Shown here: positions 1-64,000 of the stretch, one piece after another
Layout: the number at the start of each line of letters is the position of its first letter
Numbering within the stretch: the stretch's first letter is position 1
Assembly: GCA_964510095.1 (NCBI GenBank)
Contig: CAZEAE010000001.1
Coordinates: 232,551-296,550, forward strand
From: an uncultured Elusimicrobia bacterium
Lineage (GTDB): Bacteria > Elusimicrobiota > Elusimicrobia > UBA1565 > UBA9628
DNA length: 64,000 nucleotides
Reading direction: 5' to 3'
Program-made: the position numbers and the translations under genes
The notes under the pieces: generated by a model
The model's input: only the letters and a program-made list of their open reading frames with translations
Database searches by the model: none
Told to the model about the DNA's origin: nothing

Positions 1-529
1 GAGGATATTGCTCCTGGCCGTGATGCTCTCCCCCTTGCCCGCCGCCGCGCAGACCCAGCCCGTATGGGATTCGCTCAAGCAAGGCTGCGGCTTCGACGGG
101 GCGGCTTGCTCGGCTCCGGTCGGGCCCGTGAAGGCCTCCGGCAGCCCGACCGACGACCTCATCCGCGAGACGATCGACGACAGCTCGGGCTTATCCGGAG
201 AGCTCCTTAGGAAGACTCGTGAAGGCGAGGCCCAGCTGCTCCAGCGCACGATCGACGAGTCTCCGACCTTGAAGAAGGCGTTCGAAGACGCTGACCGCAA
301 TCGCACGTGGAACGACTATTACCAGGACCGCAACATGGACGCCGCCGTCGCCTCCTGGGGCAGCAACATGAAGGCCGGCTACCTCAAGTGCACGGCCGCG
401 GCCTACGCCACCTACAAGACGGCGCCCCCCGTGGTCGCCGAGCTCGGCGGCGCCGTGCTGTGGGTCGCCGGAGCCGTCGCCGGCGTGGGCCTGGGCTTGC
501 TGGCCTCCGCTTTCACCGGACATTTCTGA
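1..529 (+). CDS. Hypothetical secreted protein, 5'-truncated by the window edge; its C-terminus has a hydrophobic Gly/Ala-rich segment
   Basis: The ORF runs to the window start in frame, and its first residues look like the end of a signal peptide (LLLAVMLSPLPAAAQ). I recognised no domain. Confidence 0.4.
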   Translation, partial: RILLLAVMLSPLPAAAQTQPVWDSLKQGCGFDGAACSAPVGPVKASGSPTDDLIRETIDDSSGLSGELLRKTREGEAQLLQRTIDESPTLKKAFEDADRNRTWNDYYQDRNMDAAVASWGSNMKAGYLKCTAAAYATYKTAPPVVAELGGAVLWVAGAVAGVGLGLLASAFTGHF

Positions 530-548
530 CTTCATAAAGGAGAAAAAC

Positions 549-1091
549 ATGATCATCAAGACGATCGTCGCCGCAAAACCGCTGCCGGCCTTGGCCCTGG
601 CGCTTTTCACCTCCGCGCCGAACCTCTCGGCGCCGATGGCCCCGACCCTGCTGTCGAGCCTCTCGCCGGACATGCCGGCGCTGACGGCCCCGCTCGTCGC
701 CCGGTCTCTCGACGCGGCCCAGATCCCCGACGTGCCGGGACGCGCGGTCTCGGCGGCGGCCGCCGTGCCCGCCTGGTTCGACGCCCGCGGGCTGTCGTTT
801 GAAAGGGTCAACAGAAGGGAGACGGGCTTCGCCTACGCGGTGCTCAGCCGCGGGCGCTATGAGCTGGGGGTCTTCATCGACGCCGACGGCCAGAGCCAGG
901 CGACCTTCACCAAGTTCTCAAGGAACCCCATGGGCACGCCCGAGGGCAGGGAAGAAATCAAGCTCCTGACGCCCGCCTCGCGCCAGGCCGTGGCCGACAT
1001 CCTGCGCCGGGCGCAGGAAGCCTCCCCCGTCACCGGCAAGGAAGAGGCCGCGCTCAACGGCATGCTCGCCGTGCTCGAGGCAAGCCTATGA
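549..1091 (+). CDS. Hypothetical secreted protein. Its C-terminal ~90 aa are paralogous to the C-terminus of the 2787..3818 product
   Basis: A strong RBS (AAGGAG) lies 7 nt upstream. It has an N-terminal signal peptide followed by a Pro/Ala/Leu-rich segment. The shared C-terminal motif is F..F...PMG.P...E...A...IL.RAQ...PV.GK. Confidence 0.55.
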   Translation: MIIKTIVAAKPLPALALALFTSAPNLSAPMAPTLLSSLSPDMPALTAPLVARSLDAAQIPDVPGRAVSAAAAVPAWFDARGLSFERVNRRETGFAYAVLSRGRYELGVFIDADGQSQATFTKFSRNPMGTPEGREEIKLLTPASRQAVADILRRAQEASPVTGKEEAALNGMLAVLEASL

Positions 1092-1606
1092 AAGGAATGA
1101 CCAGCGTCAAATCCATCATCGTTTCCGCATATGTCTTGTCCGCGGCCCCCGCAAGCTTCGCCGCGCAAGGGACGATTATGGCGAACACTCTCGTCGACCG
1201 CCTTCAAGCGACGGCAGATGGCGGGCCGAACGCCGGTCCCAGCCTTTTCGACGGCACCTCCTCGCGGGGAGACGCTTCCACGATGCCGACCGCCGCTCCC
1301 CAGACCATGGCCTATCGCCACGAACTGGGCGCGCCGCGCGCTACCCGCGTCAATCATATGCACAAGCCCGGCGAGAGACCGGACGGCAGGGTTGTCCCCC
1401 GGGGCAGGAGCTCACTTGAGCGCGGATATGCCTGGACGATGCATCCAGCCACGGAGCTGCTCGACTCCGACAATGCCGGTCTCAAGATCGCGGGATTCAT
1501 CCTGGGCGTCGTGTTGGTCATCCCGGCCGTCATACTCGCCGTGTTAAATAACATCGCCAGCAACTCGCGGCTCACCAAAGGCACGTCTTGGCATCGGCAC
1601 GACTGA
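1088..1606 (+). CDS. Hypothetical protein with a signal peptide and a C-terminal transmembrane helix
   Basis: ATGA overlap with the upstream gene; hydrophobic C-terminus GFILGVVLVIPAVILAVL. Confidence 0.45.
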   Translation: MKGMTSVKSIIVSAYVLSAAPASFAAQGTIMANTLVDRLQATADGGPNAGPSLFDGTSSRGDASTMPTAAPQTMAYRHELGAPRATRVNHMHKPGERPDGRVVPRGRSSLERGYAWTMHPATELLDSDNAGLKIAGFILGVVLVIPAVILAVLNNIASNSRLTKGTSWHRHD

Positions 1607-1743
1607 GCCGAACCCCTACCGATGGTTACCAAAAGTTCACCAAATCAGGCCCCTGCGGCGATTTGCGCTTGTAGACCATTCACCGTCGCCGGCGCGGCCC
1701 AAGGACACCTGAGCCGGCACCGTGACGCGGCTATACTAAAAAC

Positions 1744-2244
1744 ATGAGAAACCTACTCCTGATCGTGATGTTCGTCTCGACCTCAGCCGCGGCGCAGGAA
1801 TTCTCCTTCGACGCGGAGGCCATGGGCAAGATCCTCGCCGGGACGCAGGCGCTCAAGGTGAAGCACCAGGGTCGGCCTCTTCCGCCGATGGTGTCTGATT
1901 ACGAAACGCGGCACATCAGCTTCAAGCTGATAAGCAACGGTTCCGGACGGGATGACGGCGGCGTCTACGTCAATAAGGCGATCCAAATCTATCATACAGA
2001 GTCGCTCCTCGCCACGCTTTATCTCAACGACGATCCCCGCGGCTGGGCCGCCGCCAAGAAGCTGCTGCAGGCCTTCGAGGACCGCCGCCGCGACGCCATG
2101 AACCAGAAGCGCCGCCTCGTCATCGACTATGACGCGATCTCTCGCCAGAACAAGGCCGGCGCATGGGCTATGGCTTGGAATCCGAATGAGTGCGAAAACT
2201 TCGACGAAATCATCCGGCTCGGGATCGTGCACGCCGGTCATTAA
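1744..2244 (+). CDS. Hypothetical secreted protein; N-terminal paralog of the 2262..2771 product
   Basis: Signal peptide; the shared N-terminal motif is AAQEF....ILA.TQALK. Confidence 0.5.
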   Translation: MRNLLLIVMFVSTSAAAQEFSFDAEAMGKILAGTQALKVKHQGRPLPPMVSDYETRHISFKLISNGSGRDDGGVYVNKAIQIYHTESLLATLYLNDDPRGWAAAKKLLQAFEDRRRDAMNQKRRLVIDYDAISRQNKAGAWAMAWNPNECENFDEIIRLGIVHAGH

Positions 2245-2261
2245 ACAGGAGACCCATACAC

Positions 2262-2771
2262 ATGAAAAACATGCTGCTCGTCATGATGCTCGTCGCCGCT
2301 CCCGCCGCCGGCCAGGAATTCGCCGCCGAGATGCCCTTCGTGGCCGACATCCTCGCCAAGACTCAGGCCCTCAAGACCCCGCCGGCCGCTTCGGGCCGCT
2401 CAAACATGATGCTCGCGAGTTCCGGCGACAGGCGAGCCGATATCCTCGCCGAGATCGAGACGCTGAAGGTGAAATACCAGAAACATGAGAAGGATACGAC
2501 GCGGTCGGGGATTTACGCGCTCGAGATCAGCCGCTTGTACATGGTCCTCGCAACCACCTACCCTTTGGGCACCGCCGCCACGTCATCGCCGGCGCAAGGG
2601 GCCTCGCTTGTGAGTTTCAGCGACAGGCGCGTCGAGATCCTCGCCGAAATCGAGAGCCTGAAGGAGAAATATCAGAAATACCGGAACGACCCGACGCGGT
2701 CCGGGATTTACGCGATCGAGCTGAGCCGCCTGTACATGGCGCTCGCAAATCACGCGGACAGGCGCATATAA
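2262..2771 (+). CDS. Hypothetical secreted protein with an internal ~48-aa tandem duplication
   Basis: An RBS (AGGAG) lies 11 nt upstream. The repeat DRR.(D/E)ILAEIE.LK.KYQK...D.TRSGIYA.E.SRLYM.LA occurs twice. Confidence 0.5.
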   Translation: MKNMLLVMMLVAAPAAGQEFAAEMPFVADILAKTQALKTPPAASGRSNMMLASSGDRRADILAEIETLKVKYQKHEKDTTRSGIYALEISRLYMVLATTYPLGTAATSSPAQGASLVSFSDRRVEILAEIESLKEKYQKYRNDPTRSGIYAIELSRLYMALANHADRRI

Positions 2772-2786
2772 CACGAGAGCGACCCC

Positions 2787-3818
2787 ATGAAAAAACTACT
2801 TCTCGCCGTGATTTTCACCGCCTCACCTGCCGCCGCCGCTCAGACCACATTGCGCGCGCCCATCTCGGGCCCCAACGTGATCCCCGGCCTCGGAGCCTCC
2901 CTCGGCGGCGCCCGTTCCGCCGCGACGCCGATGCCGACAATGATAGTGCCCACGTTGTCGCCAGGCATGCAGGCGCCGGCGCTATCCGCGCTCGCGCTTA
3001 CGCCAACCCCCGCGCTGGCGGTCGACATCTTCCCCGCGGCCGCCCAGACGACCGAGAGCTCCCCCCTCGGCGTGATAGGCGACGCCTCCGCCGACGAGGC
3101 TCAGAAGACCGCCGCGCTCGACAGGCTCTTCGACAACTCCGCGCCCGCCGTCATGGACCACCATGTCGACGCCGCGGCCCCTACCCTCATGGGCGGCTCC
3201 GCCGGGAAAATAGGGCCATTCCCGGCGACGGAGTACACAAGCCTCAAGGCAGCCATCAAGGCACGCGGCGTCAAAGCGGGGCTTGCGCTGCAGGCAAGTC
3301 GGACCAAAAGAGAAGGACGCTATTGGTTTACCGTCAACATACGGGGCACTAGCGACGATTTCAAGAAAATCGAGGATCTCTTTGAAAAGGATTCCAAGGG
3401 CTGGAGCTATGCGGGGATTCCCACCGACATCCAGCTTCGCGGGACTCCGGTCGACCTTGCGGCGCTCGCTGCGCAACGCCAGAATGAATTCGCGCAGGCG
3501 CCCGCCTGGTTCGACGTCTCCAAGCTGAAGCTCGACGCGGTCATAAAATCCGGAGCCGGCGGGATCGCGGTCCTCCGCTACGGATGGAGAAGCCAGTACG
3601 AGATGACCGTCTTCGCCTTCCCGGGCGGCGAAAGCATTTCGTTCAAGGAATACCCAGCCAGCCCCATGGGCAACCCCAAGCAGTCCTTCGACGCGACGCT
3701 GGAAACGGCGGCGGCGCGAAAGGCGGCGGCGCAGATCCTGCGCGCCGCGCAAGCGCGCAACCCCGTCAGCGGAAAGGACAAGACCACGCTCGATCAGATT
3801 CTTGCTTTTCTCGAGTGA
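2787..3818 (+). CDS. Hypothetical secreted protein; C-terminal domain paralogous to the 549..1091 product
   Basis: Signal peptide, a Pro/Ala/Leu-rich linker, and a conserved C-terminal block (PMGNPKQSFDATLETAAARKAAAQILRAAQARNPVSGKDKTTLDQIL). Confidence 0.55.
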   Translation: MKKLLLAVIFTASPAAAAQTTLRAPISGPNVIPGLGASLGGARSAATPMPTMIVPTLSPGMQAPALSALALTPTPALAVDIFPAAAQTTESSPLGVIGDASADEAQKTAALDRLFDNSAPAVMDHHVDAAAPTLMGGSAGKIGPFPATEYTSLKAAIKARGVKAGLALQASRTKREGRYWFTVNIRGTSDDFKKIEDLFEKDSKGWSYAGIPTDIQLRGTPVDLAALAAQRQNEFAQAPAWFDVSKLKLDAVIKSGAGGIAVLRYGWRSQYEMTVFAFPGGESISFKEYPASPMGNPKQSFDATLETAAARKAAAQILRAAQARNPVSGKDKTTLDQILAFLE

Positions 3819-3904
3819 GCCCGATGTGAAGCGGATGATTCGCGCTGTCTGCGGTCCTTGACACGCCCGACCGGACCGGCTACAGTCATACCGTTCGGTA
3901 TGAA

Positions 3905-4420
3905 ATGATGAAAGAGAAAATGGACCGATTCGAGCTGTCGGTGCAGGAATGGCTGGGCACACCCTGGATACCCAGGCCCGTCAATCTATGCCTGGTGTTC
4001 CAGGTTAATTGCCCGGGTTGTTTCATCCTTTCCCTGCCTCAGCTCGAGCGGCTTCAGCGCGAGTGGGCGCCACGCGGCGTCGGATTCTTCGGCCTGTCCA
4101 CGGCCTTCGAAGACTTCGAGCTCAACGCGCCGGAACACACACACGGGCTTTTCCACAAAAGGAAGGTCGTCGGCGAGACCGCGAAGGCTCTGCTACGGGA
4201 GAACATCGACCCGGCCGCGCTCGAGATCAACTTCCCCGTCGGCATCGACCGGCGTTTACCCGACGGGCGAGGCGAGACCTTCGCCCGCCACAAACTGCCG
4301 GGTACGCCGACCTGGCTGATACTCGATGAAGAGCAACATATATTGACCGGCTGGTTTGGACACGAGGACGACGAGGCCGTAGCCCATCGCCTCGAGAGCT
4401 TGAGCCGCAAAGAAGACTAA
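3905..4420 (+). CDS. Thioredoxin-fold protein with a CPGC motif (redoxin / TlpA-like thiol-disulfide oxidoreductase)
   Basis: A CPGC dithiol motif near the N-terminus, with flanking sequence typical of the AhpC/TSA-redoxin fold. Confidence 0.45.
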   Translation: MMKEKMDRFELSVQEWLGTPWIPRPVNLCLVFQVNCPGCFILSLPQLERLQREWAPRGVGFFGLSTAFEDFELNAPEHTHGLFHKRKVVGETAKALLRENIDPAALEINFPVGIDRRLPDGRGETFARHKLPGTPTWLILDEEQHILTGWFGHEDDEAVAHRLESLSRKED

Positions 4421-4438
4421 GTATTGTAGAATCCGGGC

Positions 4439-5284
4439 ATGGCGCTTTTCTCCAAATCGCTCGCCCTGCTCCGGCTCGAGGCGGGATTCATGACGCCGTA
4501 CGCCTTCTACCACCGCAACGGCGGCCGCCACGTTTTCCCGTTCACCTTCGCCTACTACCTCAAGCTCGAGCGCGGCCAGCACCTGCCCCGGCCCGAGTGG
4601 CTGCCGATCCTGCTGAGCCTCCTGCGCATCCCTCCCAGCGACGCGCTGTACCAGCGCTTCGTCACCGACTACCTGCGCGATCATTTCGGCACCGAGGAGA
4701 ACTATCAATCTCTGCTCGCCCCGCTGCTGATCCCGAAGCACGATAAGAACGACAAGCAGCAGGCGACCAAACGCCTGCTCAGCGAGCAGGCCTACCACAT
4801 CACCCCGGCGCAGTATAAAACCATCGTCGGCGACGCCGCGACCTACTGGGCTTTCGAGTGCCTGGTCAACGATCGCGGCGTCTTCAGCTCCGCCGAACTG
4901 TCCGACATCACCGGGCTGCCAAAGGCCGCGCTCGAGGCGGGGCTTAAAAAACTCGCCGCGCAGAAGCTCGTCCGCCGCGCGTCGGCCGGAAAATTCAAAA
5001 GCCCCTTAGCCGGCAAGTTCTACATGTTCCCCAAAACCTTCCCGGGAATCGAGGCCTACCGGAAAAAGCTCGCCAAGCTCATCGCGGAGATGGTCGCCCG
5101 CCGGGGCGCCATCACGCACGAGTCGGGCGTCATGATCCGCGCCGAGGAGGGCTCCGTGCTGCGCTCGATCGCCGCCATGCGCGACGCGCTCGAGGCCTCG
5201 ACGGCCTACTCCGTGTACGAGAGGGCAGAAGGCAGCGGCGTCTTCCTCCTGCAGATCCGCGCGCGCAAAGTCTTCGACTTCTAA
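4439..5284 (+). CDS. Hypothetical protein
   Basis: A 281-aa ORF with coding-like composition and no recognisable domain. Confidence 0.4.
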   Translation: MALFSKSLALLRLEAGFMTPYAFYHRNGGRHVFPFTFAYYLKLERGQHLPRPEWLPILLSLLRIPPSDALYQRFVTDYLRDHFGTEENYQSLLAPLLIPKHDKNDKQQATKRLLSEQAYHITPAQYKTIVGDAATYWAFECLVNDRGVFSSAELSDITGLPKAALEAGLKKLAAQKLVRRASAGKFKSPLAGKFYMFPKTFPGIEAYRKKLAKLIAEMVARRGAITHESGVMIRAEEGSVLRSIAAMRDALEASTAYSVYERAEGSGVFLLQIRARKVFDF

Positions 5285-5495
5285 GCACCGCCAGCACAGC
5301 CTTCCGTGCGGCATCCTGATCCACACGCGCTGATTACTCGCGGTGAACTAAAACCGCGCCATTACCGCTTCATCCCGAATAGACCCATTGCCGCCCGGCT
5401 GGTTCCCCTCCGCCTCAGGCCCGCACGCCCGCACGTCACTATACTATGGGGGACCGTGCTCGATGAGATACTCGCTTTCCTACAAGGAGCTTAAC

Positions 5496-6812
5496 ATGAA
5501 GAAAACGATTCCCTTAGCCGTCCTCATCGCATGCGCCGCCGAGCTGGCGGTGCCCCGCAGCCTCCAAGCGCAGGAGCTAGACACTGAGATGAAGGCCGCC
5601 CGTGATCTCGTCGGCGACGCCAGGCCCCGGCTGATGTCGCATAAGAACGGCATCCTCCAGCAGATCAACGACGCGCTGGCCCATCTGACGGCGGAGTCCA
5701 AGCCCTCGGTGGCGATGGTGCGCACGGCGAAGGGCTCGGGGACGGGGTTCGTAGTGGACGCCTCAGGCCTGATGCTGACCAACGCGCACGTGGTGCTGGA
5801 AGCCGGCCTCAACGCGAAGGTCAAGGTGGTCTTCGCAGGAGGCAGCCAATACGTGGGCACGGTGGTAGCGCTGGGCTCGATGGGGACCGAGCAGGACCCG
5901 TTCTCGGGACGCGATCTGGCCATCATACGCCTGCCGGCCAAATCTGGAGGCTGGCCGGCCTTGGCCCTGGGCGACGCGGCCAAGCTGCGCGAAGGCGACA
6001 TGGTGGCGATGATGGGCTATCCATTGGGGCTTCCCTTCACCTTGACGCAGGGCGTGGTCAGCGGCCTGGGCAGACGGGAAGGGGGCATCAAAGGCTTTCC
6101 CGTGAAATTCGTGCAGAGCGACGCGGCGATCAACCCGGGGAACTCCGGGGGGCCGCTGGTGTCGATGGATGGGCTGGTGGTGGGGGTCAATACGCTGTCC
6201 TTCTCGCCCAACGGAGGCTCCGACGGCATCGGCTTCTCGGTAGGAGCCGACGCGGTGAAGGGCTTCTTGGCGGAGTACAAGAGACGGGGCGCCTTCAGCG
6301 ACGGCTTACGAGCCGCGGGCATCGTCCGGAGCCAAGGCGCCTTGATGAAGCCCGCGTCCTGCCCGGCGCAAGAGACGCTGTCCCGGCCCTGGGTGGAGCA
6401 TGCGGGACCCGTTCCACAGGCGGCGCTTGACGCTCACCTGGGCGCGAAGCTTGACGGGGCGGCGCCGGTGCTGCTGCCGGTCAACACGGTATCGTGGTGG
6501 ATCGGAGCGTCTCGCCGCGGGCGGGGCGACGCCCCAGACTGCTTCGTCCTGGGCAGCGCGGGCCTTTACGTCAACGGGCCGGAGGACGCCCCCGCGGTGG
6601 ATTTCGTGAAGGTGGTGGGCTCGGGCGCCGAAGCCGGCTTGCGTTCGTCCTTGATCGAATTGCGGTGGTATGATGAAAAGGACGGCCGCAAGCACCGCTG
6701 GTTCGACACGGCCCTGGCCCGGCGCCTGGGGTGGGACGTCGACGGCCGCGGCGCGCCGACGGACATGCCCCGACCGATCCCGCTGCCCGCCGCGAGCAAC
6801 GCGCTGCTATAG
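5496..6812 (+). CDS. Secreted trypsin-like (S1 family, HtrA/DegP-like catalytic domain) serine protease with a ~170-aa C-terminal extension
   Basis: An RBS (AAGGAG) lies 7 nt upstream and the protein has a signal peptide. The catalytic motifs are TNAHVV (His), DLAIIRL (Asp) and GNSGGPL (Ser). Confidence 0.75.
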   Translation: MKKTIPLAVLIACAAELAVPRSLQAQELDTEMKAARDLVGDARPRLMSHKNGILQQINDALAHLTAESKPSVAMVRTAKGSGTGFVVDASGLMLTNAHVVLEAGLNAKVKVVFAGGSQYVGTVVALGSMGTEQDPFSGRDLAIIRLPAKSGGWPALALGDAAKLREGDMVAMMGYPLGLPFTLTQGVVSGLGRREGGIKGFPVKFVQSDAAINPGNSGGPLVSMDGLVVGVNTLSFSPNGGSDGIGFSVGADAVKGFLAEYKRRGAFSDGLRAAGIVRSQGALMKPASCPAQETLSRPWVEHAGPVPQAALDAHLGAKLDGAAPVLLPVNTVSWWIGASRRGRGDAPDCFVLGSAGLYVNGPEDAPAVDFVKVVGSGAEAGLRSSLIELRWYDEKDGRKHRWFDTALARRLGWDVDGRGAPTDMPRPIPLPAASNALL

Positions 6813-6818
6813 CCGACG

Positions 6819-8255
6819 CTATCGCTTGATCTTGCGCTCGGTCTGCTCGATGAGCTGGCGCGTCCTCAAAGACGGGCTCACCTCGAAGGCTTTCTTGAAG
6901 AATTTAAGCGCGTAAGGCGCGTCGCCCTCGGCCAAAAGGCACTGGCCCAGGCCGACGTAAGCGTCGGCCACGTTCAGGTCGCTGAGCCCGAGTGAGCCCG
7001 CCAGCTTCAGGCCTTCCGTGTAGAAGCCTTTCGCCTTGCGCACGTCGCGCTCGGCAAGCGCGATGGTTCCCTGGCGCTCGTAATACAGCACGCGCCGGCG
7101 GTCTTCGGGCGCCAGCATCGCCTCGGCCAGCTCCAGCTCCGCGCGCGCGTCCGCGAACTGCTTCGCGTCGATCAGGCGCCGGGCCTTGGCGAAATGGCCC
7201 TCGGCGGTCTCTTCACCCTTGACCGGCTTGGCCTCCTTGGGCACATAAGCCTCCGTCCTCGTCCCCCAATCCACCTTCGGGGGAGGCTCGCGCCGAGGCT
7301 CGACTTTTTCCGGGATCGGCGCGTCTTCCTCGGGCGAAGGCTCATGGCCATCGTCGTGGCCGCCCCAGCGGAACGTGACGCTGGCGCGATGCGTCAGCCC
7401 CAGGTCCCCGTAGGGAGCGAAGGCGTAGTCGATCGAGAAAGACCGCCAGCCCCAGCCCACGCCGCCGGTGATGCCGATATCGGTGTCATTGGCCCCATTG
7501 AAGCCCAGACGCATCGTCATGGGCTTGAGCAGGACGACTTCCACGCCCGCATGCGCCTTCAAGCGGTCGGTGCGCCCCTTGGTCAGGTCGACGGCCACCG
7601 TCGCGCTGTCGAAGGCGTACGCCGCGCCGACCCGGCCGCTCAACGGCAGCTTCTCCTTGTCCCGGATGAAGCGCACGTCAGGCCCCACGTTCTGGATCGC
7701 CGCGCCCAGGGTGAAGCGCGGCGCCGGCGGCACCGTAAGCATCACGCCCGCGTCGCCGGCGAAGGCCGAGGCTTTCACGTTGTCGTTGGTCTCCTGGATG
7801 AACTTCCCGGCCACGCCCAGGCTGAGCGCTCCGAAGAACGTATGGCCATAACCCGCCGCCACGGCCAGGTCGTCGACACGGAACTTGCCCAGCGCGCCGT
7901 CCTTGGAGGCGTAGGTCGTCCGGGGGATGTTGCCGAAGCTCAGGTAGTTGAGGTTGAGCCCCAGGCCCTGCCTCAACGCCAGCCCCATGTACTCGTGGTT
8001 GATGCCCTCCACGTAGGAGTTATGCATCATGGTGACCTCATGCCGGGTGACCCGGCCCAAGCCGGCCGGGTTGTAGAGCAGCGCGTTGGCGTCCGTCGCC
8101 AAGGCCGTGTAGGCGCCGCCCAAGCCGACCGCCCGGGCGTTGCCGTCCAGGAACAGGAAGTCGAAGGGCTCGGCCCCGGCCGAGGCCGCGCCGTGAGCCC
8201 AGCCGGCGGAGCCGGCTGCCCACAGACCGAGCCAAAGGGCCAGTGTCTTCTTCAT
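6819..8255 (-). CDS. Outer-membrane beta-barrel of the FadL/TodX/PorV superfamily, fused to a C-terminal TPR domain
   Basis: A signal peptide is followed by the motif GLGGAYTALATDANALLYNPAGLG, which matches the FadL/PorV N-terminal signature G.G.A...A.DA....NPA.L. The barrel ends in an aromatic residue (FRW). The last ~140 aa hold TPR-like repeats. The ATG overlaps the stop codon of the giant gene (ATGA). Confidence 0.65.
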   Translation of the reverse strand: MKKTLALWLGLWAAGSAGWAHGAASAGAEPFDFLFLDGNARAVGLGGAYTALATDANALLYNPAGLGRVTRHEVTMMHNSYVEGINHEYMGLALRQGLGLNLNYLSFGNIPRTTYASKDGALGKFRVDDLAVAAGYGHTFFGALSLGVAGKFIQETNDNVKASAFAGDAGVMLTVPPAPRFTLGAAIQNVGPDVRFIRDKEKLPLSGRVGAAYAFDSATVAVDLTKGRTDRLKAHAGVEVVLLKPMTMRLGFNGANDTDIGITGGVGWGWRSFSIDYAFAPYGDLGLTHRASVTFRWGGHDDGHEPSPEEDAPIPEKVEPRREPPPKVDWGTRTEAYVPKEAKPVKGEETAEGHFAKARRLIDAKQFADARAELELAEAMLAPEDRRRVLYYERQGTIALAERDVRKAKGFYTEGLKLAGSLGLSDLNVADAYVGLGQCLLAEGDAPYALKFFKKAFEVSPSLRTRQLIEQTERKIKR

Positions 8256-11200
8256 CGGATGATCGAAAGCCTCTTGATGATGCTCTTCTGCCCGGGCGAG
8301 GCGATCACGGCGAAATAGCCGCCCGTGGCCAATTCCCGCCCATCCTCGTTGCGCGCGTTCCACTGCAGCCGGCCGCCGCTGTTGGCCGAGCTGAACTGGG
8401 CGGCCAGCTTCCCGCTGACCGTGAAGACCTTGATCGTGACGGCCGCCGGCAGGTTGTCGAAGACGATGCCCGAGTTCACGTTGCCCGGCGAGAAGGGACG
8501 GCCCTCATCGGGGTTGACGCCGTTGGGCTTGAAGGGCACCGGATAGACGCGCACGGTGTCCAGGTTGGCGGCGCCGGCCAGCGGGAAGGCGGCGAAGAAG
8601 CTGAAGTGGCGCGTCGCCCCGTAGACCGTGTGGTTGACCAGGTCGATCGTCGTCGTCAGGTCGGCCGTCCACTGGTTGGTCACGGTATCGAAGCTGTAGA
8701 GCTTAAGATCCTGAGCGCGCAGCGAGGTGCCGTCCAAGATGCCGTCGTCGTTGGCGTCGAGGTAGGTGAAGGTCAGGGTGGCCGAATTGCCGCCGGAGAG
8801 CAGCGTCTGGCCGTTGCCCAAGGTGATGCTCATCGAGATGCCGACGTCCTGCGTGCCCTCCGGGGCCGCGGCCGGCAGGACCGGGGAGTTGACGACCGAG
8901 ACCGTCGTCGAGGAGCCGCTCAAAGAGCCCGCCGGCAGGTCGATCTTCGTGACCAAGGAGCCGACGCCGGCTCCCGTGATCGCTTGCGGCGCACCGTTGT
9001 TGAGCACCTCCTCGCGCGTGATCAAGCTTCCCACCAGGCGCTCGCGCACGTCCCACCCCGCGGGGTCGACGACGACGGTCACCACCCCCGGCGTCGTATC
9101 GGAGGAATCAGAGATGTCGGCAGCCACCGCGCGCAGGTCATAGCTGGTGGCCGTCAAGCCGGTGACGTCCCAGTGCAGGAACCAAGGGGCCGACAGGTCG
9201 CCGTTGGTCTGCGTCGGCCCGGCCGGCACGACCGGGAGCCAGGCCGTGTCGCTGGATGCCTTGTATTGGAAAAGCACGCTCTTGGTCTGCGCATCCGTGC
9301 CGCTGAGCAGCTGCGCCGACACCGTGACGCGGTCGCCGGCGATGCGCTTTCCTGAGACGGGGGACTTGATCTGGGCCCGCACCGCCGACACCGACGCCGT
9401 CGATGATGCCGAGGCGTAGACGCCGGAGGTTTCTTCCACGCCGCAACGGTGCGCCGCCCGCAATGCGAAGAGATAGGTGGGGCTAGAGACCAGCACGCCG
9501 GTCGTATATGAGGTCTCAGTGGAGGTGAAGACCGCCGCCGGCGTGACGAAGTCGACCGCGCCCGTGCCCGCGTCGTAATACAGCTTATAGGCGGTGATGC
9601 CTTCCGTAGGTGAAGCCGTCCATGACAGGGAGATGCGGTTGCCGGTCAGCGCGTTGGCCGCCAAGCCGCTGGGCGCCGAAGGCGTCGAGGCCAGGGTCAC
9701 GAAGGAGACCGTGCCGTCGAAAGCGGTGGCCACCGCGTCTCCATTGCGGTTGCGCACGCGCAGGTAATACGTCGTGCAGCCCAAGAGGCCCGTGTCGGCG
9801 TAGGCGACCACCGAGCTCAAAGACACCAAGGAGAAGGCGGCATTGTCGGTGGAATGCTGGACCTCGGCCAGCGTGTCCGCGGGGTTGGTGTTGAGGCTCC
9901 AGGAGATCGTCGCGCTGGTGCCCTGGACCAGGCTGATGACGCTGCCCGTAGGCGGCGCGGCTAGGGTATAAGCCGTCGCGGCCGCAGACAGCGGCCCTTG
10001 CCCGCTGACGTTGATGCCCGCGACGACCAAGCCGTAGGCGGTGTTGGTGGCCAGGCCCAGGTGCGAGAACGCCGCCGCCGCCGGATTGCCGATGATCGAC
10101 GCCGTGTTCGAAGCGGGGAAGACGTAGTAGCCGACGGCATCGGCCGCCGCGCCCCAAGTCCAAGAGATCGACGAGACGCCCAGGGCCGCGCCGACGGGCA
10201 CGCCCGGCTGGCCGGGGGCCGCCGGCTCCGTCCGGGTGCTGACGGTCGCGTCGAAGGTCGTGACGCCGCCGTTGTGGCCGAGCGTGCGCGCTTTGAAGTA
10301 ATAGGTGGTCGACGGCGACAGCCCCGCAGCCTCGGCGTCGGTCACGGAGACCAGCGTCTTGACGGGCGACGCGAACGCGGCGGAGACGTCGCGCCAGAGC
10401 TCGTAGACCGTGCCGGGGTCGGGGTTGCCCTGCGGCAGCCAGTCGAGCGAGACGGTCGAAGACGTCACGCTCAGGACCTCCGTCGCCGACGGAGAGAAGG
10501 CGGGGCTAGCCGCCGAGCCCAGATCCTTCACGGTGCTGGCGTTGGCCCCGCTGCGGGCCCGGACGCGGAAATAATAAGTCGTGTTGGCCAGCAGGTCGGC
10601 TCCGGCTCCGCCCGCGCCGAAGACCACTGAGAGGTTCAGCGTCGACGAGCTGAAGTTCACGGAGGCGAAAGCGTCGCTGGAAAGGTCGGCCTCGTAGCCG
10701 GTGCCCGGCGGGTTGCCGCCATCGGTCCACGAGACGGTGACGCTGGCAAAATCGACGGCGACCAGGCTGGGCGCGCCGGCGCCGGGCTCGGCGAGCAGCG
10801 TCGTCGTGGAAGGCAGCGTCGTCAATGATGTGAGCCGGCCGCCGTGGCCCAGGGCCCGGACCTGGAAGTAGTAGGTGGTGTTGGCGCTCAGGCCGGCGAA
10901 GGCCGCCGAGACGCCGTAGGTGCCGCTCGAGGCGTTCAAGGTCGAGAACTCGTCGGTGGAGACCCGCGCCTCGTAAAGCGTGCCCGAAGCGTTGCCATTG
11001 GCAGTCCAGTTCGCGGTGACCGCCGCCGGGCCGACGAAGGTCGGCGCCAAGGCCGCGGGCTCGGCCGGCAAGGTGGCAGTGGCGACGACGGCCACGAACG
11101 CCGTGGGCATCGAGGCGGCGTTGAAGGCCTGCACCCGCAAATAGTAAGTGGCGTTGGACTGCAGGGCGAAGAAGGTGGCTGAAGTCAGGAGCGTATTGCT

Positions 11201-14200
11201 GGAGGCGTTGACCGTGGTGAAGGCGTCGGTCGATATCTGGGCCAGATAGGGCGTCGCGGCCGGATTACCGCCCGCGCCCCAGGACAGCGCGGCCGAGGAC
11301 AACTCCACCGCGCTCAAGAAAGGCGCCGCCGGCGTGACGGCCAGGGTCGGCGCGGCGGCGGCTTGCGCGAACGGGCTCGACCCGCCCCAGCCCAGCGCCT
11401 GGACGTGCAGGTAATAGGTCGTGTTAGGGGCCAACGCCTGGAACGTGGCGGAAAGGGAGAGCGTCTGGCTGGAGAGATTCAGGGTCGTGAAGCCGTCCGT
11501 AGACAGCTGGGCCAAGTAGACCGTGCCGGCGGGGTTGCCGTCGGCCGACCAATCCAGCGTCATCGAAGACAGCGCTATCGCGCTCAGCGCCGGCGCGGCC
11601 GGCGAAGCGGGCAAGGTGAAGGCCGGCGCCGCCGCGATGAAGACGGTAGGAAGCTCGTTGCTGTTGAGGGCGCGCACCCGCAGGTAATAGGTGGTGTTGG
11701 GCACCAGCGCCTGGAAGGTGGCCGAGACGTTGAGCGTCTGGCTGGTGATGTTGAGGGTCGTGAAGGCGTCGGTGGACAGCTGGGCTTGATAGCGCGTGCC
11801 CGCCGGATCGCCCCCGGAGCCCCAGGTCAGGCTCATCGACGAGACGCTGGGGCCGGCGGCGGGCGCCGCCGGAGGAGCGGCCAGCGTGGACGTCGAGCCC
11901 AGCGCTACGTTGGCGCTGACATTGGAAGGCCCCACCGTGCGGACCTGGAAGAAATACGTGGTGTTGGGCGACAGCGCGCTCCCGGCGCCTCCGGAGCCGA
12001 AGAGGGTAGAGAGGCTCAGCGTCAGCGAGCTGAAGTTCACCGTGGCGAAGGCGTCGGTGGAGAGCTCGGCGGCGTAGAAGGCTCCCGGGCCGTTGCCGCC
12101 GCTGGTCCACTGCACGGCGGCGCTGGCGGTCTCGACGGCCAAGAACGAACCCGCGGTCAAGCCCGGCGGCAGGAGCAGCGTGGTGGTCGAAGGCAGCGTA
12201 GCGAAGCCCGTGACCTGGCCGCCATGCCCAAAAGCGCGCACCCGGACGTAGTAGGTCGTATTGGATAGCAGCCCTGCGAAGCCGGCCGCGGCATTGAAAG
12301 TCGCGCTCGACTCATTGAGCGTGGCGAAGGTGTCGGTGGAAAGCTCGGCCTCGTAGCGGGTCGTCAGCGGCGCGTTGCCGTTGGCCGACCAGTTCGCCTG
12401 GAAGGCCGCCGCGGCCACGGCGGAGGGCTGGGCTGAGACCGGCAGCGCCGGCGGCGTCGCGGTGGCCGGCCCCACGGCGAAGCCGGTGGCGGCAAACGCA
12501 TGAGAAAGCGCCTGCACGCGCAGGTAATAAGTGGCGTTGGACAGCAGGCCGAAGAAGGTGGCCGAGGTCAGCAGGGTAGAGCTCGAAGCGCTGAGCGTGG
12601 AGAAGTCGTCGGTGGAGAGCTGTACCGCAAAGCGCGTGCCCGCCGGGTTGCCGTTGGCGCTCCAAGAGAGCGCGGCCGAGGACAGCTCGACGGCCGTCAG
12701 TGAAGCCCCGGCCGGCGTCGCCGCCAGCGTCGGCGCGGCGGCGGCGGAAGCAAACGGGCTCAGCGCGCCGGCCCAGCCGATGGCTTGGACGCGCAGATAA
12801 TAAGTGGTGTTGGGCACCAGGGCCTGGAACGTGGCGGAGAGGTTCAGCGTCTGGCTGGAGGTATTGAGGGTCGTGAAGGCGTCGGTAGACAGCTGCGCCA
12901 GATACACCGTCCCGGCCGGATCGGCGTTGGCGAGCCAATCGACGGTCATCGAGGACAGGTTGATCGCCGCTAAAGAGGGGCTCGGCGGCGCCGGCAGCGT
13001 GACGGTCGTCATCGCCGCCGCGTAGCTCGAAGGCACGCCGTTGTTGTTGACGGCCCGCGCGCGCAGATAGTAAGTCGTGTTGGGGACCAGCGCCTGGAAC
13101 GTGGCCGACAAGCTCAGCGTCTGGCTGGAGGCATTGAGCGTGACGAAGACGTCGGTGGAAAGCTCCGCCTGATAGACCGTGCCGGCGCCGTTGCCGGCCG
13201 AGGTCCAGGTCAGGCTCATCGACGAGACGCTCGGCAGCGCCGCGGAGGCGGCGGGGACCGCCGCCAGCGTCGACGTCGACCCCAAGGGGATGTCGGCGCT
13301 GCTGTTGCCTCCGCCCGTGGCGCGCACCTGGAATTGATACGTGGTATTGGGAGACAGCGCCGGGCCGGCCCCGCCCGCGCCGTAGAGGACCGTGAGGTTG
13401 AGCGTCGACGAGCTGAAGTTCAGCGTGGCGAAGCCGTCGGTGGACACCTGGGCCACGTAGACCGTCGTAGGCCCGTTGCCGCCGCTGTTCCACTGCACCG
13501 CGACGCTGGACTGCTCGACGAGGAAGAAGGAACTCCCCGCCGGCACCGGCGGCAGCAGCAGGGTCATGGTCGCGGGCAGGACCGTGAAGGCGGAAAGCCG
13601 GCCGTCATGGCCCGAGGCGCGGACCCGGACGTAGTAGGTCGTGTTGGACAACAGCCCGCCGAAGCCGGCCGAGACGTTGAGCGTCGCGCTCGACTCCCGG
13701 AGCGTGGAGAAGGCGTCGGTGGATATCTGGGCCTCGTAGAGGGTCGTCAGCGGCGCGTTGCCGTTGGGCGACCAGTCGGCCTGCAAGGAGTTGGCCGTGA
13801 TCGCCGAGGGCGGCGCCGACGCCGGTTCGGCGGCCGAGGTCGCCGTGGCCGCCGCGACGGCGAAGGCCGTCTGCGCCCCCGCATGCGACCAGGCGGCCAC
13901 CCGCAAGTAATGCGTGGCGTTGGAGAGCAGCCCGAAGAAGGTCGCCGAGGTCAAGAGCGTCCGGCTGGAGGAGTTGACCGTGACGAAGGCGTCGGTGGAG
14001 TCTTGCGCCAGATATTCGGTGCCCGCGGGATTGCCGCCGGCCGCCCAGCTCAGCGCGGCGGAAGTCACCCAGACGCCGCTGACCGCAGGCGAGACCGGCA
14101 GGTCAGGGAGCGTCACGGAAGGACTCGCCGCCGCGAACCCGCCCGGCCCGTAATGACCGGAGGAGCGCACGCGAAGATAGTAGGTCGTGTTGGGCGTCAG

Positions 14201-17200
14201 CGCGGTGAAAGTCGCCGACTGGCTGAGGGTCGCGCTCGTCAAGTTGACGGTGGCAAAATCGTCGGTGGAGACCTGCGCGTCGTAAGGCGTGCCGACGTCG
14301 TTGGAAGGCGAGCTCCAGGTCAGGACGGCGGAGGACAGGTTGACGGCGGTCGACGTCGAGGCCGGGTCGGCCGTCAAGGTGAAGCTCGAAGAGGGCGTCA
14401 GGAAGGCCGTCGCCGTGCCGCCGTGGCCCAGCGCCCGGACCCGAAGGGAATAGTCCTTGTTGGAGACCAAGCCGAAGAACGTCGCGCCGGCGTTGAGCGT
14501 CCAGCTGGAGGCGTTGAGCGTGAGGAAGGCGTCGGTCGACTGCTCCACGGCATAGAGCGTGCCCTCCGGGTTGCCGTTGCGGCCCCAAGAAAGGCCGTGC
14601 GACGACAAGCCGACCGAGAAGACCGCCGCGACCGGCGGGTGAGCCCAGGTGGCGGTGGCGCCAGACGCCGCGTAGTTATAGACGGCGCCATAGAGGGTGC
14701 CGACGCGCAAAGTGTAGGTCGTGTTGGGGAGCAGGCTTTGCGGGCTGAGCTGCGTCGACGATCCGTTGGTCGTGACCGAGGAGACGATGCCCGAGGAAAA
14801 ATCAGCGACGGAGGAGACCTCGGCGGAATAGCCGTCGGAGGCCGCCAACGCCCAGCTCAGCGTCACGCTCGAGCCGGAGACGCCGAGGAGCACCGGCGCG
14901 GCCGTAGGCGCCGACTTGGAGGCTTCCAGCGTCTGGCCGTAAGAGCCAAGATTGGCCCGCGCCCCGTTAGGCGACGCCTCGAGGCCGGCGGCGGCGGCCG
15001 GATCGGCGGCGTCGATGGTGAGCGCGGTGACGCCGTCGACGACGAATCCGGCCGCGGCGGGGTCCCAGCGTCCGCGCTGAGAGCGGGGATGGAAATCCTC
15101 GACGCCGCCGGAGGCGTCGTTCCAGAGCGGCTGGGCCGCCAGCGAGTTGAGGTCCCGGCCGGTGCCCGAGCGCCAGGCGGCGAGGAAGTCATAGCTCGAC
15201 GCTCCCCAGGTCCCGGAGTTGAGGACGGCGGAGCTGAAGAAGTCGTTATAATCGGAGACGAAGCCGCTCTGGCTGTCGGCGGAGACCTCGATGGTCGCCG
15301 AAGCTCCCGAGACGCTGAAGGAGCTCAGGAAGACGTTGCCCTTGACTTGGACGCCCGTCGAAGCGGAACGGACGCTCAACAGCACGGCATTGTTGAAGTT
15401 CGCCCCCGTGGCGTGAAGGTCGTTGAAGAGCAGCGAGCTGTTGGTGGTGGCCCACAAGGAGACCGCCTCATGGCTGCCCGAGGTGATCTTGCCGGGCTCG
15501 TTGAAGCGGTTGTGGTCGATCACCAGACCCGAGGAGCCTAGCGCATAGAGGCCGTAAGCGGTGACGCCGGGGATGGCCAAGGCGGTGCGGTAATAGACGC
15601 CGTTATCCTGGATGGTGGCGCCCGTGATCAAGCCGTTCAAGTGGATGCCGTAGGTGTCCAGCGACGTCGACAAGGTGGGCAGGACCGTGTTCGAGGTGAT
15701 CCAGACCTGGGCGCCGGCGCCCTGCGCCGCGACCCGGATGCCGTATTGGGCGCCGGTCCGGATCGTGTTGGTCGAGAGGATCAGGCGCCCGGCGCCCGCC
15801 TCCAGCGCGATCCCGGCGCCCTGGGCGCCGCCTGAGACGGTGTTCGAAGACATCGACAGGTTCACGCTGCCGGAGCGAAGCCAGAGGCCGCTGCCCAGCG
15901 CCGAGGTCGCCGCCAGGAAGTTCGACGAGACGACGGTGCCCGTGGCGCCGGCCACGATCACGGCGGTGGAGCCCTCGATGTAGCAGGAGGACACCGTGTT
16001 GGAGGATCCCTCGAGGAACTGAAGGCCGGCGGTGATCGTGCTCAGCGTGACCAGGTTGCCGATGGAGCCGCCGGTGATGACGGGAGCCGAGAGCAGGCTG
16101 CGGCTGACCGTGTTATAACTGCCCCCCGTCAGACGCAGGACGCTGATCGTGCTGAGCGTGACGGTGTTGTAATCGGCGCCTCCGCTCAACACCAGGCCGT
16201 AGCCCCCCGGGCTGGGGATCGAGAGCCCCGTCAACGTGTTGAACGCGCCGTTGACGTCGATCGAGGAGTTGCCGGTGATGACGCTTTGCGACAGCGTGTT
16301 GTAGTTGCCCCCGATGAAAGCGCCGCCGCTGACGAAGCCGGCCGCGTAGCTCTGCGTGATGATGTTCGAATAGGAACCCACCGAGATGGAGAGGCCTCCG
16401 TTTCCCGTCATCGTACTGAGGCTGATGACGTTGTCGTGGGCGCCGTTCTTAAGCTGGGCGCCGCCGAAGTTGCCGTAGAAGCGGCCGTTGGTGATGGTGG
16501 AGGAGGACGCTCCATCGAGGACCAGCGCGGCGTCGCCGGCCCCAACGACGGCCGACGTCGCATACGAGACGACGCTCCACGGCCCGGTGATCACCAAGCC
16601 GTGGCCGGCCAGGACCGTGATGCTGGAACGCTCTATCGAGCTGCCGCTCGACACCCGGACGCCGGCGCTCCAGATCCCGGCCCGGCCGTCGACGCTGACG
16701 CTGGAAAGGGCGACGTAGGCCGAAGAAGACCAGACGCCGTAGGCCACGGTGTTGGTCGTGATGATGGAGATCTGCTGGAGGGTCACCGAGTCGTTGAACA
16801 CGAGGAAGGCGGCAGTCGAGCCCGCCGGGGGGTTGAAGACCGGAGCGGAGCTGACGAAGGTCGGGTCGGCCATGATCCTGAGCCGATAGCCGTTGTTGGA
16901 AAAACCCTGGATGGTGACCTGCTCGCTATAGGTCAGCGCGTCGCGGATGACGAGGCAGGCGTCGCCGGTCAGGCCGGGCGGCATGGCGTTAAGCGCCCCT
17001 TGCAGTGTGACATGGTCCATGCTGCCGTCCTGCTTGACGTTGAAGCCGGTCAGGCAGCCCGGCGGCAGGCTCGACGCGGTATGGGTGGCCGCGACGAAGG
17101 AATAGTTGGCGCTGCCGTTCCAGTTGAGCGCGCCCAGGCGCAGGTAGTAAGTGGCGTTGCTCAGGCCCGTCAGGCTCAGCGTGCTCAAGGCCACGTTGGA

Positions 17201-20200
17201 AGTCGCGCTGGAGAACTGCGTGCCGCTGAAATCAGCCGCGGTGGAGGCCACCAGCACGTAGCCAGAAGAAGTCTTCGAGGAAGCGTCAGGCGGGCTTAAG
17301 GCCAGCGGGACCCAGTTGACCGTCACGCTCGTCGCGAAAACGCCGTAGAGCGAGACGCCTTGCAGGTCGCCGGCCCAGGTAGCCGTGGCCAGCGAGGCCC
17401 CGAAGTCCGTAGCCAGGCCGGCATGGTTGATCGCCTGCACGCGCGCCTGATAAGTCGTGTTGGGCAGGAGGTTCAAGAAGGCCGCCGCCGAGCCCATCGT
17501 GCGGCTGGATTCGTTGATCGTGACGAAGGCGTCGGTGGAGAGCTGGGCTGAATAGAGCGTGCCGGCCGGGTTGCCGTTAGCCGCCCAGCTCACGATGATC
17601 GAAGACGTGAAGACCACCGCCTCCGAGCCCTCCGCGGGGACGGCGGCCAAGGTCGGAGTCGAGACGGCGGCGCCCAAAGGATAGACCACGGCCGAGCCGT
17701 AAAGGGCGCCGACGCGGACGTAGTACGTCGTGTTGAGCGCCAGGCCCTGGGGACTGAGCTGCGTGGAAGCCGCGTTGGCCGTCGCGGAGGAGATCACGGA
17801 GGCGAAGCCCGGGTCGGTGGCCGCCTGGGCGTTGTAGCCGTCGGAAGCCACGGCGCCGAAGGTCAAGGTGATGCTCGACAGGTCGACGGCGCCGGCGATC
17901 TGGCCCGTCGGCGCCGGCGCCGCCTTCGAGGCCTCGGCCGTGCCGCCGTAGGACCCCGCATTGAGCCGCGAGCCGTTGGGCGAGGGCTCCAAGCCCACGG
18001 CCTCGGCCGGGTCGCCCGCGTCGATGGAACGCGCCAGCACCCCATCGACGACAAAACCCCCCGTGCCCGGGTCATAGCGGCCCCGCGGCGAGCGCGGGTG
18101 ATAATCCTCGACGCCGGCGGAGGGGTCGGCCCAGTAAGGATGCTGGCCGTCGAGCGAGTTGGCGTCCTGCCCGCTGCCCGCCGTCCAGGCGGAGGTCAGA
18201 GCGTAGGCCGCCGCGCCCCAGAAGCCGGTGCTGTAGGCATTCGAGCTGTAGTAGCTGTTGTAGTCGGAGACGAAGCCCGGCTGGCTGTCGGCCGACACGC
18301 TGATGGTCGCCGAAGAACCAATGACGGCCGTCGAGCTGAGGAAGACGTTATCCTTGACCTTGACCCCCGTCGACCCGGAGAGCACGCTCAACCCGTAGGC
18401 GTTGGTCAGGCCGGCGCCCGCCACGTGGACGTCGTTGGACTTGAAGGAGCTGTTCGTGGTGCCCGAGAACTTCACGGCCTCGTGGCTGCCCGCCGTGATC
18501 ATCCCGGGCGCCCCGAAACGGTTGCGGTCTATCAAAAGCCCCGCCGCGCTCTGCGCATAGAGCCCGTAGGAGGTAAAAGCTCCCATCGACCCCGCGCTGC
18601 GATAGAAGATCCCGTTGTTCTGGATCGTCGCGCCGCTGACCAGGCCGTTGAGGTAGATGCCGAAGGTGTCGCGCGAGGCGGACAAGGAAGGCAGGACGGT
18701 GTTCGAAGAGATCCACAACTGCGTCCCCGGCTGCTGGGTGGCGGCATAGACGGCGTAGCGCGCGGCCGCCGGGAAGGAGTTCGTCGAGATCAGCAGGCGT
18801 CCTGAGTTGCCCTCATCCACGAAGAGGCCGGCGCCCTGCGCGCCGCCGACGAGCGTGCTCGTCGACAGCGACAGGTCGAGGCTGCCGGCCGACATCCAGA
18901 GCGCGCTGCCCGCCGTATGGGTGGCGATGAGCACCGAGCCGCCGATGACGGTGGCAGTCGATCCATGGATGACGGCGGCCGTCGAACCCTGGATATAGGA
19001 ATCCACTATGGTGTTGGAGGATGATTCGCCGATATAGAGCGGATAAAGGTCCGCCGCGACGGCGGCGGAAGTCATGGTGCTGCGGATGATGGCGTTGTAG
19101 TCGGAGCCGGTGACCAGGATGGCGCCGTCTCCCGCCGTGTTGCGTATGGTGGAATCGACCACCGTGTTGTGGTCGCAATCGGAGAGGAAGAACGCGGCGG
19201 CGGTCGCGGAGTTGGCGCTCAAGACGCTCTGGCTGAAGGTGTTGTAGTCGGCGCCGGTGTTCATGCCGACGCCTTGACCCTGGAGGTTCGAGATGACGGA
19301 GCCGGTCACGGTGTTGTTGTCGGACGCGATGACCAGCAGCGCCAGCGCGCTGGCATGGTTGCAGGCCAGGGAGCTTTGGCTGATGACGTTGTAGTCGGAG
19401 CCGTTGGTCAAGAAGGCGCCATAGCCCGCCGCCGAGTGCTGGAAGTAGGAGCCGGTCACGGTGTTGCTGTCGGAAGCGGTCAGATAGAGCGCATGGAAGT
19501 CGTCGCCGGAGACGGCCACCGTGCTGTATTGGACCGTGGTGCGTATGGCGTAGTTCAAGCGCAGGCCGTCGGCGCTTTGGACGGTGATGCTGCCATAGGA
19601 CACCGACGACCAACTGCTCACGGCGACTCCGGCCGTCCAGATCTTGCCGCCGGAATCCACGTTGACGCTGGAAAGCGTCACGTAGGCCGAAGACGACCAG
19701 ACGCCGTAGGCCACGGTGTTGGTCGTGATGACCGTCAGGTGCTGGAGCGTGACCGAGTCGTTGATCACCAGAAAAGCCGCGGTGGAGGCCGTGGGCGGGT
19801 TGATGACGGGCGCGCTGCTGATGAAGCCGGGGTCGGCCATGATGGTCAGGCGGAAGCCGTTGTTGGCGAGGTTTTGCACGGTCACCTGCTCGTTATAGGT
19901 CTGCGTGTCGCGGACGACCACGCAGGAGTCGGTGCCGAGGAATGAAAGAGCCGTCACGGCGGCCTGGATGGTCGTGTAGTCCTTGCTGCCGTCCTGCTTG
20001 ACGTTATAGCCCGCGCCGCAGCCGGCCGGCAGGTCCAGGTAGGACTGCGACGCCTCGGCCGTCAGGCCGTAGGAGCCCTGGTTGGCGCGCCCGCCGTTGG
20101 GATTGGCCTCGAGCCCCGCGCCCAGGAGAGGATCGCCCCGGTCGATGGTCTGGGAGGTCTGGGCGTCGGCGGCGAAAGAACCCGTCGCCGGGTTCCAGCG

Positions 20201-23200
20201 TCCCGACTGAGAAAGCGGATGGAAATCCTCGACGCCGGCGCCGGGATCCTTCCAGCGCGGCAGCACCGCCGCGGAATTGGCGTCCTGGGAGCTGGCGGCG
20301 CGCCAGGCAGCAAGCAGGTCATAGCTCAAGAGCCCCCACAGGGCCGAGTTCGCGCTGTTGGAGCTGTAGAAGTCGTTGTAATCAGCGGAGAAGCCCGTCT
20401 GGCTGTCGCCGGAGACGGCGATCGTCGCCGAGGCGCCGGTCACCGAGAAGCTGCTGGAAAGGACGTTGTTCTTGACGGCCACGCCCGTCGAGCCGCTGTG
20501 CAGGCGCAGCACATAGGCGTTGGTCAGGGGAACCGAGGCCGCGCCATAGAGGTCGTTGAACTTCAACGTCGAGTTTACCGCCCCCGCCAGAGAGACCGCC
20601 TCGAAGCCGCCCGCGCTCAACACGTCGGGCTGGGAGATCCGGTTGTGGTCGACGACCAATCCGGCGACGCTCCTGGCGTGGAGGCCGTAGGCGGTGAAGG
20701 CGCCCATCGAACCCGCGGCGCGGTAATAGATCCCGTTGTTCTGGATCGTCGCCCCGGTGGCCAGGCCGTCGAGGTAGATGCCGTAGGTGTCGTAAGCCGC
20801 CGACAGCGTCGGCAGGACCGTGTTCGACGCGATCCAGAGCTGCGTCCCCGCTTGCTGGGTGGCGGCGTAAACGGCGTAGCGGCCGCCTTGGAATACGTTG
20901 GTGGAGAGGACGATCCGGCCCTTGTTGCCGTCCGCGAGGAACAAGGCCCGTCCCTGGGCGCCGCCTGAGACCGTGGACGAGGAGAGGCTGAGGTTGACGC
21001 TGGTGCTGGAGAGCACCAAGCCGTCTCCCGCGGCGATAGTGACGGCCAAGACGCTGCCCCCGATGACCGTGCCGGTCGAGCCCGAGACGTAGACCGCCGT
21101 CGAGCCCTGGATGTAGGAGCCGAGGATGGTGTCGGAGGAAGAGTTTTGGACATAGAGTCCGTAGCCCGTCCCATTGGAGGCCATGGTGCTCATCGAGATC
21201 ACCGTGTTGGTGTTCAAGGCTAGGTAGGCGCCATGGCCATTGGCGCTGTAGGCGTATATCTGGCTGAACGAGTTGCCGGAGCAGCCTTGGACATCCAGCG
21301 CGGCGGACGACGCGTAGATGCGCGCGTTGGTGACGGTGTTGCTGGGCGAGGCGTTGAAGGAAAGGCCCACCTCCTGAGCGACCTGGATGTAGACGTCGGA
21401 GACCGTCGTATGGTGGTTGCCGCCCCAGGCCCAAAGGCCGTAGGCGCCCGCGATGAAGGTGCTGGCGCTGACGGAGGTATAGTTGGCGCCCTCATCGAGC
21501 CCCAGCGCCCAGCCGGCGCCCATGTTGCGGAGGAAAGAGCCGGTGATCGCCGTGCCGCTGCTCCACTGGGCTCCGATCACGTCTACGGCGGAGCTGTTGG
21601 TGACGCCGGTGCTGTAGGCGATCGTGTTGTAATCGGAGCCGACGTCCAGATATATCCCCAGCGCGCCGGACAGGTTCTGCACGTAGGAGCCCGTGACCGT
21701 ATTGCTGTCGGAGTGGCTCAAGTAGAGCACGGAGTTGGTTGTGGCCGCGCTCGCCGCATTCGAGACCATGGTGCTGAGGCTGATCGCGTTGTAGTCGGAG
21801 CCGGCGACCAGGCGGACGGCGGGGCCCGCCTGGCTCAGGAAGTAGGCGTTGGCCACCGTGTTGTTGTCGGCCGTGGAAAGAAAGAGCGCGCTGAAGCCGG
21901 AGCCGGCGGCGGAGGCCGTGCTGTAGAGGATCGTGCTGCCCAAAGAGGCGTTCAAGCGCAGGCCGTCGGCGCTTTGGACGGTGATGCTGCTGTCGGCGAC
22001 CGACGACCAGCTGCTCACCGCCACTCCCGCCGTCCAGATCTTGCCGCCGGAATCGACGCTGACCCTGGCCAGCGTCACATAGGCCGAGGAAGCGTAGACC
22101 CCGTAAGCCACCGTGTTGGTGGTGATGATGGCCATGTTCGTGATCGTCACCGAGGCGTTGGCCAGATAGAAGGCGGCGGTGGACCCCGCCGGCGGGTTTA
22201 TGACCGCCGGACCGGCCTGGGAGGGGTCGGCCGTGACGAAGCTCAGGCGATGATCGTTCATCGCCAGGCCCGACACGCTCACCTGCTCGCTGTAGGTCTG
22301 GGTGTCGCGGATGACCACGCAGGAGTCGACGGCCAGGGAGCCGCCGAAGGAGGCCAAAGCGGAGGCGATCGTCGTGAAGGCGTAACCGGTCTTGGCCACC
22401 TCGGCGGCGACGGCACAGCCGAGGGGCAGGCCCAAGGGCGTGACCACGGAGCTGATCGACACGAAGTTCGGCGCCCCCCTCCAGTTGAGGCCGCCCACGC
22501 GCAGGTAGTAGGTCGTCAGCCCGCTCAAGCCCGACACCGTCAGCGTGCTCAAGGCGGCGTTCGGCGTGGAGGATGAGAAGATCAGCCCCGTGTAGGTCGG
22601 AGAGGTGGAGGCTTGGAGCAGGTAGCCTTCCGCCGTCTTGGAAGAGGCGTCCGGCGGGCTCGATGGCAGCGCAAACCAGTTGGCGGTCACGCTCGCCCCG
22701 TTGACCGCGTAGACGGCGGCCGCCAGCACGGGCTTGCTCAGCGTGCCGCTGTCGCCCAGGACCGTGAAAGGCCCCCCCGCCGAGGTCGACACCTGCAGGT
22801 AGTAGCTGGTGTTGGGGAGCAGCGACACGGCCCCGCCGAAGGTGGCGAAGAGGTTGAGCGTCGTCGAGCTCTGGTTGCCGGCGAAGACGTTGGGCCAAGG
22901 CGCGCTGGAGAGGTTCGCGGTGTAGCTCAGCCCCGGCGGGAAGCTCGAGTCCCAATGGACCGTCACGCTGGTGGCCCCGATCGCCGTCCAGCTGGAGGCG
23001 CTGATCACGCCGAAGACCGGGAAGGTCCAATTCAAGTTGTTGCCGCGGTCCAAGCTCGAGGCCGCGGAGATGGCGCCGCCGCCGCTGGAGTCGATGTCCT
23101 TCACCGCCGTGAAGCTGACGTCGGAGAAGACCGCCGTCATCTTGCCGCGCGTCCCGTCGGAGCTGCTCCTGATCGTCTGCCTCGTGCCCGCCGCCTGGCC

Positions 23201-26044
23201 GTTCAACACCAGGCTGGTGACCTGCATCGCCGAGCCCAAGGAGTCGAAGACCAGCGTCGTCGAGGGCTGCGTGGCGATGAAGATGCCGACCGGGACCTCC
23301 GGCAGCGTGAAGGTCGAAGACGTCTGCACGTAGAGGTTGGCGAGCGCGGTCGCGTCGCCCTCGCCGGTGGTGTAGAAGCGCTGAGGCGAGGTGCCCGCGA
23401 TCACGGTCGTGCTGAGAGAGGAGTCCAGGTAGCCGTTGGCCAGGACGATGTTCTGGTGGAAATACTGGTAATGACTTCCCGCCGTGTGGCTCCCGGACAA
23501 GACGGTGAAGTTGCCGCGCACCTCCAGGTCGGACAGCAGGGTCTCCATGACGCCCGCGGCCGCGAGCTTGTTGATGACCAAGTGGTTGAACCGGGCCGGC
23601 CCGGCGGTCAGGCGTTTGATCTTCGACACCCCCCCGCCGGTGAAGACGACCGTGCTGCCCGCCACCGTGCTCGTCGTCCTCATGTCGCCCACGAGCCAGT
23701 CGCCCGTGACCGCCAGCGCGCGCCCGTTGAGGTCGAGCATGGCGGAGGAGCCGGCGTCGAAGGTCGCGCCGCTGGAGATCGACAGGTCGACCGTGAGCGT
23801 GACGGTGCTGGCGTAGCCGCCCGTGATGCTCATGCTTGCCAGCGTCACCGCCAGGTCCCAGGCGCAGGGCGACGTCGGCGTGGTGTTGCCGAAGACGACG
23901 GAATCGCCCGCGGCGGGCGCCCCCGACGGGACCCAGTTCGCGGAAGCCGATGCCGCCGAGGAGCCCCCGCCGTAGCTCCAGGTCTTCAGCGCGCCGCCGC
24001 CCCCGCCGATGAACGTCCAGTTCGTGTTGCCGCCGCCGTCGACGCTGTTGCTCGCGGTGACGGCGACGCCCAAGCTGGAGTCGATATCGCGCGCGTAGAC
24101 GAAGGCGAGCGTGGGCGCCGAGCCCAAGGTGAGCTGGGCCGCCACGCCGTCGGAGCCGCCCCGCAGCTGGACGCGCGACGAGGCGGCCAGGCCGCTGACG
24201 GTCATGCTGGCGATTTCCGTCACGCTTCCGCTCTCGAAGAGCACCGTCGCGTTGGGCTGCGTGGCGACGAAGACCTGGATATCCGACTGCACCAGGCTGA
24301 TCACGGCCGGGGTCTGGATGAACAAGGCCCCGATGTTGGTGACGCTGCCCACCGCGGCCCCCACGGCGGGGCCCAAGGACTGAGGCTGGCTGCCGGTGAA
24401 GACCAGCGTGCTCACCGAGACGTCGACGGCGCCGTCGCCGACGAAGAACCCGCCGTGCAAGCGCTGGGTATGGGCGCCGACCAGGTAAGCGCCGGTCGAA
24501 GCGGTGAAGGTGCCGAAGGTCTCGATGTCCGACAGCAGCATCAGCGTCGCGCCGCTGGCCTTGGCGGCGACCAGACTGTTGAAAAGAGCCGGCCCGCCCG
24601 TGGTGCGCAGGATATGAGAGGTGCCGGCGCCGTAGAAGGTCACGCTGCTGCCGGCCACCGTGCTGGTCGTCTTGACGCCGCCTGCGGCCCAGTCTCCCTG
24701 GACCGACAGGTTGCGCCCGTTGAGGTCGAGCTTGGCCGAGGAGCCCGCGTCGAGCAAGACGCCGCTGCTGACGGTCAGGTCGACCGTCAGCGTGACCGTG
24801 CTGGCGTAAGCGTTGGTGACGCTCATCGACGTCACGACGACGGAAAGATCCCATGTGCAGGGCGCCGTCGGCGTCGTGCTGCCGAAGACGACGTAGTCTC
24901 CCGCGCCGGGAGGCCCGCCGGCAGCCCAATTGCCGGCGTTGGAAGCCAACGCGGAGCCGCCTCCCCAGCTCCAGAACCGCGTCGCGCGAGGGTCGCCGCC
25001 GGAGAAGGTCCAGCCCGTGTTGCCGCCGCCGTCGACGCTGCTGGTGGCGGTGATGGCCGTCCCCTGAGAGACGTCGATGTCGCGGACGAACGCGAAGCGC
25101 ACCGTGGGAGCCGTGGTGATGACCTGCGCCGCCTGGCCGGCGACCAGGCTCTGGATCTGGATGCGCGAGGTCGCGGCCAGACCGCTGATCGTCATGCTGG
25201 TGATGCTGATAGGGTCGATCGGCGTCTGCAGGATCAAGGTCGAGCTGGGCTGGGTGGCCACAAGGACGGCCACCTGCACGCCCGGCAGCGTGATCGCGGC
25301 CGGGGCCTGGATGAAGATCGCGCCGATGAAGGTCGCGCCGCCCTCGCCATTGCTGGCCAGCGCCTGCGGCCGGTCGCCCACGAAGACCAGCGTGCTGACC
25401 GACACGTCCAGGAAGCCTTCGGTCAGCAGGAGGCCGCCGTGGAGATGCTGGCTATGCTTGCCGGCCACATGGTTTCCGGTCAAGATGGTGAAGAGGCCGA
25501 AGACCTCTATGTCCGACAGCAGCTGCTCGGTCTGACCGGCCGTCTTGTCGATGACGAGATAGTTGAACCGGGCGACCCCGCCGCCGGTCCGCGTTATGTT
25601 CGAGGTCCCCGTCCCGTAGAACGTCACCGTGCTGCCGGCCACCGTGCTCGTCGTCTTCATGCTGCCTACGGTCCAATCGCCCTGGACGGAGAGGTTGTGA
25701 CCGTTGAGGTCGAGCATGGCCGAGGAACCGCCGCCGAGCCAGACGCCGCTGCTGACGGTCAGGTCGACGGTGAGGGTCACGGTGCTGGCATAGGACCCCG
25801 ACACGCTCATGGAAGCGATGGTCAGCGCCAGGTCCCAGGTGCAGGGTGAAGTCGGGGTGGTGTTGCCGAAGAGGACGCCGTCACCATCCGTGGGAGCGAC
25901 GCCGCCGATCCAGTTGGCGGGGTTGGAAGCCAGGGCCGTGCCGCCGGCGTAGCTCCAGGTCAGGTCGGCCGCCTGCGCGGCCGGGCTCACCATGAGGGCG
26001 AGGAGGAATGCTCGTGCCAACGACTTATAAGAGGAAGTGCTCAT
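8252..26044 (-). CDS. Giant (5,930-aa) secreted modular adhesin-like protein. It contains N-terminal repeats, parallel beta-helix (PbH1/pectate-lyase-like) modules, a long fibronectin-III-like domain array, an Ig-like region and a T9SS-type C-terminal sorting domain (Por_Secre_tail / FlgD-Ig-like)
   Basis: A single uninterrupted 17.8-kb ORF with an N-terminal signal peptide (AAQA-AD). Repeated NTV...GS..NT beta-helix rungs are present. There are about 27 units of ~93 aa with a conserved W, Y..Q.STD.F and TTYY.RV (FN3-like). The C-terminal ~95 aa (VRVYPVPFKP...GGYFAVI...KSIIKRLSIIR) fit the T9SS CTD consensus. Confidence 0.85.
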   Translation of the reverse strand: MSTSSYKSLARAFLLALMVSPAAQAADLTWSYAGGTALASNPANWIGGVAPTDGDGVLFGNTTPTSPCTWDLALTIASMSVSGSYASTVTLTVDLTVSSGVWLGGGSSAMLDLNGHNLSVQGDWTVGSMKTTSTVAGSTVTFYGTGTSNITRTGGGVARFNYLVIDKTAGQTEQLLSDIEVFGLFTILTGNHVAGKHSQHLHGGLLLTEGFLDVSVSTLVFVGDRPQALASNGEGGATFIGAIFIQAPAAITLPGVQVAVLVATQPSSTLILQTPIDPISITSMTISGLAATSRIQIQSLVAGQAAQVITTAPTVRFAFVRDIDVSQGTAITATSSVDGGGNTGWTFSGGDPRATRFWSWGGGSALASNAGNWAAGGPPGAGDYVVFGSTTPTAPCTWDLSVVVTSMSVTNAYASTVTLTVDLTVSSGVLLDAGSSAKLDLNGRNLSVQGDWAAGGVKTTSTVAGSSVTFYGAGTSHILRTTGGPALFNSLVAAKASGATLMLLSDIETFGTFTASTGAYLVGAHTQRLHGGFFVGDGAVDVSVSTLVFTGSQPQSLGPAVGAAVGSVTNIGALFIQTPAVISLVQSDIQVFVATQPNATVLFESGSVTEIASMTVSGLAASSRVQLRGGSDGVAAQLTLGSAPTLAFVYARDIDSSLGVAVTASNSVDGGGNTNWTFIGGGGGALKTWSYGGGSSAASASANWVPSGAPAAGDSVVFGNTTPTSPCAWDLAVTLASMSITGGYASTVTLTVDLSISSGATFDAGSSAMLDLNGRALAVTGDWLVGDMRTTSTVAGSTVVFTGGGVSKIKRLTAGPARFNHLVINKLAAAGVMETLLSDLEVRGNFTVLSGSHTAGSHYQYFHQNIVLANGYLDSSLSTTVIAGTSPQRFYTTGEGDATALANLYVQTSSTFTLPEVPVGIFIATQPSTTLVFDSLGSAMQVTSLVLNGQAAGTRQTIRSSSDGTRGKMTAVFSDVSFTAVKDIDSSGGGAISAASSLDRGNNLNWTFPVFGVISASSWTAIGATSVTVHWDSSFPPGLSYTANLSSAPWPNVFAGNQSSTTLNLFATFGGAVSLLPNTSYYLQVSTSAGGPFTVLGDSGTLSKPVLAAAVYAVNGASVTANWFALPSSPPDASSKTAEGYLLQASTSPTYTGLIFSSSTPNAALSTLTVSGLSGLTTYYLRVGGLNWRGAPNFVSISSVVTPLGLPLGCAVAAEVAKTGYAFTTIASALASFGGSLAVDSCVVIRDTQTYSEQVSVSGLAMNDHRLSFVTADPSQAGPAVINPPAGSTAAFYLANASVTITNMAIITTNTVAYGVYASSAYVTLARVSVDSGGKIWTAGVAVSSWSSVADSSITVQSADGLRLNASLGSTILYSTASAAGSGFSALFLSTADNNTVANAYFLSQAGPAVRLVAGSDYNAISLSTMVSNAASAATTNSVLYLSHSDSNTVTGSYVQNLSGALGIYLDVGSDYNTIAYSTGVTNSSAVDVIGAQWSSGTAITGSFLRNMGAGWALGLDEGANYTSVSASTFIAGAYGLWAWGGNHHTTVSDVYIQVAQEVGLSFNASPSNTVTNARIYASSAALDVQGCSGNSFSQIYAYSANGHGAYLALNTNTVISMSTMASNGTGYGLYVQNSSSDTILGSYIQGSTAVYVSGSTGTVIGGSVLAVTIAAGDGLVLSSTSVNLSLSSSTVSGGAQGRALFLADGNKGRIVLSTNVFQGGRYAVYAATQQAGTQLWIASNTVLPTLSAAYDTYGIYLDGLATGATIQNNGIYYRAAGSMGAFTAYGLHARSVAGLVVDHNRISQPDVLSAGGFEAVSLAGAVNSTLKFNDLYGAASVPLTNAYVLRLHSGSTGVAVKNNVLSSSFSVTGASATIAVSGDSQTGFSADYNDFYSSNSANSALWGLLSYDLLAAWRAASSQDANSAAVLPRWKDPGAGVEDFHPLSQSGRWNPATGSFAADAQTSQTIDRGDPLLGAGLEANPNGGRANQGSYGLTAEASQSYLDLPAGCGAGYNVKQDGSKDYTTIQAAVTALSFLGTDSCVVVRDTQTYNEQVTVQNLANNGFRLTIMADPGFISSAPVINPPTASTAAFLVINDSVTLQHLTVITTNTVAYGVWSSSAYVTLSSVNVDSGGKIWTAGVAVSSWSSVSYGSITVQSADGLRLNYAIRTTVQYSTVAVSGDDFHALYLTASDSNTVTGSYFQHSAAGYGAFLTNGSDYNVISQSSLACNHASALALLVIASDNNTVTGSVISNLQGQGVGMNTGADYNTFSQSVLSANSATAAAFFLSDCDHNTVVDSTIRNTAGDGAILVTGSDYNAIIRSTMTSAAVAADLYPLYIGESSSNTIVDSYIQGSTAAVIHGSTATVIGGSVLIATHTAGSALWMSAGSLDLSLSTSTLVGGAQGAGLFVDEGNSGRLLISTNSFPAAARYAVYAATQQPGTQLWISSNTVLPSLSASRDTFGIYLNGLVSGATIQNNGIFYRSAGSMGAFTSYGLYAQSAAGLLIDRNRFGAPGMITAGSHEAVKFSGTTNSSFKSNDVHVAGAGLTNAYGLSVLSGSTGVKVKDNVFLSSTAVIGSSATISVSADSQPGFVSDYNSYYSSNAYSTGFWGAAAYALTSAWTAGSGQDANSLDGQHPYWADPSAGVEDYHPRSPRGRYDPGTGGFVVDGVLARSIDAGDPAEAVGLEPSPNGSRLNAGSYGGTAEASKAAPAPTGQIAGAVDLSSITLTFGAVASDGYNAQAATDPGFASVISSATANAASTQLSPQGLALNTTYYVRVGALYGSAVVYPLGAAVSTPTLAAVPAEGSEAVVFTSSIIVSWAANGNPAGTLYSAQLSTDAFVTINESSRTMGSAAAFLNLLPNTTYQARVQAINHAGLATDFGASLATATWAGDLQGVSLYGVFATSVTVNWVPLALSPPDASSKTSSGYVLVASTAADFSGTQFSSATSNVALSTLSLTGLSNATYYLRLGALNWNGSANYSFVAATHTASSLPPGCLTGFNVKQDGSMDHVTLQGALNAMPPGLTGDACLVIRDALTYSEQVTIQGFSNNGYRLRIMADPTFVSSAPVFNPPAGSTAAFLVFNDSVTLQQISIITTNTVAYGVWSSSAYVALSSVSVDGRAGIWSAGVRVSSGSSIERSSITVLAGHGLVITGPWSVVSYATSAVVGAGDAALVLDGASSSTITNGRFYGNFGGAQLKNGAHDNVISLSTMTGNGGLSISVGSYSNIITQSYAAGFVSGGAFIGGNYNTLSQSVITGNSSIDVNGAFNTLTGLSIPSPGGYGLVLSGGADYNTVTLSTISVLRLTGGSYNTVSRSLLSAPVITGGSIGNLVTLSTITAGLQFLEGSSNTVSSCYIEGSTAVIVAGATGTVVSSNFLAATSALGSGLWLRSGSVNLSMSSNTVSGGAQGAGIALEAGAGRLILSTNTIRTGAQYGIRVAAQGAGAQVWITSNTVLPTLSTSLDTYGIHLNGLITGATIQDNGVYYRTALAIPGVTAYGLYALGSSGLVIDHNRFNEPGKITSGSHEAVSLWATTNSSLLFNDLHATGANFNNAVLLSVRSASTGVQVKGNVFLSSFSVSGASATIEVSADSQSGFVSDYNDFFSSAVLNSGTWGASSYDFLAAWRSGTGRDLNSLAAQPLWNDASGGVEDFHPRSQRGRWDPAAAGFVVDGVTALTIDAADPAAAAGLEASPNGARANLGSYGQTLEASKSAPTAAPVLLGVSGSSVTLSWALAASDGYSAEVSSVADFSSGIVSSVTTNGSSTQLSPQSLLPNTTYTLRVGTLYGAVYNYAASGATATWAHPPVAAVFSVGLSSHGLSWGRNGNPEGTLYAVEQSTDAFLTLNASSWTLNAGATFFGLVSNKDYSLRVRALGHGGTATAFLTPSSSFTLTADPASTSTAVNLSSAVLTWSSPSNDVGTPYDAQVSTDDFATVNLTSATLSQSATFTALTPNTTYYLRVRSSGHYGPGGFAAASPSVTLPDLPVSPAVSGVWVTSAALSWAAGGNPAGTEYLAQDSTDAFVTVNSSSRTLLTSATFFGLLSNATHYLRVAAWSHAGAQTAFAVAAATATSAAEPASAPPSAITANSLQADWSPNGNAPLTTLYEAQISTDAFSTLRESSATLNVSAGFGGLLSNTTYYVRVRASGHDGRLSAFTVLPATMTLLLPPVPAGSSFFLVEQSSVAVQWNSGGNGPTTVYVAQVSTDGFATLNFSSSTLNLTVLYGAGGAGPALSPNTTYQFQVRATGGGNSSADIPLGSTSTLAAVPAASAALPSVSSMSLTWTSAGNGAGTVYQAELSTDVFVTLNASSQTLSLSATFQALVPNTTYYLRARAVNNNGVPSSYAAAMTTVTLPAPPSPSLAAINLSSMTVDWLANADPAGTVYLAQLSTDAFTTLNTSSQTLNLSATFQALVPNTTYYLRVQAIGWAGALSPFASAAAAPTLAATPAGASLTAVELSSAALSWSANGNPAGTRFAVQLSTDDFSTLSASSSTLLTSATFFGLLSNATYYLRVQALSHAFAATGFAVGPATATPPALPVSAQPSAVAAAAFQANWSANGNAPLTTRYEAELSTDTFATLNESSATFNAAAGFAGLLSNTTYYVRVRAFGHGGQVTGFATLPSTTTLLLPPGLTAGSFLAVETASAAVQWTSGGNGPGAFYAAELSTDAFATVNFSSLTLSLSTLFGSGGAGSALSPNTTYFFQVRTVGPSNVSANVALGSTSTLAAPPAAPAAGPSVSSMSLTWGSGGDPAGTRYQAQLSTDAFTTLNITSQTLNVSATFQALVPNTTYYLRVRALNSNELPTVFIAAAPAFTLPASPAAPALSAIALSSMTLDWSADGNPAGTVYLAQLSTDGFTTLNLSSQTLSLSATFQALAPNTTYYLHVQALGWGGSSPFAQAAAAPTLAVTPAAPFLSAVELSSAALSWGAGGNPAATPYLAQISTDAFTTVNASSNTLLTSATFFALQSNATYYLRVQAFNAASMPTAFVAVVATATLPAEPAALAPTFVGPAAVTANWTANGNASGTLYEARVSTDEFSTLNASSGTYGVSAAFAGLSANTTYYFQVRALGHGGRLTSLTTLPSTTTLLAEPGAGAPSLVAVDFASVTVSWTDGGNPPGTGYEADLSSDAFASVNFSSSTLNLSVVFGAGGAGADLLANTTYYFRVRARSGANASTVKDLGSAASPAFSPSATEVLSVTSSTVSLDWLPQGNPDPGTVYELWRDVSAAFASPVKTLVSVTDAEAAGLSPSTTYYFKARTLGHNGGVTTFDATVSTRTEPAAPGQPGVPVGAALGVSSISWTWGAAADAVGYYVFPASNTASIIGNPAAAAFSHLGLATNTAYGLVVAGINVSGQGPLSAAATAYTLAAPPTGSVISLVQGTSATISWSLNTNPADTLAEVQHSTDNAAFSLVSLSSVVAYADTGLLGCTTYYLRVRNRNGDAVATAFDGTVSFVTLASTPSAPSGLAANALTGNRISLSWTASPTEGITAYKLYYDAGTGAVDFVTPAAVFTSTETSYTTGVLVSSPTYLFALRAAHRCGVEETSGVYASASSTASVSAVRAQIKSPVSGKRIAGDRVTVSAQLLSGTDAQTKSVLFQYKASSDTAWLPVVPAGPTQTNGDLSAPWFLHWDVTGLTATSYDLRAVAADISDSSDTTPGVVTVVVDPAGWDVRERLVGSLITREEVLNNGAPQAITGAGVGSLVTKIDLPAGSLSGSSTTVSVVNSPVLPAAAPEGTQDVGISMSITLGNGQTLLSGGNSATLTFTYLDANDDGILDGTSLRAQDLKLYSFDTVTNQWTADLTTTIDLVNHTVYGATRHFSFFAAFPLAGAANLDTVRVYPVPFKPNGVNPDEGRPFSPGNVNSGIVFDNLPAAVTIKVFTVSGKLAAQFSSANSGGRLQWNARNEDGRELATGGYFAVIASPGQKSIIKRLSIIR
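8255..8560 (-). other. C-terminal sorting domain of the giant protein (T9SS CTD-like / FlgD Ig-like fold)
   Basis: The sequence is YP.PF.P......F.......V.I.V.T.SG......L.......G.Y...W....E.G...A.G.YF. It ends in a basic stretch, as Por_Secre_tail domains do. Confidence 0.6.
10100..14300. repeat. Higher-order tandem repeat of about 1.38 kb, about 3 copies, each encoding five FN3-like units, inside the giant gene. Boundaries are approximate
   Basis: Near-identical DNA blocks recur at about 10.14, 11.52, 12.88 and 14.26 kb. At the protein level a five-domain block (e.g. GTVYLAQLSTDAFTTLN...TTYYLRVQAIGW) is reiterated. Confidence 0.7.
14800..23000. repeat. Tandem repeat of about 2.9 kb, 3 copies, each encoding a ~960-aa module (FN3-like pair plus PbH1 parallel beta-helix). 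Boundaries are approximate
   Basis: Highly similar DNA occurs at about 16.73, 19.69 and 22.09 kb (gacgccgtaggccacggtgttggtcgtgatga...). The protein modules begin GC..G(F/Y)NVKQDGS and contain VVIRDTQTY..QV and VDSGGKIWTAGVAVSSWSSV. Confidence 0.7.
23000..26000. repeat. Tandem repeat of about 1.0 kb, 3 copies (~330-aa N-terminal modules of the giant protein). Boundaries are approximate
   Basis: Similar DNA at about 23.80, 24.79 and 25.78 kb (gtgctggcgta...ctcatcg...caggtcccaggtgcaggg...). The protein repeats begin TWSYGGGS.ASNA.NW..GG.P.AGD.V.FGNTTPTSPC.WDL. Confidence 0.65.
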
Positions 26045-26071
26045 TGCCAGGAAAACACCGCGGCACTCAGA

Positions 26072-26100
26072 AGTGTAGGCGGGGAATGAAGAACGGTCAA
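26072..26100 (-). promoter_or_regulatory. Candidate sigma70-type promoter for the giant gene (TTGACC-N17-TACACT)
   Basis: On the minus strand, TTGACC occupies 26100..26095 and TACACT 26077..26072, with a 17-nt spacer. The -10 box lies 27 nt upstream of the ATG at 26044. Confidence 0.35.
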
Positions 26101-26146
26101 TACCGTTCCGGTTACAGGTTATTTCTGGGCCTTGACAGGCCCGGGC

Positions 26147-26887
26147 TCAGTCTTGGAGCCGGAAGATGATGTTCTGGGGGAGCTTGACCGGCACCGGCCC
26201 GCCGCGGCCGACGGCCGGCGAGAAGCGCATGAGCGCGGCGACCTTGCGCGCGGCGGCGTCGAAAGCCGCTCCGGCGGAGGCCGTGACGTCGACGGGGTCG
26301 ACCTTGCCGTCGACGCCTATGTGGAGCGCGACGACCACCGTGCCCTCGCGCCCGGCGCGCCGCTCGCTCTCGGGATAGAAGCGCCGCAGATTAGCCAAGA
26401 CCTCGTCGCGGTTGAGCAGCTTCGGCAGCTGCAGAAGCGCGGCTCCGCCGTTGCCGGTGCCGCCGGGCACGCCGTCATCGGAGCCCGCCCCCGAGCCGCC
26501 GACCTTGGCCGCCGTGCCTTTTCCATCCACCGCGCCTCCCGAGGTGGCCGCGGGCGCCTCAGGAGCCTCGATGACCTTGGTCTGCGGGCCGGGCAGGACC
26601 CAGTCCTTCGGCGGCTCGACCGGCTTGACCACCGGGGCGGCGACCGGGCTGTCCACGGGTCGCGCCGGAGCCTTGGCTTCGGGCGCCAGCTTTTTGGGGG
26701 CGCCAAGCTTAGCCGGGCCGGTGCCCAGAAAAGAGGAGGTCAGGTCGATCTCCGCCGACGGCGACGGCGCCCATGAAGGCAGGCTCAGCCCGTGGGCGGC
26801 CAGCCAGAGGCCGCAGTGGAACAAGACGGAGGCGGCTAAAGCGCGTTGAAAGAGGCCCTCTTCCGCCGTCAGCTGCCGCAGCTTCAC
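26147..26887 (-). CDS. tonB: TonB-family energy transducer: N-terminal TM helix, Pro-rich linker and TonB C-terminal domain
   Basis: TM helix ASVLFHCGLWLAA; PEAKAP/KPVEPP proline-rich region; the C-terminal block REGTVVVALHIGVDGKV...F.PA...G.PV fits TonB_C. ATGA overlap with exbD. Confidence 0.65.
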   Translation of the reverse strand: MKLRQLTAEEGLFQRALAASVLFHCGLWLAAHGLSLPSWAPSPSAEIDLTSSFLGTGPAKLGAPKKLAPEAKAPARPVDSPVAAPVVKPVEPPKDWVLPGPQTKVIEAPEAPAATSGGAVDGKGTAAKVGGSGAGSDDGVPGGTGNGGAALLQLPKLLNRDEVLANLRRFYPESERRAGREGTVVVALHIGVDGKVDPVDVTASAGAAFDAAARKVAALMRFSPAVGRGGPVPVKLPQNIIFRLQD

Positions 26888-27276
26888 TTGACCTCCAGGC
26901 CGATCTTGCGCACCCCCGCTCCGCGCACGACGTCGAGCAGGGCTACGACCTCGCCGTACGGCAGGGTCTTGTCCGCCGACAGCGAGACATGCAGGTCGGG
27001 ACGGGCCTTGGCGAGCCCGGACAAGGTCTTGGCCAGCTCGGCGGCCGTCGTCAGCTTTCCGCCCAAGGCGACCTGCCGCTGAGCGTCGAAGAGTATCTGC
27101 AGCGTCTCGGTGGCGGTGCGTTCGTGGTGGGCGGCCTTGGGCACCTCGACCTTGAGGGCTCGCTTGGCGATCATGGGCGCGGTGGCCATGAAGATGATGA
27201 GCACGACGAGGATGATGTCGACCAGCGGCGTGACGTTGATGGCGGTGATCGCCTCGTCGCCGCTTCCGGACTGCAC
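26884..27276 (-). CDS. exbD: Biopolymer transport protein ExbD/TolR
   Basis: The motif INVTPLVDIILVVLIIFM is the ExbD signature. The start is assigned to a GTG (VQSGSG...) that overlaps the exbB stop by 1 nt; the longer listed ORF is an upstream-extension artefact. Confidence 0.6.
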   Translation of the reverse strand: MQSGSGDEAITAINVTPLVDIILVVLIIFMATAPMIAKRALKVEVPKAAHHERTATETLQILFDAQRQVALGGKLTTAAELAKTLSGLAKARPDLHVSLSADKTLPYGEVVALLDVVRGAGVRKIGLEVK

Positions 27277-27911
27277 TACTGCCTCCGGCCCGCCGGCGCC
27301 GAGCGGATGTGGGCCAAGAGCAGCCGGCCCAGCAGCTCGGTGCCCATCAGCAGGTCCTTGGCCTTCTTCTGGAAGTAGTTGAAGCCTACGACGCAGGGGA
27401 TGGCCACGATCAGGCCGACGGCAGTCGCGATCAGCGCCTCGGAGAGCCCCTGCATGACGACCTCCGGACCCGAGCCGCTCTCCCCCAGGTCGTGGAAAGC
27501 CTTGATGACGCCCAGCACGGTGCCGAAAAGGCCGATGAAAGGGGCGTTGCTGCCCAGGGTGCCCAAGACCAGCAGGCGCTGCTCGACGCGCCGCCTTTCG
27601 GCCAGGGTGGCCGCGACCATATGGTCCTCGACGCCGGCGGGGCCGTGCTTGGCCTGCTTGAGGCCGGCCAAGAGCACGCGCGCGGCGGCGCCGGGATGGG
27701 CGCGGATGGTCTTCTCCACGGCGGGAAGGTCGCGGTCGTCCCAATCCCCGATGAGCGCGGAGTTGAGCGTCTCGAGGGCGCGCAGCTCTCGGCTGAGCAA
27801 GAGCCCGCGCTCGATGATGACGGCGACCGCCGCGATCGAGCAGAGCAAGAGGCCGTAGATGACCCAATCGCCGCCCGTCAGCGCCAACGACCTTAAGAAG
27901 AGCAGATCCAT
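27276..27911 (-). CDS. exbB: MotA/TolQ/ExbB proton-channel family protein
   Basis: 211 aa with three TM segments. The motif GTLGSNAPFIGLFGTVLGVIKAF is a canonical ExbB/TolQ signature. Confidence 0.75.
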   Translation of the reverse strand: MDLLFLRSLALTGGDWVIYGLLLCSIAAVAVIIERGLLLSRELRALETLNSALIGDWDDRDLPAVEKTIRAHPGAAARVLLAGLKQAKHGPAGVEDHMVAATLAERRRVEQRLLVLGTLGSNAPFIGLFGTVLGVIKAFHDLGESGSGPEVVMQGLSEALIATAVGLIVAIPCVVGFNYFQKKAKDLLMGTELLGRLLLAHIRSAPAGRRQ

Positions 27912-27915
27912 GTCG

Positions 27916-28737
27916 TCACCGGTCCTTGAAGCGGTCGAGGTTGAGCAAGGCCGAGACGAGCTCGGCCTTGACGGAAGCGTTGGGCTCGAAGGTCAACTGC
28001 TGCATCAGCTTGCGGTATTCCTCGGCGCCGCCGAGCTCTCCCAGGTAGCGCACGGCCATGGCCCGGAGGAACCAGTCGGTGTGCCGGGCCATGCGCAGCA
28101 AGATCTCGCGGCCGGTCACATCGCCCATGCGCCAAAGCCCGGCGGCCGCGTAGATCTGCATGACCGGAGAGCGGTCGTCGCGCGCGGCGTTGGCCACCTG
28201 GAACTGCACGGCCGGGCTGCCGAGGATGAGCAGGGACTCCAAGGCCCCCAGGCGCACGGTCACGTTTTGATCGATGAGGGCTCCTTGAAAGAGGCCCAGG
28301 TAGCGCAGGTCGCGGGTGTAGGCCAAAGCGACCATGGCGGCGGCGCGGGTCTGCACGTTGCTGCCCTGGCGCACCGTGCGCTCGAGCTCGCTGGTCAGCT
28401 CGAGGTCGGTGACGCCGGCCAAGCCCTCGGTCAATAAAAAGCCCAATTCGGTATAGCGCGTCTTGAGCTGATAGCCCTTCACCGTCGAGATCTTCCCCAG
28501 GTTGCCGATGGAGGAATCGAGTAGGGCCTGGGAATCCGGACGCGCGTCCTGGCGCTGGCGCAGGAGGCGCAGCAGATGCATGTTGATCTGAGGGTCGATG
28601 ACGGCGCTCTTAGGGACCCTGTAGCGCGGCGCCGAGATCTCGAGGTCCTCGAGCCGGTAGGTGGTCAGGTCGACGGCCAGGTTCTGCGCGAGCGCCGCCG
28701 GCGCCAAGACCAGCAGCAGCGCGGTCAGCCCCCTCAC
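27916..28737 (-). CDS. Secreted HEAT-repeat (PBS-lyase HEAT-like) protein
   Basis: A signal peptide ending AALAQ; repeated V(R/Q)..A...LG......A...L..LL.D motifs. Confidence 0.5.
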   Translation of the reverse strand: MRGLTALLLVLAPAALAQNLAVDLTTYRLEDLEISAPRYRVPKSAVIDPQINMHLLRLLRQRQDARPDSQALLDSSIGNLGKISTVKGYQLKTRYTELGFLLTEGLAGVTDLELTSELERTVRQGSNVQTRAAAMVALAYTRDLRYLGLFQGALIDQNVTVRLGALESLLILGSPAVQFQVANAARDDRSPVMQIYAAAGLWRMGDVTGREILLRMARHTDWFLRAMAVRYLGELGGAEEYRKLMQQLTFEPNASVKAELVSALLNLDRFKDR

Positions 28738-29582
28738 TTGGGCACCGTCTTAGGGAAGAGCTTAAGGGCGGCGATGCAGTACTCGGCCACGACGAAGTCG
28801 TTGCTGACCTCGCGGCCGATGCGGGAGGTCATGAGGCGATAATCCTCTGCGGCGCCGTAATCGCCGAGGTAGCGGGCGGCCATGGCGCGCACCAGCCAGC
28901 TGGGGTCGTCCAAAAAGGCGCGCAGGCGCAGCAGGCCGGAGGGGTCTTCCATGCGGGCCAAGCCCGAGGCGGCATAGACGCGCAGGATGGGCTCGTACTC
29001 GCGCTCGGTGGCCATCGACAAGAGCGACATCGACTTCTCCGGATGCCCCCAGACGATGAGCGCCTCGAGGGCGGCGAAGCGCACCGCGGGGTCCAGGTGG
29101 ACCAAGGCCTCCCGGAAGATGTCGAAATGCGCGATATCGTGAAGGCCGGCCAGCGCGACCAGGGCGTTGGCGCGCGTCTCGCCGTTGTTGTCCCAGCGAG
29201 CCAGTTCGATGAGCTTCTGACGGAAGACGGGGTCGGCATTGCGCGAGGAGGCCTCGGACAATGGGACACCGATATTGAGGAATCGGTTCCTCAGCTGGAA
29301 GCCGATGGGCGAGCCCACGCTCAATATCTCGCCTAGGGGCGTGCCTTGCACGTTGGCCAGGTCGACGCGGGCCTTGTCCTTGCGCTCGATGAGGTCGACC
29401 AAGGTGTTGGTGATCTGGGCGTCGGGCTTGACGGCCGGCGCCGGGGGCGGCGCGCCGGCGGCGACGCCGCCCGCGGGGGCCGCGGGACCGCCGGGGATGA
29501 CGGGGGCTTCCACGCAGCCGCCCAGCGCCAGGCCGAGCGCGGCCAAGAAGATCCACCGTCGGGAAGCGTTCATCCTCTTCAT
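28734..29582 (-). CDS. HEAT-repeat lipoprotein
   Basis: Lipobox LALGGC; HEAT-like repeats (DPAVRFAALEALIVWGHPE, DPSWLVRAMAARYLGDYGA); ATGA overlap with the downstream HEAT gene. Confidence 0.5.
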   Translation of the reverse strand: MKRMNASRRWIFLAALGLALGGCVEAPVIPGGPAAPAGGVAAGAPPPAPAVKPDAQITNTLVDLIERKDKARVDLANVQGTPLGEILSVGSPIGFQLRNRFLNIGVPLSEASSRNADPVFRQKLIELARWDNNGETRANALVALAGLHDIAHFDIFREALVHLDPAVRFAALEALIVWGHPEKSMSLLSMATEREYEPILRVYAASGLARMEDPSGLLRLRAFLDDPSWLVRAMAARYLGDYGAAEDYRLMTSRIGREVSNDFVVAEYCIAALKLFPKTVPK

Positions 29583-31051
29583 TCTAACAAAATGTCGGCC
29601 GAGAAGACGCTCAGGCGGGTCGCGGGGTCATCGGCACAGCTGACCGGCAAGCCGGCCTTCTGATGGCAAAGCTCTTCCAGGAAGCGCTTTTTATCCGGCA
29701 GCACGGACCAGACCTGCGGCAGGAAGACGCCGGTCCGCCCTCCCTGTTCCAAGAGGACGCCGTCGCCTTGGGATACTTCGGCGGAACCCTTCACCGGCTT
29801 GAGCCGCGACAAGACGGAGATCTCAAGGCGGACTTGCGCCACTTCTTCGGCCTTGAGCGCCGCAAAGCGCGCGTCCTGCGTGGCGCTGGCCTGAGCCATG
29901 TGCGCCACCGCCTCCGCGAGGGTCTCTTCCGGACGGGTCTGCCCCACGCAGCCCCGCAAAGCCCCGTCGGGCCCGTTGATGGTCACGAACACCGCCGCCG
30001 GGAGGTTCAAGGCCGTCATGCTGGAAAGGGCGATGGGCTCGACCTTAGCCCCGCTCAACAAGCCCTCTATGCTGCGGCGGGCGATCTGCAACAACCGTTG
30101 TCGTAATCCCGGCTGAGCCCCGAGAGTAGGCGGCGCCGGCGCTATCTTCGTGCGCAGAAACAAGCCCGAAGCATAGCCCACGACATGCCGGTAGTCGCGC
30201 TCGGACACCACATCGCCTGAGTTATAACGACTGAGCAACGAGAAGCGATCGGCCCCGAGCTCGCCGGCCGCCGTCATCACCGCAGTCACCGCCCCTTCCC
30301 CGCAATAACTGACGTCGAGATGCGGCAGCGACCGATCGAGCATCAGCCGGTTGGTCAGCCAGAAATACGCGGGGTCCATCGAGGCCAGCGCCGCCAAAGT
30401 GGTCTGGTCGACGAGGTCGGCCGTCCCCCCTTCCGGATAGTGCGACAGGTCGGTGGAGGCGACGAGCAGGACGCGCTTGCCGCGCGCGGCCGAAGCGATG
30501 GCGCTTCCGACGGCGCGGGCCGTTTCGAGATCCTGAGCGTTCATGATCAGCGCCACGAGCTTGACCGCGCCGAGACGCTTGCGCAGGAAGGGCAGTTGGA
30601 CCTCGATGGAATGCTCTTTCTCGTGAGCCGCGGCGTCAGGCCTGATCAAAGGGCTGGCCGCTTCGAGGGCCGCGGCCAGCTTCTCGTCGAAGGCCAGCGC
30701 CCCCTCCGGGGTGGCATAGGCGCCGGGATAGAGCGCGGCGCCCGCCACGTCCCTGGTATGGGCCGTGCCGACGATGATGACCGAATCCCAGCGCCCCGGC
30801 CCGAGCGCGGCATAAGCCTTTGCCGCCGCGGCGCCGGAGAACTCCCAGCCGGCATGGGGCACGAGCAGGGCAAGGACCTCGCCGGAGACAGCCGGGCCTT
30901 TGGCCGCGGCCAGAAGCCTGTCGGCGGCCGCGGCGATGTCCTTGGCTCTCGTCGGGTAGAACTGGCCCGCCATCGCGGGCTGGCGCGGCTCGGCGGCCGG
31001 CGCGGCGGGCGCCATGAGGAAAGCGAGAAGCAGCAGCAACCGAATCTTCAT
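29579..31051 (-). CDS. Memo-like (AmmeMemoRadiSam system protein B) fused to AMMECR1 (protein A), preceded by a cleavable-looking signal peptide
   Basis: N-terminus MKIRLLLLLAFLMAPAAPAA. The Memo motifs are AGQFYP and PHAGWEFSG. The C-terminal AMMECR1 motif is AVFVTINGPDGALRGCVGQ. Confidence 0.7.
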   Translation of the reverse strand: MKIRLLLLLAFLMAPAAPAAEPRQPAMAGQFYPTRAKDIAAAADRLLAAAKGPAVSGEVLALLVPHAGWEFSGAAAAKAYAALGPGRWDSVIIVGTAHTRDVAGAALYPGAYATPEGALAFDEKLAAALEAASPLIRPDAAAHEKEHSIEVQLPFLRKRLGAVKLVALIMNAQDLETARAVGSAIASAARGKRVLLVASTDLSHYPEGGTADLVDQTTLAALASMDPAYFWLTNRLMLDRSLPHLDVSYCGEGAVTAVMTAAGELGADRFSLLSRYNSGDVVSERDYRHVVGYASGLFLRTKIAPAPPTLGAQPGLRQRLLQIARRSIEGLLSGAKVEPIALSSMTALNLPAAVFVTINGPDGALRGCVGQTRPEETLAEAVAHMAQASATQDARFAALKAEEVAQVRLEISVLSRLKPVKGSAEVSQGDGVLLEQGGRTGVFLPQVWSVLPDKKRFLEELCHQKAGLPVSCADDPATRLSVFSADILLE

Positions 31052-31210
31052 TTTCTTGTAATGATTCCGCGACGGAGTCCTGTTAGACTAGTGATGAAGG
31101 CGCGACAACTGCTAGGCGCATCGAGTTCGACAACAGCCTCATACTGAAGCAAGCGACCAGTGCCGCCCTCCGGACTCTCCTCCGGAGGGCGGTTTTTTCA
31201 GCACGTCAGC

Positions 31211-31747
31211 TCACTCGACCTTGCCCACGTCTTGGAAGCTCTTGAGGATCCGTTCGAGCCAGCGCTGGTCCATCTCGTCGAAGGCGGCCGGCTGCTCGCT
31301 GTCGACGTCGAAGACGGCGATGACCTTGCCGTCGCGGTCGAAGACCGGGACGGCGATCTCGCTCTGGTTCTTAGGGTCGCACTCGACGTGCGCCTCGCCC
31401 AAAGCCTTGATGTCGGGCACGATCACGGCCTGGCCGGTCTTGGCCACTTTGCCGCAGACGCCGTGCATGGGCAACGGCGAGCAGGCGGGCTTGTCGCGGT
31501 GCGGCCCCAGCACCAGGGTCTGGCCGCCGCCTTGTAATAGGTAAAAGCCGCACCAGGAATAGGGCGCGCCGCCGAAGGCGTCCCAGAGCATGTCGACGAC
31601 TTCTTTCATCATACGGTCGCTCTTGAGCTCACGCCTGCGCCATTTGCGGTCCAATTCATGGCGCACCTTGTCGTAGCGGGCGCGTGAAGGGCGGCCCTTG
31701 ATGTCTATCTGCTCTTCCGGCATCTCAGGCAAGTCGCTCAAGCTCAT
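31211..31747 (-). CDS. GAF-domain protein (free methionine-R-sulfoxide reductase / YebR-like)
   Basis: WCGFY...GPHRDKPACSPLPMHGVCG is typical of the fRMsr GAF family. Confidence 0.6.
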   Translation of the reverse strand: MSLSDLPEMPEEQIDIKGRPSRARYDKVRHELDRKWRRRELKSDRMMKEVVDMLWDAFGGAPYSWCGFYLLQGGGQTLVLGPHRDKPACSPLPMHGVCGKVAKTGQAVIVPDIKALGEAHVECDPKNQSEIAVPVFDRDGKVIAVFDVDSEQPAAFDEMDQRWLERILKSFQDVGKVE

Positions 31748-32739
31748 GGTTTCGGCTCCGATGCTATCAGTTGGCCGCAGGCTCCCTGGATATCGCGGCC
31801 CAGGTTCTGGCGGACGGTGGCATGCAGGCCCGCCGAGAGCAGCGCGCTCTGGAAGCGGCGCGCGCCCTCCTCGGCGGTGGCCTCGTGCGGCGTGTCGGTC
31901 TGGTTATAGACGATCAGGTTCACGTGCAAAAGCTCGAGGGTCCCCACCGACTTGACCCAGGCGATGAGGTCCTGTGAATCCTGCGGCCGGTCGTTCTCGC
32001 CGCGAAGCATCACGTATTCCAAGAACACCTTGCGCGGCGTGAGCGCCAGGTAAGTCTTGAGCGCTTCGGCCAAGCGCGCCAGCGGATAGGCCTTGTTCAG
32101 CGGCACGAGCTTCGTCCGCAAGGCGTCGTTGGCCGCATGCAAGGAAAGCGCCAGGTTGATCTGAGGGAAATCCCGGCCGAAGCGCTCCATCTGCGGCGCC
32201 AGACCGGACGTGGAGACCGAGATGTGCCGTGCGCCGATGCCGAACTGCTTCTGGTCCATCAGGATCCTCAAGCTCTGGGCCACGGGCTCGTAGGCGGCGA
32301 AGGGCTCCCCCATGCCCATATAGACCACGTTGTCTATGCGGCCGGCAAGCCCCTCGGCCTTCATGTACTGCCGCCAGAAGAGGACCTGGTCGGTGATCTC
32401 CTCGGGCGTCAGATCGCGGGAAAACCCCATCAGGCCGGTGGCGCAGAAGGTGCAGCCGATGGCGCAGCCGACCTGCGAAGAGATGCAGGTCGTCCAGCGC
32501 GTCTCGCTGGGGCGCAGCAGGACCGTCTCGATGACGCGGCCGTCGCTGAGCGTCAGCAGCGCCTTGTGGGCGCGCTTGTCGGCGGAGACCTTCACGAGCT
32601 TGCGCGTCAGGCTCATCAGCGGGAGGTCTCTCTCGAGCGATTCCCGTAAAGAGGCCGGCAGCACCGCGATCTCCCCGTAGGAGGCCGCGGCTTCCGTGAA
32701 AACGGCCCGGCGCAGCTGATCGAGCCGGAAGGCCGGCAT
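31744..32739 (-). CDS. rlmN: Radical SAM 23S rRNA (A2503-C2) / tRNA (A37-C2) methyltransferase RlmN
   Basis: CISSQVGCAIGCTFCATG (CxxxCxxC); MGMGEP; VSTSG; ACGQL. The start is set at the internal Met MPAFRLDQL; the listed ORF extends upstream. Confidence 0.75.
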   Translation of the reverse strand: MPAFRLDQLRRAVFTEAAASYGEIAVLPASLRESLERDLPLMSLTRKLVKVSADKRAHKALLTLSDGRVIETVLLRPSETRWTTCISSQVGCAIGCTFCATGLMGFSRDLTPEEITDQVLFWRQYMKAEGLAGRIDNVVYMGMGEPFAAYEPVAQSLRILMDQKQFGIGARHISVSTSGLAPQMERFGRDFPQINLALSLHAANDALRTKLVPLNKAYPLARLAEALKTYLALTPRKVFLEYVMLRGENDRPQDSQDLIAWVKSVGTLELLHVNLIVYNQTDTPHEATAEEGARRFQSALLSAGLHATVRQNLGRDIQGACGQLIASEPKP

Positions 32740-32780
32740 CTTCAGCGCCTGCAGGGCGACGGACGCGCGCGCCAAGTCCA

Positions 32781-33410
32781 CTAGTAGGTGACCTCCAGCA
32801 CGTCCTTGGAGTCGATGAGCTGCTTGACCACGTCCTTCTGCGTCAAGCGCGCCCCCGAGGTATACCATTCGCTGTAAAAAAGGTCGTTCTTCTTCATCAG
32901 CTTGCGGCGCAGGACGACGACGTCGGCCTCGCGAAAGATGGTCTTGATGTCCTCGATGACCTTCTCGTCGAGCTTGGAGACGATCTTGAAGTTGTGCCGC
33001 TGGCGCCAGTCGTCGATCAGGATGTCCATGCGCGTGAAGACCAGCTGGACGAAGAGCACGGTGGCCGTCGTCAGCGCCGCGACCGTGTACAGTCCGTAGC
33101 CGACGGCCATGCCGATGGCGGCGACGATGAAGATCATGGCCGCCGTCGTCAAGCCGACGACGCGGTCGCCGTCGCGCATGATCGCGCCGGCGCCCAGGAA
33201 CCCGACGCCGGAGACCAGCTGGGCGGCGATGCGCGCGGGATCCGCCGTGAACCGGGAAGAAATGATCGTGAAAAGCGTCGCGCCCAGGCAGATCAGGATA
33301 TTGGTGCGCAGGCCGGCGGCCTTATCGCTGACCTCGCGCTCCAGGCCGATAGCCGCGCCGAGGACCAGCGAAAAAAGGAGTCTTACGGCTTCTTGGCTGA
33401 TGTGTTCCAT
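32781..33410 (-). CDS. MgtC/SapB family membrane protein
   Basis: The motif LGAAIGLEREVSDKAAGLRTNILICLGATLF is the MgtC signature. Only the C-terminal 209 aa of the listed ORF are used; the upstream part is Arg-rich antisense of hemY. Confidence 0.6.
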   Translation of the reverse strand: MEHISQEAVRLLFSLVLGAAIGLEREVSDKAAGLRTNILICLGATLFTIISSRFTADPARIAAQLVSGVGFLGAGAIMRDGDRVVGLTTAAMIFIVAAIGMAVGYGLYTVAALTTATVLFVQLVFTRMDILIDDWRQRHNFKIVSKLDEKVIEDIKTIFREADVVVLRRKLMKKNDLFYSEWYTSGARLTQKDVVKQLIDSKDVLEVTY

Positions 33411-33418
33411 TCTCCCCC

Positions 33419-34816
33419 CTAGATGACCGCCCCAGACGCCGCGGCCCGCGCCTGGGCGGCGGCCTTGCGTCCGGAGTTGATGCAGTCGGGCAGGCCCACG
33501 CCGCGGTAAGACGATCCCGCCAGGATCAAGCCCGGGTGGGCCCGCAGGCAGGATTCGATGCGAGCCAGCCGCAAGCCGTGCCCGACGTTGAATTGGGGGT
33601 TGGCGCGGGGCCAACGCGCCACGCGAGACCAGAGCGGGTGAGCCTCGCCCAGGCCCAGCATCTGCCGAAGCTCGGTGCGCGCCAGGCGCGCGACCTGCGC
33701 CTCGTCGCCGGAGACGTCGGCTTCGCGGCCCGCGCCTCCCAGGAAACAGCGGATCAGCGCGACACCCTCGGGTGCGCGCTGCGGGAACTTGGTCGATAAG
33801 AAGGTGACGCCGCTCAAGGCGCGCTTCTCCGAGCGCGGCACCAAGAAGCCGTAGCCGTCGAGCGGGTGGGGGATGTCCTTGCGGGCGTAGGCCAGGGTCA
33901 CCGTCGCGCTGGAGGCGAACGGGATCTCGCGCAAGACGCAAGCCAGCTCGGGATCCAAGTCTTCCGCCGTCTCCGCAAGGGCCCAAGCGGGCAAAGCGCT
34001 GACCACCGCCTCGGCCTCGTAAACGCCCTTGGCGGTAGCCGCCTGCCAGCCGCCCCGCAGCCGGCGCAAGGAGACCGCGCCCTCGCTCAAACGCAAAGAG
34101 CCTGGCGGCAGGCGCGCGGCCAAGGCCGCGATCAAGCTCGACAGTCCCCCTTTCAGGGTCATGAAGCCGGCCGGGGCGGCTCCGGAGGAGGCACGCCGCT
34201 TGGCCCACATCGCGCGCAGCAGGCCGCCCTGCTTCTCCATCTGAAGGAACTGCGGGAAAGTGCTTTGCAGGCTCAACTGCTCGGCGTCGGCGGCGAATAT
34301 GCCGGCAAGCATCGGAGCGACCAAGAGGTCGGCCGCCTCCGGTCCCAGGCGCCTTCGAAAGAAGCTCGCCACCGATTCATCGACGCCGGGCTCGCCCTCG
34401 GCGGCGAACGGCTCAAGGCCCATGCGCAGCCGCCCCTTAAGGCTCATCAGGTCGCTTCTAAGGAACGGGAGGATCTTGGTCGGCAAGATCAGGCTCAAGC
34501 CTTCGGGCATGGCCCGCAGGGCGCCGCGCGTATAGACCCAGATGGTCTTGGCGAGCGGGTTGGTGCCGACCAGCTCGTCGGAGAGCCCCAGCTCCTTGAT
34601 CAGCTCGACGGCATGAGGCTTGGCGGCCAAGAAGGAATCGGGGCCGGTCTCGAAAAGCGCGCCGTCGCGCTCCTCGGTGCGCACCTTGCCGCCGATACGA
34701 TCGGAGGCCTCCAGCACGACGACCGAACGCCCGGCGCGCGCCAGGTCATAGGCGGCCGAGAGGCCGGTGATGCCGGCGCCCAGCACGACGACGGGGCCCG
34801 CGCCGGGCTCGCTCAA
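33419..34816 (-). CDS. hemY: Protoporphyrinogen / coproporphyrinogen III oxidase, HemY family (FAD-dependent)
   Basis: The dinucleotide-binding motif VVVLGAGITGLSAAY and the overall HemY-like sequence. The start is uncertain; it is assigned to a TTG overlapping the hemE stop (TTGA). Confidence 0.55.
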   Translation of the reverse strand: MSEPGAGPVVVLGAGITGLSAAYDLARAGRSVVVLEASDRIGGKVRTEERDGALFETGPDSFLAAKPHAVELIKELGLSDELVGTNPLAKTIWVYTRGALRAMPEGLSLILPTKILPFLRSDLMSLKGRLRMGLEPFAAEGEPGVDESVASFFRRRLGPEAADLLVAPMLAGIFAADAEQLSLQSTFPQFLQMEKQGGLLRAMWAKRRASSGAAPAGFMTLKGGLSSLIAALAARLPPGSLRLSEGAVSLRRLRGGWQAATAKGVYEAEAVVSALPAWALAETAEDLDPELACVLREIPFASSATVTLAYARKDIPHPLDGYGFLVPRSEKRALSGVTFLSTKFPQRAPEGVALIRCFLGGAGREADVSGDEAQVARLARTELRQMLGLGEAHPLWSRVARWPRANPQFNVGHGLRLARIESCLRAHPGLILAGSSYRGVGLPDCINSGRKAAAQARAAASGAVI

Positions 34817-35841
34817 GAGCGGCCCTCGTGGACGCAGTCGACGGCGGCACGGACGTTCTCGACGGGAGTCTTGGGCAGGATGCCGTGGCCAAGATTGAAG
34901 ATGAAGCCGCGCCTGCCTCCGGCCTGGCCCAGGATGCGGCGGACGTCCTTCTTGAGCGCGGCTTTGGAGCCCAGCAGCAACACAGGGTCGAGGTTGCCCT
35001 GGATGGCTCGGCCATGGCCGATGCGCTTCCACGCGACGTCGAGATCGATGCGCCAGTCGACGCCGACCACCGAGCCGCCGGAAGCGGCGAAGTCCTCCAA
35101 GAACCCGTTGGTCCCGGTGCCGAAGTGGATGACGGGCACGCCGAGGCCCTTGACGGCGTCGAGGACGAAGCGCGAGTGAGGCTGGATGGACTTGCGATAT
35201 TGGTCGGGCGAGAGCGCGCCCACCCAGCTGTCGAAGAGCTGCAGGGCCTGGGCGCCGGCGGCCGCCTGGGCCTTCAGCGAATCGGCGGTGATCCGGCGGA
35301 CCTTGCGCATCAGGAGGTCCCAGGCCTCGGGCTGCTCGTACATGAAGGCCTTGGTCAAGACGTAGTGGTCGGAATGCCCCCCTTCGATCAGATAGCTGGC
35401 CAGCGTGAAGGGGGCTCCGGCGAAGCCGATGAGCGGGACCTTTCCGTCGAGCTCGCGGCGCGCCAGACGGACGGACTCGAAAAGGAAGCCCAGGCCCTCT
35501 TCGACGTCGAAGTCCTTGAGGCGGCGGACGTCTCCCGCGCTGCGGACGGGGTTGTCCAAGATGGGGCCCGGGGCGAAGCGCAGGTTGACGCCCATGGGGG
35601 TCACCGGCAGCAGGATGTCGGCGAAGATGATGGCGGCGTCGAGCGAGAACTCGTTGATGGGCTGCAGCGTGACCTGGCAGGCCAGCTCCGGGGTGCGAGC
35701 CAGCTGGAGGATGCTGTATTTCTCGCGCAAGGCGCGGTATTCGGACATATAGCGCCCGGCCTGGCGCATGAACCAGACGGGCGTGCGGTCGACGCTCTGG
35801 CGTCGGCAAGCTCGGAGGAAGCGGTCGTTCATAGGGGGCAT
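34813..35841 (-). CDS. hemE: Uroporphyrinogen decarboxylase
   Basis: RTPVWFMRQAGRY near the N-terminus and full-length similarity to HemE. Confidence 0.8.
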   Translation of the reverse strand: MPPMNDRFLRACRRQSVDRTPVWFMRQAGRYMSEYRALREKYSILQLARTPELACQVTLQPINEFSLDAAIIFADILLPVTPMGVNLRFAPGPILDNPVRSAGDVRRLKDFDVEEGLGFLFESVRLARRELDGKVPLIGFAGAPFTLASYLIEGGHSDHYVLTKAFMYEQPEAWDLLMRKVRRITADSLKAQAAAGAQALQLFDSWVGALSPDQYRKSIQPHSRFVLDAVKGLGVPVIHFGTGTNGFLEDFAASGGSVVGVDWRIDLDVAWKRIGHGRAIQGNLDPVLLLGSKAALKKDVRRILGQAGGRRGFIFNLGHGILPKTPVENVRAAVDCVHEGRS

Positions 35842-35870
35842 GTCCTATGATACCAAACTAGCCTCTTCCT

Positions 35871-36851
35871 TTATTGCGCGGGGCCGAAGAGGGAGCCCTG
35901 GTCCATCCGGACCCGCAGGGGGGCCAAAGCCTCGTCGAAATAGCGCTGAGCCTCCGCCAGGCGGCGAGGATCGCGCCAGAAGGCCAGCTCGGCCTCGAAG
36001 ACGCCCCGGCTCTCGGGGGCGAGGTCGGAGCGGGCCAGGAGGGCCTTGAGGCGCTCGGCCTGCGGCCCGGGTTCGGAGCGCACCGAGACGATGCCGCGGT
36101 AATGGCGGTCGATGAATTCGGTGAAGGGCCCCCAGCCGTAGAGGTAGTGGCAGGTGAAGAGCCGCCCGCCGCAGAGGGCGGGAAGCTCGCGCTCCAGCCG
36201 CGCGATATCGGCGTCCATGGTGCGACGCAAGGCCTCTTTGCGCGCCGTGTCGCCCCGAGCGGCGGCGGCCTTGGCTTCTTCCAGCTGGGCACGGAACCGG
36301 CGCATGTGCTTGGCAAGGCTCTCCGACGCGGGCGCGGCCTCGGCCAGCTGGAACTCGGCCTCCCGGGCGAAGGCCAGATACTCGTCCTCGAGCACCAGCG
36401 GCGCGCGGAAGGGCAAGGCGGTCGCCGTCATGGCATGAGAGGTCTCGTGGACCATGGTGGCCGCGGTGGTCTCGACCAAGACGCGGAACTGGTCCTCGGA
36501 GAGGTCCTCGCGGATGGATTGGTCGCCCAGGACCTTGAGGGTGCGCTCGGGCAGGAAGATGGCCTGCTGGCGGGCCCCGTAAAGAGCGTCGGCCTTGGCC
36601 CAGGTGCCCCATCCGAAGGTATGGATGAACTCGTCGTCGGTCAGGACGAGGAAGGCGAAGGCGGGACGGTCCTGATAGAAGGACCAGGCGTCGCGGGCGA
36701 CCCTGTTCGTCTGAGCCTTTTCTTCGAAAAACTGGACGTAGGCCCGGCGCAGCCGCCGCTCGAAGGGGATGGGCGCAAATCCCCGGGCCTGGCGCAGCTG
36801 GGCGGCGACTGGCCCCGGGGCCAGCAGGAACAGCGAAAGCAGCAGGTGCAC
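35871..36851 (-). CDS. Hypothetical secreted protein with a putative zinc-binding HExxH motif (VHETSHAM)
   Basis: Signal peptide; 326 aa; an HExxH motif followed by a downstream Glu/Ala-rich helix. Confidence 0.45.
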   Translation of the reverse strand: MHLLLSLFLLAPGPVAAQLRQARGFAPIPFERRLRRAYVQFFEEKAQTNRVARDAWSFYQDRPAFAFLVLTDDEFIHTFGWGTWAKADALYGARQQAIFLPERTLKVLGDQSIREDLSEDQFRVLVETTAATMVHETSHAMTATALPFRAPLVLEDEYLAFAREAEFQLAEAAPASESLAKHMRRFRAQLEEAKAAAARGDTARKEALRRTMDADIARLERELPALCGGRLFTCHYLYGWGPFTEFIDRHYRGIVSVRSEPGPQAERLKALLARSDLAPESRGVFEAELAFWRDPRRLAEAQRYFDEALAPLRVRMDQGSLFGPAQ

Positions 36852-36932
36852 GGTTCTATCTTAGCACCTGTCCCATGTGTAATACTTTTAGTTCCCGCGC
36901 GAATACTTGATGGACGCAAGGAGCGCAGGGGT

Positions 36933-37448
36933 ATGATGAGCGAGACCAGCCTGGACTTCGCGGACTTCTACGAGGAGTGGTTCGGCCGGGTCTACAACTA
37001 CGCCCGAAACCGCACGGGCTCGCCGACGCGGGCCGACGAGGTGGTCTCCGACACCTTCTCCCGGGTCTTCAAATCCTGGTCCCGCTTCGACCCGGCCAAG
37101 GCGGACCGCAGGACCTGGCTGTTCTCGATCGCCTTCCGGGCCGTGGCCGACCATTACCGCGCCGAAAAACGCCGGTTCTGGTCGCCGCTGGAGCTTCTGG
37201 AAGAACCCAAGGCGCCGGGCGGCGGGCCGGCCCAAGCGGCGGAAGCGGCGCAGGACCAGAAGGATCTGGCCGCGGCGCTGGCTCTCCTGGAGGACCAGCA
37301 GCGCGAGATCGTCTCCCTAAGATTCTACGGCGGCATGACCAACCGCGCCATCGCCGGGCTGATGGGGCTGACCGAGTCGAACGTGGCCGTGATCTTGTTC
37401 CGCTCGGTGCGGCAGATGCGCAGGAGCTTTCCCGGAGTGGAGGCATAA
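36933..37448 (+). CDS. ECF (sigma-70 family, group 4) RNA polymerase sigma factor
   Basis: An RBS (AGGAG) lies 10 nt upstream. It has a sigma region 2 (FYEEWFGRVYNYARNR...DEVVSDTF) and a region 4 HTH (REIVSLRFYGGMTNRAIAGLMGLTESNVAVILFRS). Confidence 0.75.
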   Translation: MMSETSLDFADFYEEWFGRVYNYARNRTGSPTRADEVVSDTFSRVFKSWSRFDPAKADRRTWLFSIAFRAVADHYRAEKRRFWSPLELLEEPKAPGGGPAQAAEAAQDQKDLAAALALLEDQQREIVSLRFYGGMTNRAIAGLMGLTESNVAVILFRSVRQMRRSFPGVEA

Positions 37449-37449
37449 T

Positions 37450-39513
37450 ATGGACGAAACCCAAGAAGCCGAGACTTTCAGCCGCGAGCTAGACGCGCTC
37501 CTGGACGGCAAGCCCTCCAAAGCCGAAGGCGAGGTGGCCAAGGACCTAGGTTTTGCGACTCAGCTGTTCAAGATGGATCTAAGCGGCCATAGCCGCGTCA
37601 AACGCAGCTTGAAGGCCAAGCTCCTGCCGGTGAAAGCGCCTGAAACTCCCCTGCGCCGATTCTTCGCCACATACCTAACCCGGCCGGTCATGGCCACGGC
37701 CTTCGCCGCCTTGGGCGTCCTGCTGCTGGGGCCTGAGGCCATCGAGTGGTACATGTCGCCTTTTGCCCGCCCCAGTCGCCTCGGTAGCAGCAGCGCCTAC
37801 GAAGGTAACGAGCTCCCTCAGTACCTGGGCGGCATCAACGGCCTCGCCCCCAGCGGAGTGATCGGCGGCAGCGATGTCATCACGCCGCTGGATGTACGCG
37901 ACCCTTCATCCCTGATTACAAGCAACTCCAAGGCGAAGTTGGAGCTGCGCGGCATGGGGACCTCCGGATACCGGGGCGCGGCACTTCCGGACTTTGAGGC
38001 CAAGCACGACTTGAGCAATTCCCAAGGGGCCAGCGGCCTGGCACGGATGCGCATTTCTTTAAGTCAGGACAGACAACAGACCGAATTCAGCCGTGAGGGC
38101 TACTCCCACCTCGAGGAGAACGTCTTCCTGCAGACCAAACACGACCCGCTGTCGACATTCTCCATCGACGTCGACGGCGCCTCCTACTCCAACGTCCGCC
38201 GCATGCTCGGCGAGAGCCACCTGCCGCCGAAGGACGCCGTGCGCGTCGAAGAGATGATCAACTACTTCCACTATGACTATCCCGAGGCCCAAGGCGAGCA
38301 TCCCTTCTCCATCACCACCGACCTCGCCGTCTGCCCCTGGAACAACGAGCACAAGCTGGCGCGCATCGCTATAAAGGGCAAGACCATCGCCAAAGAGGCC
38401 ATCCCCCCCAGCAACCTGGTCTTTTTGATCGACAGCTCGGGCTCGATGTCGAGCGCCGACAAGCTGCCGCTGCTCAAACAGGGCCTGAGTCTGCTCGTCG
38501 AGCAGCTGCGCAAAGAGGACCGCATCTCGATCGTGGCCTACGCCGGCTCCGCCGGCCTCGTCCTGCCCCCCACCTCCGGCGCCCATAAGGCCGAGATCCT
38601 GGCCGCCCTGGGCCGCCTGGAGGCCGGCGGCTCCACCGCCGGAGGCGCCGGCATCGACCTCGCCTACAAGGTCGCCGCCGAGAACTTCATCAAAGAGGGC
38701 AGCAACCGCGTCATCCTGGCCACCGACGGCGACTTCAACGTCGGCGTGACCAGCGACGGCGAGCTCGTCCGCATGATCGAAACCAAGCGCGGCCAAGGGG
38801 TCTTTTTGACCGTGCTCGGCTTTGGCACCGGCAACTACCAGGACGCCAAGATGGAACAGCTGGCCGACAAGGGCAACGGCAACTACGCCTACATCGACGA
38901 CATCAACGAGGCCAAGAAGGTCCTGGTCAACGAGATGGCCGGCACCCTGCTGACGCTGGCCAAGGACGTCAAGCTGCAGATCGAGTTCAACCCGGCGCAC
39001 GTGCAGGCCTACCGGCTCATCGGCTACGAGAACCGCATGCTCAAGGCCCAGGACTTCAACGACGACAAGAAAGACGCCGGCGAGCTCGGTGCCGGCCAGA
39101 CCGTGACCGCCCTCTACGAACTGATCCCCGTCGGCGCGCCGGCGGAGCTGCCGGACGTCGACGCGCTCAAGTACCAGAAGACCCGTCCCGTCGAAGAGGC
39201 TTCAGACCGCGGCGAGGTCTTGACCGTCAAGTTCCGCTACAAGAAGCCCGACGGCGACAAGAGCCGGCTGGCCGTGCGCCCGCTGGGCGACAAGGCGTTG
39301 GCCTTCAGCGAGGCGCCCGCTGACTTCCGCTTCGCCGCCGCGGTCGCCGGCTTCGGCATGCTCCTGCACGGGTCTAAGAACGCCGGCGACTTGAACTACA
39401 GCAGGGTCAGCCGCATGGCCCAGGATTCGCTCGGCCGTGACGAAGGCGGCTACCGCGGCGAGTTCGTCCGGCTCGTCGAGAAGGCCAAGCTCCTCGACGA
39501 CTTGACGAAGTGA
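37450..39513 (+). CDS. Membrane anti-sigma-like protein with a periplasmic von Willebrand factor A domain (YfbK / DUF3520-like)
   Basis: The start codon is 2 nt after the sigma-factor stop. It has a single TM helix (VMATAFAALGVLLLG). The vWA MIDAS motif is LIDSSGSMS, and the C-terminus is YfbK-like. Confidence 0.65.
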   Translation: MDETQEAETFSRELDALLDGKPSKAEGEVAKDLGFATQLFKMDLSGHSRVKRSLKAKLLPVKAPETPLRRFFATYLTRPVMATAFAALGVLLLGPEAIEWYMSPFARPSRLGSSSAYEGNELPQYLGGINGLAPSGVIGGSDVITPLDVRDPSSLITSNSKAKLELRGMGTSGYRGAALPDFEAKHDLSNSQGASGLARMRISLSQDRQQTEFSREGYSHLEENVFLQTKHDPLSTFSIDVDGASYSNVRRMLGESHLPPKDAVRVEEMINYFHYDYPEAQGEHPFSITTDLAVCPWNNEHKLARIAIKGKTIAKEAIPPSNLVFLIDSSGSMSSADKLPLLKQGLSLLVEQLRKEDRISIVAYAGSAGLVLPPTSGAHKAEILAALGRLEAGGSTAGGAGIDLAYKVAAENFIKEGSNRVILATDGDFNVGVTSDGELVRMIETKRGQGVFLTVLGFGTGNYQDAKMEQLADKGNGNYAYIDDINEAKKVLVNEMAGTLLTLAKDVKLQIEFNPAHVQAYRLIGYENRMLKAQDFNDDKKDAGELGAGQTVTALYELIPVGAPAELPDVDALKYQKTRPVEEASDRGEVLTVKFRYKKPDGDKSRLAVRPLGDKALAFSEAPADFRFAAAVAGFGMLLHGSKNAGDLNYSRVSRMAQDSLGRDEGGYRGEFVRLVEKAKLLDDLTK

Positions 39514-39539
39514 GGAGGCTCCTGCGGCCTGACCGAGCT

Positions 39540-40160
39540 CTACGAGGCCGAGCTGAGCCGGTAGACCCGCTCGACTCGCCGGGACGGGTTCTCCAGCCGG
39601 TACGCCCCGGCGCTCAATTGCCAGACCTGCGGGCGGCGCTTGCCGTTCTTCAGGGCTTCGACGGCCTGCCAGCCGGCGCGGACGCGACGCAATAGACGCA
39701 AAGCGCCGCCAGTCCGTCCCACGACGACCGCCTCGACGGCGGACCTCCAAGTCAGGACGCCTTTCGCCGCGACAGCACAGTCCTTCAGCCGTCCGCTTCC
39801 CTGCTTGAACTCCACGCGCGTAGCCCGGTAATCCCGCCGCCCGGTGTTGGTCACATAGTGCAAAGGCTCGGCCGCCACCGGATGGGCCGACGGCCGCCGC
39901 GGCTGCTTCAACTGGCGCCGCCGCTCGAAGACCACCTTGCGCCGCCCCGCCGCGTCGACCAGGCGCACCACGATCGGCGCCGGCTGGTCGGTGAACATAT
40001 AACTGTCCAACAGATGCGTATGCGGACGCTCCGCGCGGCCCGCGCCGATGAAGACGTCGACGACCTTGAGCCCTGATGATTGCCGCAGCAGGCGGTGGTT
40101 CTCCGGGAAACGGGCGACGCCGTCCAGGCCCCTGGGCCGGTGCTCGACGAAGGAGGTCAT
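39540..40160 (-). CDS. Hypothetical protein
   Basis: A 206-aa ORF packed 8 bp from the downstream gene. I recognised no domain, so it may be a GC-rich spurious frame. Confidence 0.3.
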   Translation of the reverse strand: MTSFVEHRPRGLDGVARFPENHRLLRQSSGLKVVDVFIGAGRAERPHTHLLDSYMFTDQPAPIVVRLVDAAGRRKVVFERRRQLKQPRRPSAHPVAAEPLHYVTNTGRRDYRATRVEFKQGSGRLKDCAVAAKGVLTWRSAVEAVVVGRTGGALRLLRRVRAGWQAVEALKNGKRRPQVWQLSAGAYRLENPSRRVERVYRLSSAS

Positions 40161-40168
40161 AGGCGATT

Positions 40169-41116
40169 CTAGGATAATACGCGCCGCGAGAGCGCCGCGC
40201 TGGCCACCTGCCGGTAAAGCTCCCCGCCGTAGCGCCGATGCTGCCGCCGGCAGGAGTAGGCCAGCTTGACGTCATGCTCGTCGGTGGCCTCACAGGCGCG
40301 TCGTTCGATCTCCTCCCAGCTCAAACTGTCATCCCTCTTCACGGGCCGGTTGGCGGATGCTCCTCCCACGCTGGCGTAGGCGCAAGCCAAGGCCTGCCAC
40401 AGATACCGCAGGGCCAAACCTTCGTCCCGCATGTAGGGCGCCAGCACGGCAAAGGCGTCGCAAGCCGTGATCCCATGCAGGAGCGTGAAGTCGCCAGTGG
40501 CCGCATAGGCCTCGATGAGCGCCTGCGACAGAAGGCTCAGGTCGAGGCCGCCAGCCGAAGCGACCAGCGCCGAAAATCCTGGAGCCGCCGCGGCGCGGTC
40601 CATGCGGCTGGCGATACGCCCGCCGGTCTGACGCTTGCCGTTTACGCCCGCCAAAGCCTGGGCCGGAGTCAGGGTGCCCGAGGCCTCGGGCAGAGGCCCC
40701 AGCGCTTGATAACCCAGCTCCCAATGCGCCAAGGCCTGGGCCAGCTCGGACCGGCTGCCGGACTCCACCGCGTAGGCGGTGCGCACCAGGCCGTGGAAGG
40801 CGATGCTGCAGACGCCGGGCAGCAGGCGCTCGAGCCGGCGCTCTAAGACCGCCTGCTCGCCGTCTTGCTCCAGCTCCCGCCGGATGCCGGCGGCCAGCAA
40901 AGCCTCCGCCTCCGGCAGGGGCTCCAGCTTCTTCTCATAGCGCGCGGCGAAGGCCGCGACCTGCGCGCCGGAAGCGCCCAGGCCGTCCAAGGCCGTCAAT
41001 GCCATCGGCAGGTGGTTGGAAAGATCTCCTTGATAGAAGGAGCTGTAGCGGTGGGCGTCCACGATGCGGCTCAGGGTCTCTTGTCTCATGCCCATAGGAT
41101 AGCAGGTCGATTCCAT
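40169..41116 (-). CDS. Hypothetical protein, possibly DUF4243 (questin-oxidase-like)
   Basis: A 315-aa ORF with coding composition. The family assignment is tentative and based on the N-terminal HLPMALTAL segment. Confidence 0.4.
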   Translation of the reverse strand: MESTCYPMGMRQETLSRIVDAHRYSSFYQGDLSNHLPMALTALDGLGASGAQVAAFAARYEKKLEPLPEAEALLAAGIRRELEQDGEQAVLERRLERLLPGVCSIAFHGLVRTAYAVESGSRSELAQALAHWELGYQALGPLPEASGTLTPAQALAGVNGKRQTGGRIASRMDRAAAAPGFSALVASAGGLDLSLLSQALIEAYAATGDFTLLHGITACDAFAVLAPYMRDEGLALRYLWQALACAYASVGGASANRPVKRDDSLSWEEIERRACEATDEHDVKLAYSCRRQHRRYGGELYRQVASAALSRRVLS

Positions 41117-41129
41117 TTTATCAGCAGTA

Positions 41130-41705
41130 ATGATAATATATCAGCAAATGGACGATTCCTTGCCCGGCCGCCTGGCCGCCAATCTAGGCCACTTGCGAAA
41201 AGAACGCCGGATGACCCAAGCCCGCCTGGCCGAGCATGCGGGCGTCCCCCGCTCGACGATCGCCAACCTCGAATCCGGCGCCGGCAACCCCTCCCTCAAG
41301 AACCTGGCCGCGCTCGCAGGCGCGCTGCAGGTCACCATCGAGGAACTCCTGGCCCGGCCCCGCGGCCAGTGCGAACTCATCCGCGCCAAGGACCTGCCCA
41401 GCAGCCAACGGAGTCAAGGCTCGGTGCGGGTCTTCCGCCTGCTGCCCGACTCGCTCAAAGGCCTGCAGATGGAGCGCATGGAGGTCCTGCCCGGGGCCTT
41501 CCTGCGCGGCGTACCCCACATCGGCGGCACCAAGGAATACCTCACCTGCCTGGCCGGGGCCATCCGCGTGACGACCGGCGGGCAAGACTATACGCTCGGG
41601 CCCGGCGACCTGCTGGCCTTCCCCGGCGACCAGCCGCATGCCTATCACAACCCGGGACGCGTGAAATCCGTCGCGATCAGCGTCGTGGCGCTCGTGCCGG
41701 CCTAA
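41130..41705 (+). CDS. XRE-family HTH transcriptional regulator with a C-terminal cupin domain
   Basis: HTH TQARLAEHAGVPRSTIANLESG; cupin-like segment GGTKEY..CLAGAIRVTTGGQDYTLGPGDLLAF. Confidence 0.7.
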   Translation: MIIYQQMDDSLPGRLAANLGHLRKERRMTQARLAEHAGVPRSTIANLESGAGNPSLKNLAALAGALQVTIEELLARPRGQCELIRAKDLPSSQRSQGSVRVFRLLPDSLKGLQMERMEVLPGAFLRGVPHIGGTKEYLTCLAGAIRVTTGGQDYTLGPGDLLAFPGDQPHAYHNPGRVKSVAISVVALVPA

Positions 41706-43210
41706 GCCGCCAGCAGCGTGTCGCCGGTGCGCAGGATGTCGAGCATCGCCTCCGACGTCTTGGCGCGCAGCAGCTTGCGCCGCAGGTTCTCGTTGGTGAG
41801 CAAGGACGCGATGCGCCCCAGCACCTTGAGCTGGACCACCGGCGTCGAAGCCGGAGTCAGGATCAAGAACACGAGCCGCACCGGCATGTTGTCGGGGCTG
41901 GGGAAGGGCACGGGCTTGGCGAAGCGTCCGATGGCCACCATCGGGCGCTCGAGGTTCAGGAGCCTGCCATGCGGCACCGCCGCGCCGTGGCCCACGGCGC
42001 TCGAGAACTTCATCTCGCGCTCCCAGACCGTCTTGAAGGCGTCCTCCTCGTCGAGCTCCGGGTGGGCGGCCTTGAGCTTGGCCAGGAGCTGGGTCACGGC
42101 CGAGCGCCGGTCGGGGGCCTGCAGGCCCACGGCCACGGCGCTGGCGGGCACCAGGTCCATCAAGGACCACGCCCCCGGCAGGTCGTACTCGTCGTGGACC
42201 TCGCCGATGAGCTCCTCGATGATATCTTCCAGGGTCAAGAGCCCGGTGATCTGGCCGGCCGCGTTGCGCACGACGGAGATCTGGATGCCCTTGTCGGGAA
42301 AACTCTTGAGCAGCTTCTCCAAAGGCTCGCTCTCGGAGACCTCCGTCAGGTCCCGGCGCAGGAGCTTGAGATCCGGAGAAGGTCCCGCGTCCTTGAGGAT
42401 CAGGTCCTTGATCAGGACGAAGCCGACCACCGAGTCGAGCTCGTCGGAACAGAGCGGGTAGCGCGAGAACTTCCGCGCGCGGATGGTCTCCAGGTTCTGC
42501 TCCCAGGTCTTGCTCAGCGAGAGGAAGGCCACCTTCTCCCGGGGCACCATCGCCTCGGACACCTTCGCCGAGCCGAAATCGAACAGGTTCTCGAGCAAAA
42601 GCAGCCGCTCCAGGGGGAAGGTGCCCTTCTCGTGGGTGTCGCCCAGCAGGACGCGCATCTCCTCTTCCGACACCGTCGGCTCTCCCTCGGCGGCCGTCTT
42701 GAAGCCGAAAAGGCCCAACAGGCTCGTCGAAAGCCACGACATCAGCCGGATCGGCAGGCGGAAGATCAAAGCGAAGGCGCGCAGGGGGATCGCGCCCCAG
42801 AGCGCGACCGAGTCGGGCCTCTGGATGCCGATCGAGCGCGGCACGAGCTCGCCCAGCACGATATGCACCGTGCTCAGCACGATCAAAGCCAGCGCCAGCG
42901 ACAGGCCGTGCAGGACAGCGGCGGGAAGGAAGATGGATAGGCGCTCCAGATGAGGGGCCATGAAGGCCGCCAGCGCGGGTTCGGCCATCCAGCCCAGCGC
43001 CAAGCCGATCAAGGTGATGCCGAACTGGCTGGCCGCCAGAAAATCATCCAGACGGCTCTGCATCTCCTGGACGACCAAGGCCCGCGTCGAGCCCTTGCGC
43101 GCCAGCACCTCGATGCGCGAGGTGCGGACCTTCACCAAGGCGAACTCCATCGCGACGAAGAAGGCGTTGAGCGCGATGAGGACGACCGCCACCGTCAGGA
43201 TGGAGAACAT
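41702..43210 (-). CDS. CNNM/DUF21 transmembrane domain - CBS pair - PTS EIIA type-2 (Ntr/Fru-like) fusion protein
   Basis: Four N-terminal TM helices (DUF21). CBS pair with AMVPREKVAFLS and ISVVRNAAGQITGLLTLEDIIEEL. The C-terminal segment GHGAAVPHGR...VRLVFLILTP matches the EIIA-2 phosphorylation-site context. Confidence 0.7.
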   Translation of the reverse strand: MFSILTVAVVLIALNAFFVAMEFALVKVRTSRIEVLARKGSTRALVVQEMQSRLDDFLAASQFGITLIGLALGWMAEPALAAFMAPHLERLSIFLPAAVLHGLSLALALIVLSTVHIVLGELVPRSIGIQRPDSVALWGAIPLRAFALIFRLPIRLMSWLSTSLLGLFGFKTAAEGEPTVSEEEMRVLLGDTHEKGTFPLERLLLLENLFDFGSAKVSEAMVPREKVAFLSLSKTWEQNLETIRARKFSRYPLCSDELDSVVGFVLIKDLILKDAGPSPDLKLLRRDLTEVSESEPLEKLLKSFPDKGIQISVVRNAAGQITGLLTLEDIIEELIGEVHDEYDLPGAWSLMDLVPASAVAVGLQAPDRRSAVTQLLAKLKAAHPELDEEDAFKTVWEREMKFSSAVGHGAAVPHGRLLNLERPMVAIGRFAKPVPFPSPDNMPVRLVFLILTPASTPVVQLKVLGRIASLLTNENLRRKLLRAKTSEAMLDILRTGDTLLAA

Positions 43211-43252
43211 GGGGACGATATTATATAGTATTAGAGAAGTTCAGGAGGGCCC

Positions 43253-43714
43253 TTGGCCGAAGCAAACCGCGAATTCAAGCCGCTCAAAGAGCTGGGAACT
43301 CTGCCGCTCTCCGAGACCAGCGAACTGAAATTCTACGTCGACGAATACAAAGGCTACAAATACGGGTCCATCCGGACCTTCGTCAAAGGCGAGACCTATA
43401 ACGGGCCGACCAAATCCGGCGTCACCTTGAACGCCGCCATCCTAGCCGGAGCCATCGAGGCCCTGTCAAAACTGCCCGCCGAGCCCGAGGCCCTGGAGGA
43501 CACCGAGCTGGCGCGCTTCCCCAAGAAGATGGGCGTCGAGCTGGTTTTACGCGTGACCATCCACAAAGACTCCACCGGCATCGACATCCGCGAATGGGTC
43601 CAAGAGAACGACTACAAAGGCTGGTCCAAGAAAGGCGTCCGTATCCCTTATAAAGAGCTCCCCCGCACCCTCCAGCATCTCAAAGAGATGAAAGAGCTCG
43701 TTGTAAAAAAATAG
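43253..43714 (+). CDS. PC4/YdbC-like ssDNA-binding fold protein (hypothetical)
   Basis: The motif FYVDEYKGYKYGSIRTF resembles the bacterial PC4-like family. Confidence 0.45.
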   Translation: MAEANREFKPLKELGTLPLSETSELKFYVDEYKGYKYGSIRTFVKGETYNGPTKSGVTLNAAILAGAIEALSKLPAEPEALEDTELARFPKKMGVELVLRVTIHKDSTGIDIREWVQENDYKGWSKKGVRIPYKELPRTLQHLKEMKELVVKK

Positions 43715-43761
43715 CCCCTTCCACCCTGGCGCGAAACCGGAATCCTATCTATACTAACGGC

Positions 43762-45963
43762 ATGATCACCAAACACCCCTTGAAAAAAATATCCTTAGGC
43801 TTACTGGCGTCTTTCAGCCTTGTCCAGGGCGCCGGGGCCGCAGTCGAGCCCGCTCCCGCCGCCCCCGTGGTGGCCCAGCTCGTCGGCCGCATCTTCGAGC
43901 AGACCCACTACAACCATCACCCCATCGACGACACGGTCTCCCGGCAGCTCCTGATGCAGGCCATCGAAGCCTACGACTACAACCACATGATCTTCGACAA
44001 GGCCGACATCGACGACTTCCAGGCCCGCTACGGCGCCACCCTGGACGACCGCCTGCGCGAAGGAGACATCACCCCCGCCTATGAGATCTTCGAGAAATAC
44101 CTCCAGCGGCTGGAGGAGCGCGCCGCCCTGGTCAAGAAGCTGACCGCCGAGACCTTCACCTTCACCGCCGATGAGGCCCTCGTCGTCGACCGGCACGACG
44201 CCGCCTGGCCCGCCACGCCCGAGGAATCCTCGGACCTCTGGCGAAAGCGCGTCAAATACGAGGTCCTCCAAGAGAAGCTCGGCGGGACCAAGGCGGAAGA
44301 GCAGGCCAAGACCGTCAACCAGCGCTACGAGCGCCTGCTGCGCAGCTACAAGGAATACGACTCCAACGACGTCCTGCAGAGCTACCTCACCTCGCTGGCG
44401 CACACCTACGACCCGCATTCCGACTATATGGCCGCCCCGCAAGCCGAGAACTTCAACATCAGCATGCGGCTGTCGTTGGTGGGCATCGGAGCCGTGCTGC
44501 GCTCGGAAGACGGCTACGCCAAGATCGTCTCGCTGGTGCCCGGCGGACCGGCCGACACCGACAAGCGCCTCAAGCCCAACGACAAGATCGAGGCCGTGGC
44601 CCAGGGCGACGGCCCCTTCCTCGAGGTGGTCGGCATGAAGCTAGACCGGCTGGTCCAGCTCATCCGCGGGGAGAAAGGGACCACCGTGCGCCTGCGCGTG
44701 ATCCCCACCGACGCCATGGACCCCGCCACGCGCACGACCATCGCGCTCGTGCGCGAGGAGATCAAGCTCACCGACCAGGAGGCCAAGGCCAAGATCATCA
44801 CGACCCCCGCCCTCTCGGGGCGCGGCGGCCGCCGCATCGGCGTCATCGACCTGCCTTCTTTCTACGCCGACATGAAATCCGCCGGCGAAGCCAAGAGCAC
44901 GACCCGCGACGTCGAGAAGCTCATCACCGAGCTCCGGCGCGAAGGCATCGACGGCCTGATCATCGACCTGCGGCGCAACGGCGGAGGCTCCCTGTCGGAG
45001 GCGGTGACCTTGACCGGCATCTTCATCCCCGACGGGCCCGTCGTCCAGGTCAAGGACACCCATGGCCTCATCAAGAGCCTCCGAGACACCGACCCCGGCA
45101 TGGCCTACACCGGCCCCCTGGCCGTGCTCACCTCCCGGGCCTCGGCGTCGGCCTCCGAGATCTTCGCCGGCGCCCTGCAGGACTACGGCCGGGCGGTGAT
45201 CATCGGCGAGAAGAGCACCTTCGGCAAGGGGACCGTCCAGTCCGTCGTCGAGCTGGCCCAGTACCTGCCGGGCGCCATGCAGTCCTACAAACCGGGCGCG
45301 CTGAAGCTGACGATCCAGAAATTCTACCGCGTCTCGGGGGGCTCCACCCAGAACCGCGGCGTCATCCCCGACATCCGCCTGCCGTCCTTGACCGACTACA
45401 TGGACGTCACCGAGACCTCGCTCAAGAACGCCCTCCCTTATGATGAGGTCGAACAGGCGCGCTTCTCGCGCATAGACCTGGTCAGCCGCGCGATGAACCA
45501 GCTGCAAAAAGCCTCCACCGAACGGGTCAACGGCTCCAAGGAGTTCGCCTACGTGCGCGAGGACATCGAGCGCTTCAAGAAGCAGCTGGCCGACAAATCC
45601 GTCTCCCTCAACGAGAAGAAGCGGCTCGATGAGAAGAAGACCGACGAAGCCCTGACGCAGAGCCGTAAAAAAGAACGCGCCGCGCGCAAGGCGGTCAAGC
45701 CCGACGAGGTCGACATCACCCTGGCGTCCATAGACGCCGGCACGGCGCCCTTGCCCGTCAAGCCGCCCGAGGAGAAAAAGCCCGACGAAAAGGCGAAGGC
45801 CGACGGCAAGCACGGCGACCCCGAGGACGAGAGCTATGACAAAGCTCCGCCCGCGCCCGACGTCTACCTCGAAGAAAGCGTGCAGGTCGTCTCGGATCTG
45901 GCCGGCCTGACCGCCGTGCAGGGGGCGGCCGCCGGCTCGCCCGCCCCCGTCCTGACGCCGTAA
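43762..45963 (+). CDS. prc: Tail-specific (C-terminal processing) protease, S41 family
   Basis: PDZ segment ([14 protein letters not shown]); S41 catalytic region ([12 protein letters not shown]...[37 protein letters not shown]). Confidence 0.8.
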
Positions 45964-46019
45964 TTGGCGGCTGTGTTGCAACTTCTCTAGCAGCGCCCCC
46001 CGGGCCGCAGGAGCCTCCC

Positions 46020-48566
46020 ATGAACCTCGACCAATGGACCACCCGCTCCCAGCAAGCCCTGCAGGACGCCCAGCGCCTGGCGGAAAACCGCGGGCATCAG
46101 GAGCTCTCCGATGAGCACCTCCTGGAGGCCCTTTTGTCCCAGATCGAAGGCGTCGTGCCCGAGGTGCTGCGCAAGGCGGGCCTCGACCCGCGCGCCGCGG
46201 CCCAGGCCGTCGAGAAGGAGCTGGCCAAACGCCCGCGCGTCTCGGGCGAGACCGCCCAGCCCTACGCCTCCCGGGATCTGACGCGCGCGCTGAGCGCGGC
46301 GGAACAGCGCATGAAGGCGATGAAGGACGAGTTCGTCTCCGTCGAGCACCTCCTCCTGGGCCTGCTCGATGCCGGCGCCTCCGCCGCCCGCCTGCTCGCG
46401 GGCCTTGGACTCACGCCCGACAAGGCGCTGGCCGCGCTGGCCTCGGTGCGCGGTTCGCAGAGGGTCACCAGCCCGGACCCCGAGGGCACCTTCCAGGCGC
46501 TGGAGAAATACGGCCGCGACCTGACCTCGCAGGCGCGGCGCGGCAAGCTCGACCCGGTCATAGGCCGCGACTCCGAGATCCGGCGCGTCATCCAGGTCCT
46601 ATCACGCAGGACGAAGAACAACCCGGTCCTCATCGGAGAGCCCGGCGTAGGCAAGACCGCCATCGTCGAGGGCCTGGCCCAGCGGGTGGTGGCCGGAGAC
46701 GTCCCCGAAGGCATCAAGGACAAGAAGGTCATCGCCCTGGACCTCGGCTCCCTGGTGGCCGGCGCCAAATACCGCGGAGAATTCGAGGAGCGCCTCAAGG
46801 CCGTGCTCAAGGAAGTGACGGCCCAAGAGGGCAAGATCATCCTGTTCATCGACGAGCTCCATACGCTGGTGGGGGCCGGCGCCGCCGAGGGCGGCATGGA
46901 CGCGGCCAACATGCTCAAGCCGATGCTGGCGCGAGGCGAACTGCGCTGCGTCGGGGCGACCACGCTCGATGAGTACAAGAAGCATATCGAGAAAGACGCG
47001 GCGCTGGAGCGCAGGTTCCAACCCGTCATGGTGGGCGAGCCCACGGTGGAAGACACCATCGCGATCTTGCGCGGCCTCAAGGAGCGCTATGAGGTCCACC
47101 ATGGCGTCGTCATCCGAGACGCCGCGCTGGTGGCCGCGGCCGTCCTATCCTCGCGCTACATCAGCGACCGCTTCCTCCCGGACAAAGCCATCGACCTTGT
47201 CGACGAGGCCTCCAGCCGCCTGCGCATGGAGATCGACTCGATGCCCCTGGAGCTCGATGATAAGGAGCGGCGCATCCGTCAGCTGGAGATCGAAGCCACC
47301 GCGCTTCGCAAGGAGTCCGACGCGCCCAGCCGTGATCGCCTGAAGGCGATCGAAAAGGAGCTCAAAACCCTCAAGGACGCTTCCAAGGAGCTGCGCGCGC
47401 ACTGGGAGAAGGAGAAGGCCTTCATCCTGCGCCTGCGCGGGGCCAAAGCCAAAACCGATGAGCTCAAGACCGAGGAGAAGCGCGCCGAGCGTCAAGGCGA
47501 CCTGGCCCGCGCCGCCGAGATCCGTTTCGGCCGCCTGCCTGAGCTCACGAGAGAGGCCGAGGCCGCCCGAAAGGACCTCGCCGCGCTCCAAGCCGACCGC
47601 AAGCTGCTCAAGGAAGAGGTCGACGAGGAGGACGTGGCCCAGGTCGTGGCCCGCTGGACGGGCATCCCGGTCTCCAAGCTCCTGGAAGGCCAGACGCAGA
47701 AGCTCCTGAAGATGGAGGAGTCCCTGCACGAGCGCATCGTCGGCCAAGACGAAGCGGTGACCGCCGTCTGCGAGGCCGTGCGGCGCTCGCGCGCCGGGCT
47801 TTCCGACCCCGAGCGCCCCATCGGCTGCTTCCTGCTGATGGGCCCCACCGGCGTAGGCAAGACGGAGCTTTCGCGCTCCCTGGCCGAGTACCTCTTCGAC
47901 TCGGAGAAGAACATGGTCCGCGTCGACATGACCGAGTACATGGAAAAGCATTCCGTATCGCGCCTCATCGGCGCGCCCCCGGGCTACATCGGCTACGAGG
48001 AGGGCGGCCAGTTGACCGAGGCGGTGCGGCGCAAGCCTTACTGCGTGCTGCTGCTCGACGAAGTGGAAAAGGCCCATCCCGACGTCTTCAACATCCTCCT
48101 GCAGATCATGGAGGACGGCCGCCTGACCGACGGCCAGGGCCGGACGGTCAATTTCAAGAACACGATCCTGCTGATGACCTCCAACGTCGAGCAGGACGCG
48201 CTCAAGGACCGCTTCCGCCCCGAGTTCTTGAACCGCATCGACGAGATACTCCTCTTCCGTTCGCTGACGCCCAAGGACCTGCGGCGCATCGTAGACATCC
48301 AGCTGAAAAGGGTCTCCGAGCGCCTGACGGACAAGCGCATCACGCTGACCGTCAGCGAAGAGGCCAAGGACTTCCTGGCCCATCAAGGCTACGATCCGGC
48401 CTACGGCGCGCGCCCGCTCAAGCGCGCCGTGCAGAAGCACCTGGTCGACCCTTTGGCCAAGCTGCTCTTGACCGGCGAAGTCAGGGAAGGCCAGAAGGTG
48501 GAGATCGACGCGGGTTCCGGGCGTCTGAGCTTCCGGACGGCCAAGAAAAAGGACCTGGCATCCTAA
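46020..48566 (+). CDS. clpB: ATP-dependent chaperone ClpB
   Basis: 848 aa with two AAA+ modules (Walker A GEPGVGKT and GPTGVGKT) and a coiled-coil middle domain. Confidence 0.9.
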
Positions 48567-48590
48567 CGCCGCCGGGGCTATACTTCGGAC

Positions 48591-49712
48591 ATGAGGCCGC
48601 TCACCCCCGGCGCCGCCCTCCTGCTCTGCCTATGGGCCCTTCCCCTGCGGGCGGCCTCGGCGCCCGAGGCTTGCCCCTTCAAAGCCCATAGCCCCGACGG
48701 CTCCCCCCACCCCATCGAGGACAGGCTCTGCGGCCGGCTCAAGGCCTTCGAGCGCCACATCAAGCGCCTGACCGCGGCGGCCTCCTTCGGGGCCAAGGAG
48801 CTGTCTTACTTCCAGCCGCTCACCGCGGACCCCGCCTCCGCGATCAACGCCTGGTATCACCCGAGCGCCCACTCCCTCGAAGTGAGTTGGGCCTTCCTCG
48901 AAGCCTTCGAGGGCGACGCGCCGGCCGCCATCGACACCTTGGCCCATGAGATCGGCCATGCCGTGCAGGACCGCGAAGGGGCCTTCGACTGGGACGAGGA
49001 GGGCAAACCCGAAGAAGAAGTCCTCCAGCGCTCGCGCGTCATCGAGGCTCAGGCAGACGCCATCGGCACCGAGCTTCTGTCGCGCGCCGGCTACCCGGCG
49101 TCGACGTCGCAGGCCAGCAACGAGCAGTTCTTCGACTGCACGGTGATCCGCGGCGACAAGGACGCCGTCGGCAAGAACCACCCGGCCCCCACGCAGCGCT
49201 GGCTCAACAGCCTCAAGGGCAAGGAGCACCTGGCCTCGGGCACGCTCAGGGTGGGGCGAATCGAGTCGCGCCTCAACGAGACGCTCGGCCGAAGCGAGAC
49301 CGGAGCCGCAGCGGTCTTCGACGGGGCGGCCGCCCGGTCCGGCGAAACGCCCGCCTTCCTGCCGATGGGAGCGGATTCCTTCAAGCCCAAAGCCGGCCTC
49401 AACGACTTCGACGCGCATGGGCGCCTCTTGCCCGGGCGCATGGCTTCGGCCGACCTGCGCGCCAAGGCGCCGCCGCCGAATTCCGGCGCGGTGCGCCAGC
49501 ACGCTTATTACATCCGAGCCAGCTACCTCGACCGCGCCGCCGACGCTTGGCAGAAGGCCGTCGACTGGGCGGCCACCAGCGCGCCCGCGGCCGACTTGGC
49601 CGTGCAGGCCTGCGGCAAGGCGTCGGGCCAGACCTACGGCGAAGCGGTGTCCTACGGCGCGAAAGACTGGGCCAAGAGGGCGGCCGAAGACGTGGCGCGC
49701 TGGTTAAAGTAA
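48591..49712 (+). CDS. Hypothetical secreted protein with an HExxH..Q motif (LAHEIGHAVQD; DUF4157-like putative metallopeptidase core)
   Basis: Signal peptide plus the motif. It is paralogous in motif context to the products of 35871..36851 and 52907..53824. Confidence 0.5.
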   Translation: MRPLTPGAALLLCLWALPLRAASAPEACPFKAHSPDGSPHPIEDRLCGRLKAFERHIKRLTAAASFGAKELSYFQPLTADPASAINAWYHPSAHSLEVSWAFLEAFEGDAPAAIDTLAHEIGHAVQDREGAFDWDEEGKPEEEVLQRSRVIEAQADAIGTELLSRAGYPASTSQASNEQFFDCTVIRGDKDAVGKNHPAPTQRWLNSLKGKEHLASGTLRVGRIESRLNETLGRSETGAAAVFDGAAARSGETPAFLPMGADSFKPKAGLNDFDAHGRLLPGRMASADLRAKAPPPNSGAVRQHAYYIRASYLDRAADAWQKAVDWAATSAPAADLAVQACGKASGQTYGEAVSYGAKDWAKRAAEDVARWLK

Positions 49713-49718
49713 TAGGGC

Positions 49719-50432
49719 ATGGACCTGGTCAAGATCCACAAGGACCTGCTGGCGGCCTTGAAGCCCCTGACCTTCCGGCCCCCCGTCGCCGTCGTCTACA
49801 ACCCGCTGACCTACGCCTGGCGGCCCTTCGAGCAGTACCTCAAGCGCTACGGCACGGGCCATAAGGAAGTCGTCCTCTTAGGAATGAACCCCGGCCCCTG
49901 GGGCATGGCGCAGACCGGCGTCCCTTTCGGCGAGGTGGGGATCGTCCGCCATTGGCTCAAGATCGACGGCCGCATCACCCGCCCCGCCGTCGAGCACCCC
50001 AAGCGCCCCATCCAAGGGTTTGCCTGCCCGCGCAGCGAGGTCAGCGGCGCCCGGCTTTGGGGCTGGGCGCGCGACACCTTCCATACGCCGCAGCGCTTCT
50101 TCTCCAGGTTCTTCGTCGCCAACTACTGCCCGCTGGCTTTCATGGAAGAAAGCGGCCGCAACCTCACCCCGGACAAGCTGCCCGCCGCCGAGCGCGCCTT
50201 GGTGGAAGCTGCTTGCGACCAGGCCCTGCAGCGCCTGGTCCACTACTGGAGGCCGCGCCACGTCATCGGCGTCGGCGCCTTCGCCGCCCAGCGGGCGCAG
50301 GGCGCGTTAAAAGGGTTCGACCTGACGGTAGGCACCGTCCTGCATCCCAGCCCCGCCAGCCCCGCGGCCAACCGCGGCTGGGCCAAGGCCGCCCAGGCCC
50401 AGCTGCTCAAACAGAACATCCGCCTGCCCTAG
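49719..50432 (+). CDS. Single-strand-selective monofunctional uracil-DNA glycosylase (SMUG1 family)
   Basis: GMNPGPWGMAQTGVPFG matches the SMUG1 family signature. Confidence 0.75.
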   Translation: MDLVKIHKDLLAALKPLTFRPPVAVVYNPLTYAWRPFEQYLKRYGTGHKEVVLLGMNPGPWGMAQTGVPFGEVGIVRHWLKIDGRITRPAVEHPKRPIQGFACPRSEVSGARLWGWARDTFHTPQRFFSRFFVANYCPLAFMEESGRNLTPDKLPAAERALVEAACDQALQRLVHYWRPRHVIGVGAFAAQRAQGALKGFDLTVGTVLHPSPASPAANRGWAKAAQAQLLKQNIRLP

Positions 50433-50504
50433 GCGCGCAGTCTCCTCGTAAAGGGAACCAAATCGGCACCTCAATCGTATAAGAGTAGAGGCTTTTTCTG
50501 GGCC

Positions 50505-50533
50505 TTGCGTGATAGCTATTTAATAGCTATATT
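50505..50533 (+). promoter_or_regulatory. Sigma70-type promoter (TTGCGT-N17-TATATT) with an embedded 19-bp palindromic operator (ATAGCTATTTAATAGCTAT)
   Basis: -35 at 50505..50510 and -10 at 50528..50533. The perfect palindrome at 50512..50530 sits in an AT-rich patch 50 nt upstream of the brnA-like start. Confidence 0.5.
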
Positions 50534-50581
50534 AAATGAAACTACTCCAAGACGACGCGACGGCGCAGTGAAGGAGGCTTT

Positions 50582-50839
50582 ATGCGGCAAGCACGCAAAC
50601 CCAAGCGTAAGAGCAAGGAAGCGTTCGATCCCATCCTCCACGAGTTCGAGACGAAAGACCTTGCCGAAGACATCATCCGAAGCGGCGTCGCCGTCGTCAT
50701 CCGCCCCAAACAGATGGCGACCTCCATCTTGCTGCCCCCCGCCATCATCGAGAAGCTCAAGGTCAAAGCCGCCAAGCGCGGGATCGGCTACCAGACCATG
50801 CTCAAGATCATCGTACACGAACACGTCGACGATTATTAA
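50582..50839 (+). CDS. BrnA-like (CopG/RHH-related) antitoxin-family protein
   Basis: An RBS (GAAGGAGG) lies 5 nt upstream. The C-terminus ILLPPAIIEKLKVKAAKRGIGYQTMLKIIVHEHVD matches the BrnA consensus (LP..L...K..A...G..YQ.L.K..L...V). Confidence 0.5.
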   Translation: MRQARKPKRKSKEAFDPILHEFETKDLAEDIIRSGVAVVIRPKQMATSILLPPAIIEKLKVKAAKRGIGYQTMLKIIVHEHVDDY

Positions 50840-50915
50840 GGTAGGCCTTTAGCCTGCCTCCTGACTAGGTCCAAATCCCCTGGGAGCGGGCGGCCGCCCA
50901 GGCTATAATCCTTTC

Positions 50916-52910
50916 ATGAGCCTTCGCCGCGCATTGGCCGCCCTGCTGACCCTGTGCCTGCCGTCCTTGGCACTGGCCGTCCAGCTCTCGGTCAAACCCA
51001 CCATCGTACCGCTGGCGCTTCCCAGCGCCGCAATAGGCGCCGCGCCCACGCTTTCGCTGACGCCACGGCTTCTTAGCCTCACTCCGACGCTGGCCGCCCC
51101 CTCCCTGATACCGGCGCCCGCGCTGGCGCCCGCTCCCGCCGTCACCGTGGAAGCCTCGCTCCAGGACTTCGGCGCCCAGCTGGCGCCGCTGGCCCAAGGC
51201 GAAGCCCACACCGCCGCCCTGTCGCAGACGCTCGGCGGCTTCTTCGACGGCTCAGCGGCCCTGCCCGAGGCGTCGGTCCCCGCCGAGGCCTCGCCGGTCC
51301 AGAAGCGGGCGCTGTCTTCGATCAAGCAGCTCAAGGTCGGCACCTACAACGTGCTCAACCTCTTCAACAGCGTCGGCAAGCATGAGCCCGACCCAGCCAA
51401 CCCCGGCAAGCTCAAGCAGGTCACTCCCGCCGCGCCCAAGGATGACGCGGCCCTGCGCGGCGAAGGCAAGGCCATCTTGGAAAGCGACCTCGACCTCGTC
51501 GTCCTGCAGGAAGTGGAAGATATTCAGGCCTTGAACGACTTCAATAATCGCCACCTCGATGGCCGCTACCGCACCTTCCTCATCGAGGGCAACGACGAGC
51601 GCGGCATCGACGTCGCCTTCCTGGTGAAGAAGGACCTCCCCTTCGACGTCGAATATCGTACGCACAAGGATGACGCATGGGTCGATCCCATCCTCGGCGG
51701 TCCGCCCAGACCCTTGTTCTCGCGCGACCTGCCGCAGATGATCGTGCGCGCCGAAGGCTCGGCCAAGCCCCTCTTCATCGTCTTCGGCACCCACTTCAAG
51801 AGCAAGCGCGACCGCCCCGGCGACCCCGAGTCGCGCATCGTGGCCAAGGCCCAGGCCGAGCGCGCCGCCCAGGTCATCGAAGAGGCCCGCAAGGAGTTCG
51901 GCGCGGACGTCCCCTTGATGCTGGCCGGCGACTTCAACGGCGACGTCAACAAGGACGACACCTTCGACGCCCTCTGGAAGCAGGCCAAGCTCCTCAACAG
52001 CCTCGACCTGCGCCAACCGCCCGTGCCGCTCTCGGAGCGGGTCACGCACACCTATCACCCGCGCGAAGGCCCCGCCCACATGGCCCAGATGGACGCAGTC
52101 GCGGTCTCCGGGAGCCTCAAGGCTCTGGTGCAGGACGCCGAGATCTACCGCTACCGCGGCGAAGACGGCAAGACCAAGGCCATCCCGAAGACCTACGAAG
52201 AGCGCAGCAGGAACCCTTCCGACCACTTCCCGCTCTTCATCACGCTGGACTTCCAGCCGCTGGTGCGCCGCGCCCAGCCGGCCGCTATGGCCGACGTCGC
52301 GCCCGCCCTGAGCCTCCAGACCGAGGTCCTCTCCTCCGTCGGCCGCGAACTGGGCCTGGGGATGCTCGAGGTCTCGATGCTGATGGCCGCCTCCTCCAAA
52401 GGCCCCACGCTGGGAGACTGGGTACGCCTTGAGCGCCGCTTTTCGAAGCTCGAAGCCACCCGCGAGGAGATCTGGGCCGCCGCCGCCCAAGCGGTCAGTT
52501 CGACCGGCATCAAGCGCAAGCTCGCCCAAGGACAACGCACCGACCAGAGAGACTTCTTCCGGCTCGCTGAAACCGTCAAGCAAGCCGACCAGGAGCTGAT
52601 CATCGTGCGCAACAACCGCTTCCTGAACTGGCGTCAGGCTTGGGCTGCCGGAGACCGGCGCGCCGCGGAGGTCTCCTTCGAAGCCGCTTCGGCCGAGTTG
52701 GAGGGCGAAGAGCTGCACATGCTCATCGGCCGCCTCGGGGCCGGAGCGGACGCCCAGGCGCTGCGCGTGACGCTCTCCTTGAGCGTCGGCGGCTCGTCGG
52801 CGGTGCGCAAGCTTTTAGACAGCCTGTCGGCTTCGCCGTCGCTGACGCCCGCCCATCGCGCCCAGCTCGGCAAGCTGGCCGCCCGCCTCCAAACCCTAGG
52901 CGTCCTCTAA
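50916..52910 (+). CDS. Secreted endonuclease/exonuclease/phosphatase (EEP) family protein with a long C-terminal helical extension
   Basis: Signal peptide and Pro/Ala/Leu-rich linker. The EEP motifs are VGTYNVLNLF, DLVVLQEVED, GIDVAFLV and SDHFPLFITL. Confidence 0.65.
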   Translation: MSLRRALAALLTLCLPSLALAVQLSVKPTIVPLALPSAAIGAAPTLSLTPRLLSLTPTLAAPSLIPAPALAPAPAVTVEASLQDFGAQLAPLAQGEAHTAALSQTLGGFFDGSAALPEASVPAEASPVQKRALSSIKQLKVGTYNVLNLFNSVGKHEPDPANPGKLKQVTPAAPKDDAALRGEGKAILESDLDLVVLQEVEDIQALNDFNNRHLDGRYRTFLIEGNDERGIDVAFLVKKDLPFDVEYRTHKDDAWVDPILGGPPRPLFSRDLPQMIVRAEGSAKPLFIVFGTHFKSKRDRPGDPESRIVAKAQAERAAQVIEEARKEFGADVPLMLAGDFNGDVNKDDTFDALWKQAKLLNSLDLRQPPVPLSERVTHTYHPREGPAHMAQMDAVAVSGSLKALVQDAEIYRYRGEDGKTKAIPKTYEERSRNPSDHFPLFITLDFQPLVRRAQPAAMADVAPALSLQTEVLSSVGRELGLGMLEVSMLMAASSKGPTLGDWVRLERRFSKLEATREEIWAAAAQAVSSTGIKRKLAQGQRTDQRDFFRLAETVKQADQELIIVRNNRFLNWRQAWAAGDRRAAEVSFEAASAELEGEELHMLIGRLGAGADAQALRVTLSLSVGGSSAVRKLLDSLSASPSLTPAHRAQLGKLAARLQTLGVL

Positions 52911-53824
52911 GGCGCGGCGCAAGCCGAAGACGGCCCCGCCGGGACGACCTCGTCGCGGAACCAGGTCTGGATATCGACAGCCTCTTCTTCATAAGAGCCG
53001 TTCAAGTCCTGAGTGAAGTCCGCACGATCGTAGACGGCCTGCATGTGGTGGGCCAGCTCATGGGCCAAAGAATCGTCCGGCGAACGCTTGAGCCGCGCGT
53101 AGTAGCCGGCCTCGTCGATGAGGAAGACCTCCCCAGTCTTGAAGGAATAGGCGTTGCTGAACATCTCCGGGCGGCCGCCCCACTGCTTCTCCACCGCGTC
53201 CTGGAAGCGCGAAAGCTCCGTCTCGCTCTCGAAAAGCACGCTCGGCACGGGCTTGCTCGCGTCCAAGTGCCAGCGCGCGCGGCGCTTGGCCACCATGGCC
53301 AGCACGCAGGAGGTCTTGAAGCGCGGACGCGCCGGCGCCAGGCAGGGGTCGGCCCCGCCGGCGACATGAAGCTGCCGGAACCAATCTTGCACGCGGACGG
53401 CCTCGACCTCGAGAGCGTCCTGGTCGGATTGGGGGTTGTCCTTTTCCCCCTTATAGTAATACTGGAAATAATGGGTGTACTCATGAGCCAGCGAATCGTC
53501 CAGCGTGCGCCCTTTCTGATAGAACTTCGCTTTGTCGGCCAAGAATATCGCGTTCTGCTTGGGCAAGAACATATTGGTGACCACGTCGTAGCCCTGCGCC
53601 GTGCCGTACTCGGCCTTGAGCGCGGCTTGAAAGATAGACACCTTGATCTTGCTGGCGTAGAAGACGGCGGGCGCGGTCAGCTCGGGGCGGACCGGCGCCT
53701 TCATCCGGCGGCTGACGGCCTCGAAGACGCAGCGCGGCTCGTATTTTAGCGCCGCCACCTCGTCTGCAGCCGCCGCGGGGCCGGCAAATAGGACGGCCAA
53801 GGAGAGGGCGAGGAGGGGTCTCAC
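52907..53824 (-). CDS. Secreted protein with two tandem HExxH..Q modules (LAHEYTHYFQ and LAHELAHHMQ; DUF4157-like)
   Basis: Signal peptide, then an internal duplication of about 130 aa, each copy carrying the motif. Confidence 0.55.
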   Translation of the reverse strand: MRPLLALSLAVLFAGPAAAADEVAALKYEPRCVFEAVSRRMKAPVRPELTAPAVFYASKIKVSIFQAALKAEYGTAQGYDVVTNMFLPKQNAIFLADKAKFYQKGRTLDDSLAHEYTHYFQYYYKGEKDNPQSDQDALEVEAVRVQDWFRQLHVAGGADPCLAPARPRFKTSCVLAMVAKRRARWHLDASKPVPSVLFESETELSRFQDAVEKQWGGRPEMFSNAYSFKTGEVFLIDEAGYYARLKRSPDDSLAHELAHHMQAVYDRADFTQDLNGSYEEEAVDIQTWFRDEVVPAGPSSACAAP

Positions 53825-53848
53825 CTCTTTAGGATAACAGGCGATCTT

Positions 53849-54379
53849 TCATTTCGCCAGGGGGGCTTCTTTGATCGGGATGTAAAGCGAGCCCTCCGGG
53901 CTGGACCGGCTTTCGAAGAGGAGCAGGCGGTCCACTCTTTGGGCCAGCTTCAGCGGCGGGACTTGCCTGAGCGCGGCCTTCATCGCCTCGCGCTTGCCCA
54001 AGCCGCGCCGGCGGCCCAGGGTCACGTGAGGGCAAAAGGGCCGGTCCTGCGGCCCGCAAGCAGCGGCCAGCGCACCGAGCGGTTCGGCGCCTTCCTCGAT
54101 CCCCAACCACACGGCCCTGGGGTCCTCCAGTGAGTCGAAGGCCCCGATGCCGCCGAAGGTGACTGTAAAGCTCGGCCGGTCCGCCGCCCGGCGCAGGACC
54201 TCCTCCAGAGCCGGCAGGCGCTCCAGGGGAGTCTCGCCGAGGAAGTTCAGCGTCAGATGCAGGCCCTTGGGCTTGACCCAGCGATACTCCGCGCCGCAGG
54301 CGCGCAGCCGCTCGATGAGCGCGGCCGCCGCCGCGCCCACCTCGTCTGAGACCGCTAGACCGAAGAAGAGCCGCATCAA
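53849..54379 (-). CDS. thpR: RNA 2',3'-cyclic phosphodiesterase (2H phosphoesterase, ThpR/LigT)
   Basis: Two H-x-T/S-x motifs: HLTLNFLG and HVTLGR. Confidence 0.7.
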   Translation of the reverse strand: MMRLFFGLAVSDEVGAAAAALIERLRACGAEYRWVKPKGLHLTLNFLGETPLERLPALEEVLRRAADRPSFTVTFGGIGAFDSLEDPRAVWLGIEEGAEPLGALAAACGPQDRPFCPHVTLGRRRGLGKREAMKAALRQVPPLKLAQRVDRLLLFESRSSPEGSLYIPIKEAPLAK

Positions 54380-54396
54380 AAGATATAATAGCCGTC

Positions 54397-54843
54397 GTGA
54401 GAGCGTTAATCCAGCGCGTCAGCCGCGCCGCGGTCTCCTTTCCCGATGGTGCGCCGCGCGCCATCGGCCGCGGTTATCTGATCTTCCTGGGCATAGGCAA
54501 GGGAGACACCGAAGACGCCGCCAAGCGCCTGGCCGAGAAGATCGTCAATCTGCGGATCTTCTCCAACGAAAACGGCAAGTTCGACTTCTCCCTGCTTGCG
54601 GAGAAAGGCGAAGCCCTGGTGATCTCGCAGTTCACCCTGTTCGGCGAAGCCAAAGGCGGCCGCCGGCCGGATTTTGCCGCCGCCGCCGCCCCGGACCTGG
54701 CCAAGCCTCTCTACGAAGCCTTCGCCCGGCTGCTGAGCGGCCACGGGGTAGCGGTCAAGACCGGCGAGTTCGGCGCCCACATGCAGGTCGAGTCGGTCAA
54801 CGACGGCCCCGTCACGCTCTGGCTCGACACCGAGCGCCTTTAG
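54397..54843 (+). CDS. dtd: D-aminoacyl-tRNA deacylase
   Basis: MRALIQRVS...SQFTLFG...GPVTLWLD; 148 aa, full-length Dtd-like. Confidence 0.8.
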   Translation: MRALIQRVSRAAVSFPDGAPRAIGRGYLIFLGIGKGDTEDAAKRLAEKIVNLRIFSNENGKFDFSLLAEKGEALVISQFTLFGEAKGGRRPDFAAAAAPDLAKPLYEAFARLLSGHGVAVKTGEFGAHMQVESVNDGPVTLWLDTERL

Positions 54844-54967
54844 GCCTAGGCCCTGGACGGCCCATAAGGCCTATTGAGCGCAATCAACCTCTTGTCTTGA
54901 CTCCTATCATTGGGAAAAAAGGCCCCAGGGGGTATCCTATAGGGGTCGCAATAGATAAGGAGAATTT

Positions 54968-55495
54968 ATGAAGCGCAACTTCTGGCTGACCCTCGCGATC
55001 CTCGCCCCGATCTCGGCGCATGCCGCGGCCTTCTCACCGGTGACCCTCGTCGCCCCCCGCATGTTCCCGATCCTGCCCACCCCGATCGTCTCGATCCGCC
55101 CCAACATCGCGCTCCCCTCTCCGATCAACCCGCTGGCGCCGCTCTCCCCTTCCGTCCTGCTGGCGCCCACCCTCAGCGCTTCCGCCCTGCCCTCCGCCCC
55201 CGCCCTCGTGCCCGCCATCGAGATCACTCCGGTGACGGAAGAGAAGAAGATCATCCTCCCCGGCTCCTTCAACCCCGGCAGCCCCATCAAGATGCCGCTG
55301 GTCAACGACCAGAACGTCTCCAAGGTCGCGGCCCGGCTCAACGCCGTCTTCGACGGCACGTCGCAGCCCGAGAGGGCCCCGGTGGCCGCGCCCAGCCAGC
55401 AGGTCCGCGAGGACGAGAGCGCTTCCGGCGAGCACCTGACGCTGCCTGAGATGGACCTCGAGAACGAGATCGGCATCGGCCAAGCTCTCGAATAA
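54968..55495 (+). CDS. Hypothetical secreted Pro/Leu/Ala-rich protein
   Basis: Signal peptide (AHAAA) followed by low-complexity LxPxL repeats. Confidence 0.4.
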   Translation: MKRNFWLTLAILAPISAHAAAFSPVTLVAPRMFPILPTPIVSIRPNIALPSPINPLAPLSPSVLLAPTLSASALPSAPALVPAIEITPVTEEKKIILPGSFNPGSPIKMPLVNDQNVSKVAARLNAVFDGTSQPERAPVAAPSQQVREDESASGEHLTLPEMDLENEIGIGQALE

Positions 55496-55980
55496 CGCTT
55501 TACACGGGAACAAAGACCCCTTGGGAGGGCCCAGGGGGTCTTTCCTTTTTGGCGGGGACCCTAGCGGCGGCTGGTGACAGGCACGACGACCGGATCGAGA
55601 GCCTCGTGCGGCGCCTTCATGAGGATGTAGAAGGCCACCAAGAGCAAGAGCACGCCGCTGCCCAAGCAAGCCATCGAGCAGGACTCTTGCAGCGGCGAGA
55701 CGGCGAGGACTCCAGAAGAGGTCGGCATGGCGCTGAAAGCGAGTATCGCGTTCATGCTCACAGGATACCCGGACCGTGTTGCCTAAATATTGCGTCCGCC
55801 GACGAGGATAGGTCTTCCTTGGGCCTTGACGCCAAGGGCTCGCCCTGTTATCCTTAGGATGTCCAGCCCGAGAAACAGGGTCTGGGCGGCGAGTCTTTAA
55901 GGGCTCAACTTGGCCCCGGCCTACAGGGACCTAAAGCGGCAGAGGACCCCGGTTCCTATCAGGAGCTGGGGTTTTTCGTT

Positions 55981-56820
55981 CTACTGGTAGAAGTAGAGCC
56001 CGGCGCCGAACTTGTAGTCCTCGAAGGGCTCGGTCAGGGGCTCGATGACGGTACCGATCATGACCTTGCCCTGGCTGACGAGATACTCGGCGCGCTCCTT
56101 GACCTTCTTCTCGATCTCTTCGCGCGTCTTGCCGATGCGGCTGACGTAGCCGACCTCGCGGCCGAAGTAGACCATCATCCACTTCTCGGGCGTCTGCAGG
56201 ATATCGAGGCCCGCCCTCCTGAGCAGCTCGAAATCGATGTCGTCGCCGGGCTTGAGCACGCGCACCTGCGACTCGTCTTCCGTCCGCGCCTGAGGCTTGA
56301 CCAGGTAATAGACGTTGTAGGTCGGCAGGAGGAACTCGAGGTCGAGCACGTAGGAGGTCAGCACGCTCACCTGCCGCTGGGCCAGCGCGGACAGGACCAT
56401 GGCGCGGTTGTCGCGCAAAGAGGCGTCGTCCTTGGGCTTGAACTGCCGGGGCTCGGCCCTGAAATCGCGGATCACGGAGCCGTCGGCGGTCTTGTAGGGG
56501 ATCGTGTAGAAGCCGCTCTTGAAGGTGGCCTTGCCGGGCGTGATGCCGGCGCCGGAGAGTATTGCCGACCACAAGGCCACGGCTTCTTCGAACTGGGCGT
56601 CGGTGTCGGCGTAGCCGAAGAGGACTTCCTTGCCGCTCTGGGCGAGGAGGTAGCCCTTGCTCAGGCGGTCCTGCGGCGCGCCCAAGACGGAAGGCGCGGC
56701 GGCGGCGCTTTGGACCTGGCGCAGGCCGAGGTCTGAGAAGGGGATCGAGCCAAGGGTCTGCGCGGCCTGGGCCGAGGCGCAGAGAGAGGCGAGCACAAGG
56801 GAGGTCAAGAGGGTTTTCAT
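55981..56820 (-). CDS. Hypothetical secreted protein
   Basis: Signal peptide (ASAQAAQ); 279 aa; ATGA overlap with tag upstream. Confidence 0.5.
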   Translation of the reverse strand: MKTLLTSLVLASLCASAQAAQTLGSIPFSDLGLRQVQSAAAAPSVLGAPQDRLSKGYLLAQSGKEVLFGYADTDAQFEEAVALWSAILSGAGITPGKATFKSGFYTIPYKTADGSVIRDFRAEPRQFKPKDDASLRDNRAMVLSALAQRQVSVLTSYVLDLEFLLPTYNVYYLVKPQARTEDESQVRVLKPGDDIDFELLRRAGLDILQTPEKWMMVYFGREVGYVSRIGKTREEIEKKVKERAEYLVSQGKVMIGTVIEPLTEPFEDYKFGAGLYFYQ

Positions 56821-57329
56821 GTGGCCATTCTAACATGTTTATGGCATTTCGGTTCATGGTCTTGGACCAGCCCGCAGGCCTGCTGGAAGGCGTAGCAGAT
56901 CGTGGGCCCCACGAACTTAAAACCCCGCGAGAGCAGGTCCCGGCTCAAGCCCGGAGCCTTGCCGGCGAAACGCCAGAGGTAGGCGTCGAAGCTGCCGAAC
57001 TCGGCCTGGACCTTGAGGAAGGCCTTGGCGTTGACGACCGCCGAGCGCACCTTGAGCCGGTTGCGCACGATGCCTTCATCCTTCAGTATCATGCGGATCT
57101 TGCGCTCATCGAAGCGCGCCACCTTCCTGGGGTCGAAGCCGGCGAAGGCCTTGCGGTAGTTCTCGCGCTTCCTCAGGATGGTCAGCCAGGACAGGCCGGC
57201 CTGCGCGCCCTCCAGGATCAGGAACTCGAAGAGCCTGCGGTCGTCATGGACGGGCACGCCCCACTCCCGGTCATGATAGAGGACGTAGAGCGGGTCGTCG
57301 GTGACCCAGGCGCAGCGGCGTTTTTCCAT
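56817..57329 (-). CDS. tag: DNA-3-methyladenine glycosylase I
   Basis: CAWVTDDPLYVLYHDREWGVP...FLILEGAQAGLSWLTIL... and the Cys/His zinc site are typical of Tag. Confidence 0.8.
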   Translation of the reverse strand: MEKRRCAWVTDDPLYVLYHDREWGVPVHDDRRLFEFLILEGAQAGLSWLTILRKRENYRKAFAGFDPRKVARFDERKIRMILKDEGIVRNRLKVRSAVVNAKAFLKVQAEFGSFDAYLWRFAGKAPGLSRDLLSRGFKFVGPTICYAFQQACGLVQDHEPKCHKHVRMAT

Positions 57330-57437
57330 GGCGATAAAACGGCGGAGAGGGTTGGACGCTGTTCGAAACCGAAAGTCTCACTGACGGATCGGTTTCGAAT
57401 CGAAGTTAAGCGCAGCCCCTCCGGTAAAAAGCTTATA

Positions 57438-57483
57438 GCCTTAGCGCCAACGAAACGGCGCTGAGGCTATTTTATTGCTTTTA
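57438..57483 (+). terminator. Hairpin (13-bp imperfect inverted repeat TAGCCTTAGCGCC/GGCGCTGAGGCTA) followed by TTTTATTGCTTTT. Terminator-like, or part of an attachment site
   Basis: A stem-loop plus a T-run, read directly from the sequence, lying 40 bp upstream of the integrase start. Confidence 0.3.
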
Positions 57484-57523
57484 GCCGGGATTACAAGGGA
57501 CTCGCCACTTCGGGGAGCGTCCT

Positions 57524-59110
57524 ATGTTGCCTACGCCTATGTCCGAGGAGTTTGAATCCGTTATTAGAGGATACCGTCATCCCAGGACCGGGGAGCCGCT
57601 GAGCCCCGGAACCCGAGAAAAATATTTAGCGAACCTTCGGCTCTTTCGGGATGGAGTACTGAGCCTCTATCCCGGTCGGAAGTTCGAAGTCCTCGCCGAC
57701 TTCCTGCCGCAGGACTTGAAGGACTATAAGGGCCGTCTTGAGAGCGATAGCGGAAACATGAAGGGGATCACCATAGCGACCCGGCTCATGTGCTTGCGCG
57801 GATTCTTCAAGACGGCGTATGCCTTGAACGCCATCCCGCATGACATCATTGACGGCTTCAAGGTTCGTTGGCCGCGCTCGGAGGAACAGTACCGCCGCCT
57901 TCAACCCGAGGAGGTCGAGCGGCTTTGCTCGATTGATGAAAAGAAGCTCGCCCGCATGAACCTACGGGAGAAGTTCATCCATCTTCGAAATCGAACGATG
58001 GCCGCAGTTCAGAAAGACGCAGCCCTTCGCGCCAGCGAGGTTGTCCGCATCAGCGAGGCCGATATCCTTTGGGAAAGGCGGAGCGACGGCGGGCATGTCC
58101 CCCTCATCGTCCGCGAATCCAAGGCGCGCGTCCGAGGACACCAGGACACGACATACCTGAGCCCGTGGGGCGTGAAGCATCTCAAGCGTTACTTCGAAGC
58201 GCGCAGCGCCTATTTGGAGTCGCGGGAATTAACCCCCGGCCAAATCATCACGCCCAAGTCCAAGCAAGCGGTCGGCCCGGCCTTATTTGTTTCGCAGTTC
58301 GGCGAACCGATGACGACTCCTACGACATACCAGGATGTCATCTTCCCCGACCTCGTGAAACGGGCCGGACTGAACCAGGCGTACACGTCGCACTACCTGA
58401 GGCATACTCGAATTACTGAGTGGGTCGAATCGGGGATGGACCCGAAGCGCGTACAGAAGCTCGCGCGCCACACGGACGTTACGATGACGCTGCACTATTA
58501 TCACTTCAACGAAAAGGAACTTGTCGCCGATCTGGACAAGCGTTCCGGCGTCACCGAGCCGACGGGCGACTTTACGCATCAACTGACGCCCGAGCAGCCG
58601 GTACGTCTCGCGCTCTACCGCCACGCCCTCGCTGACGCGGGCCGGACGCCGGATGAGCCGACCCTGGAACGTCTCGACTCCACCCTTCAAGGGAACATGA
58701 AGGCAGAGGCGTTTGCTCAGGTCTATTACACCGTCCATGAAACGTGCGCCAAGCTCAAAATACAGAGGACGCAGCTTTACGTCGGCTGGATCAAGGCCGG
58801 GCATTTGCATCCGTTCAAGGAAGGCGCGCGCACCGTATTCCTCAGGACCGAGGTTGACGCCCTGGCGTCTCTTCGGACGACCGAGGAAGCGTCTCGGGCT
58901 CTCGGATACAGTGAGAAGGTTCCCGTCACCGTTGCACACATGGCCGCGCAAGGGGTACTTAAAGGAACCAAGATCGGGCGATGCTGGCGCTTCCACGACC
59001 GCGACCTGATCGAATACCTGATCGCCAAGCGGCTTGGACGCCTACGGCTCCAACAGGCGCACCGCCGCCGCACGACGCGCCCGGCCTCGCTGCAAGTCGG
59101 GATGATATGA
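57524..59110 (+). CDS. int: Tyrosine-type site-specific recombinase/integrase with two C-terminal excisionase-like (MerR/HTH_17-type) HTH domains
   Basis: Catalytic-core residues (R...HYLRHTRITEW...LHYYHF). The two C-terminal helix-turn-helix segments are TCAKLKIQRTQLYVGWIKAGHLHPF and ASRALGYSEKVPVTVAHMAAQGVLKGTKIGRCWRF. Confidence 0.75.
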   Translation: MLPTPMSEEFESVIRGYRHPRTGEPLSPGTREKYLANLRLFRDGVLSLYPGRKFEVLADFLPQDLKDYKGRLESDSGNMKGITIATRLMCLRGFFKTAYALNAIPHDIIDGFKVRWPRSEEQYRRLQPEEVERLCSIDEKKLARMNLREKFIHLRNRTMAAVQKDAALRASEVVRISEADILWERRSDGGHVPLIVRESKARVRGHQDTTYLSPWGVKHLKRYFEARSAYLESRELTPGQIITPKSKQAVGPALFVSQFGEPMTTPTTYQDVIFPDLVKRAGLNQAYTSHYLRHTRITEWVESGMDPKRVQKLARHTDVTMTLHYYHFNEKELVADLDKRSGVTEPTGDFTHQLTPEQPVRLALYRHALADAGRTPDEPTLERLDSTLQGNMKAEAFAQVYYTVHETCAKLKIQRTQLYVGWIKAGHLHPFKEGARTVFLRTEVDALASLRTTEEASRALGYSEKVPVTVAHMAAQGVLKGTKIGRCWRFHDRDLIEYLIAKRLGRLRLQQAHRRRTTRPASLQVGMI

Positions 59111-59354
59111 GCGGATACGTCCAAATGCTTTACCAACCGAACAGCCGGAGGAAATTATCGGTTTCTCGACGAGAGCATACCAGGGGAACTGTCGAGCTTC
59201 TCACAGGGGTCTAAGTGGATTTAAGGCGCTTTAAGACACTTTAAGCGCGTAACGGCACAAGCGACCGAACAACAAAATCGGGGCCAGCCGAACGGGAACA
59301 GGTGGCTTCAATAACGAAGGCCCATGTCGAATTTCAAGGTATGTGTTTGGCCAT

Positions 59355-60173
59355 TTAGGGCGCGGCTGATTGAGCATAAGTCGGCGCAATAAGACGCACG
59401 TCAAAGTCTGCTGAGTGCTGGCCTATTTTAACGGCGTCCCATTGGGCTACGTCCATCCACGCCAGGAAATTGACTGGCTTGAGCGTTTTATTCCCGAGGT
59501 TAACCTCGAAAGTCCCGGTCAGCGGGTCCATTCCATCCCATTGGTAGGAATAGGAGACCTCATAAACCTCGCCCTCGCCTCGGATGGCCGTCCATTTAAG
59601 GTGGGAGGTTTCGATAAACTGTTTAAGCTTGTCCCCCATCTTGCGCGTATTGTTCCACTCTACATAGAGGTCGCCTATTGCGGGATTCTTCATGGTAGGG
59701 ACGATAAGGCTTGTGACAATTACGGCGCTGCCCACCGTGCAGCCGGGACGATTATGGTCGGCACATTTTGTTTTTCTGACCGTTGGGAACTGCTGGACAA
59801 AAGCGACAGCCTCGCTCCCTTGCGGCTTTGAGGGAGTTACTAGATATACCCCGCGAGCAATCGCGACCATTACACCCGCCGCTATTAACAATGTGGACCA
59901 TAAGGGCTTACGACTTTTTTCCACTTGCGGAGCCGCCACCGCGCTTTGCGGCTCCGGAGCTGTGGCCGGTTTGGGGGGCGGAGGCGGTAAGGGCGCTGCT
60001 TTGATAAAGAGGCCGCGCAGGGCGTCAAAGGTTTTGGCGGCTCGCCATTGATCGGTGCTTGAAGCCCCCTCCGGCGCGACAACTGTCTCCGGTCCAAAAC
60101 CTGGAACCGCTTTTAGTTGTTCAACCGCGTAAGGCCCCTGCGCCTGCTTGCCATCGAAAATCCAATATTTCAT
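59355..60173 (-). CDS. Hypothetical membrane-anchored protein with an N-terminal DUF4339/GYF-like segment
   Basis: MKYWIFDGKQAQGPYAVEQL resembles DUF4339; one TM helix (LWSTLLIAAGVMVAIA). Confidence 0.45.
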   Translation of the reverse strand: MKYWIFDGKQAQGPYAVEQLKAVPGFGPETVVAPEGASSTDQWRAAKTFDALRGLFIKAAPLPPPPPKPATAPEPQSAVAAPQVEKSRKPLWSTLLIAAGVMVAIARGVYLVTPSKPQGSEAVAFVQQFPTVRKTKCADHNRPGCTVGSAVIVTSLIVPTMKNPAIGDLYVEWNNTRKMGDKLKQFIETSHLKWTAIRGEGEVYEVSYSYQWDGMDPLTGTFEVNLGNKTLKPVNFLAWMDVAQWDAVKIGQHSADFDVRLIAPTYAQSAAP

Positions 60174-61102
60174 GGGAGGATATTCCCTGTGCTTTGTTTT
60201 TTCTCTTTTGTGATAGCTTGGAAGCGGGCATTGTCGCGCAGCGAATTAAATTCCCACGCGCGGTGGGCTTTCCCCGCAAACGTCTTATCCATTCGCACCG
60301 CTTCCTCAAGCGACTCTAAGGCCTGATCGTCCGATCCCGCCATAGCCAGATAAATCGCATGGGTATACCGTCCCTGCGCTGACGGGTCGGTGCTGTCTCG
60401 CTGCTTATTCGTGGGCCAGTCCGTGGGCCGCAGATTCCGGCCCCCCGCTTGAATTTTATGAAGCATGGCGGCGATCTTACGGCTGATTTCGCGGGCTCCG
60501 CGATATGTCGCACCAGAAGACGCGGACCAGAGGAGCCCATATGTAGTTGTTTGGAGCGATGCCCGGACCTCCCCCGTTCTCAGGTCAATCATCCTCGCGC
60601 TTGTCTCCACTGGATATGGAAGTAGCCCGAGAGTAATGACGGATAGAAGGCTGATATTTTCGCTTGTTTCGAGCATAATCCCGTGGGTGGCGGCTGGTTG
60701 ATATTCATTGATGTCGGTCGCCGTGGTGTGGACACCTGACAACTTGGCTTGATTGAGCCTGTCCTTGATGACGGCGGACTCAGCATCATCAACGACAGTG
60801 ATATTGCGCTTGAGGAGTTCACCTTCCATTGATGCGCGGATTCTTCTTTCGTTGGTCAAGGGGACCAATTCCCCGTCCCGGCGGCGCATGAATTTTGACG
60901 TATCCGCGTGAATTTCCAAGATGGCCACGCGCATCTTGTCGTAAGGAGGATGATCGTGGGCACAAGAACTCAAGAGAGTGGCGGATAGCAGGAGATAAAG
61001 AGCACCGCCCGGATTAACTTTTTTTATTTGCCAAGTCCATCGACAAAGATCAGGCGCTTGGAGGGCACCACGCACATTTTCCCGGGCGCACTTCTGGATC
61101 AC
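60170..61102 (-). CDS. Hypothetical lipoprotein with C-terminal TPR-like helices
   Basis: Lipobox LLSSC. The start is uncertain; it overlaps its neighbours by 4 nt at both ends. Confidence 0.4.
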   Translation of the reverse strand: MIQKCARENVRGALQAPDLCRWTWQIKKVNPGGALYLLLSATLLSSCAHDHPPYDKMRVAILEIHADTSKFMRRRDGELVPLTNERRIRASMEGELLKRNITVVDDAESAVIKDRLNQAKLSGVHTTATDINEYQPAATHGIMLETSENISLLSVITLGLLPYPVETSARMIDLRTGEVRASLQTTTYGLLWSASSGATYRGAREISRKIAAMLHKIQAGGRNLRPTDWPTNKQRDSTDPSAQGRYTHAIYLAMAGSDDQALESLEEAVRMDKTFAGKAHRAWEFNSLRDNARFQAITKEKKQSTGNILP

Positions 61103-61677
61103 CGCAGAAAATCCATCAACTTTTCTAACCAGCGCTGCCCCGCAGACTTCTGAGCGGCGGTTTCATTCGATGCCTTCGTCCCCTGTGCTTTCTGAAAACC
61201 GGCGGTTTCCGATACCAGTTCAGATTCTAGCGCGAAGAGCGGAATGCCCAATCCTCGCTCCTTATAATCGTAACGCATGTTTGCCCATTCACATTCGATA
61301 TACCTTGCGTCATAGTATCCGATGGTATCATCAGTGCGAAGCTTGCCGCTGACTTGAATAGTTTTAAGCTGCATTTTGCCGATGGGGCCAATATCTCCGT
61401 ACAGCGTAACCTGAGATCCCTTCTTCATGTTGTACAGCCCAATCGCCAGGCACATGCTTTGCATGGAGCCGCCCTGATTCTTGACCTGGACATTGAGAAT
61501 TATTTCCGAGACGCCATCCATATCCACCTTGTTTCGAGCGACATCATCGACTTTTACTACTCCATAGGACTGCTCCCGGCCTTTAGTTCCGTTGATGGCA
61601 GTCAGTTTGTCAGCAAAGATAATCGTTGCTGAGGCATGGGACGGCAATAGAAGCCCGATCAAGAACAGCATATTCAT
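61099..61677 (-). CDS. Hypothetical secreted protein
   Basis: Signal peptide MNMLFLIGLLLPSHASA; the start is placed at an internal Met of the listed ORF. Confidence 0.4.
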   Translation of the reverse strand: MNMLFLIGLLLPSHASATIIFADKLTAINGTKGREQSYGVVKVDDVARNKVDMDGVSEIILNVQVKNQGGSMQSMCLAIGLYNMKKGSQVTLYGDIGPIGKMQLKTIQVSGKLRTDDTIGYYDARYIECEWANMRYDYKERGLGIPLFALESELVSETAGFQKAQGTKASNETAAQKSAGQRWLEKLMDFLR

Positions 61678-61741
61678 AGTTATTCCCTCCAATTTATTTG
61701 CTCCTGTTTCGGGAGCAAACATCATACAAAGTTAGGCTTGC

Positions 61742-61993
61742 TTGCCCAGAAGGCAAGCAATGGCAACAATACGGAAATCCTCCTTTCACAGCGCAGCCTA
61801 TCGTCGCTTCCGTCGGAGGCTTCGGGACGCGCGGGTCGAGAACAAACTGACCCAACGGCAGGTCGCCAAGAAGCTCGAAAAACCGCCCAGCTATGTCGCC
61901 AAGATTGAGACCGGTGAGCGGCGGGTTGACTTCATTGAGTTGCAGGTCCTTGCAGCGCTCTACAAAAAACCCCTGAGCTTCTTCCAAGACTGA
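61742..61993 (+). CDS. XRE-family helix-turn-helix transcriptional regulator
   Basis: LTQRQVAKKLEKPPSYVAKIETGERRVDFIELQVLAALYKKPLSFF is a canonical HTH_XRE with a C-terminal tail. Confidence 0.6.
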   Translation: MPRRQAMATIRKSSFHSAAYRRFRRRLRDARVENKLTQRQVAKKLEKPPSYVAKIETGERRVDFIELQVLAALYKKPLSFFQD

Positions 61994-62013
61994 ACATAGC
62001 CGGTCTTGTTTTT

Positions 62014-63513
62014 TCAAAGACTCCTCAGGTGCTTCAACAGCGCGACCATGCCGAGCGTATCCTGCCCACAATGCTGCCGCAAGTCATCCGATATTTTCTG
62101 CCGTTCTTGGTCCAAGAGCCCCACGTCATTCATCAACGTCCAGTAGGCGAGCTGCGCCTGTGGGCCATCTTGAATCGCGAAATTCTTGTAGGTCATCTCG
62201 GGCACGAGCGCGGGTAGGACCGTCTTGAGCGACCAACTCCCACCAAAGGCCGGATGAACATAGAGTGCCCCCCGGAAGGGCTCTCCTATGTCCCACAAGC
62301 GCTCTGTGACCGAGTGGAGAAAGTTGTATTTGGCCGAGAACTCTACGGCCAGGCTTTTCAGGCAATCCCTTTTAAAGACCTTATTATCAACAACGACAGA
62401 ACCTTCCGGGCCGATATGTTTTCTGAGGAAGTTAACGAGGCCCAACCTGGGATCGCTCTTTCCGTCGCCCAGGTATTCGAAATGCGAGGTCGGCCAACCG
62501 TCTTGCTCTTGAATACGGATAGACGCTTGAAAGGCCACAAATTCAAACGGCCTTAAGCCGTCATACGGCGGAATCGGGAGGCTGATCGTCTCGAAATCGA
62601 GGAAGTAGAGCGGATATTTTAAGCCCTGCAAACTCTCGTCGATGGCTTCCCGGTCAATGTGGGGCTCGCCGGTCTTGGCGACTTTGACCTGGATTCGTTG
62701 GGACGGGGTCAGGTCAAAGTCGTCCGGGATATCGCGCATGAGCGTGACTCCGCGACTTTTCAAAAAGCTTCTTTCCAGTATGGGGAAGCGGTTTAGCTCA
62801 TGAGTCGAACTGGTAGGAACGGTCTTCCAGCATGAAGATTTGAACCCGCATTCAGAGGGGTAGTTGCAGCGTTCGCCGACTTCGGCCTCCGGCATTCCTT
62901 CAGAAGCGACGATGTCCTGCATCTCTCGGATTTGCCGTTTGATGCCCTGGCGCAGCATAAATTCGTCGCCGGTTGCTTCAGTCACGTTTTTAAGGGTGAA
63001 AAATTTATGCGCGTCGATATCGCCTCTGCGCACATATGAACTGGCGATGTTCAGGAGATAAGCCTGTCGGATCGGGAAACCCGCACCATGTAGGACATGG
63101 CGCTGGCTGGCGATATCGTAAAGGAAACTTTTGTCGTTGCCCATTGAGGCTTTGGCCTCGATCAAATCCCATTCCCCCGCATCAGTCCGAATCAAAACAT
63201 TGGCGCGGACAAGCAGGCCGTTAAAGAGCGCCGCCGGTTCGAAAAGGACACGGGCTCCGCTCTGAATAGCGGCCTGAGTCGCCTTGTGCGCTTCGGGGAT
63301 ATTCCCGTCATCTTCCGCGATCAAGACGCCGCCAGGGAAGCGCTTACGGGCGAGTTGAACTGCCTCGCGGCCTTGCTCGGAATAAATTTTTTGACGGGGC
63401 GAGGCTTTCGATATCAGGAGGCGGCGATGGCGATAAAGCCAAAGCGCTTTAGGGCATTGAACCCCGCGCAGATATTCGGCCTTGGACAAAATACCCGGAG
63501 TGCTGGCGATCAT
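62014..63513 (-). CDS. DUF2779-like protein: an N-terminal PD-(D/E)xK (RecB/Cas4-like) nuclease region plus a C-terminal RNase-H-like/DEDD exonuclease-like region
   Basis: N-terminus LSKAEYLRGVQCPKALWLY. A mid-region D/E-K pattern (DLIEAK). The C-terminal segment YFLDFETISLPIPPY is RNase-H-fold-like. Confidence 0.5.
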   Translation of the reverse strand: MIASTPGILSKAEYLRGVQCPKALWLYRHRRLLISKASPRQKIYSEQGREAVQLARKRFPGGVLIAEDDGNIPEAHKATQAAIQSGARVLFEPAALFNGLLVRANVLIRTDAGEWDLIEAKASMGNDKSFLYDIASQRHVLHGAGFPIRQAYLLNIASSYVRRGDIDAHKFFTLKNVTEATGDEFMLRQGIKRQIREMQDIVASEGMPEAEVGERCNYPSECGFKSSCWKTVPTSSTHELNRFPILERSFLKSRGVTLMRDIPDDFDLTPSQRIQVKVAKTGEPHIDREAIDESLQGLKYPLYFLDFETISLPIPPYDGLRPFEFVAFQASIRIQEQDGWPTSHFEYLGDGKSDPRLGLVNFLRKHIGPEGSVVVDNKVFKRDCLKSLAVEFSAKYNFLHSVTERLWDIGEPFRGALYVHPAFGGSWSLKTVLPALVPEMTYKNFAIQDGPQAQLAYWTLMNDVGLLDQERQKISDDLRQHCGQDTLGMVALLKHLRSL

Positions 63514-63536
63514 GGCGCTATCTGCCCACCGCCTTT

Positions 63537-63851
63537 TCAGGCGGTGGCGCGGGTCGCGGCCAGCGCGGCGAGGCGCGGACTATTCTTGAAACGGAATTTC
63601 CGCAGCCAGGCAAAATATCCCGGCGTCCCCCTCCGGTTTTTTGTCTTGAGGACGCGGCTCTGATTCCTGTTGATCTGCTTCAGTTCCGAAAGCTGCCGCT
63701 CCTGCTCGTCGATCTGCCGCTCCTGGTCGGCAAGTAGAATTTGCGCGAACAGGGTTTTCCGGCGCGCGTCGAGAACTTTGCCGCACAAATCGGCGACCGT
63801 ATCTATGTAGCTGTCCCAGGATACCTGATAAGACGAATCTTTTAGGCCCAT
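63537..63851 (-). CDS. Hypothetical coiled-coil protein
   Basis: A 104-aa ORF in the lower-GC region with a charged, heptad-like middle (QERQIDEQERQLSELKQ). Confidence 0.3.
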   Translation of the reverse strand: MGLKDSSYQVSWDSYIDTVADLCGKVLDARRKTLFAQILLADQERQIDEQERQLSELKQINRNQSRVLKTKNRRGTPGYFAWLRKFRFKNSPRLAALAATRATA

Positions 63852-64000
63852 ATACTCCTCCGGTATTGGCCCCGTTATCCGTCCATAAAAAAATCAGGCG
63901 GACACAGATACCCCAAGCCATTGCAATAGCCAGGAAAATCCGCGCCGCCCTTTCCCCGTGCCGAAGCACAGGTACATACCATCAGGCGACCGATTCCTCG

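What the first reader, a model, noticed from the sequence alone, without database searches (positions are those of the whole stretch)
6819..8255. FadL/PorV-family outer-membrane barrel fused to a TPR domain and translationally coupled to the giant CTD protein
The N-terminal barrel carries the FadL/OMPP1/PorV signature (GLGGAYTALATDANALLYNPAGLG) and ends in an aromatic residue. The C-terminal ~140 aa form TPR repeats. The ATG overlaps the TGA of the 5,930-aa gene (ATGA at 8252..8255). In type IX secretion, PorV-family barrels shuttle CTD-bearing cargo. A PorV-like barrel hard-wired to one cargo gene, with a periplasmic or surface TPR tail, is an unusual arrangement. It may be a dedicated receptor or anchor for the giant protein.
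Basis: partly seen in the sequence, partly recalled or inferred. Interest (0 to 1): 0.65.

Follow-up and report, generated by a model that had tools for sequence, protein, structure and literature searches.

The report
Cargo-specific PorV-like outer-membrane dock, Elusimicrobia
A giant surface protein and the outer-membrane barrel encoded right after it form a conserved two-gene module in Elusimicrobia that looks like the cargo-tail and carrier-barrel pair of type IX secretion, in a phylum where that secretion system has not been reported.

Summary
Window 6819..8255 (-) encodes a 478-aa protein: signal peptide, FadL-type plug with the quoted motif, a 14-strand barrel ending in W297, a disordered Pro/Glu linker and a 7-helix TPR tail. 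Its ATG overlaps the TGA of the 5,930-aa gene (ATGA, 8252..8255). The barrel passes NCBIfam's PorV/PorQ family cut-off but fails the PorV and PorQ equivalog cut-offs. Its best fold match is F. johnsoniae PorV, ahead of FadL. The organism is an Elusimicrobiota MAG from groundwater. The arrangement is not a one-off. In 1.3 Mb from 81 related loci plus the window, 75 of 78 ORFs carrying the same conserved ~130-aa C-terminal domain are directly followed by such a barrel, and 45 loci have a 4-base overlap. That domain's best solved-structure matches are PorZ and PorU, the two T9SS proteins that keep their CTDs. Cargo bodies vary (peptidase, chitinase, adhesin-like giants). Barrel tails also vary (TPR, OmpA-like, SH3, none). 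Best reading: a cognate dock or anchor for one cargo, with a periplasmic tether. The closest published analogue is the type B CTD / PorP-SprF / PorE operon of Bacteroidota. I could not test whether Elusimicrobia have a T9SS core.

The parts
8252..26044 (-). Cargo gene: 5,930-aa secreted giant protein. It has a Sec signal peptide (MSTSSYKSLARAFLLALMVSPAAQA/AD), repeated N-terminal modules, right-handed beta-helix regions, a long array of fn3 domains and a C-terminal sorting/docking domain.
   Evidence: ORF and translation. Pfam fn3 (10 or more stretches) and Beta_helix. GC3 0.91. Internal repeat offsets of about 461 and 799 aa.
8255..8674 (-). C-terminal domain (CTD) of the cargo, last ~105-140 aa. 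It is a T9SS-like / FlgD-Ig-like domain of the PorZ/PorU flavour, with a family-specific ~14-residue conserved insert after the YPxPxxP motif.
   Evidence: Matches the CTD part of the NCBIfam PorZ model (E 8e-9). TIGR04183 scores 17 bits, below its cut-off of 23. Family profile against the PDB: PorZ 5m11 res 658-758, E 4e-12; PorU 6za2, E 7e-5. 63 of 67 upstream ORFs in related loci share it, with E down to 1e-59.
8252..8255 (-). ATGA stop/start overlap between the cargo and barrel genes (translational coupling).
   Evidence: Sequence. The same 4-base overlap occurs in 45 of 81 related loci, 42 ATGA and 3 GTGA.
8190..8255 (-). Signal peptide of the barrel protein (aa 1-22, MKKTLALWLGLWAAGSAGWAHG).
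   Evidence: Sequence. The hydrophobic N-terminus aligns across homologues.
8043..8177 (-). N-terminal plug/hatch segment (aa 27-71) with the GLGGAYTALATDANALLYNPAGLG motif, which includes the FadL-type NPA. It is the most conserved segment of the protein.
   Evidence: AF2 model, pLDDT above 94. Conservation 0.78. Invariant residues listed.
7365..8042 (-). 14-strand outer-membrane beta-barrel (aa 72-297) of the PorV/PorQ family. The last strand ends ...VTFRW.
   Evidence: NF033709, 146 bits against cut-off 90. 14 strands in the AF2 model, mean pLDDT 88. Foldseek PorV 8gl6_F E 8e-14 and 6h3i_F 1.8e-10, against FadL/TodX at about 1e-7. Profile hit to PorV 6h3i_F, E 1e-20.
7206..7364 (-). Disordered Pro/Glu/Lys-rich linker (aa 298-350), variable in length and sequence between homologues.
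   Evidence: pLDDT below 50. Conservation 0.26. Composition: 10 P and 10 E in 50 aa.
6822..7205 (-). C-terminal TPR domain (aa 351-478, seven helices), inferred to be periplasmic.
   Evidence: Pfam TPR_2 27.5 bits against cut-off 27, plus TPR_12. Helices H351-477 with pLDDT above 88. Hits to consensus TPR structures. In paralogues the tail is replaced by an OmpA-like or SH3_3 domain, or is absent.
26072..26100 (-). Sigma-70-like promoter candidate (TTGACC-17-TACACT) in the 102-nt gap upstream of the cargo gene. It suggests the two genes form their own transcription unit.
   Evidence: 1 found against 0.0 expected in shuffles. This is a consensus match only.

Best explanation
The two genes form a cognate 'cargo plus dock' module. 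Both proteins cross the inner membrane by Sec, and both have signal peptides. The 478-aa protein is inserted in the outer membrane as a plugged 14-strand PorV/PorQ-type barrel. Its unusually conserved extracellular loops bind the conserved C-terminal domain of the giant protein and hold it on the cell surface. This is the way PorQ holds PorZ and PorV holds PorU in Porphyromonas, whose CTDs are retained rather than cleaved. The ATGA overlap couples translation so that barrel and cargo are made together. The flexible Pro/Glu linker lets the TPR tail reach into the periplasm, where it ties the barrel, and through it the giant protein, to a periplasmic partner or the cell wall. In Bacteroidota a separate protein, PorE, plays that role in PorP-PorE-cargo complexes. 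Shown: the anatomy, the family assignment, the conserved one-to-one gene pairing, the CTD resemblance to PorZ/PorU, and the modular tails. Inferred: physical CTD-barrel binding, retention of the CTD, the periplasmic location and tether role of the TPR. Unknown: which machine moves the cargo across the outer membrane.
For: Family and fold: NF033709 passes. PorV is the best PDB fold and profile match. The model is a confident 14-strand barrel with plug. Pairing: 67 of 85 loci have an upstream ORF of at least 300 aa within 60 nt, and most of the rest are cut by contig ends. 75 of 78 CTD ORFs in 1.30 Mb are directly followed by a barrel. 45 loci have 4-base overlaps. No other gene family recurs next to the pair. 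CTD: the C-terminal ~105 aa average 47% identity across the phylum, while cargo bodies differ in length (about 500 to 5,930 aa) and content, including S41 peptidase, GH18, BNR, beta-propeller and beta-helix/fn3. The best PDB matches are the retained CTDs of PorZ and PorU (retention stated in PMC10947112). CTD and barrel identities co-vary (r = 0.87, Mantel 0 of 2000). Loops inferred to be extracellular are as conserved as the strands (0.65 against 0.63) and more conserved than the periplasmic turns (0.42). CTDs bind PorV extracellular loops in solved complexes (PMC10994853). Tether: paralogous barrels carry an OmpA-like peptidoglycan-binding domain or SH3_3 in place of the TPR. TPR-type barrels go with the largest cargoes, median 1,759 aa against 961 aa. 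Precedent for cargo-barrel-wall-anchor complexes: PMC9143113, PMC12618676.
Against: Co-variation of adjacent genes is expected from co-inheritance alone. The window CTD scores below the TIGR04183 cut-off (17 against 23 bits), and the barrel fails both the PorV and PorQ equivalog cut-offs. Loop orientation was inferred from strand parity, not measured on coordinates, and the loops are short compared with PorV's. The outer-membrane translocation step is unexplained: T9SS is reported only in Bacteroidota/FCB (PMC4793230, PMC12421860), and no T9SS core gene was seen among the window ORFs scanned or recurring in the related loci. A dock without a known door is therefore an incomplete mechanism.
Confidence: 0.55

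Rival explanations
1. Transient, cargo-specific shuttle within a canonical T9SS encoded elsewhere in the genome. The barrel sits at the lateral gate of a SprA/Sov translocon, extracts its own cargo by the CTD and carries it to a PorU-type sortase, which cleaves the CTD.
For: PorV is the best structural match, including the substrate-bound translocon complex 8gl6_F. Cognate shuttles encoded directly downstream of their substrates are demonstrated for type B CTDs in F. johnsoniae (PMC12618676). The cargo repertoire (peptidase, chitinase, adhesin-like giants) resembles T9SS secretomes.
Against: T9SS has been reported only in Bacteroidota/FCB (PMC4793230: none outside Bacteroidetes; PMC12421860). 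Of four library papers holding both 'Elusimicrobia' and 'type IX secretion', the three I opened hold the T9SS phrase only in their reference lists. No T9SS core gene appears in the window ORFs scanned or as a recurrent neighbour. The CTD resembles the two uncleaved CTDs (PorZ, PorU) most closely. It is far more conserved than the type A CTD surface that contacts the translocon, which is described as poorly conserved (PMC10994853). A periplasmic tether (TPR, OmpA or SH3 tail) fits a static anchor better than a mobile shuttle.
Confidence: 0.2
2. Self-contained export pair. The barrel, probably together with BAM, is itself the route by which its cognate cargo crosses the outer membrane, in the manner of two-partner secretion or a split autotransporter, as well as its final anchor. 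This would be a secretion route independent of the T9SS core.
For: Strict one-to-one pairing and translational coupling, with no third conserved gene. Cassettes occur in a phylum without reported T9SS and also in MAGs labelled Omnitrophota, Nitrospirota, Hydrogenedentes and Armatimonadota. Each cargo has its own barrel rather than sharing a general carrier.
Against: The barrel lumen is occupied by a highly conserved plug. A 14-strand FadL/PorV-type barrel has no precedent as a protein-conducting channel, and there is no POTRA or other known translocator feature. In solved complexes the CTD binds the outside loops of PorV, not its lumen (PMC10994853). Elusimicrobia loci often carry T2SS/type IV pilus genes that could supply another route.
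Confidence: 0.15
3. An ordinary FadL-type transporter for hydrophobic small molecules that merely happens to lie next to the giant gene.
For: The FadL-superfamily fold and the NPA-containing hatch motif. A few distant paralogues give weak Toluene_X hits.
Against: The window protein has no Toluene_X hit at E <= 1, and PorV/PorQ models win clearly. The link to a CTD-bearing ORF is conserved in 75 of 78 cases across very different cargoes, which a chance neighbour cannot explain.
Confidence: 0.03

Closest known systems
PorQ-PorZ and PorV-PorU pairs of the Porphyromonas gingivalis T9SS attachment complex
   Same: A PorV/PorQ-family 14-strand barrel paired with a surface protein whose Ig-like CTD is retained and used for anchorage (PMC10947112). 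Here the barrel's best equivalog score is PorQ (95.7 bits). The CTD family's best PDB hits are PorZ (E 4e-12) and PorU (E 7e-5).
   Different: The barrel fails the PorQ and PorV equivalog cut-offs. As far as I recall (not checked here), the P. gingivalis partner genes are not adjacent or overlapping. Here every cargo has its own barrel. The barrel carries a periplasmic TPR, OmpA or SH3 tail. The CTD has a conserved ~14-residue insert. The host phylum is Elusimicrobiota, where no T9SS has been reported.
Type B CTD substrate / PorP-SprF-like shuttle / PorE-like operons of Flavobacterium johnsoniae and P. gingivalis (e.g. SprB-SprF, Fjoh_3952-3951-3950, PG1035-PorP-PorE)
   Same: The gene for the cognate barrel lies directly downstream of the cargo gene. 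The barrel anchors its own cargo. A peptidoglycan-binding TPR/OmpA-type component ties static complexes to the wall (PMC12618676, PMC9143113, PMC12773672).
   Different: A different barrel family (PorV/PorQ, not PorP/SprF; no PorP/SprF hit). A different CTD class (type A/PorZ-like: TIGR04183 in 58 of 60 members, type B TIGR04131 in 1 of 60). [quoted passage not shown] The tether is fused to the barrel instead of being a separate PorE protein.
Treponema pallidum FadL-like OMPs with a periplasmic alpha-helical, TPR-bearing C-terminal extension (three of five FadL-like orthologues)
   Same: A 14-strand FadL-superfamily barrel followed by a short linker and a helical TPR-containing tail assigned to the periplasm (PMC8407342). 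The window protein passes Pfam UPF0164 (25.5 against 21.4 bits). From my own knowledge, not checked here, UPF0164 is the T. pallidum family.
   Different: The Treponema proteins are discussed as nutrient importers, and no CTD-cargo partner is described. Homology of the tails was not tested here. That paper reports finding no other FadL-family members with such a tail, so the Elusimicrobia family extends the architecture.
FadL / TodX long-chain fatty acid and aromatic hydrocarbon channels
   Same: The same superfamily fold: a 14-strand barrel with an N-terminal hatch and an NPA motif.
   Different: Weaker matches (Foldseek E about 1e-7, TM 0.4-0.5, rmsd 8-11 A, against PorV E 8e-14). No Pfam Toluene_X hit for the window protein. 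Obligate genetic link to a protein cargo.

Membership tests
PorV/PorQ family (NCBIfam NF033709) | HMM score at or above the curated cut-off (90 bits) | tested here: met
   146.1 bits, residues 31-296 on profile 4-325.
PorV/PorQ family | 14-strand FadL-like barrel with an N-terminal plug, structurally closest to PorV | tested here: met
   AF2 model with pLDDT 88 and 14 strands. Top Foldseek PDB hits are PorV 8gl6_F (E 8e-14, TMt 0.60) and 6h3i_F. Profile hit to 6h3i_F at E 1e-20.
PorV proper (NF033710 equivalog) | HMM score at or above 250 bits | tested here: not met
   51.3 bits.
PorQ proper (NF033711 equivalog) | HMM score at or above 220 bits | tested here: not met
   95.7 bits. This is the best of the equivalogs but well below the cut-off.
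PorV2 (NF052325) | HMM score at or above 325 bits | tested here: not met
   44.1 bits.
PorP/SprF family | Match to PorP/SprF profiles | tested here: not met
   No PorP/SprF family among the Pfam or NCBIfam hits at E <= 1.
FadL/OMPP1/TodX (Pfam PF03349 Toluene_X) | Pfam score at or above the gathering cut-off (29.7 bits) | tested here: not met
   No hit at E <= 1 for the window protein. Only weak sub-threshold hits in distant paralogues.
FadL superfamily (fold level) | Hatch with an NPA motif inside a 14-strand barrel | tested here: met
   YNPAG at residues 61-65, with Y61, N62 and P63 invariant. FadL/TodX structures are hits 3-19.
Pfam UPF0164 (PF03687) | Score at or above 21.4 bits | tested here: met
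   25.5 bits, residues 31-97 only. Most homologues also carry it.
TPR domain | Pfam TPR model at or above its cut-off, and helical repeat structure | tested here: met
   TPR_2 27.5 against 27 bits. Seven helices at 351-477 with high pLDDT. Hits to consensus TPR structures.
T9SS type A sorting domain (TIGR04183 / PF18962) on the cargo | HMM score at or above the cut-off (23 bits) | tested here: inconclusive
   The window CTD scores 16-17 bits, below the cut-off. 58 of 60 family members match at E <= 0.01 (best 7e-9), and Pfam Por_Secre_tail matches 35 of 60.
PorZ/PorU-type retained CTD | Sequence similarity to the CTDs of PorZ and PorU | tested here: met
   Profile against PDB: 5m11 (PorZ) res 658-758 at E 4e-12; 6za2 (PorU) at E 7e-5. 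The CTD part of the NCBIfam PorZ model matches 60 of 60 members.
PorZ/PorU-type retained CTD | The CTD is not cleaved after export | not testable with these tools
   Needs proteomics of the mature protein.
T9SS type B CTD (TIGR04131) | Match to the type B model | tested here: not met
   1 of 60 members, at E 0.0077.
Type IX secretion system (as a system) | Genome encodes the core: SprA/Sov, PorK/L/M/N (GldK-N), PorU, PorT, PorW/SprE | not testable with these tools
   Only 64 kb of the genome is held. No core component was found among the window ORFs scanned, and none recurs in 1.3 Mb of related loci. The literature reports T9SS only in Bacteroidota/FCB (PMC4793230, PMC12421860).
Cognate cargo/shuttle operon (as for type B CTD-PorP/SprF) | The barrel gene lies directly downstream of its CTD cargo gene, conserved across genomes | tested here: met
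   75 of 78 CTD ORFs are followed by a barrel. 45 loci have 4-base overlaps.

The most novel reading that the evidence does not exclude
Elusimicrobia, and perhaps other non-FCB lineages, lack the T9SS core altogether. On that reading the CTD plus private PorV-family barrel pair is a self-sufficient or BAM-assisted outer-membrane export-and-anchoring system. It would be either the ancestral minimal module from which the Bacteroidota T9SS carrier/attachment branch evolved, or a new secretion route that reuses the same two parts.
Probability: 0.2. Interest if true: 0.85.

Novelty: new variant of a known kind. Interest (0 to 1): 0.6.

Why it matters
In current accounts, T9SS carrier barrels (PorV, PorQ, PorP/SprF) and CTD signals are features of Bacteroidota/FCB. 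Type A-like CTDs there share one general carrier, PorV. Here a large family uses the same two parts in a different way. The family has 495 clusters at 50% identity with E <= 1e-30. Every cargo has its own translationally coupled PorV/PorQ-type barrel, the barrel carries its own periplasmic tether, and the host phylum has no reported T9SS. If the core machinery is truly absent, this separates the 'recognise and anchor' half of type IX secretion from the 'translocate' half. That would bear on how the system evolved and on how Elusimicrobia display their giant surface proteins and hydrolases. It also gives a simple two-gene module that could be tested for surface display in heterologous hosts. 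It offers a functional lead for FadL-like barrels with TPR tails elsewhere, such as the Treponema pallidum outer-membrane proteins that are vaccine candidates.

Tried and rejected
1. Co-folding the CTD with its barrel as a linker-fused chain on a paired 28-row alignment.

2. Foldseek against AFDB50, to find the same architecture in UniProt including Treponema. The library was not available.

3. Literature search for Elusimicrobia together with T9SS, PorV or PorQ. Only four papers hold both 'Elusimicrobia' and 'type IX secretion'. In the three I opened, the T9SS phrase occurs only in reference lists. 'PorV2', 'type IX sorting', 'PorV-like' and 'PorQ-like' gave nothing relevant.

4. Search for a third conserved gene next to the cassette, such as a sortase, translocon or motor. 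Only generic histidine kinases and response regulators, plus lineage-specific synteny, turned up. The TolQ/TolR/TolA-like genes beside the giant gene in the window are not conserved neighbours elsewhere.

5. FadL transporter reading. Rejected on HMM, fold ranking and conserved cargo linkage.

6. The longer 514-aa reading of the ORF (GTG at 8363). Rejected because homologues start at the MKK signal peptide and the extension overlaps the cargo's CTD coding region.

7. Genome-wide test for T9SS core genes. Not possible: one genome scan per session, no seed sequences, and no whole-genome access.
Full report
**Observation.** The minus strand of the window holds a 5,930-aa ORF (8252..26044). A second ORF follows it, and its homologue-supported ATG (8255..8253) overlaps the TGA of the first, giving ATGA at 8252..8255. 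The second protein is 478 aa. The quoted motif GLGGAYTALATDANALLYNPAGLG is residues 44-67. An in-frame GTG further upstream would add 36 residues. However, the N-termini of 24 and 99 homologues align on the MKK... signal peptide. Both genes have the strong GC3 bias of real genes in this 65% G+C DNA.

**What the downstream protein is.** NCBIfam places residues 31-296 in the PorV/PorQ family (NF033709, 146 bits, cut-off 90). The equivalog models fail: PorQ scores 95.7 of 220, PorV 51.3 of 250 and PorV2 44 of 325. Pfam gives TPR_2 (27.5 against 27) and UPF0164 (25.5 against 21.4). Its PorV model is below cut-off, and FadL/Toluene_X and PorP/SprF give no hit at all. An AlphaFold2 model built on 99 homologues is confident (mean pLDDT 88). 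It shows:
- a plug segment at residues 27-71;
- 14 strands at 72-297, ending ...VTFRW;
- a disordered Pro/Glu-rich linker at about 300-350;
- seven helices at 351-477.

Foldseek against the PDB ranks F. johnsoniae PorV first, taken from T9SS translocon complexes (8gl6_F at E 8e-14, 6h3i_F at E 1.8e-10, TM about 0.6 on the target). FadL and TodX follow at about 1e-7, with TM 0.4-0.5. A family profile also hits PorV 6h3i_F at E 1e-20. PorV/PorQ is the right family, and FadL is only the superfamily.

**What the upstream protein is.** It has a Sec-type signal peptide, beta-helix regions and a long fn3 array. Its last ~100 residues match the CTD portion of the PorZ model (E 8e-8 to 8e-9). The match to the type A sorting-domain model TIGR04183 is weak (16-17 bits, cut-off 23).

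**Organism.** The window is part of a 257-kb contig from a Hainich groundwater metagenome. Its ClpB is 100% identical to a protein that NCBI labels Elusimicrobiota bacterium. Every named hit at 72-81% identity is also from Elusimicrobia.

**The pair is a conserved module.** The barrel-plus-TPR protein has 336 word-indexed homologues. Most are full length, and all named ones are from Elusimicrobia, where NCBI calls them 'PorV/PorQ family protein'. An exhaustive search finds 495 50%-identity cluster representatives at E <= 1e-30 and 5,564 at E <= 1e-10. Genomic contexts of homologues at 45-54% identity show the same layout: a large fn3-containing protein ending 4 bases inside the barrel gene. 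A scan of species-representative genomes returned 80 loci. Nearly all are from Elusimicrobia, and several genomes contributed more than one locus. A few loci come from MAGs labelled Omnitrophota, Nitrospirota, Hydrogenedentes and Armatimonadota.

The measured numbers across these loci are:
- 67 of 85 loci have an upstream same-strand ORF of at least 300 aa ending within 60 nt. Most of the exceptions are cut by contig ends.
- 42 of 81 non-duplicate loci have an ATGA overlap and 3 have a GTGA overlap.
- The last ~130 residues of 63 of those 67 upstream ORFs match the window CTD, with E down to 1e-59. The C-terminal ~105 aa average 47% identity.

The bodies of these proteins are unrelated in size and content. 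They include an S41 peptidase, a GH18 chitinase with a TIG domain, a BNR sialidase-like protein, a beta-propeller with fn3, and a ubiquitin-like domain with a NosD-type beta-helix.

An HMM census of all 1.30 Mb held (the 81 loci plus the window) found 78 CTD-bearing ORFs, of which 75 are directly followed by a barrel. Of 87 barrels, 12 lack an upstream CTD. Five of those are at contig starts, and the other seven are in the most divergent loci. No third gene family recurs beside the pair.

**What the CTD resembles.** Every member of the CTD alignment matches the CTD part of the PorZ model. In addition:
- 58 of 60 match TIGR04183 (best E 7e-9);
- 26 match PorU;
- 51 match Pfam FlgD_ig;
- 1 matches the type B model.

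Against the PDB, the family profile's best hits are PorZ (5m11, residues 658-758, E 4e-12) and PorU (6za2, E 7e-5). A conserved ~14-residue insert follows the YPNPxxP motif and is absent from PorZ. According to PMC10947112, PorU and PorZ are exactly the CTD proteins whose CTDs are not cleaved, and PorZ is held on the surface by the PorQ barrel. The barrel's best equivalog score is also PorQ.

**Evidence bearing on mechanism.**
- CTD and barrel identities co-vary across 58 pairs (r = 0.87; no Mantel permutation out of 2000 reaches it). Co-inheritance predicts this too, so it is compatible with cognate recognition but does not prove it.
- By strand parity, the loops at 112-123, 191-205, 254-261 and 282-286 face outward. 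They are as conserved as the strands (0.65 against 0.63) and more conserved than the periplasmic turns (0.42). That is the reverse of the usual pattern in outer-membrane proteins and fits a conserved protein-binding face. In solved translocon complexes, CTDs bind the extracellular loops of PorV (PMC10994853).
- The C-terminal tail is modular. It is a TPR in 26 of 81 loci and absent in 38, and 17 have other tails. Those other tails include an OmpA-like peptidoglycan-binding domain (L023, L030), bacterial SH3 (L063, L069) and a different TPR (L077). TPR-type barrels accompany the largest cargoes: complete upstream ORFs have a median of 1,759 aa, against 961 aa for barrel-only paralogues, and the window's cargo is 5,930 aa.
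- Swapping a TPR for cell-wall-binding domains at the periplasmic end of an even-stranded barrel points to a tether. This parallels PorE (TPR-WD40-CRD-OmpA_C; PMC12773672) in PorP-PorE-cargo complexes (PMC9143113, PMC12618676).
- A sigma-70-like promoter lies in the 102-nt gap upstream of the giant gene, so the pair is probably its own transcription unit.

**Comparison with what is known.** The logic of a cargo gene followed directly by its cognate barrel gene, sometimes with a wall anchor, is established for type B CTDs with PorP/SprF-like shuttles in F. johnsoniae and P. gingivalis (PMC12618676, PMC9143113). The same literature states that type A CTDs all use the single PorV shuttle. The present module applies the private-barrel logic to a type A/PorZ-like CTD and a PorV/PorQ-family barrel. 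It fuses the tether to the barrel, and it occurs in Elusimicrobiota. The barrel-plus-periplasmic-TPR architecture has been described for three Treponema pallidum FadL-like proteins, whose authors found no other examples (PMC8407342).

T9SS itself is reported as restricted to Bacteroidetes or the FCB superphylum (PMC4793230: 60 of 97 Bacteroidetes genomes and none elsewhere; PMC12421860; PMC11205867). In the library, four papers hold both 'Elusimicrobia' and 'type IX secretion'. In the three I opened, the T9SS phrase occurs only in reference lists. None of the 25 papers listed in the PorV/PorQ/T9SS search mentions Elusimicrobia.

**What remains open.** I could not test whether this genome, or any Elusimicrobia genome, encodes SprA/Sov, PorK/L/M/N or PorU. 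No such gene was found among the window ORFs scanned, and none recurs near the cassettes, but that covers only a small part of any genome. The route across the outer membrane is therefore unknown. The CTD-barrel complex could not be modelled.

**Verdict.** The finding is not an oddity of one gene. It is one example of a large, conserved and, as far as the library shows, undescribed module. I class it as a new variant of a known kind. Its importance depends on whether the T9SS core is present in these genomes.

Noticed in passing
window 26147..27911 (-), and 27916..29582 (-): A TolQ/ExbB-like gene (27276..27911), a TolR-like gene (26884..27276) and a TonB_C/TolA-like gene (26147..26887) lie directly upstream of the giant gene. 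Two HEAT-repeat proteins precede them. This is probably the Tol system. It is not a conserved neighbour of the cassette in other loci.
   Followed up: partly
window 5388..6812 (+): A convergent trypsin-like (S1, Trypsin_2) secreted protease ends 6 nt from the barrel's stop codon. It has a C-terminal extension of about 190 aa with no family match. The same neighbour appears in other assemblies of this organism (L087, L088) but not in related loci.
   Followed up: partly
window 8..4420 (+): A run of seven co-oriented ORFs with coding-type GC3. The six of them that were scanned have no Pfam or NCBIfam match.
   Followed up: no
window 29579..32868 (-): A Memo-AMMECR1 fusion protein (29579..31051), a GAF-domain protein (31211..31747) and a radical SAM protein (31744..32868) lie together. 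This is the conserved 'AmmeMemoRadiSam' association of unknown function, here with Memo and AMMECR1 fused.
   Followed up: no
window 57524..59110 (+): A tyrosine recombinase fused to an excisionase-type HTH domain, next to several small unannotated ORFs. This may be the edge of an integrated element.
   Followed up: no
L026:1206-3761 (+): One CTD cargo has a eukaryote-type ubiquitin-family domain (PF00240, E 2e-23) immediately after its signal peptide, followed by a NosD-like beta-helix. A secreted, surface-displayed ubiquitin-like domain in an Elusimicrobia bacterium is unusual.
   Followed up: no
L083 (barrels at 641-1747 and 7575-8705); L074 (barrel 9865-10840, CTD ORF 10818-12312): Some loci carry more than one barrel. 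L083 has a second barrel gene upstream of its cassette. In L074 the order is reversed, with the barrel first and the CTD protein second, overlapping.
   Followed up: partly
L030, L063, L075/L080, L085: Related barrel genes also occur in MAGs labelled Omnitrophota, Nitrospirota, Hydrogenedentes and Armatimonadota. L030, L075 and L085 have the upstream CTD cargo, while L063 and L080 do not have it directly upstream. This may reflect real spread outside Elusimicrobia or mis-binning; it was not resolved.
   Followed up: no
window 8252..26044 (-), protein-internal: The giant protein is built from long internal repeats (8-mer repeat offsets of about 461, 799 and 328-371 aa). It is 48% Ala/Ser/Thr/Gly with only 15 Cys. 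At 5,930 aa it is much larger than the complete cargoes seen in related loci (1,587-2,828 aa for TPR-type cassettes).
   Followed up: partly

Follow-up and report, generated by a model that had tools for sequence, protein, structure and literature searches.

The C-terminal tail of a 5,930-residue protein from an uncultured Elusimicrobia bacterium is a true homologue of the T9SS type A CTD/FlgD-Ig β-sandwich, in sequence family as well as in fold, and its closest relative is the CTD of PorZ. The gene shares four nucleotides with a downstream gene for a PorV/PorQ-family outer-membrane protein, an arrangement that recurs in many cassettes, mostly from Elusimicrobiota. With moderate confidence, we read the tail as a docking module for this co-translated 14-strand barrel, through which the giant protein would be anchored. 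The relevant features all lie on the minus strand of the window, the whole 64,000-nucleotide stretch of DNA analysed here:

8252-26044, minus strand: giant cargo gene, 5,930 aa, ATG start (open reading frame list and translation)
25967-26044, minus strand: Sec-type signal peptide, residues 1-26, ending AQA/AD (read by eye from the translation)
8255-8554, minus strand: C-terminal tail domain, residues ~5831-5930, seven-strand β-sandwich (AF2, NCBIfam, PDB profile, Foldseek)
8252-8255, minus strand: ATGA overlap, giant-gene TGA at 8254-8252 and barrel ATG at 8255-8253 (sequence and in-frame translation)
6819-8255, minus strand: PorV/PorQ-family outer-membrane protein, 478 aa, with C-terminal TPR extension (NF033709, Pfam, PDB profile)
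7365-8174, minus strand: barrel domain, residues ~28-297, with short helices at 34-68 and 14 β-strands at 72-297 (AF2 model m3ddeb126c816)
7218-7358, minus strand: Pro/Glu-rich linker, residues ~300-346, predicted to be disordered (AF2 pLDDT <50)
6825-7205, minus strand: TPR domain, residues ~351-477, seven helices (Pfam TPR_2/TPR_12; AF2 pLDDT >90)

The giant protein and its tail domain

The N-terminus of the giant protein, MSTSSYKSLARAFLLALMVSPAAQA followed by ADL, reads on inspection of the translation as a Sec signal peptide. It is followed by three ~330-aa N-terminal repeats, three right-handed β-helix modules, approximately 20 fibronectin-III repeats, Ig-like domain(s) and finally the tail, with the internal repeats placed by the positions of their motifs. 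Pfam detects Beta_helix (1.3e-28) and fn3 (1.5e-99 over 17 stretches), and the protein is probably an adhesin built as a β-helix and fibronectin-III fibre. Profile searches found no match to the PorZ body or the PorU catalytic domain on it, and by tblastn the tail occurs only once in the 64-kb window. In public assemblies, the only match to the window contig is a 4.8-kb fragment from Hainich groundwater with 98% identity; for the HemE protein of the window no record exists.

An earlier note on this DNA had described the 5,930-aa protein with its Sec signal peptide and assigned a T9SS-type sorting domain to positions 8252-8560. The C-terminal sequence that it quoted is identical to ours. The folded domain of the AF2 model occupies 8255-8554, so the span given in the note corresponds to the domain plus the stop codon. 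The hallmarks listed there were a YPNPF-like start, alternating strands, a GxYF motif and a basic C-terminus. All of them are present, with YPxP at the start, GGYFAV for G-x-Y and KRLSIIR as basic end, and they coincide with the conserved columns of the tail family. The domain extends to the last residue of the protein, both here and in all of the cassettes described below.

On its own, the window tail matches the NCBIfam model of the PorZ C-terminus with 34.3 bits (E 8.8e-9), over the C-terminal 90 residues of the model; all 59 tested members of the tail family match the PorZ C-terminus at E≤0.01 (best E 5.5e-19). The two profiles that the earlier note had suggested as a check gave scores below their curated thresholds. 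TIGR04183 reaches 16.9 bits with a 149-aa query and 17.9 bits with a 115-aa query (E 0.002-0.005; cut-off 23 bits), and PF13860 (FlgD_ig) reaches 14.2 bits (E 0.043; gathering score 27). CHU_C (PF13585), which we take to be the model for type B CTDs, scores 16.1 bits, below 27, and PF18962 (Por_Secre_tail) does not match the window tail at E≤1. The window copy lies under the curated threshold of every CTD model tried. At the level of the family, matches at E≤0.01 were obtained for 58/59 tails with TIGR04183 (best E 3.4e-9), 52/59 with PF13860 and 33/59 with PF18962, and tails of other Elusimicrobiota cassettes exceed the TIGR04183 cut-off with 32.2, 29.6 and 24.4 bits.

A profile of the tail family finds the PorZ CTD in the PDB (5m11, residues 664-758; E 1.8e-11), as well as the PorU CTD and the translocon-bound CTD of NucA, and reaches a Bacteroidales protein named for its 'T9SS type A sorting domain' (E 4e-15). 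Exhaustive profile searching was more informative than a word-index search with the tail profile, which returned mostly short or fragmentary proteins. The alignment with 5m11 reveals a family-specific insert of ~14 residues (KPNGxNPDEGxPYSxG) after the YPxP strand. The AF2 model of the tail (pLDDT 90.9) contains seven strands, and Foldseek matches it to PorZ (1.9e-7), PorU (3.2e-4) and the NucA CTD (3.9e-3), then to the CTDs of RemA and RgpB. FlgD and other Ig-like folds are also found among the structure and sequence matches. In some proteins, a related domain is present in up to 15 internal tandem copies.

The partner barrel and the two-gene cassette

The gene immediately downstream, absent from the earlier note, provides the most informative evidence on the tail. 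Its product matches the PorV/PorQ family model NF033709 with 146.1 bits (E 1.8e-42; model positions 4-325 of 326), passing the cut-off of 90, and falls below both equivalog models, PorQ (NF033711, 95.7 bits, cut-off 220) and PorV (NF033710, 51.3 bits, cut-off 250). The protein belongs to the PorV/PorQ family but cannot be called PorQ or PorV in the strict sense, and it carries an extra TPR domain. Pfam matches comprise UPF0164 (25.5, gathering score 21.4), PorV (21.1, below 27) and TPR; no PorP/SprF model appears among the NCBIfam matches at E≤0.01. A profile search of the PDB matches Flavobacterium johnsoniae PorV (6h3i_F, E 2e-20), and the best Foldseek matches of the barrel model are PorV chains of T9SS translocon complexes (8gl6_F, 3.5e-14; 6h3i_F, 4.5e-12), followed by the FadL family (FadL and CymD). 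Since an even-stranded barrel has both ends on the periplasmic face, the TPR domain is predicted to be periplasmic. This domain is missing from many cassette barrels, and the homologue P0101 carries a fused OmpA domain in its place.

The ATGA overlap implies translational coupling of the giant gene and the barrel gene. The order of a tail-bearing protein followed by a barrel was found in about 68 non-redundant cassettes, mostly from Elusimicrobiota and with several in a single genome; the 4-nucleotide overlap is kept in 57 of these 68 cassettes of other genomes. Viewed from the barrels, a tail-bearing open reading frame ends directly upstream of 72/93 barrel genes at 79 loci, the exceptions being mostly at contig edges, and more distant barrels are likewise preceded by CTD-like tails, albeit weaker ones. 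One example each was found in metagenome-assembled genomes labelled Omnitrophota, Lindowbacteria and Dependentiae. Some Elusimicrobiota proteins already carry the NCBI names 'T9SS type A sorting domain-containing protein' and 'PorV/PorQ family protein'.

The cargoes of the cassettes range from 94 to more than 3,300 residues and the tail is the sole part conserved among them; even behind tail proteins of 192 aa there is a PorV-like gene. When neighbouring genes were clustered, with upstream flanks often shortened by giant genes, cargo and barrel alone were conserved across loci and no third family emerged. The two partners also diverge together. The identities of tails and barrels are correlated among within-genome paralogs (Spearman 0.89, n=18) and over all cassettes (rho 0.83, a value reached by 0/2000 Mantel permutations), although co-divergence of adjacent genes is likewise expected from plain co-inheritance.

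These observations bear on whether the tail is a generic Ig-like (FlgD-Ig) structural domain, without targeting or docking role and terminal by coincidence. The sub-threshold scores of the window copy, the matches to FlgD and other Ig-like folds and the internal tandem copies would all be compatible with such a domain. It would not, however, be expected to close every cassette cargo at its last residue, to be the only conserved part of proteins so different in length, to be followed always by a PorV-like gene and to co-diverge with it, or to find specifically T9SS CTDs as its top matches. We disfavour this explanation and consider it very improbable; the coupled barrel gene points to a functional, partner-binding role for the tail.

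T9SS components and possible export routes

According to a 2024 review, genes of the T9SS do not occur beyond the FCB group (PMC11285876), and the host phylum, Elusimicrobiota as judged from homologues, lies outside this group. Profile scans of approximately 35 proteins of the 64-kb window identified no T9SS core component among them, and none of 13 large barrel neighbours at other loci matched SprA or the PorU catalytic domain. The largest non-cargo open reading frames near barrels did not match SprA either, in a sample that does not constitute evidence of absence. Proteins of ~1,100 aa next to distant barrels from Elusimicrobiota, WOR-3 and Zixibacteria were considered as PorU sortases and rejected, as their tails alone match; they are PQQ/BamB-like propeller or β-helix cargo. 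A literature search for Elusimicrobia in connection with T9SS, PorV or Por_Secre_tail found nothing relevant, and a preprint on giant genes deals with proteins other than the cassette cargo.

Upstream of the giant gene, TolQ/ExbB-ExbD-TonB genes and two HEAT-repeat genes are located on the same strand (26147-29582). As cargo and barrel are the only families kept across loci, TolQ/ExbB-ExbD-TonB was ruled out as an energising partner and both groups of genes were excluded from the system.

With regard to the sorting domain proposed in the earlier note, the homology and fold of a type A CTD hold, but sorting by a T9SS is not established, because the profile scores are below threshold and the phylum is outside the FCB group. 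It is conceivable that a complete T9SS (SprA/Sov translocon, PorK/L/M/N motor and ring, PorU sortase) is encoded elsewhere in the genome, in which case the barrel would pass the type A CTD from the translocon to PorU for cleavage and linkage of the protein to lipopolysaccharide. The tail is a member of the type A CTD superfamily, and among its structural matches are CTDs captured within the SprA-PorV translocon; the TIGR04183 scores of the other cassette tails and the T9SS-sorting and PorV/PorQ names assigned by NCBI point in the same direction. Against this stand the known distribution of T9SS genes (PMC11285876), the lack of any paper found linking Elusimicrobia with T9SS, and the negative scans of both the window proteins and the large barrel neighbours. 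One private barrel per cargo, joined by a 4-nucleotide overlap, is also unlike the layout of one PorV serving many cargoes, and the nearest matches of the tail are precisely the two uncleaved CTDs, those of PorZ and PorU. We therefore regard a canonical T9SS cargo signal as unlikely.

The comparison with established type A cargo (RgpB, RemA, NucA) is similarly divided. The giant protein shares with them the Sec signal peptide and the C-terminal seven-strand β-sandwich with its YPNP-like start, G-x-Y strand and basic end, and Foldseek matches the CTDs of all three. It differs in scoring under the curated cut-offs, in the additional ~14-residue loop, in having a private barrel gene in place of one shared PorV and in belonging to a phylum beyond the known range of the T9SS.

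The barrel could itself be the translocator or insertase, acting together with BAM and the periplasmic TPR domain and recognising the C-terminal tail in the manner of a split autotransporter, or of a two-partner secretion system whose recognition domain lies C-terminally. Such two-partner export would account for the presence of two conserved genes and no more, for their strict translational coupling and for the passenger-like β-helix modules of the cargo; the fused TPR domain could serve as receptor or chaperone, and a T9SS translocon is not known from Elusimicrobiota (PMC11285876). However, polypeptide passage is not known for 14-strand FadL/PorV-type barrels with an N-terminal plug-like segment, in solved complexes SprA forms the channel and PorV only binds the CTD, and many of the cassette barrels have no TPR domain. 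A giant β-helix surface protein beside a dedicated outer-membrane barrel gene does recall type V secretion (two-partner systems and autotransporters). Unlike in type V systems, no TPS domain, Omp85 or POTRA was found among the Pfam and NCBIfam matches of cargo or barrel, the recognition module sits at the C-terminus, and the barrel has 14 strands and is of the FadL/PorV type. We give this route little credence.

Proposed docking of the tail on its own barrel

In the canonical T9SS, PorV shuttles cleaved CTDs, and PorZ and PorU are attached to the cell surface by way of PorQ and PorV. PorZ and PorU are also the CTD proteins whose CTD stays on after secretion (PMC11285876). With its private barrel, the tail resembles a retained docking CTD of the PorZ/PorU type more closely than a sorting signal that is shared and cleaved off.

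We propose that the giant protein, a probable adhesin, is first exported by Sec and next passes the outer membrane by some further means. The uncleaved tail would then bind the surface face of its cognate barrel, and this binding would hold the giant protein at the cell surface. The fused TPR domain of the barrel would extend into the periplasm and serve there as scaffold or tether. The logic would be that of PorZ-PorQ, PorU-PorV and SprB-SprF, realised here as a private 1:1 two-gene cassette. The barrel may act as a shuttle, like PorV in the canonical T9SS.

Among the known pairs, PorZ-PorQ of the Porphyromonas gingivalis attachment complex is similar in both components. The tail best matches the PorZ CTD in sequence and structure, with the PorU CTD next, and the barrel scores above the cut-off of the PorV/PorQ family model, PorQ being its best equivalog-level match. 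Major differences from PorZ-PorQ and PorU-PorV can nevertheless be observed: the cargo is a 5,930-aa β-helix/fn3 fibre, the tail contains the ~14-residue insert, the barrel is below both equivalog cut-offs and is fused to a TPR domain, the two genes are coupled in translation and present in several copies, and the host belongs to the Elusimicrobiota, not the Bacteroidota.

SprB-SprF of F. johnsoniae offers a parallel in gene arrangement, with a giant repetitive adhesin gene followed by that of a cognate 14-strand FadL-family barrel that acts as surface anchor, and with several pairs of this type per genome. In contrast to SprB, the tail is of the type A/PorZ kind, as reflected in its low CHU_C score, and the barrel belongs to the PorV/PorQ family without a PorP/SprF match; SprB, moreover, depends on the SprA translocon. 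The order of cargo and cognate barrel is thus the only feature in common with type B CTD and PorP/SprF pairs. PorE, a protein containing TPR and OmpA-like domains, is a frequent partner of PorP-like barrels (PMC9143113). The fusion of the TPR domain to the barrel, and of OmpA in P0101, is reminiscent of the PG1035-PorP-PorE set of P. gingivalis.

A broader interpretation, which we consider rather unlikely, is that the tail and the TPR-bearing barrel make up a self-sufficient export and/or anchoring system that operates without SprA and the PorK/L/M/N motor. Either Elusimicrobiota and some other non-FCB lineages would possess an outer-membrane pathway overlooked so far, or the pair would be the ancestral module out of which T9SS attachment or shuttling arose.

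While the T9SS and its CTD signal are regarded as a hallmark of Bacteroidota and the FCB group, a coupled, multi-copy and co-diverging CTD-barrel cassette spans the Elusimicrobiota. Either T9SS-like transport is more widespread than assumed, or an older, separable CTD-barrel docking module can anchor giant adhesins by itself; with this cassette, the two possibilities can be tested against each other directly. It also offers a genomic rule for surface proteins of uncultured diderm phyla, namely an open reading frame with the tail and, overlapping its TGA, the ATG of a PorV-like gene, and it makes about 60 natural cognate pairs available for work on CTD-barrel specificity.

C-terminal domain of the giant protein

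The giant gene and its downstream partner lie on the same strand, and the features discussed here are as follows.

8252..26044, (-): giant ORF from the ORF list, ATG start, 17.8 kb, 5,930 aa
Giant protein, N-terminus: Sec-type signal peptide, cut at …LMVSPAAQA/ADL, read by inspection of the translation
Giant protein, N-terminal part: three ~330-aa repeats, from motif positions
Giant protein: three right-handed beta-helix modules (Pfam Beta_helix, 1.3e-28)
Giant protein: ~20 fibronectin-III repeats (Pfam fn3, 1.5e-99, 17 stretches)
Giant protein, ahead of the tail: Ig-like domains
8255-8554, (-): folded tail, residues ~5831-5930, AF2 model
6819..8255, (-): partner gene, 478 aa, next gene on the strand of the giant gene
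8254-8252 and 8255-8253, (-): overlap of the giant gene TGA with the partner ATG

The giant ORF has a GC3 of 0.91 in a region of ~67% GC. Judged by its domain content, the body of the predicted protein is a fibre-like mosaic. An earlier note had placed a T9SS-type C-terminal sorting domain at 8252-8560, and the translation ends in precisely the sequence quoted there, which bears out the observation at those coordinates. Taken alone, this tail is below threshold on every curated model. The check proposed in the note, TIGR04183 (16.9-17.9 bits, cut-off 23) together with PF13860 FlgD_ig (14.2 bits, cut-off 27), formally fails; PF13585 CHU_C reaches 16.1 bits (cut-off 27) and PF18962 gives no match. 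At curated thresholds, this copy is formally not a member of these families. Over the final 90 positions of the PorZ model, however, the tail aligns end-to-end (34.3 bits, E 8.8e-9).

From other genomes we took 59 homologous, non-identical tails (alignment A2) and scanned them one by one. Each of the 59 matches the PorZ C-terminus (best E 5.5e-19); TIGR04183 is matched by 58/59 at E<=0.01 (best 3.4e-9), FlgD_ig by 52/59, CHU_C by 39/59 and PF18962 by 33/59. A PDB search with the tail-family profile retrieved the P. gingivalis PorZ CTD (5m11 residues 664-758, E 1.8e-11), as well as the CTDs of PorU (6za2) and of NucA bound to the translocon of F. johnsoniae (8glk_D). The same profile reaches a Bacteroidales protein annotated with a "T9SS type A sorting domain" at 4e-15. 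Alignment of the tail family to PorZ reveals a family-specific insert of ~14 residues after the YPNP strand, which explains the depressed model scores. The AF2 model of the tail is a confident seven-stranded fold (pLDDT 90.9, pTM 0.82), for which Foldseek finds PorZ (1.9e-7, 30% identity), PorU, the NucA and RemA CTDs from SprA-PorV complexes, and the RgpB CTD. The homology of the tail to the T9SS type A CTD superfamily is thus solid. The domain family named in the earlier note was correct; its two models score below threshold, and the term "T9SS" is unproven for Elusimicrobiota.

A cassette of cargo and barrel genes

The partner, which the earlier note does not mention, passes the NF033709 PorV/PorQ family model with 146.1 bits against a cut-off of 90. 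At equivalog level it comes closest to PorQ (95.7, below 220) and PorV (51.3, below 250). In Pfam, UPF0164 is above threshold and PorV just under it, with TPR repeats at the C-terminus. The partner-family profile matches F. johnsoniae PorV in the PDB (6h3i_F, 2e-20). In the AF2 model, short helices at the N-terminus are followed by 14 beta-strands (residues 72-297), a disordered Pro/Glu-rich linker (residues 300-346) and a seven-helix TPR domain (residues 351-477). Foldseek ranks translocon-complex PorV first (8gl6_F 3.5e-14, 6h3i_F 4.5e-12), with FadL-family barrels next. Both termini of a 14-strand barrel face the periplasm, so the modelled TPR domain should be periplasmic. This extension varies among homologs: the closest relatives carry TPR repeats and many others none (barrels without TPR in loci L027-L066), while P0101, a 486-aa homolog, bears an OmpA-like peptidoglycan-binding domain (PF00691), a fusion that recalls PorE, a separate protein in Bacteroidota.

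There are >332 barrel homologs, and all organism-named ones come from Elusimicrobia/Elusimicrobiota MAGs, which puts the host in Elusimicrobiota; a Hainich groundwater contig carries a 99%-identical barrel protein. When one genome per GTDB species was scanned, 471 confirmed stretches emerged; the best 79 were retained as loci and are mostly from Elusimicrobiota. Among these 79, single loci occur in MAGs labelled Omnitrophota, Lindowbacteria, Dependentiae and Armatimonadota, several in Hydrogenedentota, and others in WOR-3, Zixibacteria and Latescibacteria. According to the NCBI taxonomy, Elusimicrobiota are outside the FCB group, Hydrogenedentota within it, and Omnitrophota within the PVC group.

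With the tail HMM, 72/93 barrel ORFs have a tail at the very last residues of the ORF ending directly upstream. The exceptions are mostly contig ends or more distant barrels; an improved HMM and NCBIfam indicate that the proteins ahead of the distant barrels likewise end in CTD-like tails. Some of these tails pass TIGR04183 (32.2, 29.6 and 24.4 bits), and one reaches 22.7. The ATGA/GTGA 4-nt overlap is kept in 57/68 non-redundant cassettes. When all neighbour genes were clustered, conservation across loci was confined to the barrel family (74 loci) and the cargo family (68), with no third conserved partner gene. Cargo length ranges from 94 to >3,300 residues in the fetched loci, and even 192-aa tail proteins have a PorV-like gene directly after them. 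An exhaustive tail-profile search returned 403 representative clusters at E<=1e-30, 13,552 at <=1e-10 and 123,345 at <=1e-3; the largest cargo, of 6,306 residues, again matches at its C-terminal end. This invariantly terminal position and the pairing with the barrel effectively exclude that the tail is an Ig domain with a structural role only.

At least 13 genomes contain two to four cassettes, some in tandem. For paralogous cassettes within a genome, tail identity follows barrel identity (Spearman 0.89, n=18); with all cassettes included, rho is 0.83, a value reached in 0/2000 Mantel permutations. This co-divergence fits duplication and divergence of tail and barrel as cognate units, although co-inheritance by itself would produce a correlation too.

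Several Elusimicrobiota loci (L015, L064, L037, L045, L081, L033) hold tandem cassettes or two subtypes within 10-20 kb. In one subtype the tail has the "KPNG…DEG" insert and the barrel is a close one; in the other the tail is shorter and canonical-looking ("…KKLAIIH") and the barrel distant. Among the cargo types are PQQ/BamB-like propellers, NHL repeats and delta-60 repeats. In L073 and L074 (WOR-3 and Zixibacteria), two CTD-bearing proteins of ~1,115 and ~937 aa follow the PorV-like barrel instead of preceding it. Their tails pass TIGR04183 (30.7 and 28.7 bits), and neither protein matches the PorZ body or the catalytic region of PorU. Some proteins (P0246-P0254 and similar) contain 5-15 internal tandem copies matching the tail profile, indicating that in other proteins the fold also serves as a repeated internal Ig-like module.

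Surroundings of the cassette

A block on the strand of the giant gene (26147-31051) ends 102 nt before its ATG.

29579-31051, (-): Memo-AMMECR1 fusion
27916-29582, (-): two HEAT-repeat proteins
27276-27911, (-): TolQ/ExbB
26884-27279, (-): ExbD/TolR
26147-26887, (-): TonB/TolA-like protein

Neighbour clustering shows that the block is not kept beside the cassette in other genomes, and it is therefore probably an unrelated Tol/Ton cluster.

On the other side, locus L002 (ENA ERZ1292621, Hainich groundwater, a 98%-identical contig) carries a ~2-kb insertion (L002 2339-4313) directly after the barrel gene. The insertion encodes an AbiEi/AbiEii toxin-antitoxin pair and is missing from the window, where ~80 nt (6802-6883) align to both of its sides. 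Three consecutive small ORFs at 1088-3818 (+), of 172, 166 and 343 aa, have signal-peptide-like N-termini and no Pfam match; the stretch around them is slightly lower in GC.

Other features lie further away.

35874-37448: ORF with an ECF-type sigma factor sequence in its C-terminal part
37450-39510: VWA/YfbK_C protein, 687 aa, following that ORF
57524-59107: tyrosine recombinase/integrase with HTH_17

The first two may form an anti-sigma/VWA pair (35874-39513). Beyond the integrase, G+C falls from ~0.66 to 0.53-0.58 along a run of minus-strand ORFs (59355-63513); 57524-64000 is probably an integrated mobile element. We found no tRNA gene in the 64-kb window.

A putative docking module

The reading with the best support makes the tail a docking module for the giant protein's own barrel. 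The giant protein would be exported by Sec and appear on the surface, where the retained tail would bind the barrel non-covalently and hold the protein in place. This proposal is based on the PorQ/PorV-like nature of the barrel and on the kinship of the tail, which is closest to the CTDs of PorZ and PorU; both proteins keep these CTDs once secreted (PMC11285876). The 1:1 translational coupling also points to a complex of fixed stoichiometry, not to a shared shuttle.

Alternatively, a complete T9SS could be present elsewhere in the genome. We found no T9SS core gene among ~35 window proteins scanned, nor among 13 large neighbours scanned in other loci, and T9SS genes are said to be absent outside the FCB group (PMC11285876). 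Our literature search found no paper linking Elusimicrobia with T9SS. The two genes could also constitute an autonomous export and anchor system, an explanation weakened by the plugged architecture of the 14-strand barrel.

For docking on a cognate barrel, the nearest functional precedent is the type B CTD system. There, SprF, a cognate 14-strand barrel of the FadL family whose gene neighbours that of SprB, anchors this 669-kDa adhesin, and PorP-like barrels work with PorE, a TPR/OmpA-domain protein (PMC9143113). In the cassette, the barrel protein itself carries the TPR domain as a fusion, and P0101 has an OmpA domain in its place.

The NCBI pipeline has already given family names to some of these proteins. 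In the searchable literature, we found neither the cassette nor its implications described. The main finding exceeds the tail itself: a translationally coupled cassette of CTD cargo and PorV/Q-like barrel is conserved in Elusimicrobiota.

Follow-up and report, generated by a model that had tools for sequence, protein, structure and literature searches.

General features of the locus

The window, i.e., the whole 64-kb stretch of DNA analysed here, carries on its minus strand a 17.8-kb ORF encoding a giant protein and, overlapping its end, a gene for a predicted outer-membrane beta-barrel, hereafter the partner. The partner gene was absent from the earlier reading of the giant. The architecture of the giant was derived from self-comparison, Pfam and in-house HMMs. 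The features of the locus are listed below in window coordinates, with amino acid (aa) positions referring to the giant.

8252–26044, minus strand: giant ORF, from ATG (26044) to TGA (8252), 5,930 codons, one stop
25970–26044, minus strand: putative Sec-type signal peptide, aa 1–25 (MSTSSYKSLARAFLLALMVSPAAQA followed by AD), read from the sequence
23006–25966, minus strand: three N-terminal repeats of ~330 aa, aa 27–1013, from self-comparison
22436–23005, minus strand: FN3 pair, aa 1014–1203, from the in-house profile
20042–22435, minus strand: beta-helix module M1, aa 1204–2001 (798 aa), Pfam Beta_helix PF13229
17921–20041, minus strand: beta-helix module M2, aa 2002–2708 (707 aa), directly abutting M1
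17075–17920, minus strand: FN3 triple, aa 2709–2990, from the in-house profile
14912–17074, minus strand: beta-helix module M3, aa 2991–3711 (721 aa)
9365–14911, minus strand: array of 20 FN3 domains, aa 3712–5560, Pfam fn3 and in-house profile
8570–9364, minus strand: pre-CTD region of 265 aa, aa 5561–5825, no family match
8255–8569, minus strand: C-terminal domain (CTD), aa 5826–5930, predicted beta-sandwich of the FlgD_ig / T9SS-CTD kind
8252–8255, minus strand: ATGA start/stop overlap of the giant and partner genes, from the sequence
6819–8255, minus strand: partner gene, 478-aa predicted PorV/PorQ-family outer-membrane beta-barrel, NF033709 match

The giant protein has 5,930 aa and, as computed from its translation, a mature mass of ~598 kDa, a pI of 4.8 and a D+E+K+R+H content of just 9.6%. 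Charged residues are very scarce in it, and Ser, Thr, Ala and Gly abundant. The initial annotation had the domain order broadly right, while its module sizes and FN3 counts required revision and the beta-helix nature of the N-terminal repeats had been missed.

Integrity of the giant gene

The giant gene is real and intact. As initially described, a single 17.8-kb ORF is present, with one frame running from 26044 to 8252 on the minus strand. Its G+C content at the three codon positions is 0.56, 0.57 and 0.91, and GC3 lies between 0.86 and 0.96 in each 300-codon block. A frame of 17.8 kb with such uniform GC3 far exceeds chance, indicating that the ORF is genuine. It is overlapped by antisense ORFs and by same-strand ORFs in the +2 frame of up to 1,145 aa. 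In all of them the GC-rich position is codon position 1 (0.88–0.94), and a Pfam search gave no match for any. For these reasons they were rejected as genes, in agreement with the earlier view that the antisense ORFs are artefacts of composition.

Logan contigs from other sequencing runs are 100% identical to window positions 4822–16757 and 21961–27522, and the FN3 array at or below position 16757 is 100% identical to an independent contig (L006). An ENA contig matches positions 1–18255 with 4 mismatches, all outside the giant gene. The full-length protein is encoded on at least three contigs, where calls of 5,913 and 5,922 aa differ solely in the start codon. A 5,627-aa version in the gene calls of the ENA contig was considered as a length variant and rejected, as it starts at position 2 of the record and is cut by the contig end. 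The longest exact DNA repeat inside the gene is 41 bp. Orthologues of 5,463 and 5,670 aa share the architecture of the giant.

Except for the start call, the giant is identical to P0041 and P0191 (NCBI MEK7857683.1), and it is already public from an Elusimicrobiota MAG (GenBank MEK7857683.1) as a 'right-handed parallel beta-helix repeat-containing protein'. No paper dealing with the architecture of the giant, with its CTD or with the coupled PorV/Q-TPR gene turned up in full-text literature searches. More than 41,000 proteins in UniProtKB exceed 5,000 aa, and Elusimicrobiota were noted as enriched in them (PMC11573180). The giant belongs with the huge (>5,000 aa) Elusimicrobiota proteins catalogued in that study, and ranking it among the largest bacterial proteins, as was done initially, is an overstatement.

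Signal peptide, N-terminal repeats and FN3 domains

The putative signal peptide, as read from the sequence, has K7/R11 in its n-region, an AFLLALMV core and an AQA/AD cleavage site. The homologue P0042 has an equivalent leader ahead of the same 'A(D)(L/K)TW' start of repeat 1. Automatic gene callers start at M18 or L9, and the leader is thereby lost. The giant appears to possess the N-terminal Sec signal peptide expected of a T9SS cargo.

Three tandem repeats (aa 27–354, 355–685 and 686–1013) follow and are 53–59% identical to each other. Their number and size of ~330 aa are those first reported, and each is predicted by a high-confidence model to be a right-handed beta-helix. A single-sequence search with the repeat retrieved almost nothing (1 weak match). 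Its relatives were found with a three-repeat profile searched against a representative library, and the family has 537 matches and no Pfam or NCBIfam model, so that the repeat defines a new beta-helix domain family. This domain is common to other giants with different stalks and is presumed to form the distal tip of the fibre.

The Pfam fn3 model (PF00041) matches the giant in 11 stretches above its gathering score (326.7 bits, E = 1.5e-99). With an iterated in-house profile, 25 FN3 domains (2+3+20) were counted, with a period of ~91 aa in the array. The C-terminal array had been thought to hold ~27 domains; 20 were found, which brings the total to 25, not ~29. A super-repeat of five FN3 domains is present in the array (aa 3991–4451 and 4452–4912), with 69% identity at the protein level and 73.5% at the DNA level.

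Beta-helix modules

The Pfam Beta_helix model (PF13229; cut-off 25.9) matches the N-terminal half of the giant with 100.1 bits (E = 1.3e-28) and the C-terminal half with 57.2 bits, and M1 alone scores 60.1 bits. The modules are predicted with high confidence to adopt a three-stranded right-handed helical fold of ~25–30 rungs, with the rung number varying between modules. M1 and M2 are 55% identical. The three helices had been recognised initially at a size of ~960 aa, which does not hold, as they measure 798, 707 and 721 aa; the spacing from M2 to M3 is ~990 aa and includes three FN3 domains. M2 contains a Cys8-Cys40 cap, an RDxxTYxEQ motif, a DRNR...ND patch, an Asn ladder with a period of ~24.5 residues and a ~90-aa tail modelled with low confidence.

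Among 36 homologues, the conserved polar residues are those of the cap disulfide, the RDxxTYxEQ motif, the Asn ladder and one DHNR...ND patch. An acid/base cluster like those that define PL, GH28, CE8 or C5-epimerase sites is not conserved across these homologues. No catalytic family model of Pfam or NCBIfam matches the giant, which shows neither the family models nor the catalytic constellations of PL1/PL6/PL9, GH28, CE8 or AlgG/AlgE, and the DPHD motif of epimerases is absent from the helices. The sole enzyme sequence match covers 50 cap residues of a pectinesterase. The search that scores enzymes gives equal scores to non-enzymes, namely NosD, the Vag8 passenger, the PfbA adhesin and pertactin. 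The 'polysaccharide-active heads' proposed initially are thus unsupported. A structural or binding role is more likely for the helices than an enzymatic one. They may bind glycans, and the conserved DHNR...ND patch could be an active site.

Pre-CTD region and CTD

The 265 aa before the CTD (aa 5561–5825), initially labelled Ig-like, have no significant match in Pfam or the PDB, so this label has no family or structure match behind it. The region ends in T(P/R)HFSxFA, a motif kept in 6 of 7 cassette cargos (see below).

The CTD reads VRVYPVPFKPNG...WNARN..G..LATGGYFAVI...KRLSIIR up to the stop codon. It matches the C-terminal end of the NCBIfam PorZ model (positions 668–757) with an E value of 1.3e-7. 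A CTD profile matches the PorZ CTD (5m11, residues 658–758; E = 1e-9), the PorU CTD (6za2, residues 1082–1153; E = 0.009) and also FlgD. Among the seven cassette CTDs, FlgD_ig matches all (best E = 8.9e-8), CHU_C six and Por_Secre_tail (PF18962) four (best E = 4.7e-4). The CTD of the giant itself does not reach the curated TIGR04183, PF13860 or PF13585 cut-off. Its TIGR04183 score of 15.9 bits (E = 0.0097) falls short of the 23 bits set for a type-A CTD, and its match to CHU_C (type B) is weak (E = 0.013). These profile-level matches place the CTD, in a broad sense, in the T9SS-CTD / FlgD_ig beta-sandwich superfamily. Judged by profile comparison, it is closest to the PorZ CTD, with the PorU CTD next.

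The partner barrel and the two-gene cassette

The partner is predicted to carry a signal peptide of its own, a linker rich in Pro, Glu and Lys and, at its C-terminus, a TPR domain (TPR_12 match). It matches the PorV_fam model NF033709 over positions 4–325 of 326 with 145.8 bits (cut-off 90, E = 2.2e-42). Against the PorQ and PorV equivalogs it scores 95 bits (cut-off 220) and 51 bits (cut-off 250), respectively. By these profile scores the partner is a member of the PorV/PorQ family and not an orthologue of PorQ or PorV, since neither equivalog cut-off is reached. A total of 332 homologues were retrieved, and all organism-named ones are from Elusimicrobia. Many Elusimicrobia members carry the TPR fusion.

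The ATGA overlap suggests that the giant and its partner are translationally coupled. In all seven hand-checked loci, a CTD-bearing FN3, beta-helix or Kelch protein (1,207–5,930 aa) is encoded immediately upstream of a PorV/Q(-TPR) homologue. The ATGA junction was found in 4 of 6 hand-checked related loci, and the gene pairs of the other two overlap by 1 nt. For a scan of genome contigs, a single PorV/Q-TPR protein query found nothing and an alignment-based scan succeeded. Among 80 GTDB-species loci, a CTD-bearing ORF lies directly upstream of the barrel gene in 62 (42 of 50 in Elusimicrobia); the remaining loci are mostly cut by contig ends. The distance to the barrel gene is −8 to +25 nt for 56 of these 62 cargo ORFs, and the ATGA overlap occurs in 34 of the 80 loci, mostly in Elusimicrobia. 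Cargo and barrel genes are therefore adjacent (7/7 and 62/80 loci) in the way known for type-B CTD proteins and PorP/SprF.

Several cassettes are present per genome, and the cassette also occurs in other uncultivated phyla. Family members keep the CTD and swap the heads, with forms such as Nrep4-FN3x42, Nrep10-FN3x2 and single beta-helix proteins. The giant is the largest cassette member seen in this analysis.

ExbB-ExbD-TonB genes lie directly upstream in the window. They were rejected as part of the cassette, as tblastn of the three encoded proteins against 86 other cassette loci gave no match while a positive control worked. Synteny of the HEAT-repeat genes with locus L002 was suspected and is unsupported by the same tblastn. 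Promoter/terminator and tRNA scans around the cassette yielded nothing useful.

A proposed model and its alternatives

We consider it fairly probable that the giant forms a ~600-kDa fibre on the cell surface of an Elusimicrobiota bacterium from groundwater and is the cargo half of a cargo/anchor cassette. The initial suggestion of a surface fibre or adhesin gains support from the Sec-type signal peptide, the 25 FN3 domains, the PorZ/PorU-like CTD and the coupled PorV/PorQ-family barrel gene. A role in adhesion is suggested by the architecture. In the proposed model, the signal peptide would take the giant through Sec, and the ~105-aa CTD would be recognised by the barrel encoded by the overlapping gene, as family membership, the conserved gene pairing and T9SS precedent suggest. 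The barrel would retain the CTD, and hence the whole protein, at the outer membrane, much as PorZ is held by PorQ, and type-B-CTD adhesins such as SprB by PorP/SprF-like barrels. Through its periplasmic TPR domain, the barrel may attach the complex to some partner in the periplasm. The 25 FN3 domains would form the stalk, the three NosD/PbH1-type helix modules rigid segments, and the three N-terminal beta-helices the distal tip, which would most likely bind a surface, a polymer or another cell. An FN3 domain spans ~3.5 nm and a helix rung 0.48 nm; from these textbook values, a fully extended fibre is estimated to be of the order of 150 nm long.

The outer membrane may be crossed through a T9SS-like translocon or by something else. 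Neither the 64-kb window nor the ~20-kb flanks examined around related loci showed a T9SS core component (SprA/Sov, PorK/L/M/N or GldK/L/M/N, PorT, PorU). Published surveys assign T9SS to Bacteroidota or the FCB group, with Elusimicrobiota not among them (PMC11611037, PMC12398890). Full-text literature searches for Elusimicrobia in connection with T9SS or PorV brought up nothing relevant. To our knowledge, PorV-family (UPF0164) barrels are also present in spirochaetes, which lack T9SS; PorV-family membership alone is therefore no proof of CTD binding.

Several other readings were weighed against the anchored fibre. Were the modules a lyase, hydrolase or epimerase on a stalk, the giant would be a tethered depolymerase rather than an adhesin. 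We regard this as unlikely, given that non-enzymatic helices score equally well, that catalytic family matches and DPHD are missing, and that the central rungs offer just the Asn ladder and structural residues, with no conserved acidic/basic cluster. The differing rung numbers of the modules and the D+E+K+R+H content of 9.8% in the helix body also speak against an enzyme. About equally doubtful is a role without a specific ligand, as part of a structural envelope or S-layer-like coat or as a spacer against neighbours or particles. Such a function would suit the several paralogous cassettes per genome, the low charge and Ser/Thr/Ala/Gly-rich composition, the repetitive FN3 domains that make up most of the length, and the general enrichment of Elusimicrobiota in huge proteins (PMC11573180). 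The conserved, triplicated beta-helix domain at the distal end, however, recurs on giants with differing stalks and resembles a functional head more than filler.

It is a good deal less probable that the CTD and the PorV/Q barrel form a T9SS-independent export device, in which the TPR barrel accomplishes both passage and anchoring in a two-partner manner. The strict coupling of one cargo to one barrel, the ATGA overlap, a phylum not listed with T9SS and the TPR fusion in many Elusimicrobia members would fit it; the Bacteroidota PorV and PorQ lack a TPR fusion, as far as we know. PorV-family barrels, however, are small and FadL-like and are not known to pass a folded 600-kDa cargo, and a conventional translocon may lie elsewhere in the genome. 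An assembly chimera, or a decaying pseudogene held open by GC-rich composition, might be suspected from repetitive sequence in short-read metagenomes and from the shadow ORFs of >1,000 aa, which show that composition alone keeps frames open. This is extremely improbable in view of the 100% identity to independent assemblies, the full-length copies on at least three contigs, exact repeats of at most 41 bp, and uniformly high GC3 in the called frame only; moreover, segments of the protein match families or fold confidently, and the 5,463- and 5,670-aa orthologues keep the same architecture. A broader and rather speculative idea, which we think unlikely to be correct, is that Elusimicrobiota and several candidate phyla possess a modular 'one cargo, one PorV/Q barrel' system independent of the canonical Bacteroidota T9SS, i.e., an ancestral minimal T9SS or a distinct display pathway. 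If true, proteins of up to ~600 kDa would be anchored at the surface, and perhaps exported, with no more than a CTD of the FlgD_ig type and a PorV/Q barrel bearing a TPR domain.

Comparison with known systems

The proposed anchored fibre and its partner resemble SprB-SprF of F. johnsoniae and PG1035-PorP of P. gingivalis, in which a repetitive giant with a C-terminal sorting domain also adjoins a barrel gene; SprB has ~6,500 aa. Unlike in SprB-SprF, the barrel is a PorV/PorQ-family member (NF033709), not a PorP/SprF one, and has an added TPR domain, the CTD is FlgD_ig/PorZ-like with a weak CHU_C match, the genes overlap by ATGA, and the host is a member of Elusimicrobiota. SprB and other type-B CTD adhesins bind cognate PorP/SprF barrels, often encoded next to them, and several paralogous cargo/barrel pairs per genome are a further feature shared with type-B-CTD/PorP-like pairs (PMC9143113, PMC12618676).

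The likeness to PorZ-PorQ lies in the CTD, which is closest to that of PorZ, and in the partner, which scores higher against PorQ than against PorV. PorZ, in contrast, is a 758-aa beta-propeller A-LPS carrier and no fibre. As far as we know, the genes porZ and porQ lie apart in P. gingivalis. PorQ is the barrel that anchors PorZ at the cell surface, and neither PorU nor PorZ has its CTD cleaved off (PMC10947112). With type-A CTD cargo (TIGR04183 / PF18962), the giant shares a signal peptide, a C-terminal beta-sandwich and a PorV-family partner, together with YPNPF-like, G.Y and K-hydrophobic end motifs in the CTD. It differs from this cargo in its sub-threshold score (15.9 bits against 23) and in having its own barrel per cargo, not one PorV for all; no PorU was seen in the 64-kb window or the flanks examined.

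Very long repetitive fibres with an outer-membrane-protein anchor and a ligand-binding end, as proposed for the giant, are also known among T1SS RTX adhesins (LapA, SiiE, MpIBP) and T5SS proteins (FHA, HMW1, Hap). The giant departs from the RTX adhesins in having one GGxGxD in 5,930 aa and an N-terminal Sec-type leader. It has no Pfam or NCBIfam match to an autotransporter barrel or TPS domain, and its partner is of the PorV family and not Omp85/TpsB, which sets it apart from T5SS. The helices share 10–17% identity with the AlgE4 A-module, NosD, PfbA, autotransporter passengers and phage tailspikes. They lack the catalytic motifs of enzymatic PbH1/pectate-lyase-fold proteins, and compared with known PbH1 proteins the modules are longer (~25–30 rungs) and stand in tandem with FN3 domains.

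Taken alone, the giant adds a further huge modular surface protein to those of a phylum known to abound in them. The new point is its apparent coupling to a PorV/PorQ-type barrel gene, a pairing that sequence comparison indicates is conserved across Elusimicrobiota. The cassette provides a testable handle on surface building in mostly uncultivated bacteria and on the origin of T9SS components, and it extends the cognate shuttle/anchor logic of Flavobacterium type-B T9SS substrates to another barrel family and to phyla outside Bacteroidota.

A giant gene with a single intact reading frame

The giant gene, which encodes the proposed cell-surface fibre, runs uninterrupted for 5,930 codons on the minus strand, from ATG 26044 to TGA 8252-8254. 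The G+C contents of codon positions 1, 2 and 3 are 0.56, 0.57 and 0.91, and position 3 remains at 0.86-0.96 in every 300-codon block (nineteen blocks), so the gene appears to be coding over its full length in the called frame. Other long ORFs overlie it, the longest on each strand being:

21492-24929, minus strand: same-strand shadow ORF, +2 frame, 1,145 aa, inside the giant gene
22613-25849, plus strand: antisense shadow ORF, 1,078 aa, inside the giant gene

The GC-rich position is codon position 1 in all of these ORFs and none has a Pfam family match; they were therefore rejected as genes. At 67% GC such spurious frames reach more than 1,000 aa, and a gene caller using length only would be misled. 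The initial annotation had described a single giant ORF, with antisense ORFs arising from composition; both descriptions are confirmed, with numerical corrections.

Exact-protein look-ups matched window proteins to groundwater metagenomes, one source being ENA contig Hain_H51_02um..., apparently from Hainich well H51. This contig has four mismatches to window 1-18255, none inside the giant gene. Logan assemblies from other sequencing runs share 100% identity over window 4822-16757 and 21961-27522, while 16758-21960 is covered by full-length records only, not by the short independent contigs retrieved. Records of the full protein come from three or more contigs, with calls of 5,913 and 5,922 aa that are 100% identical and differ solely in the chosen start; the 5,922-aa call is GenBank MEK7857683.1, [quoted passage not shown]. 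The ENA contig also has a 5,627-aa call, rejected as a shorter version because the contig end cuts the gene. The longest exact DNA repeat within the gene is 41 bp, making short-read collapse unlikely.

The start at ATG 26044 yields a canonical signal peptide, and an equivalent leader is found in the homologue P0042. The public starts, M18 (5,913 aa) or residue 9 (5,922 aa), located within window 25993-26044 (minus strand), both drop the signal peptide, and predictors would wrongly class the database versions as non-secreted.

Domain architecture

The protein, encoded on the minus strand, is organized as follows:

aa 1-25: signal peptide
aa 27-1013: three repeats of ~330 aa, 53-59% identical
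between these repeats and M1: two FN3 domains
aa 1204-2001: beta-helix module M1, directly abutting M2
aa 2002-2708: beta-helix module M2, back to back with M1
between M2 and M3: three FN3 domains
aa 2991-3711: beta-helix module M3
aa 3712-5560: twenty FN3 domains
between the FN3 array and the C-terminal domain: 265-aa region
last 105 aa: C-terminal domain (CTD)

The domain order matches that first proposed, with smaller modules than the ~960 aa suggested and with 20 FN3 domains in the C-terminal array instead of ~27. The earlier label Ig-like is putative: the 265-aa region gave no match in a family search. The mature protein is ~598 kDa and acidic (pI 4.8), with very scarce charged residues. 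Within the FN3 array, five FN3 domains (~461 aa) form a super-repeat (aa 3991-4912; window 10309-13075, minus strand). Its first two copies share 69% amino acid and 73.5% DNA identity, and a third copy ~50%, indicating that the stalk grew by block duplication.

The beta-helical units number six and come from two families. Neither Pfam nor NCBIfam has a model for the N-terminal repeat, and a single-sequence search finds almost no homologues; a three-repeat profile matches 537 proteins (E<=1e-3), many with lengths of 2,000-7,400 aa. M1, M2 and M3 share 51-55% pairwise identity. Modelled with 36 homologues, M2 is confidently predicted as a long right-handed beta-helix (pLDDT 86.4, pTM 0.83). Polar residues are conserved in the alignment at the RDxxTYxEQ motif and the Cys8-Cys40 pair of the N-terminal cap, along an asparagine ladder that repeats about every 24.5 residues and, over the last third, at a D(H/R)NR...ND patch. 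The two parts of this patch lie ~30 residues apart (M2 aa 505-537; window 18434-18529, minus strand) and are kept at equivalent positions in M1, M3 and closer homologues. It is the only conserved polar patch of the helix body and a candidate ligand or active site.

Polysaccharide-active heads had been suggested, with structure prediction and a catalytic-residue search as the check; the search found no conserved catalytic constellation. The DPHD motif is absent from the helices, the central rungs have no conserved acid/base cluster in the alignment including the 36 homologues, and lyase, hydrolase and esterase models match nothing in the protein beyond a 50-residue similarity of the cap to pectinesterase. 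Catalysis by the helices is therefore regarded as unsupported, though conceivable.

C-terminal domain and the conserved PorV/PorQ-family partner

The last ~105 aa match the CTD part of the PorZ model (E 1.3e-7) and, weakly, Por_Secre_tail, CHU_C and FlgD_ig. When seven related CTDs are combined into a profile, it matches the PorZ CTD (5m11, E 1e-9), the PorU CTD (6za2, E 0.009) and FlgD; each of the seven has a FlgD_ig match. The signature ...VRVYPNPFKPNG.NPDEG...WDARN..G.DVA.GGY.AVI...K..IIR* is common to five of six hand-opened cargos; the CTD of locus L002 diverges more (23% identical, terminus VIH*).

The main addition to the initial annotation is a conserved, translationally coupled partner gene directly downstream (6819-8255, minus strand), whose ATG at 8255 overlaps the giant's TGA as ATGA. 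The 478-aa product has its own signal peptide and a C-terminal TPR domain, and matches the PorV/PorQ family model over its full length (145.8 bits; curated cut-off 90). It scores higher for PorQ than for PorV, reaching neither equivalog cut-off. A total of 332 barrel-TPR homologues were detected, and every organism-named one is from Elusimicrobia.

Each of the six other loci opened by hand has a large gene whose end overlaps the barrel start codon, as ATGA in four and by 1 nt in two. The upstream proteins (1,207, 1,680, 1,834, 2,675, 5,670 and at least 1,749 aa) carry FN3, beta-helix or Kelch domains. When one genome per GTDB species was scanned with a profile, 415 relatives were retrieved; the best 80 of these were analysed. 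A CTD-bearing ORF (E 1e-59 to 1e-4) lies directly upstream of the barrel at 62 of these 80 loci; 56 of the 62 are within -8 to +25 nt, and 34 have the ATGA overlap. For the Elusimicrobia loci among them, the counts are 42/50 for the CTD-bearing ORF and 31/50 for the overlap, and most of those without such an ORF are interrupted at contig ends. Outside Elusimicrobia, the pair was found in MAGs labelled WOR-3, Stahlbacteria, Eisenbacteria, FCPU426, Lindowbacteria and Gemmatimonadota; there the genes usually do not overlap, and a ~10-nt spacer with a GGAGG-like site lies between them. Genomes carry several cassettes. Among the cargos, the heads differ and the CTD is kept (Nrep4-FN3x42-CTD, Nrep4-FN3x22-CTD, Nrep10-FN3x2-CTD and single-beta-helix-CTD, Nrep being the ~330-aa repeat). 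Across loci L016-L095, partners are ~450-490 aa with a C-terminal TPR or ~300-350 aa without it, both downstream of CTD-bearing genes.

Neighboring genes

Other genes noted in the window include:

5388-6812, plus strand: trypsin-like serine protease (Trypsin_2, E 4e-30)
26147-26887, minus strand: TonB_C
26884-27276, minus strand: ExbD/TolR
27276-27911, minus strand: ExbB/TolQ
57524-59110, plus strand: tyrosine integrase with HTH_17

The complete ExbB-ExbD-TonB set (26147-27911) shares the strand of the giant gene and immediately precedes it, with a 102-nt gap between them. In 86 other cassette loci, tblastn matched none of the three proteins; the set was thus rejected as part of the cassette and is treated as unrelated. 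The protease gene is convergent with the barrel gene, 7 nt from its stop, and is also present on ENA and Logan contigs of the same population. In window 8-3818 (plus strand), successive small ORFs of 166-343 aa have N-termini resembling signal peptides; Pfam and NCBIfam gave no match to them. Some are paralogues: 549-1091 and 2787-3818 share 40% identity at their C-termini, and 1744-2244 and 2190-2771 share 30%. From the integrase onward (57524-64000), in what is probably a mobile element that has integrated, GC drops from ~0.66 to 0.53-0.58. The window as a whole yielded no tRNA genes.

Proposed display mechanism and comparison with known systems

The FN3/beta-helix architecture, T9SS/FlgD_ig-type CTD and barrel partner support the earlier proposal of a surface fibre but not that of polysaccharide-active heads. 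With FN3 domains of ~3.5 nm each and a helix rung of 0.48 nm, the extended protein would be on the order of 150 nm long. Two precedents suggest how it may be displayed. PorZ is anchored by PorQ, and the PorZ and PorU CTDs stay uncleaved (PMC10947112); cognate PorP/SprF-like barrels bind type-B-CTD adhesins including giant SprB, and the genes are often adjacent (PMC9143113, PMC12618676). By analogy, the giant would be exported through Sec, its CTD would be recognised by the cognate barrel, and the resulting complex may retain the fibre at the outer membrane; the N-terminal helices would make up the distal tip that binds the ligand. T9SS is assigned by reviews to Bacteroidota or the FCB group (PMC11611037, PMC12398890), and SprA/Sov, PorKLMN and PorU were not seen in the window or the available flanks of related loci. 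It is considered unlikely that the pair represents a CTD/PorV-type display pathway that is ancestral or independent of T9SS.

Elusimicrobiota are reported to be enriched in huge proteins (PMC11573180), and the giant is a huge modular surface protein of a kind already known, its sequence being public under a generic name. The barrels are already labelled "PorV/PorQ family protein" by NCBI, and a full-text literature search found no paper describing the cassette in Elusimicrobia. The cassette would work like the cargo/shuttle-anchor pairs of T9SS, but differs from them in its barrel family (PorV/Q with TPR instead of PorP/SprF), in its host phylum, and in its CTD, which is FlgD_ig/PorZ-like and falls under the type-A and type-B cut-offs.
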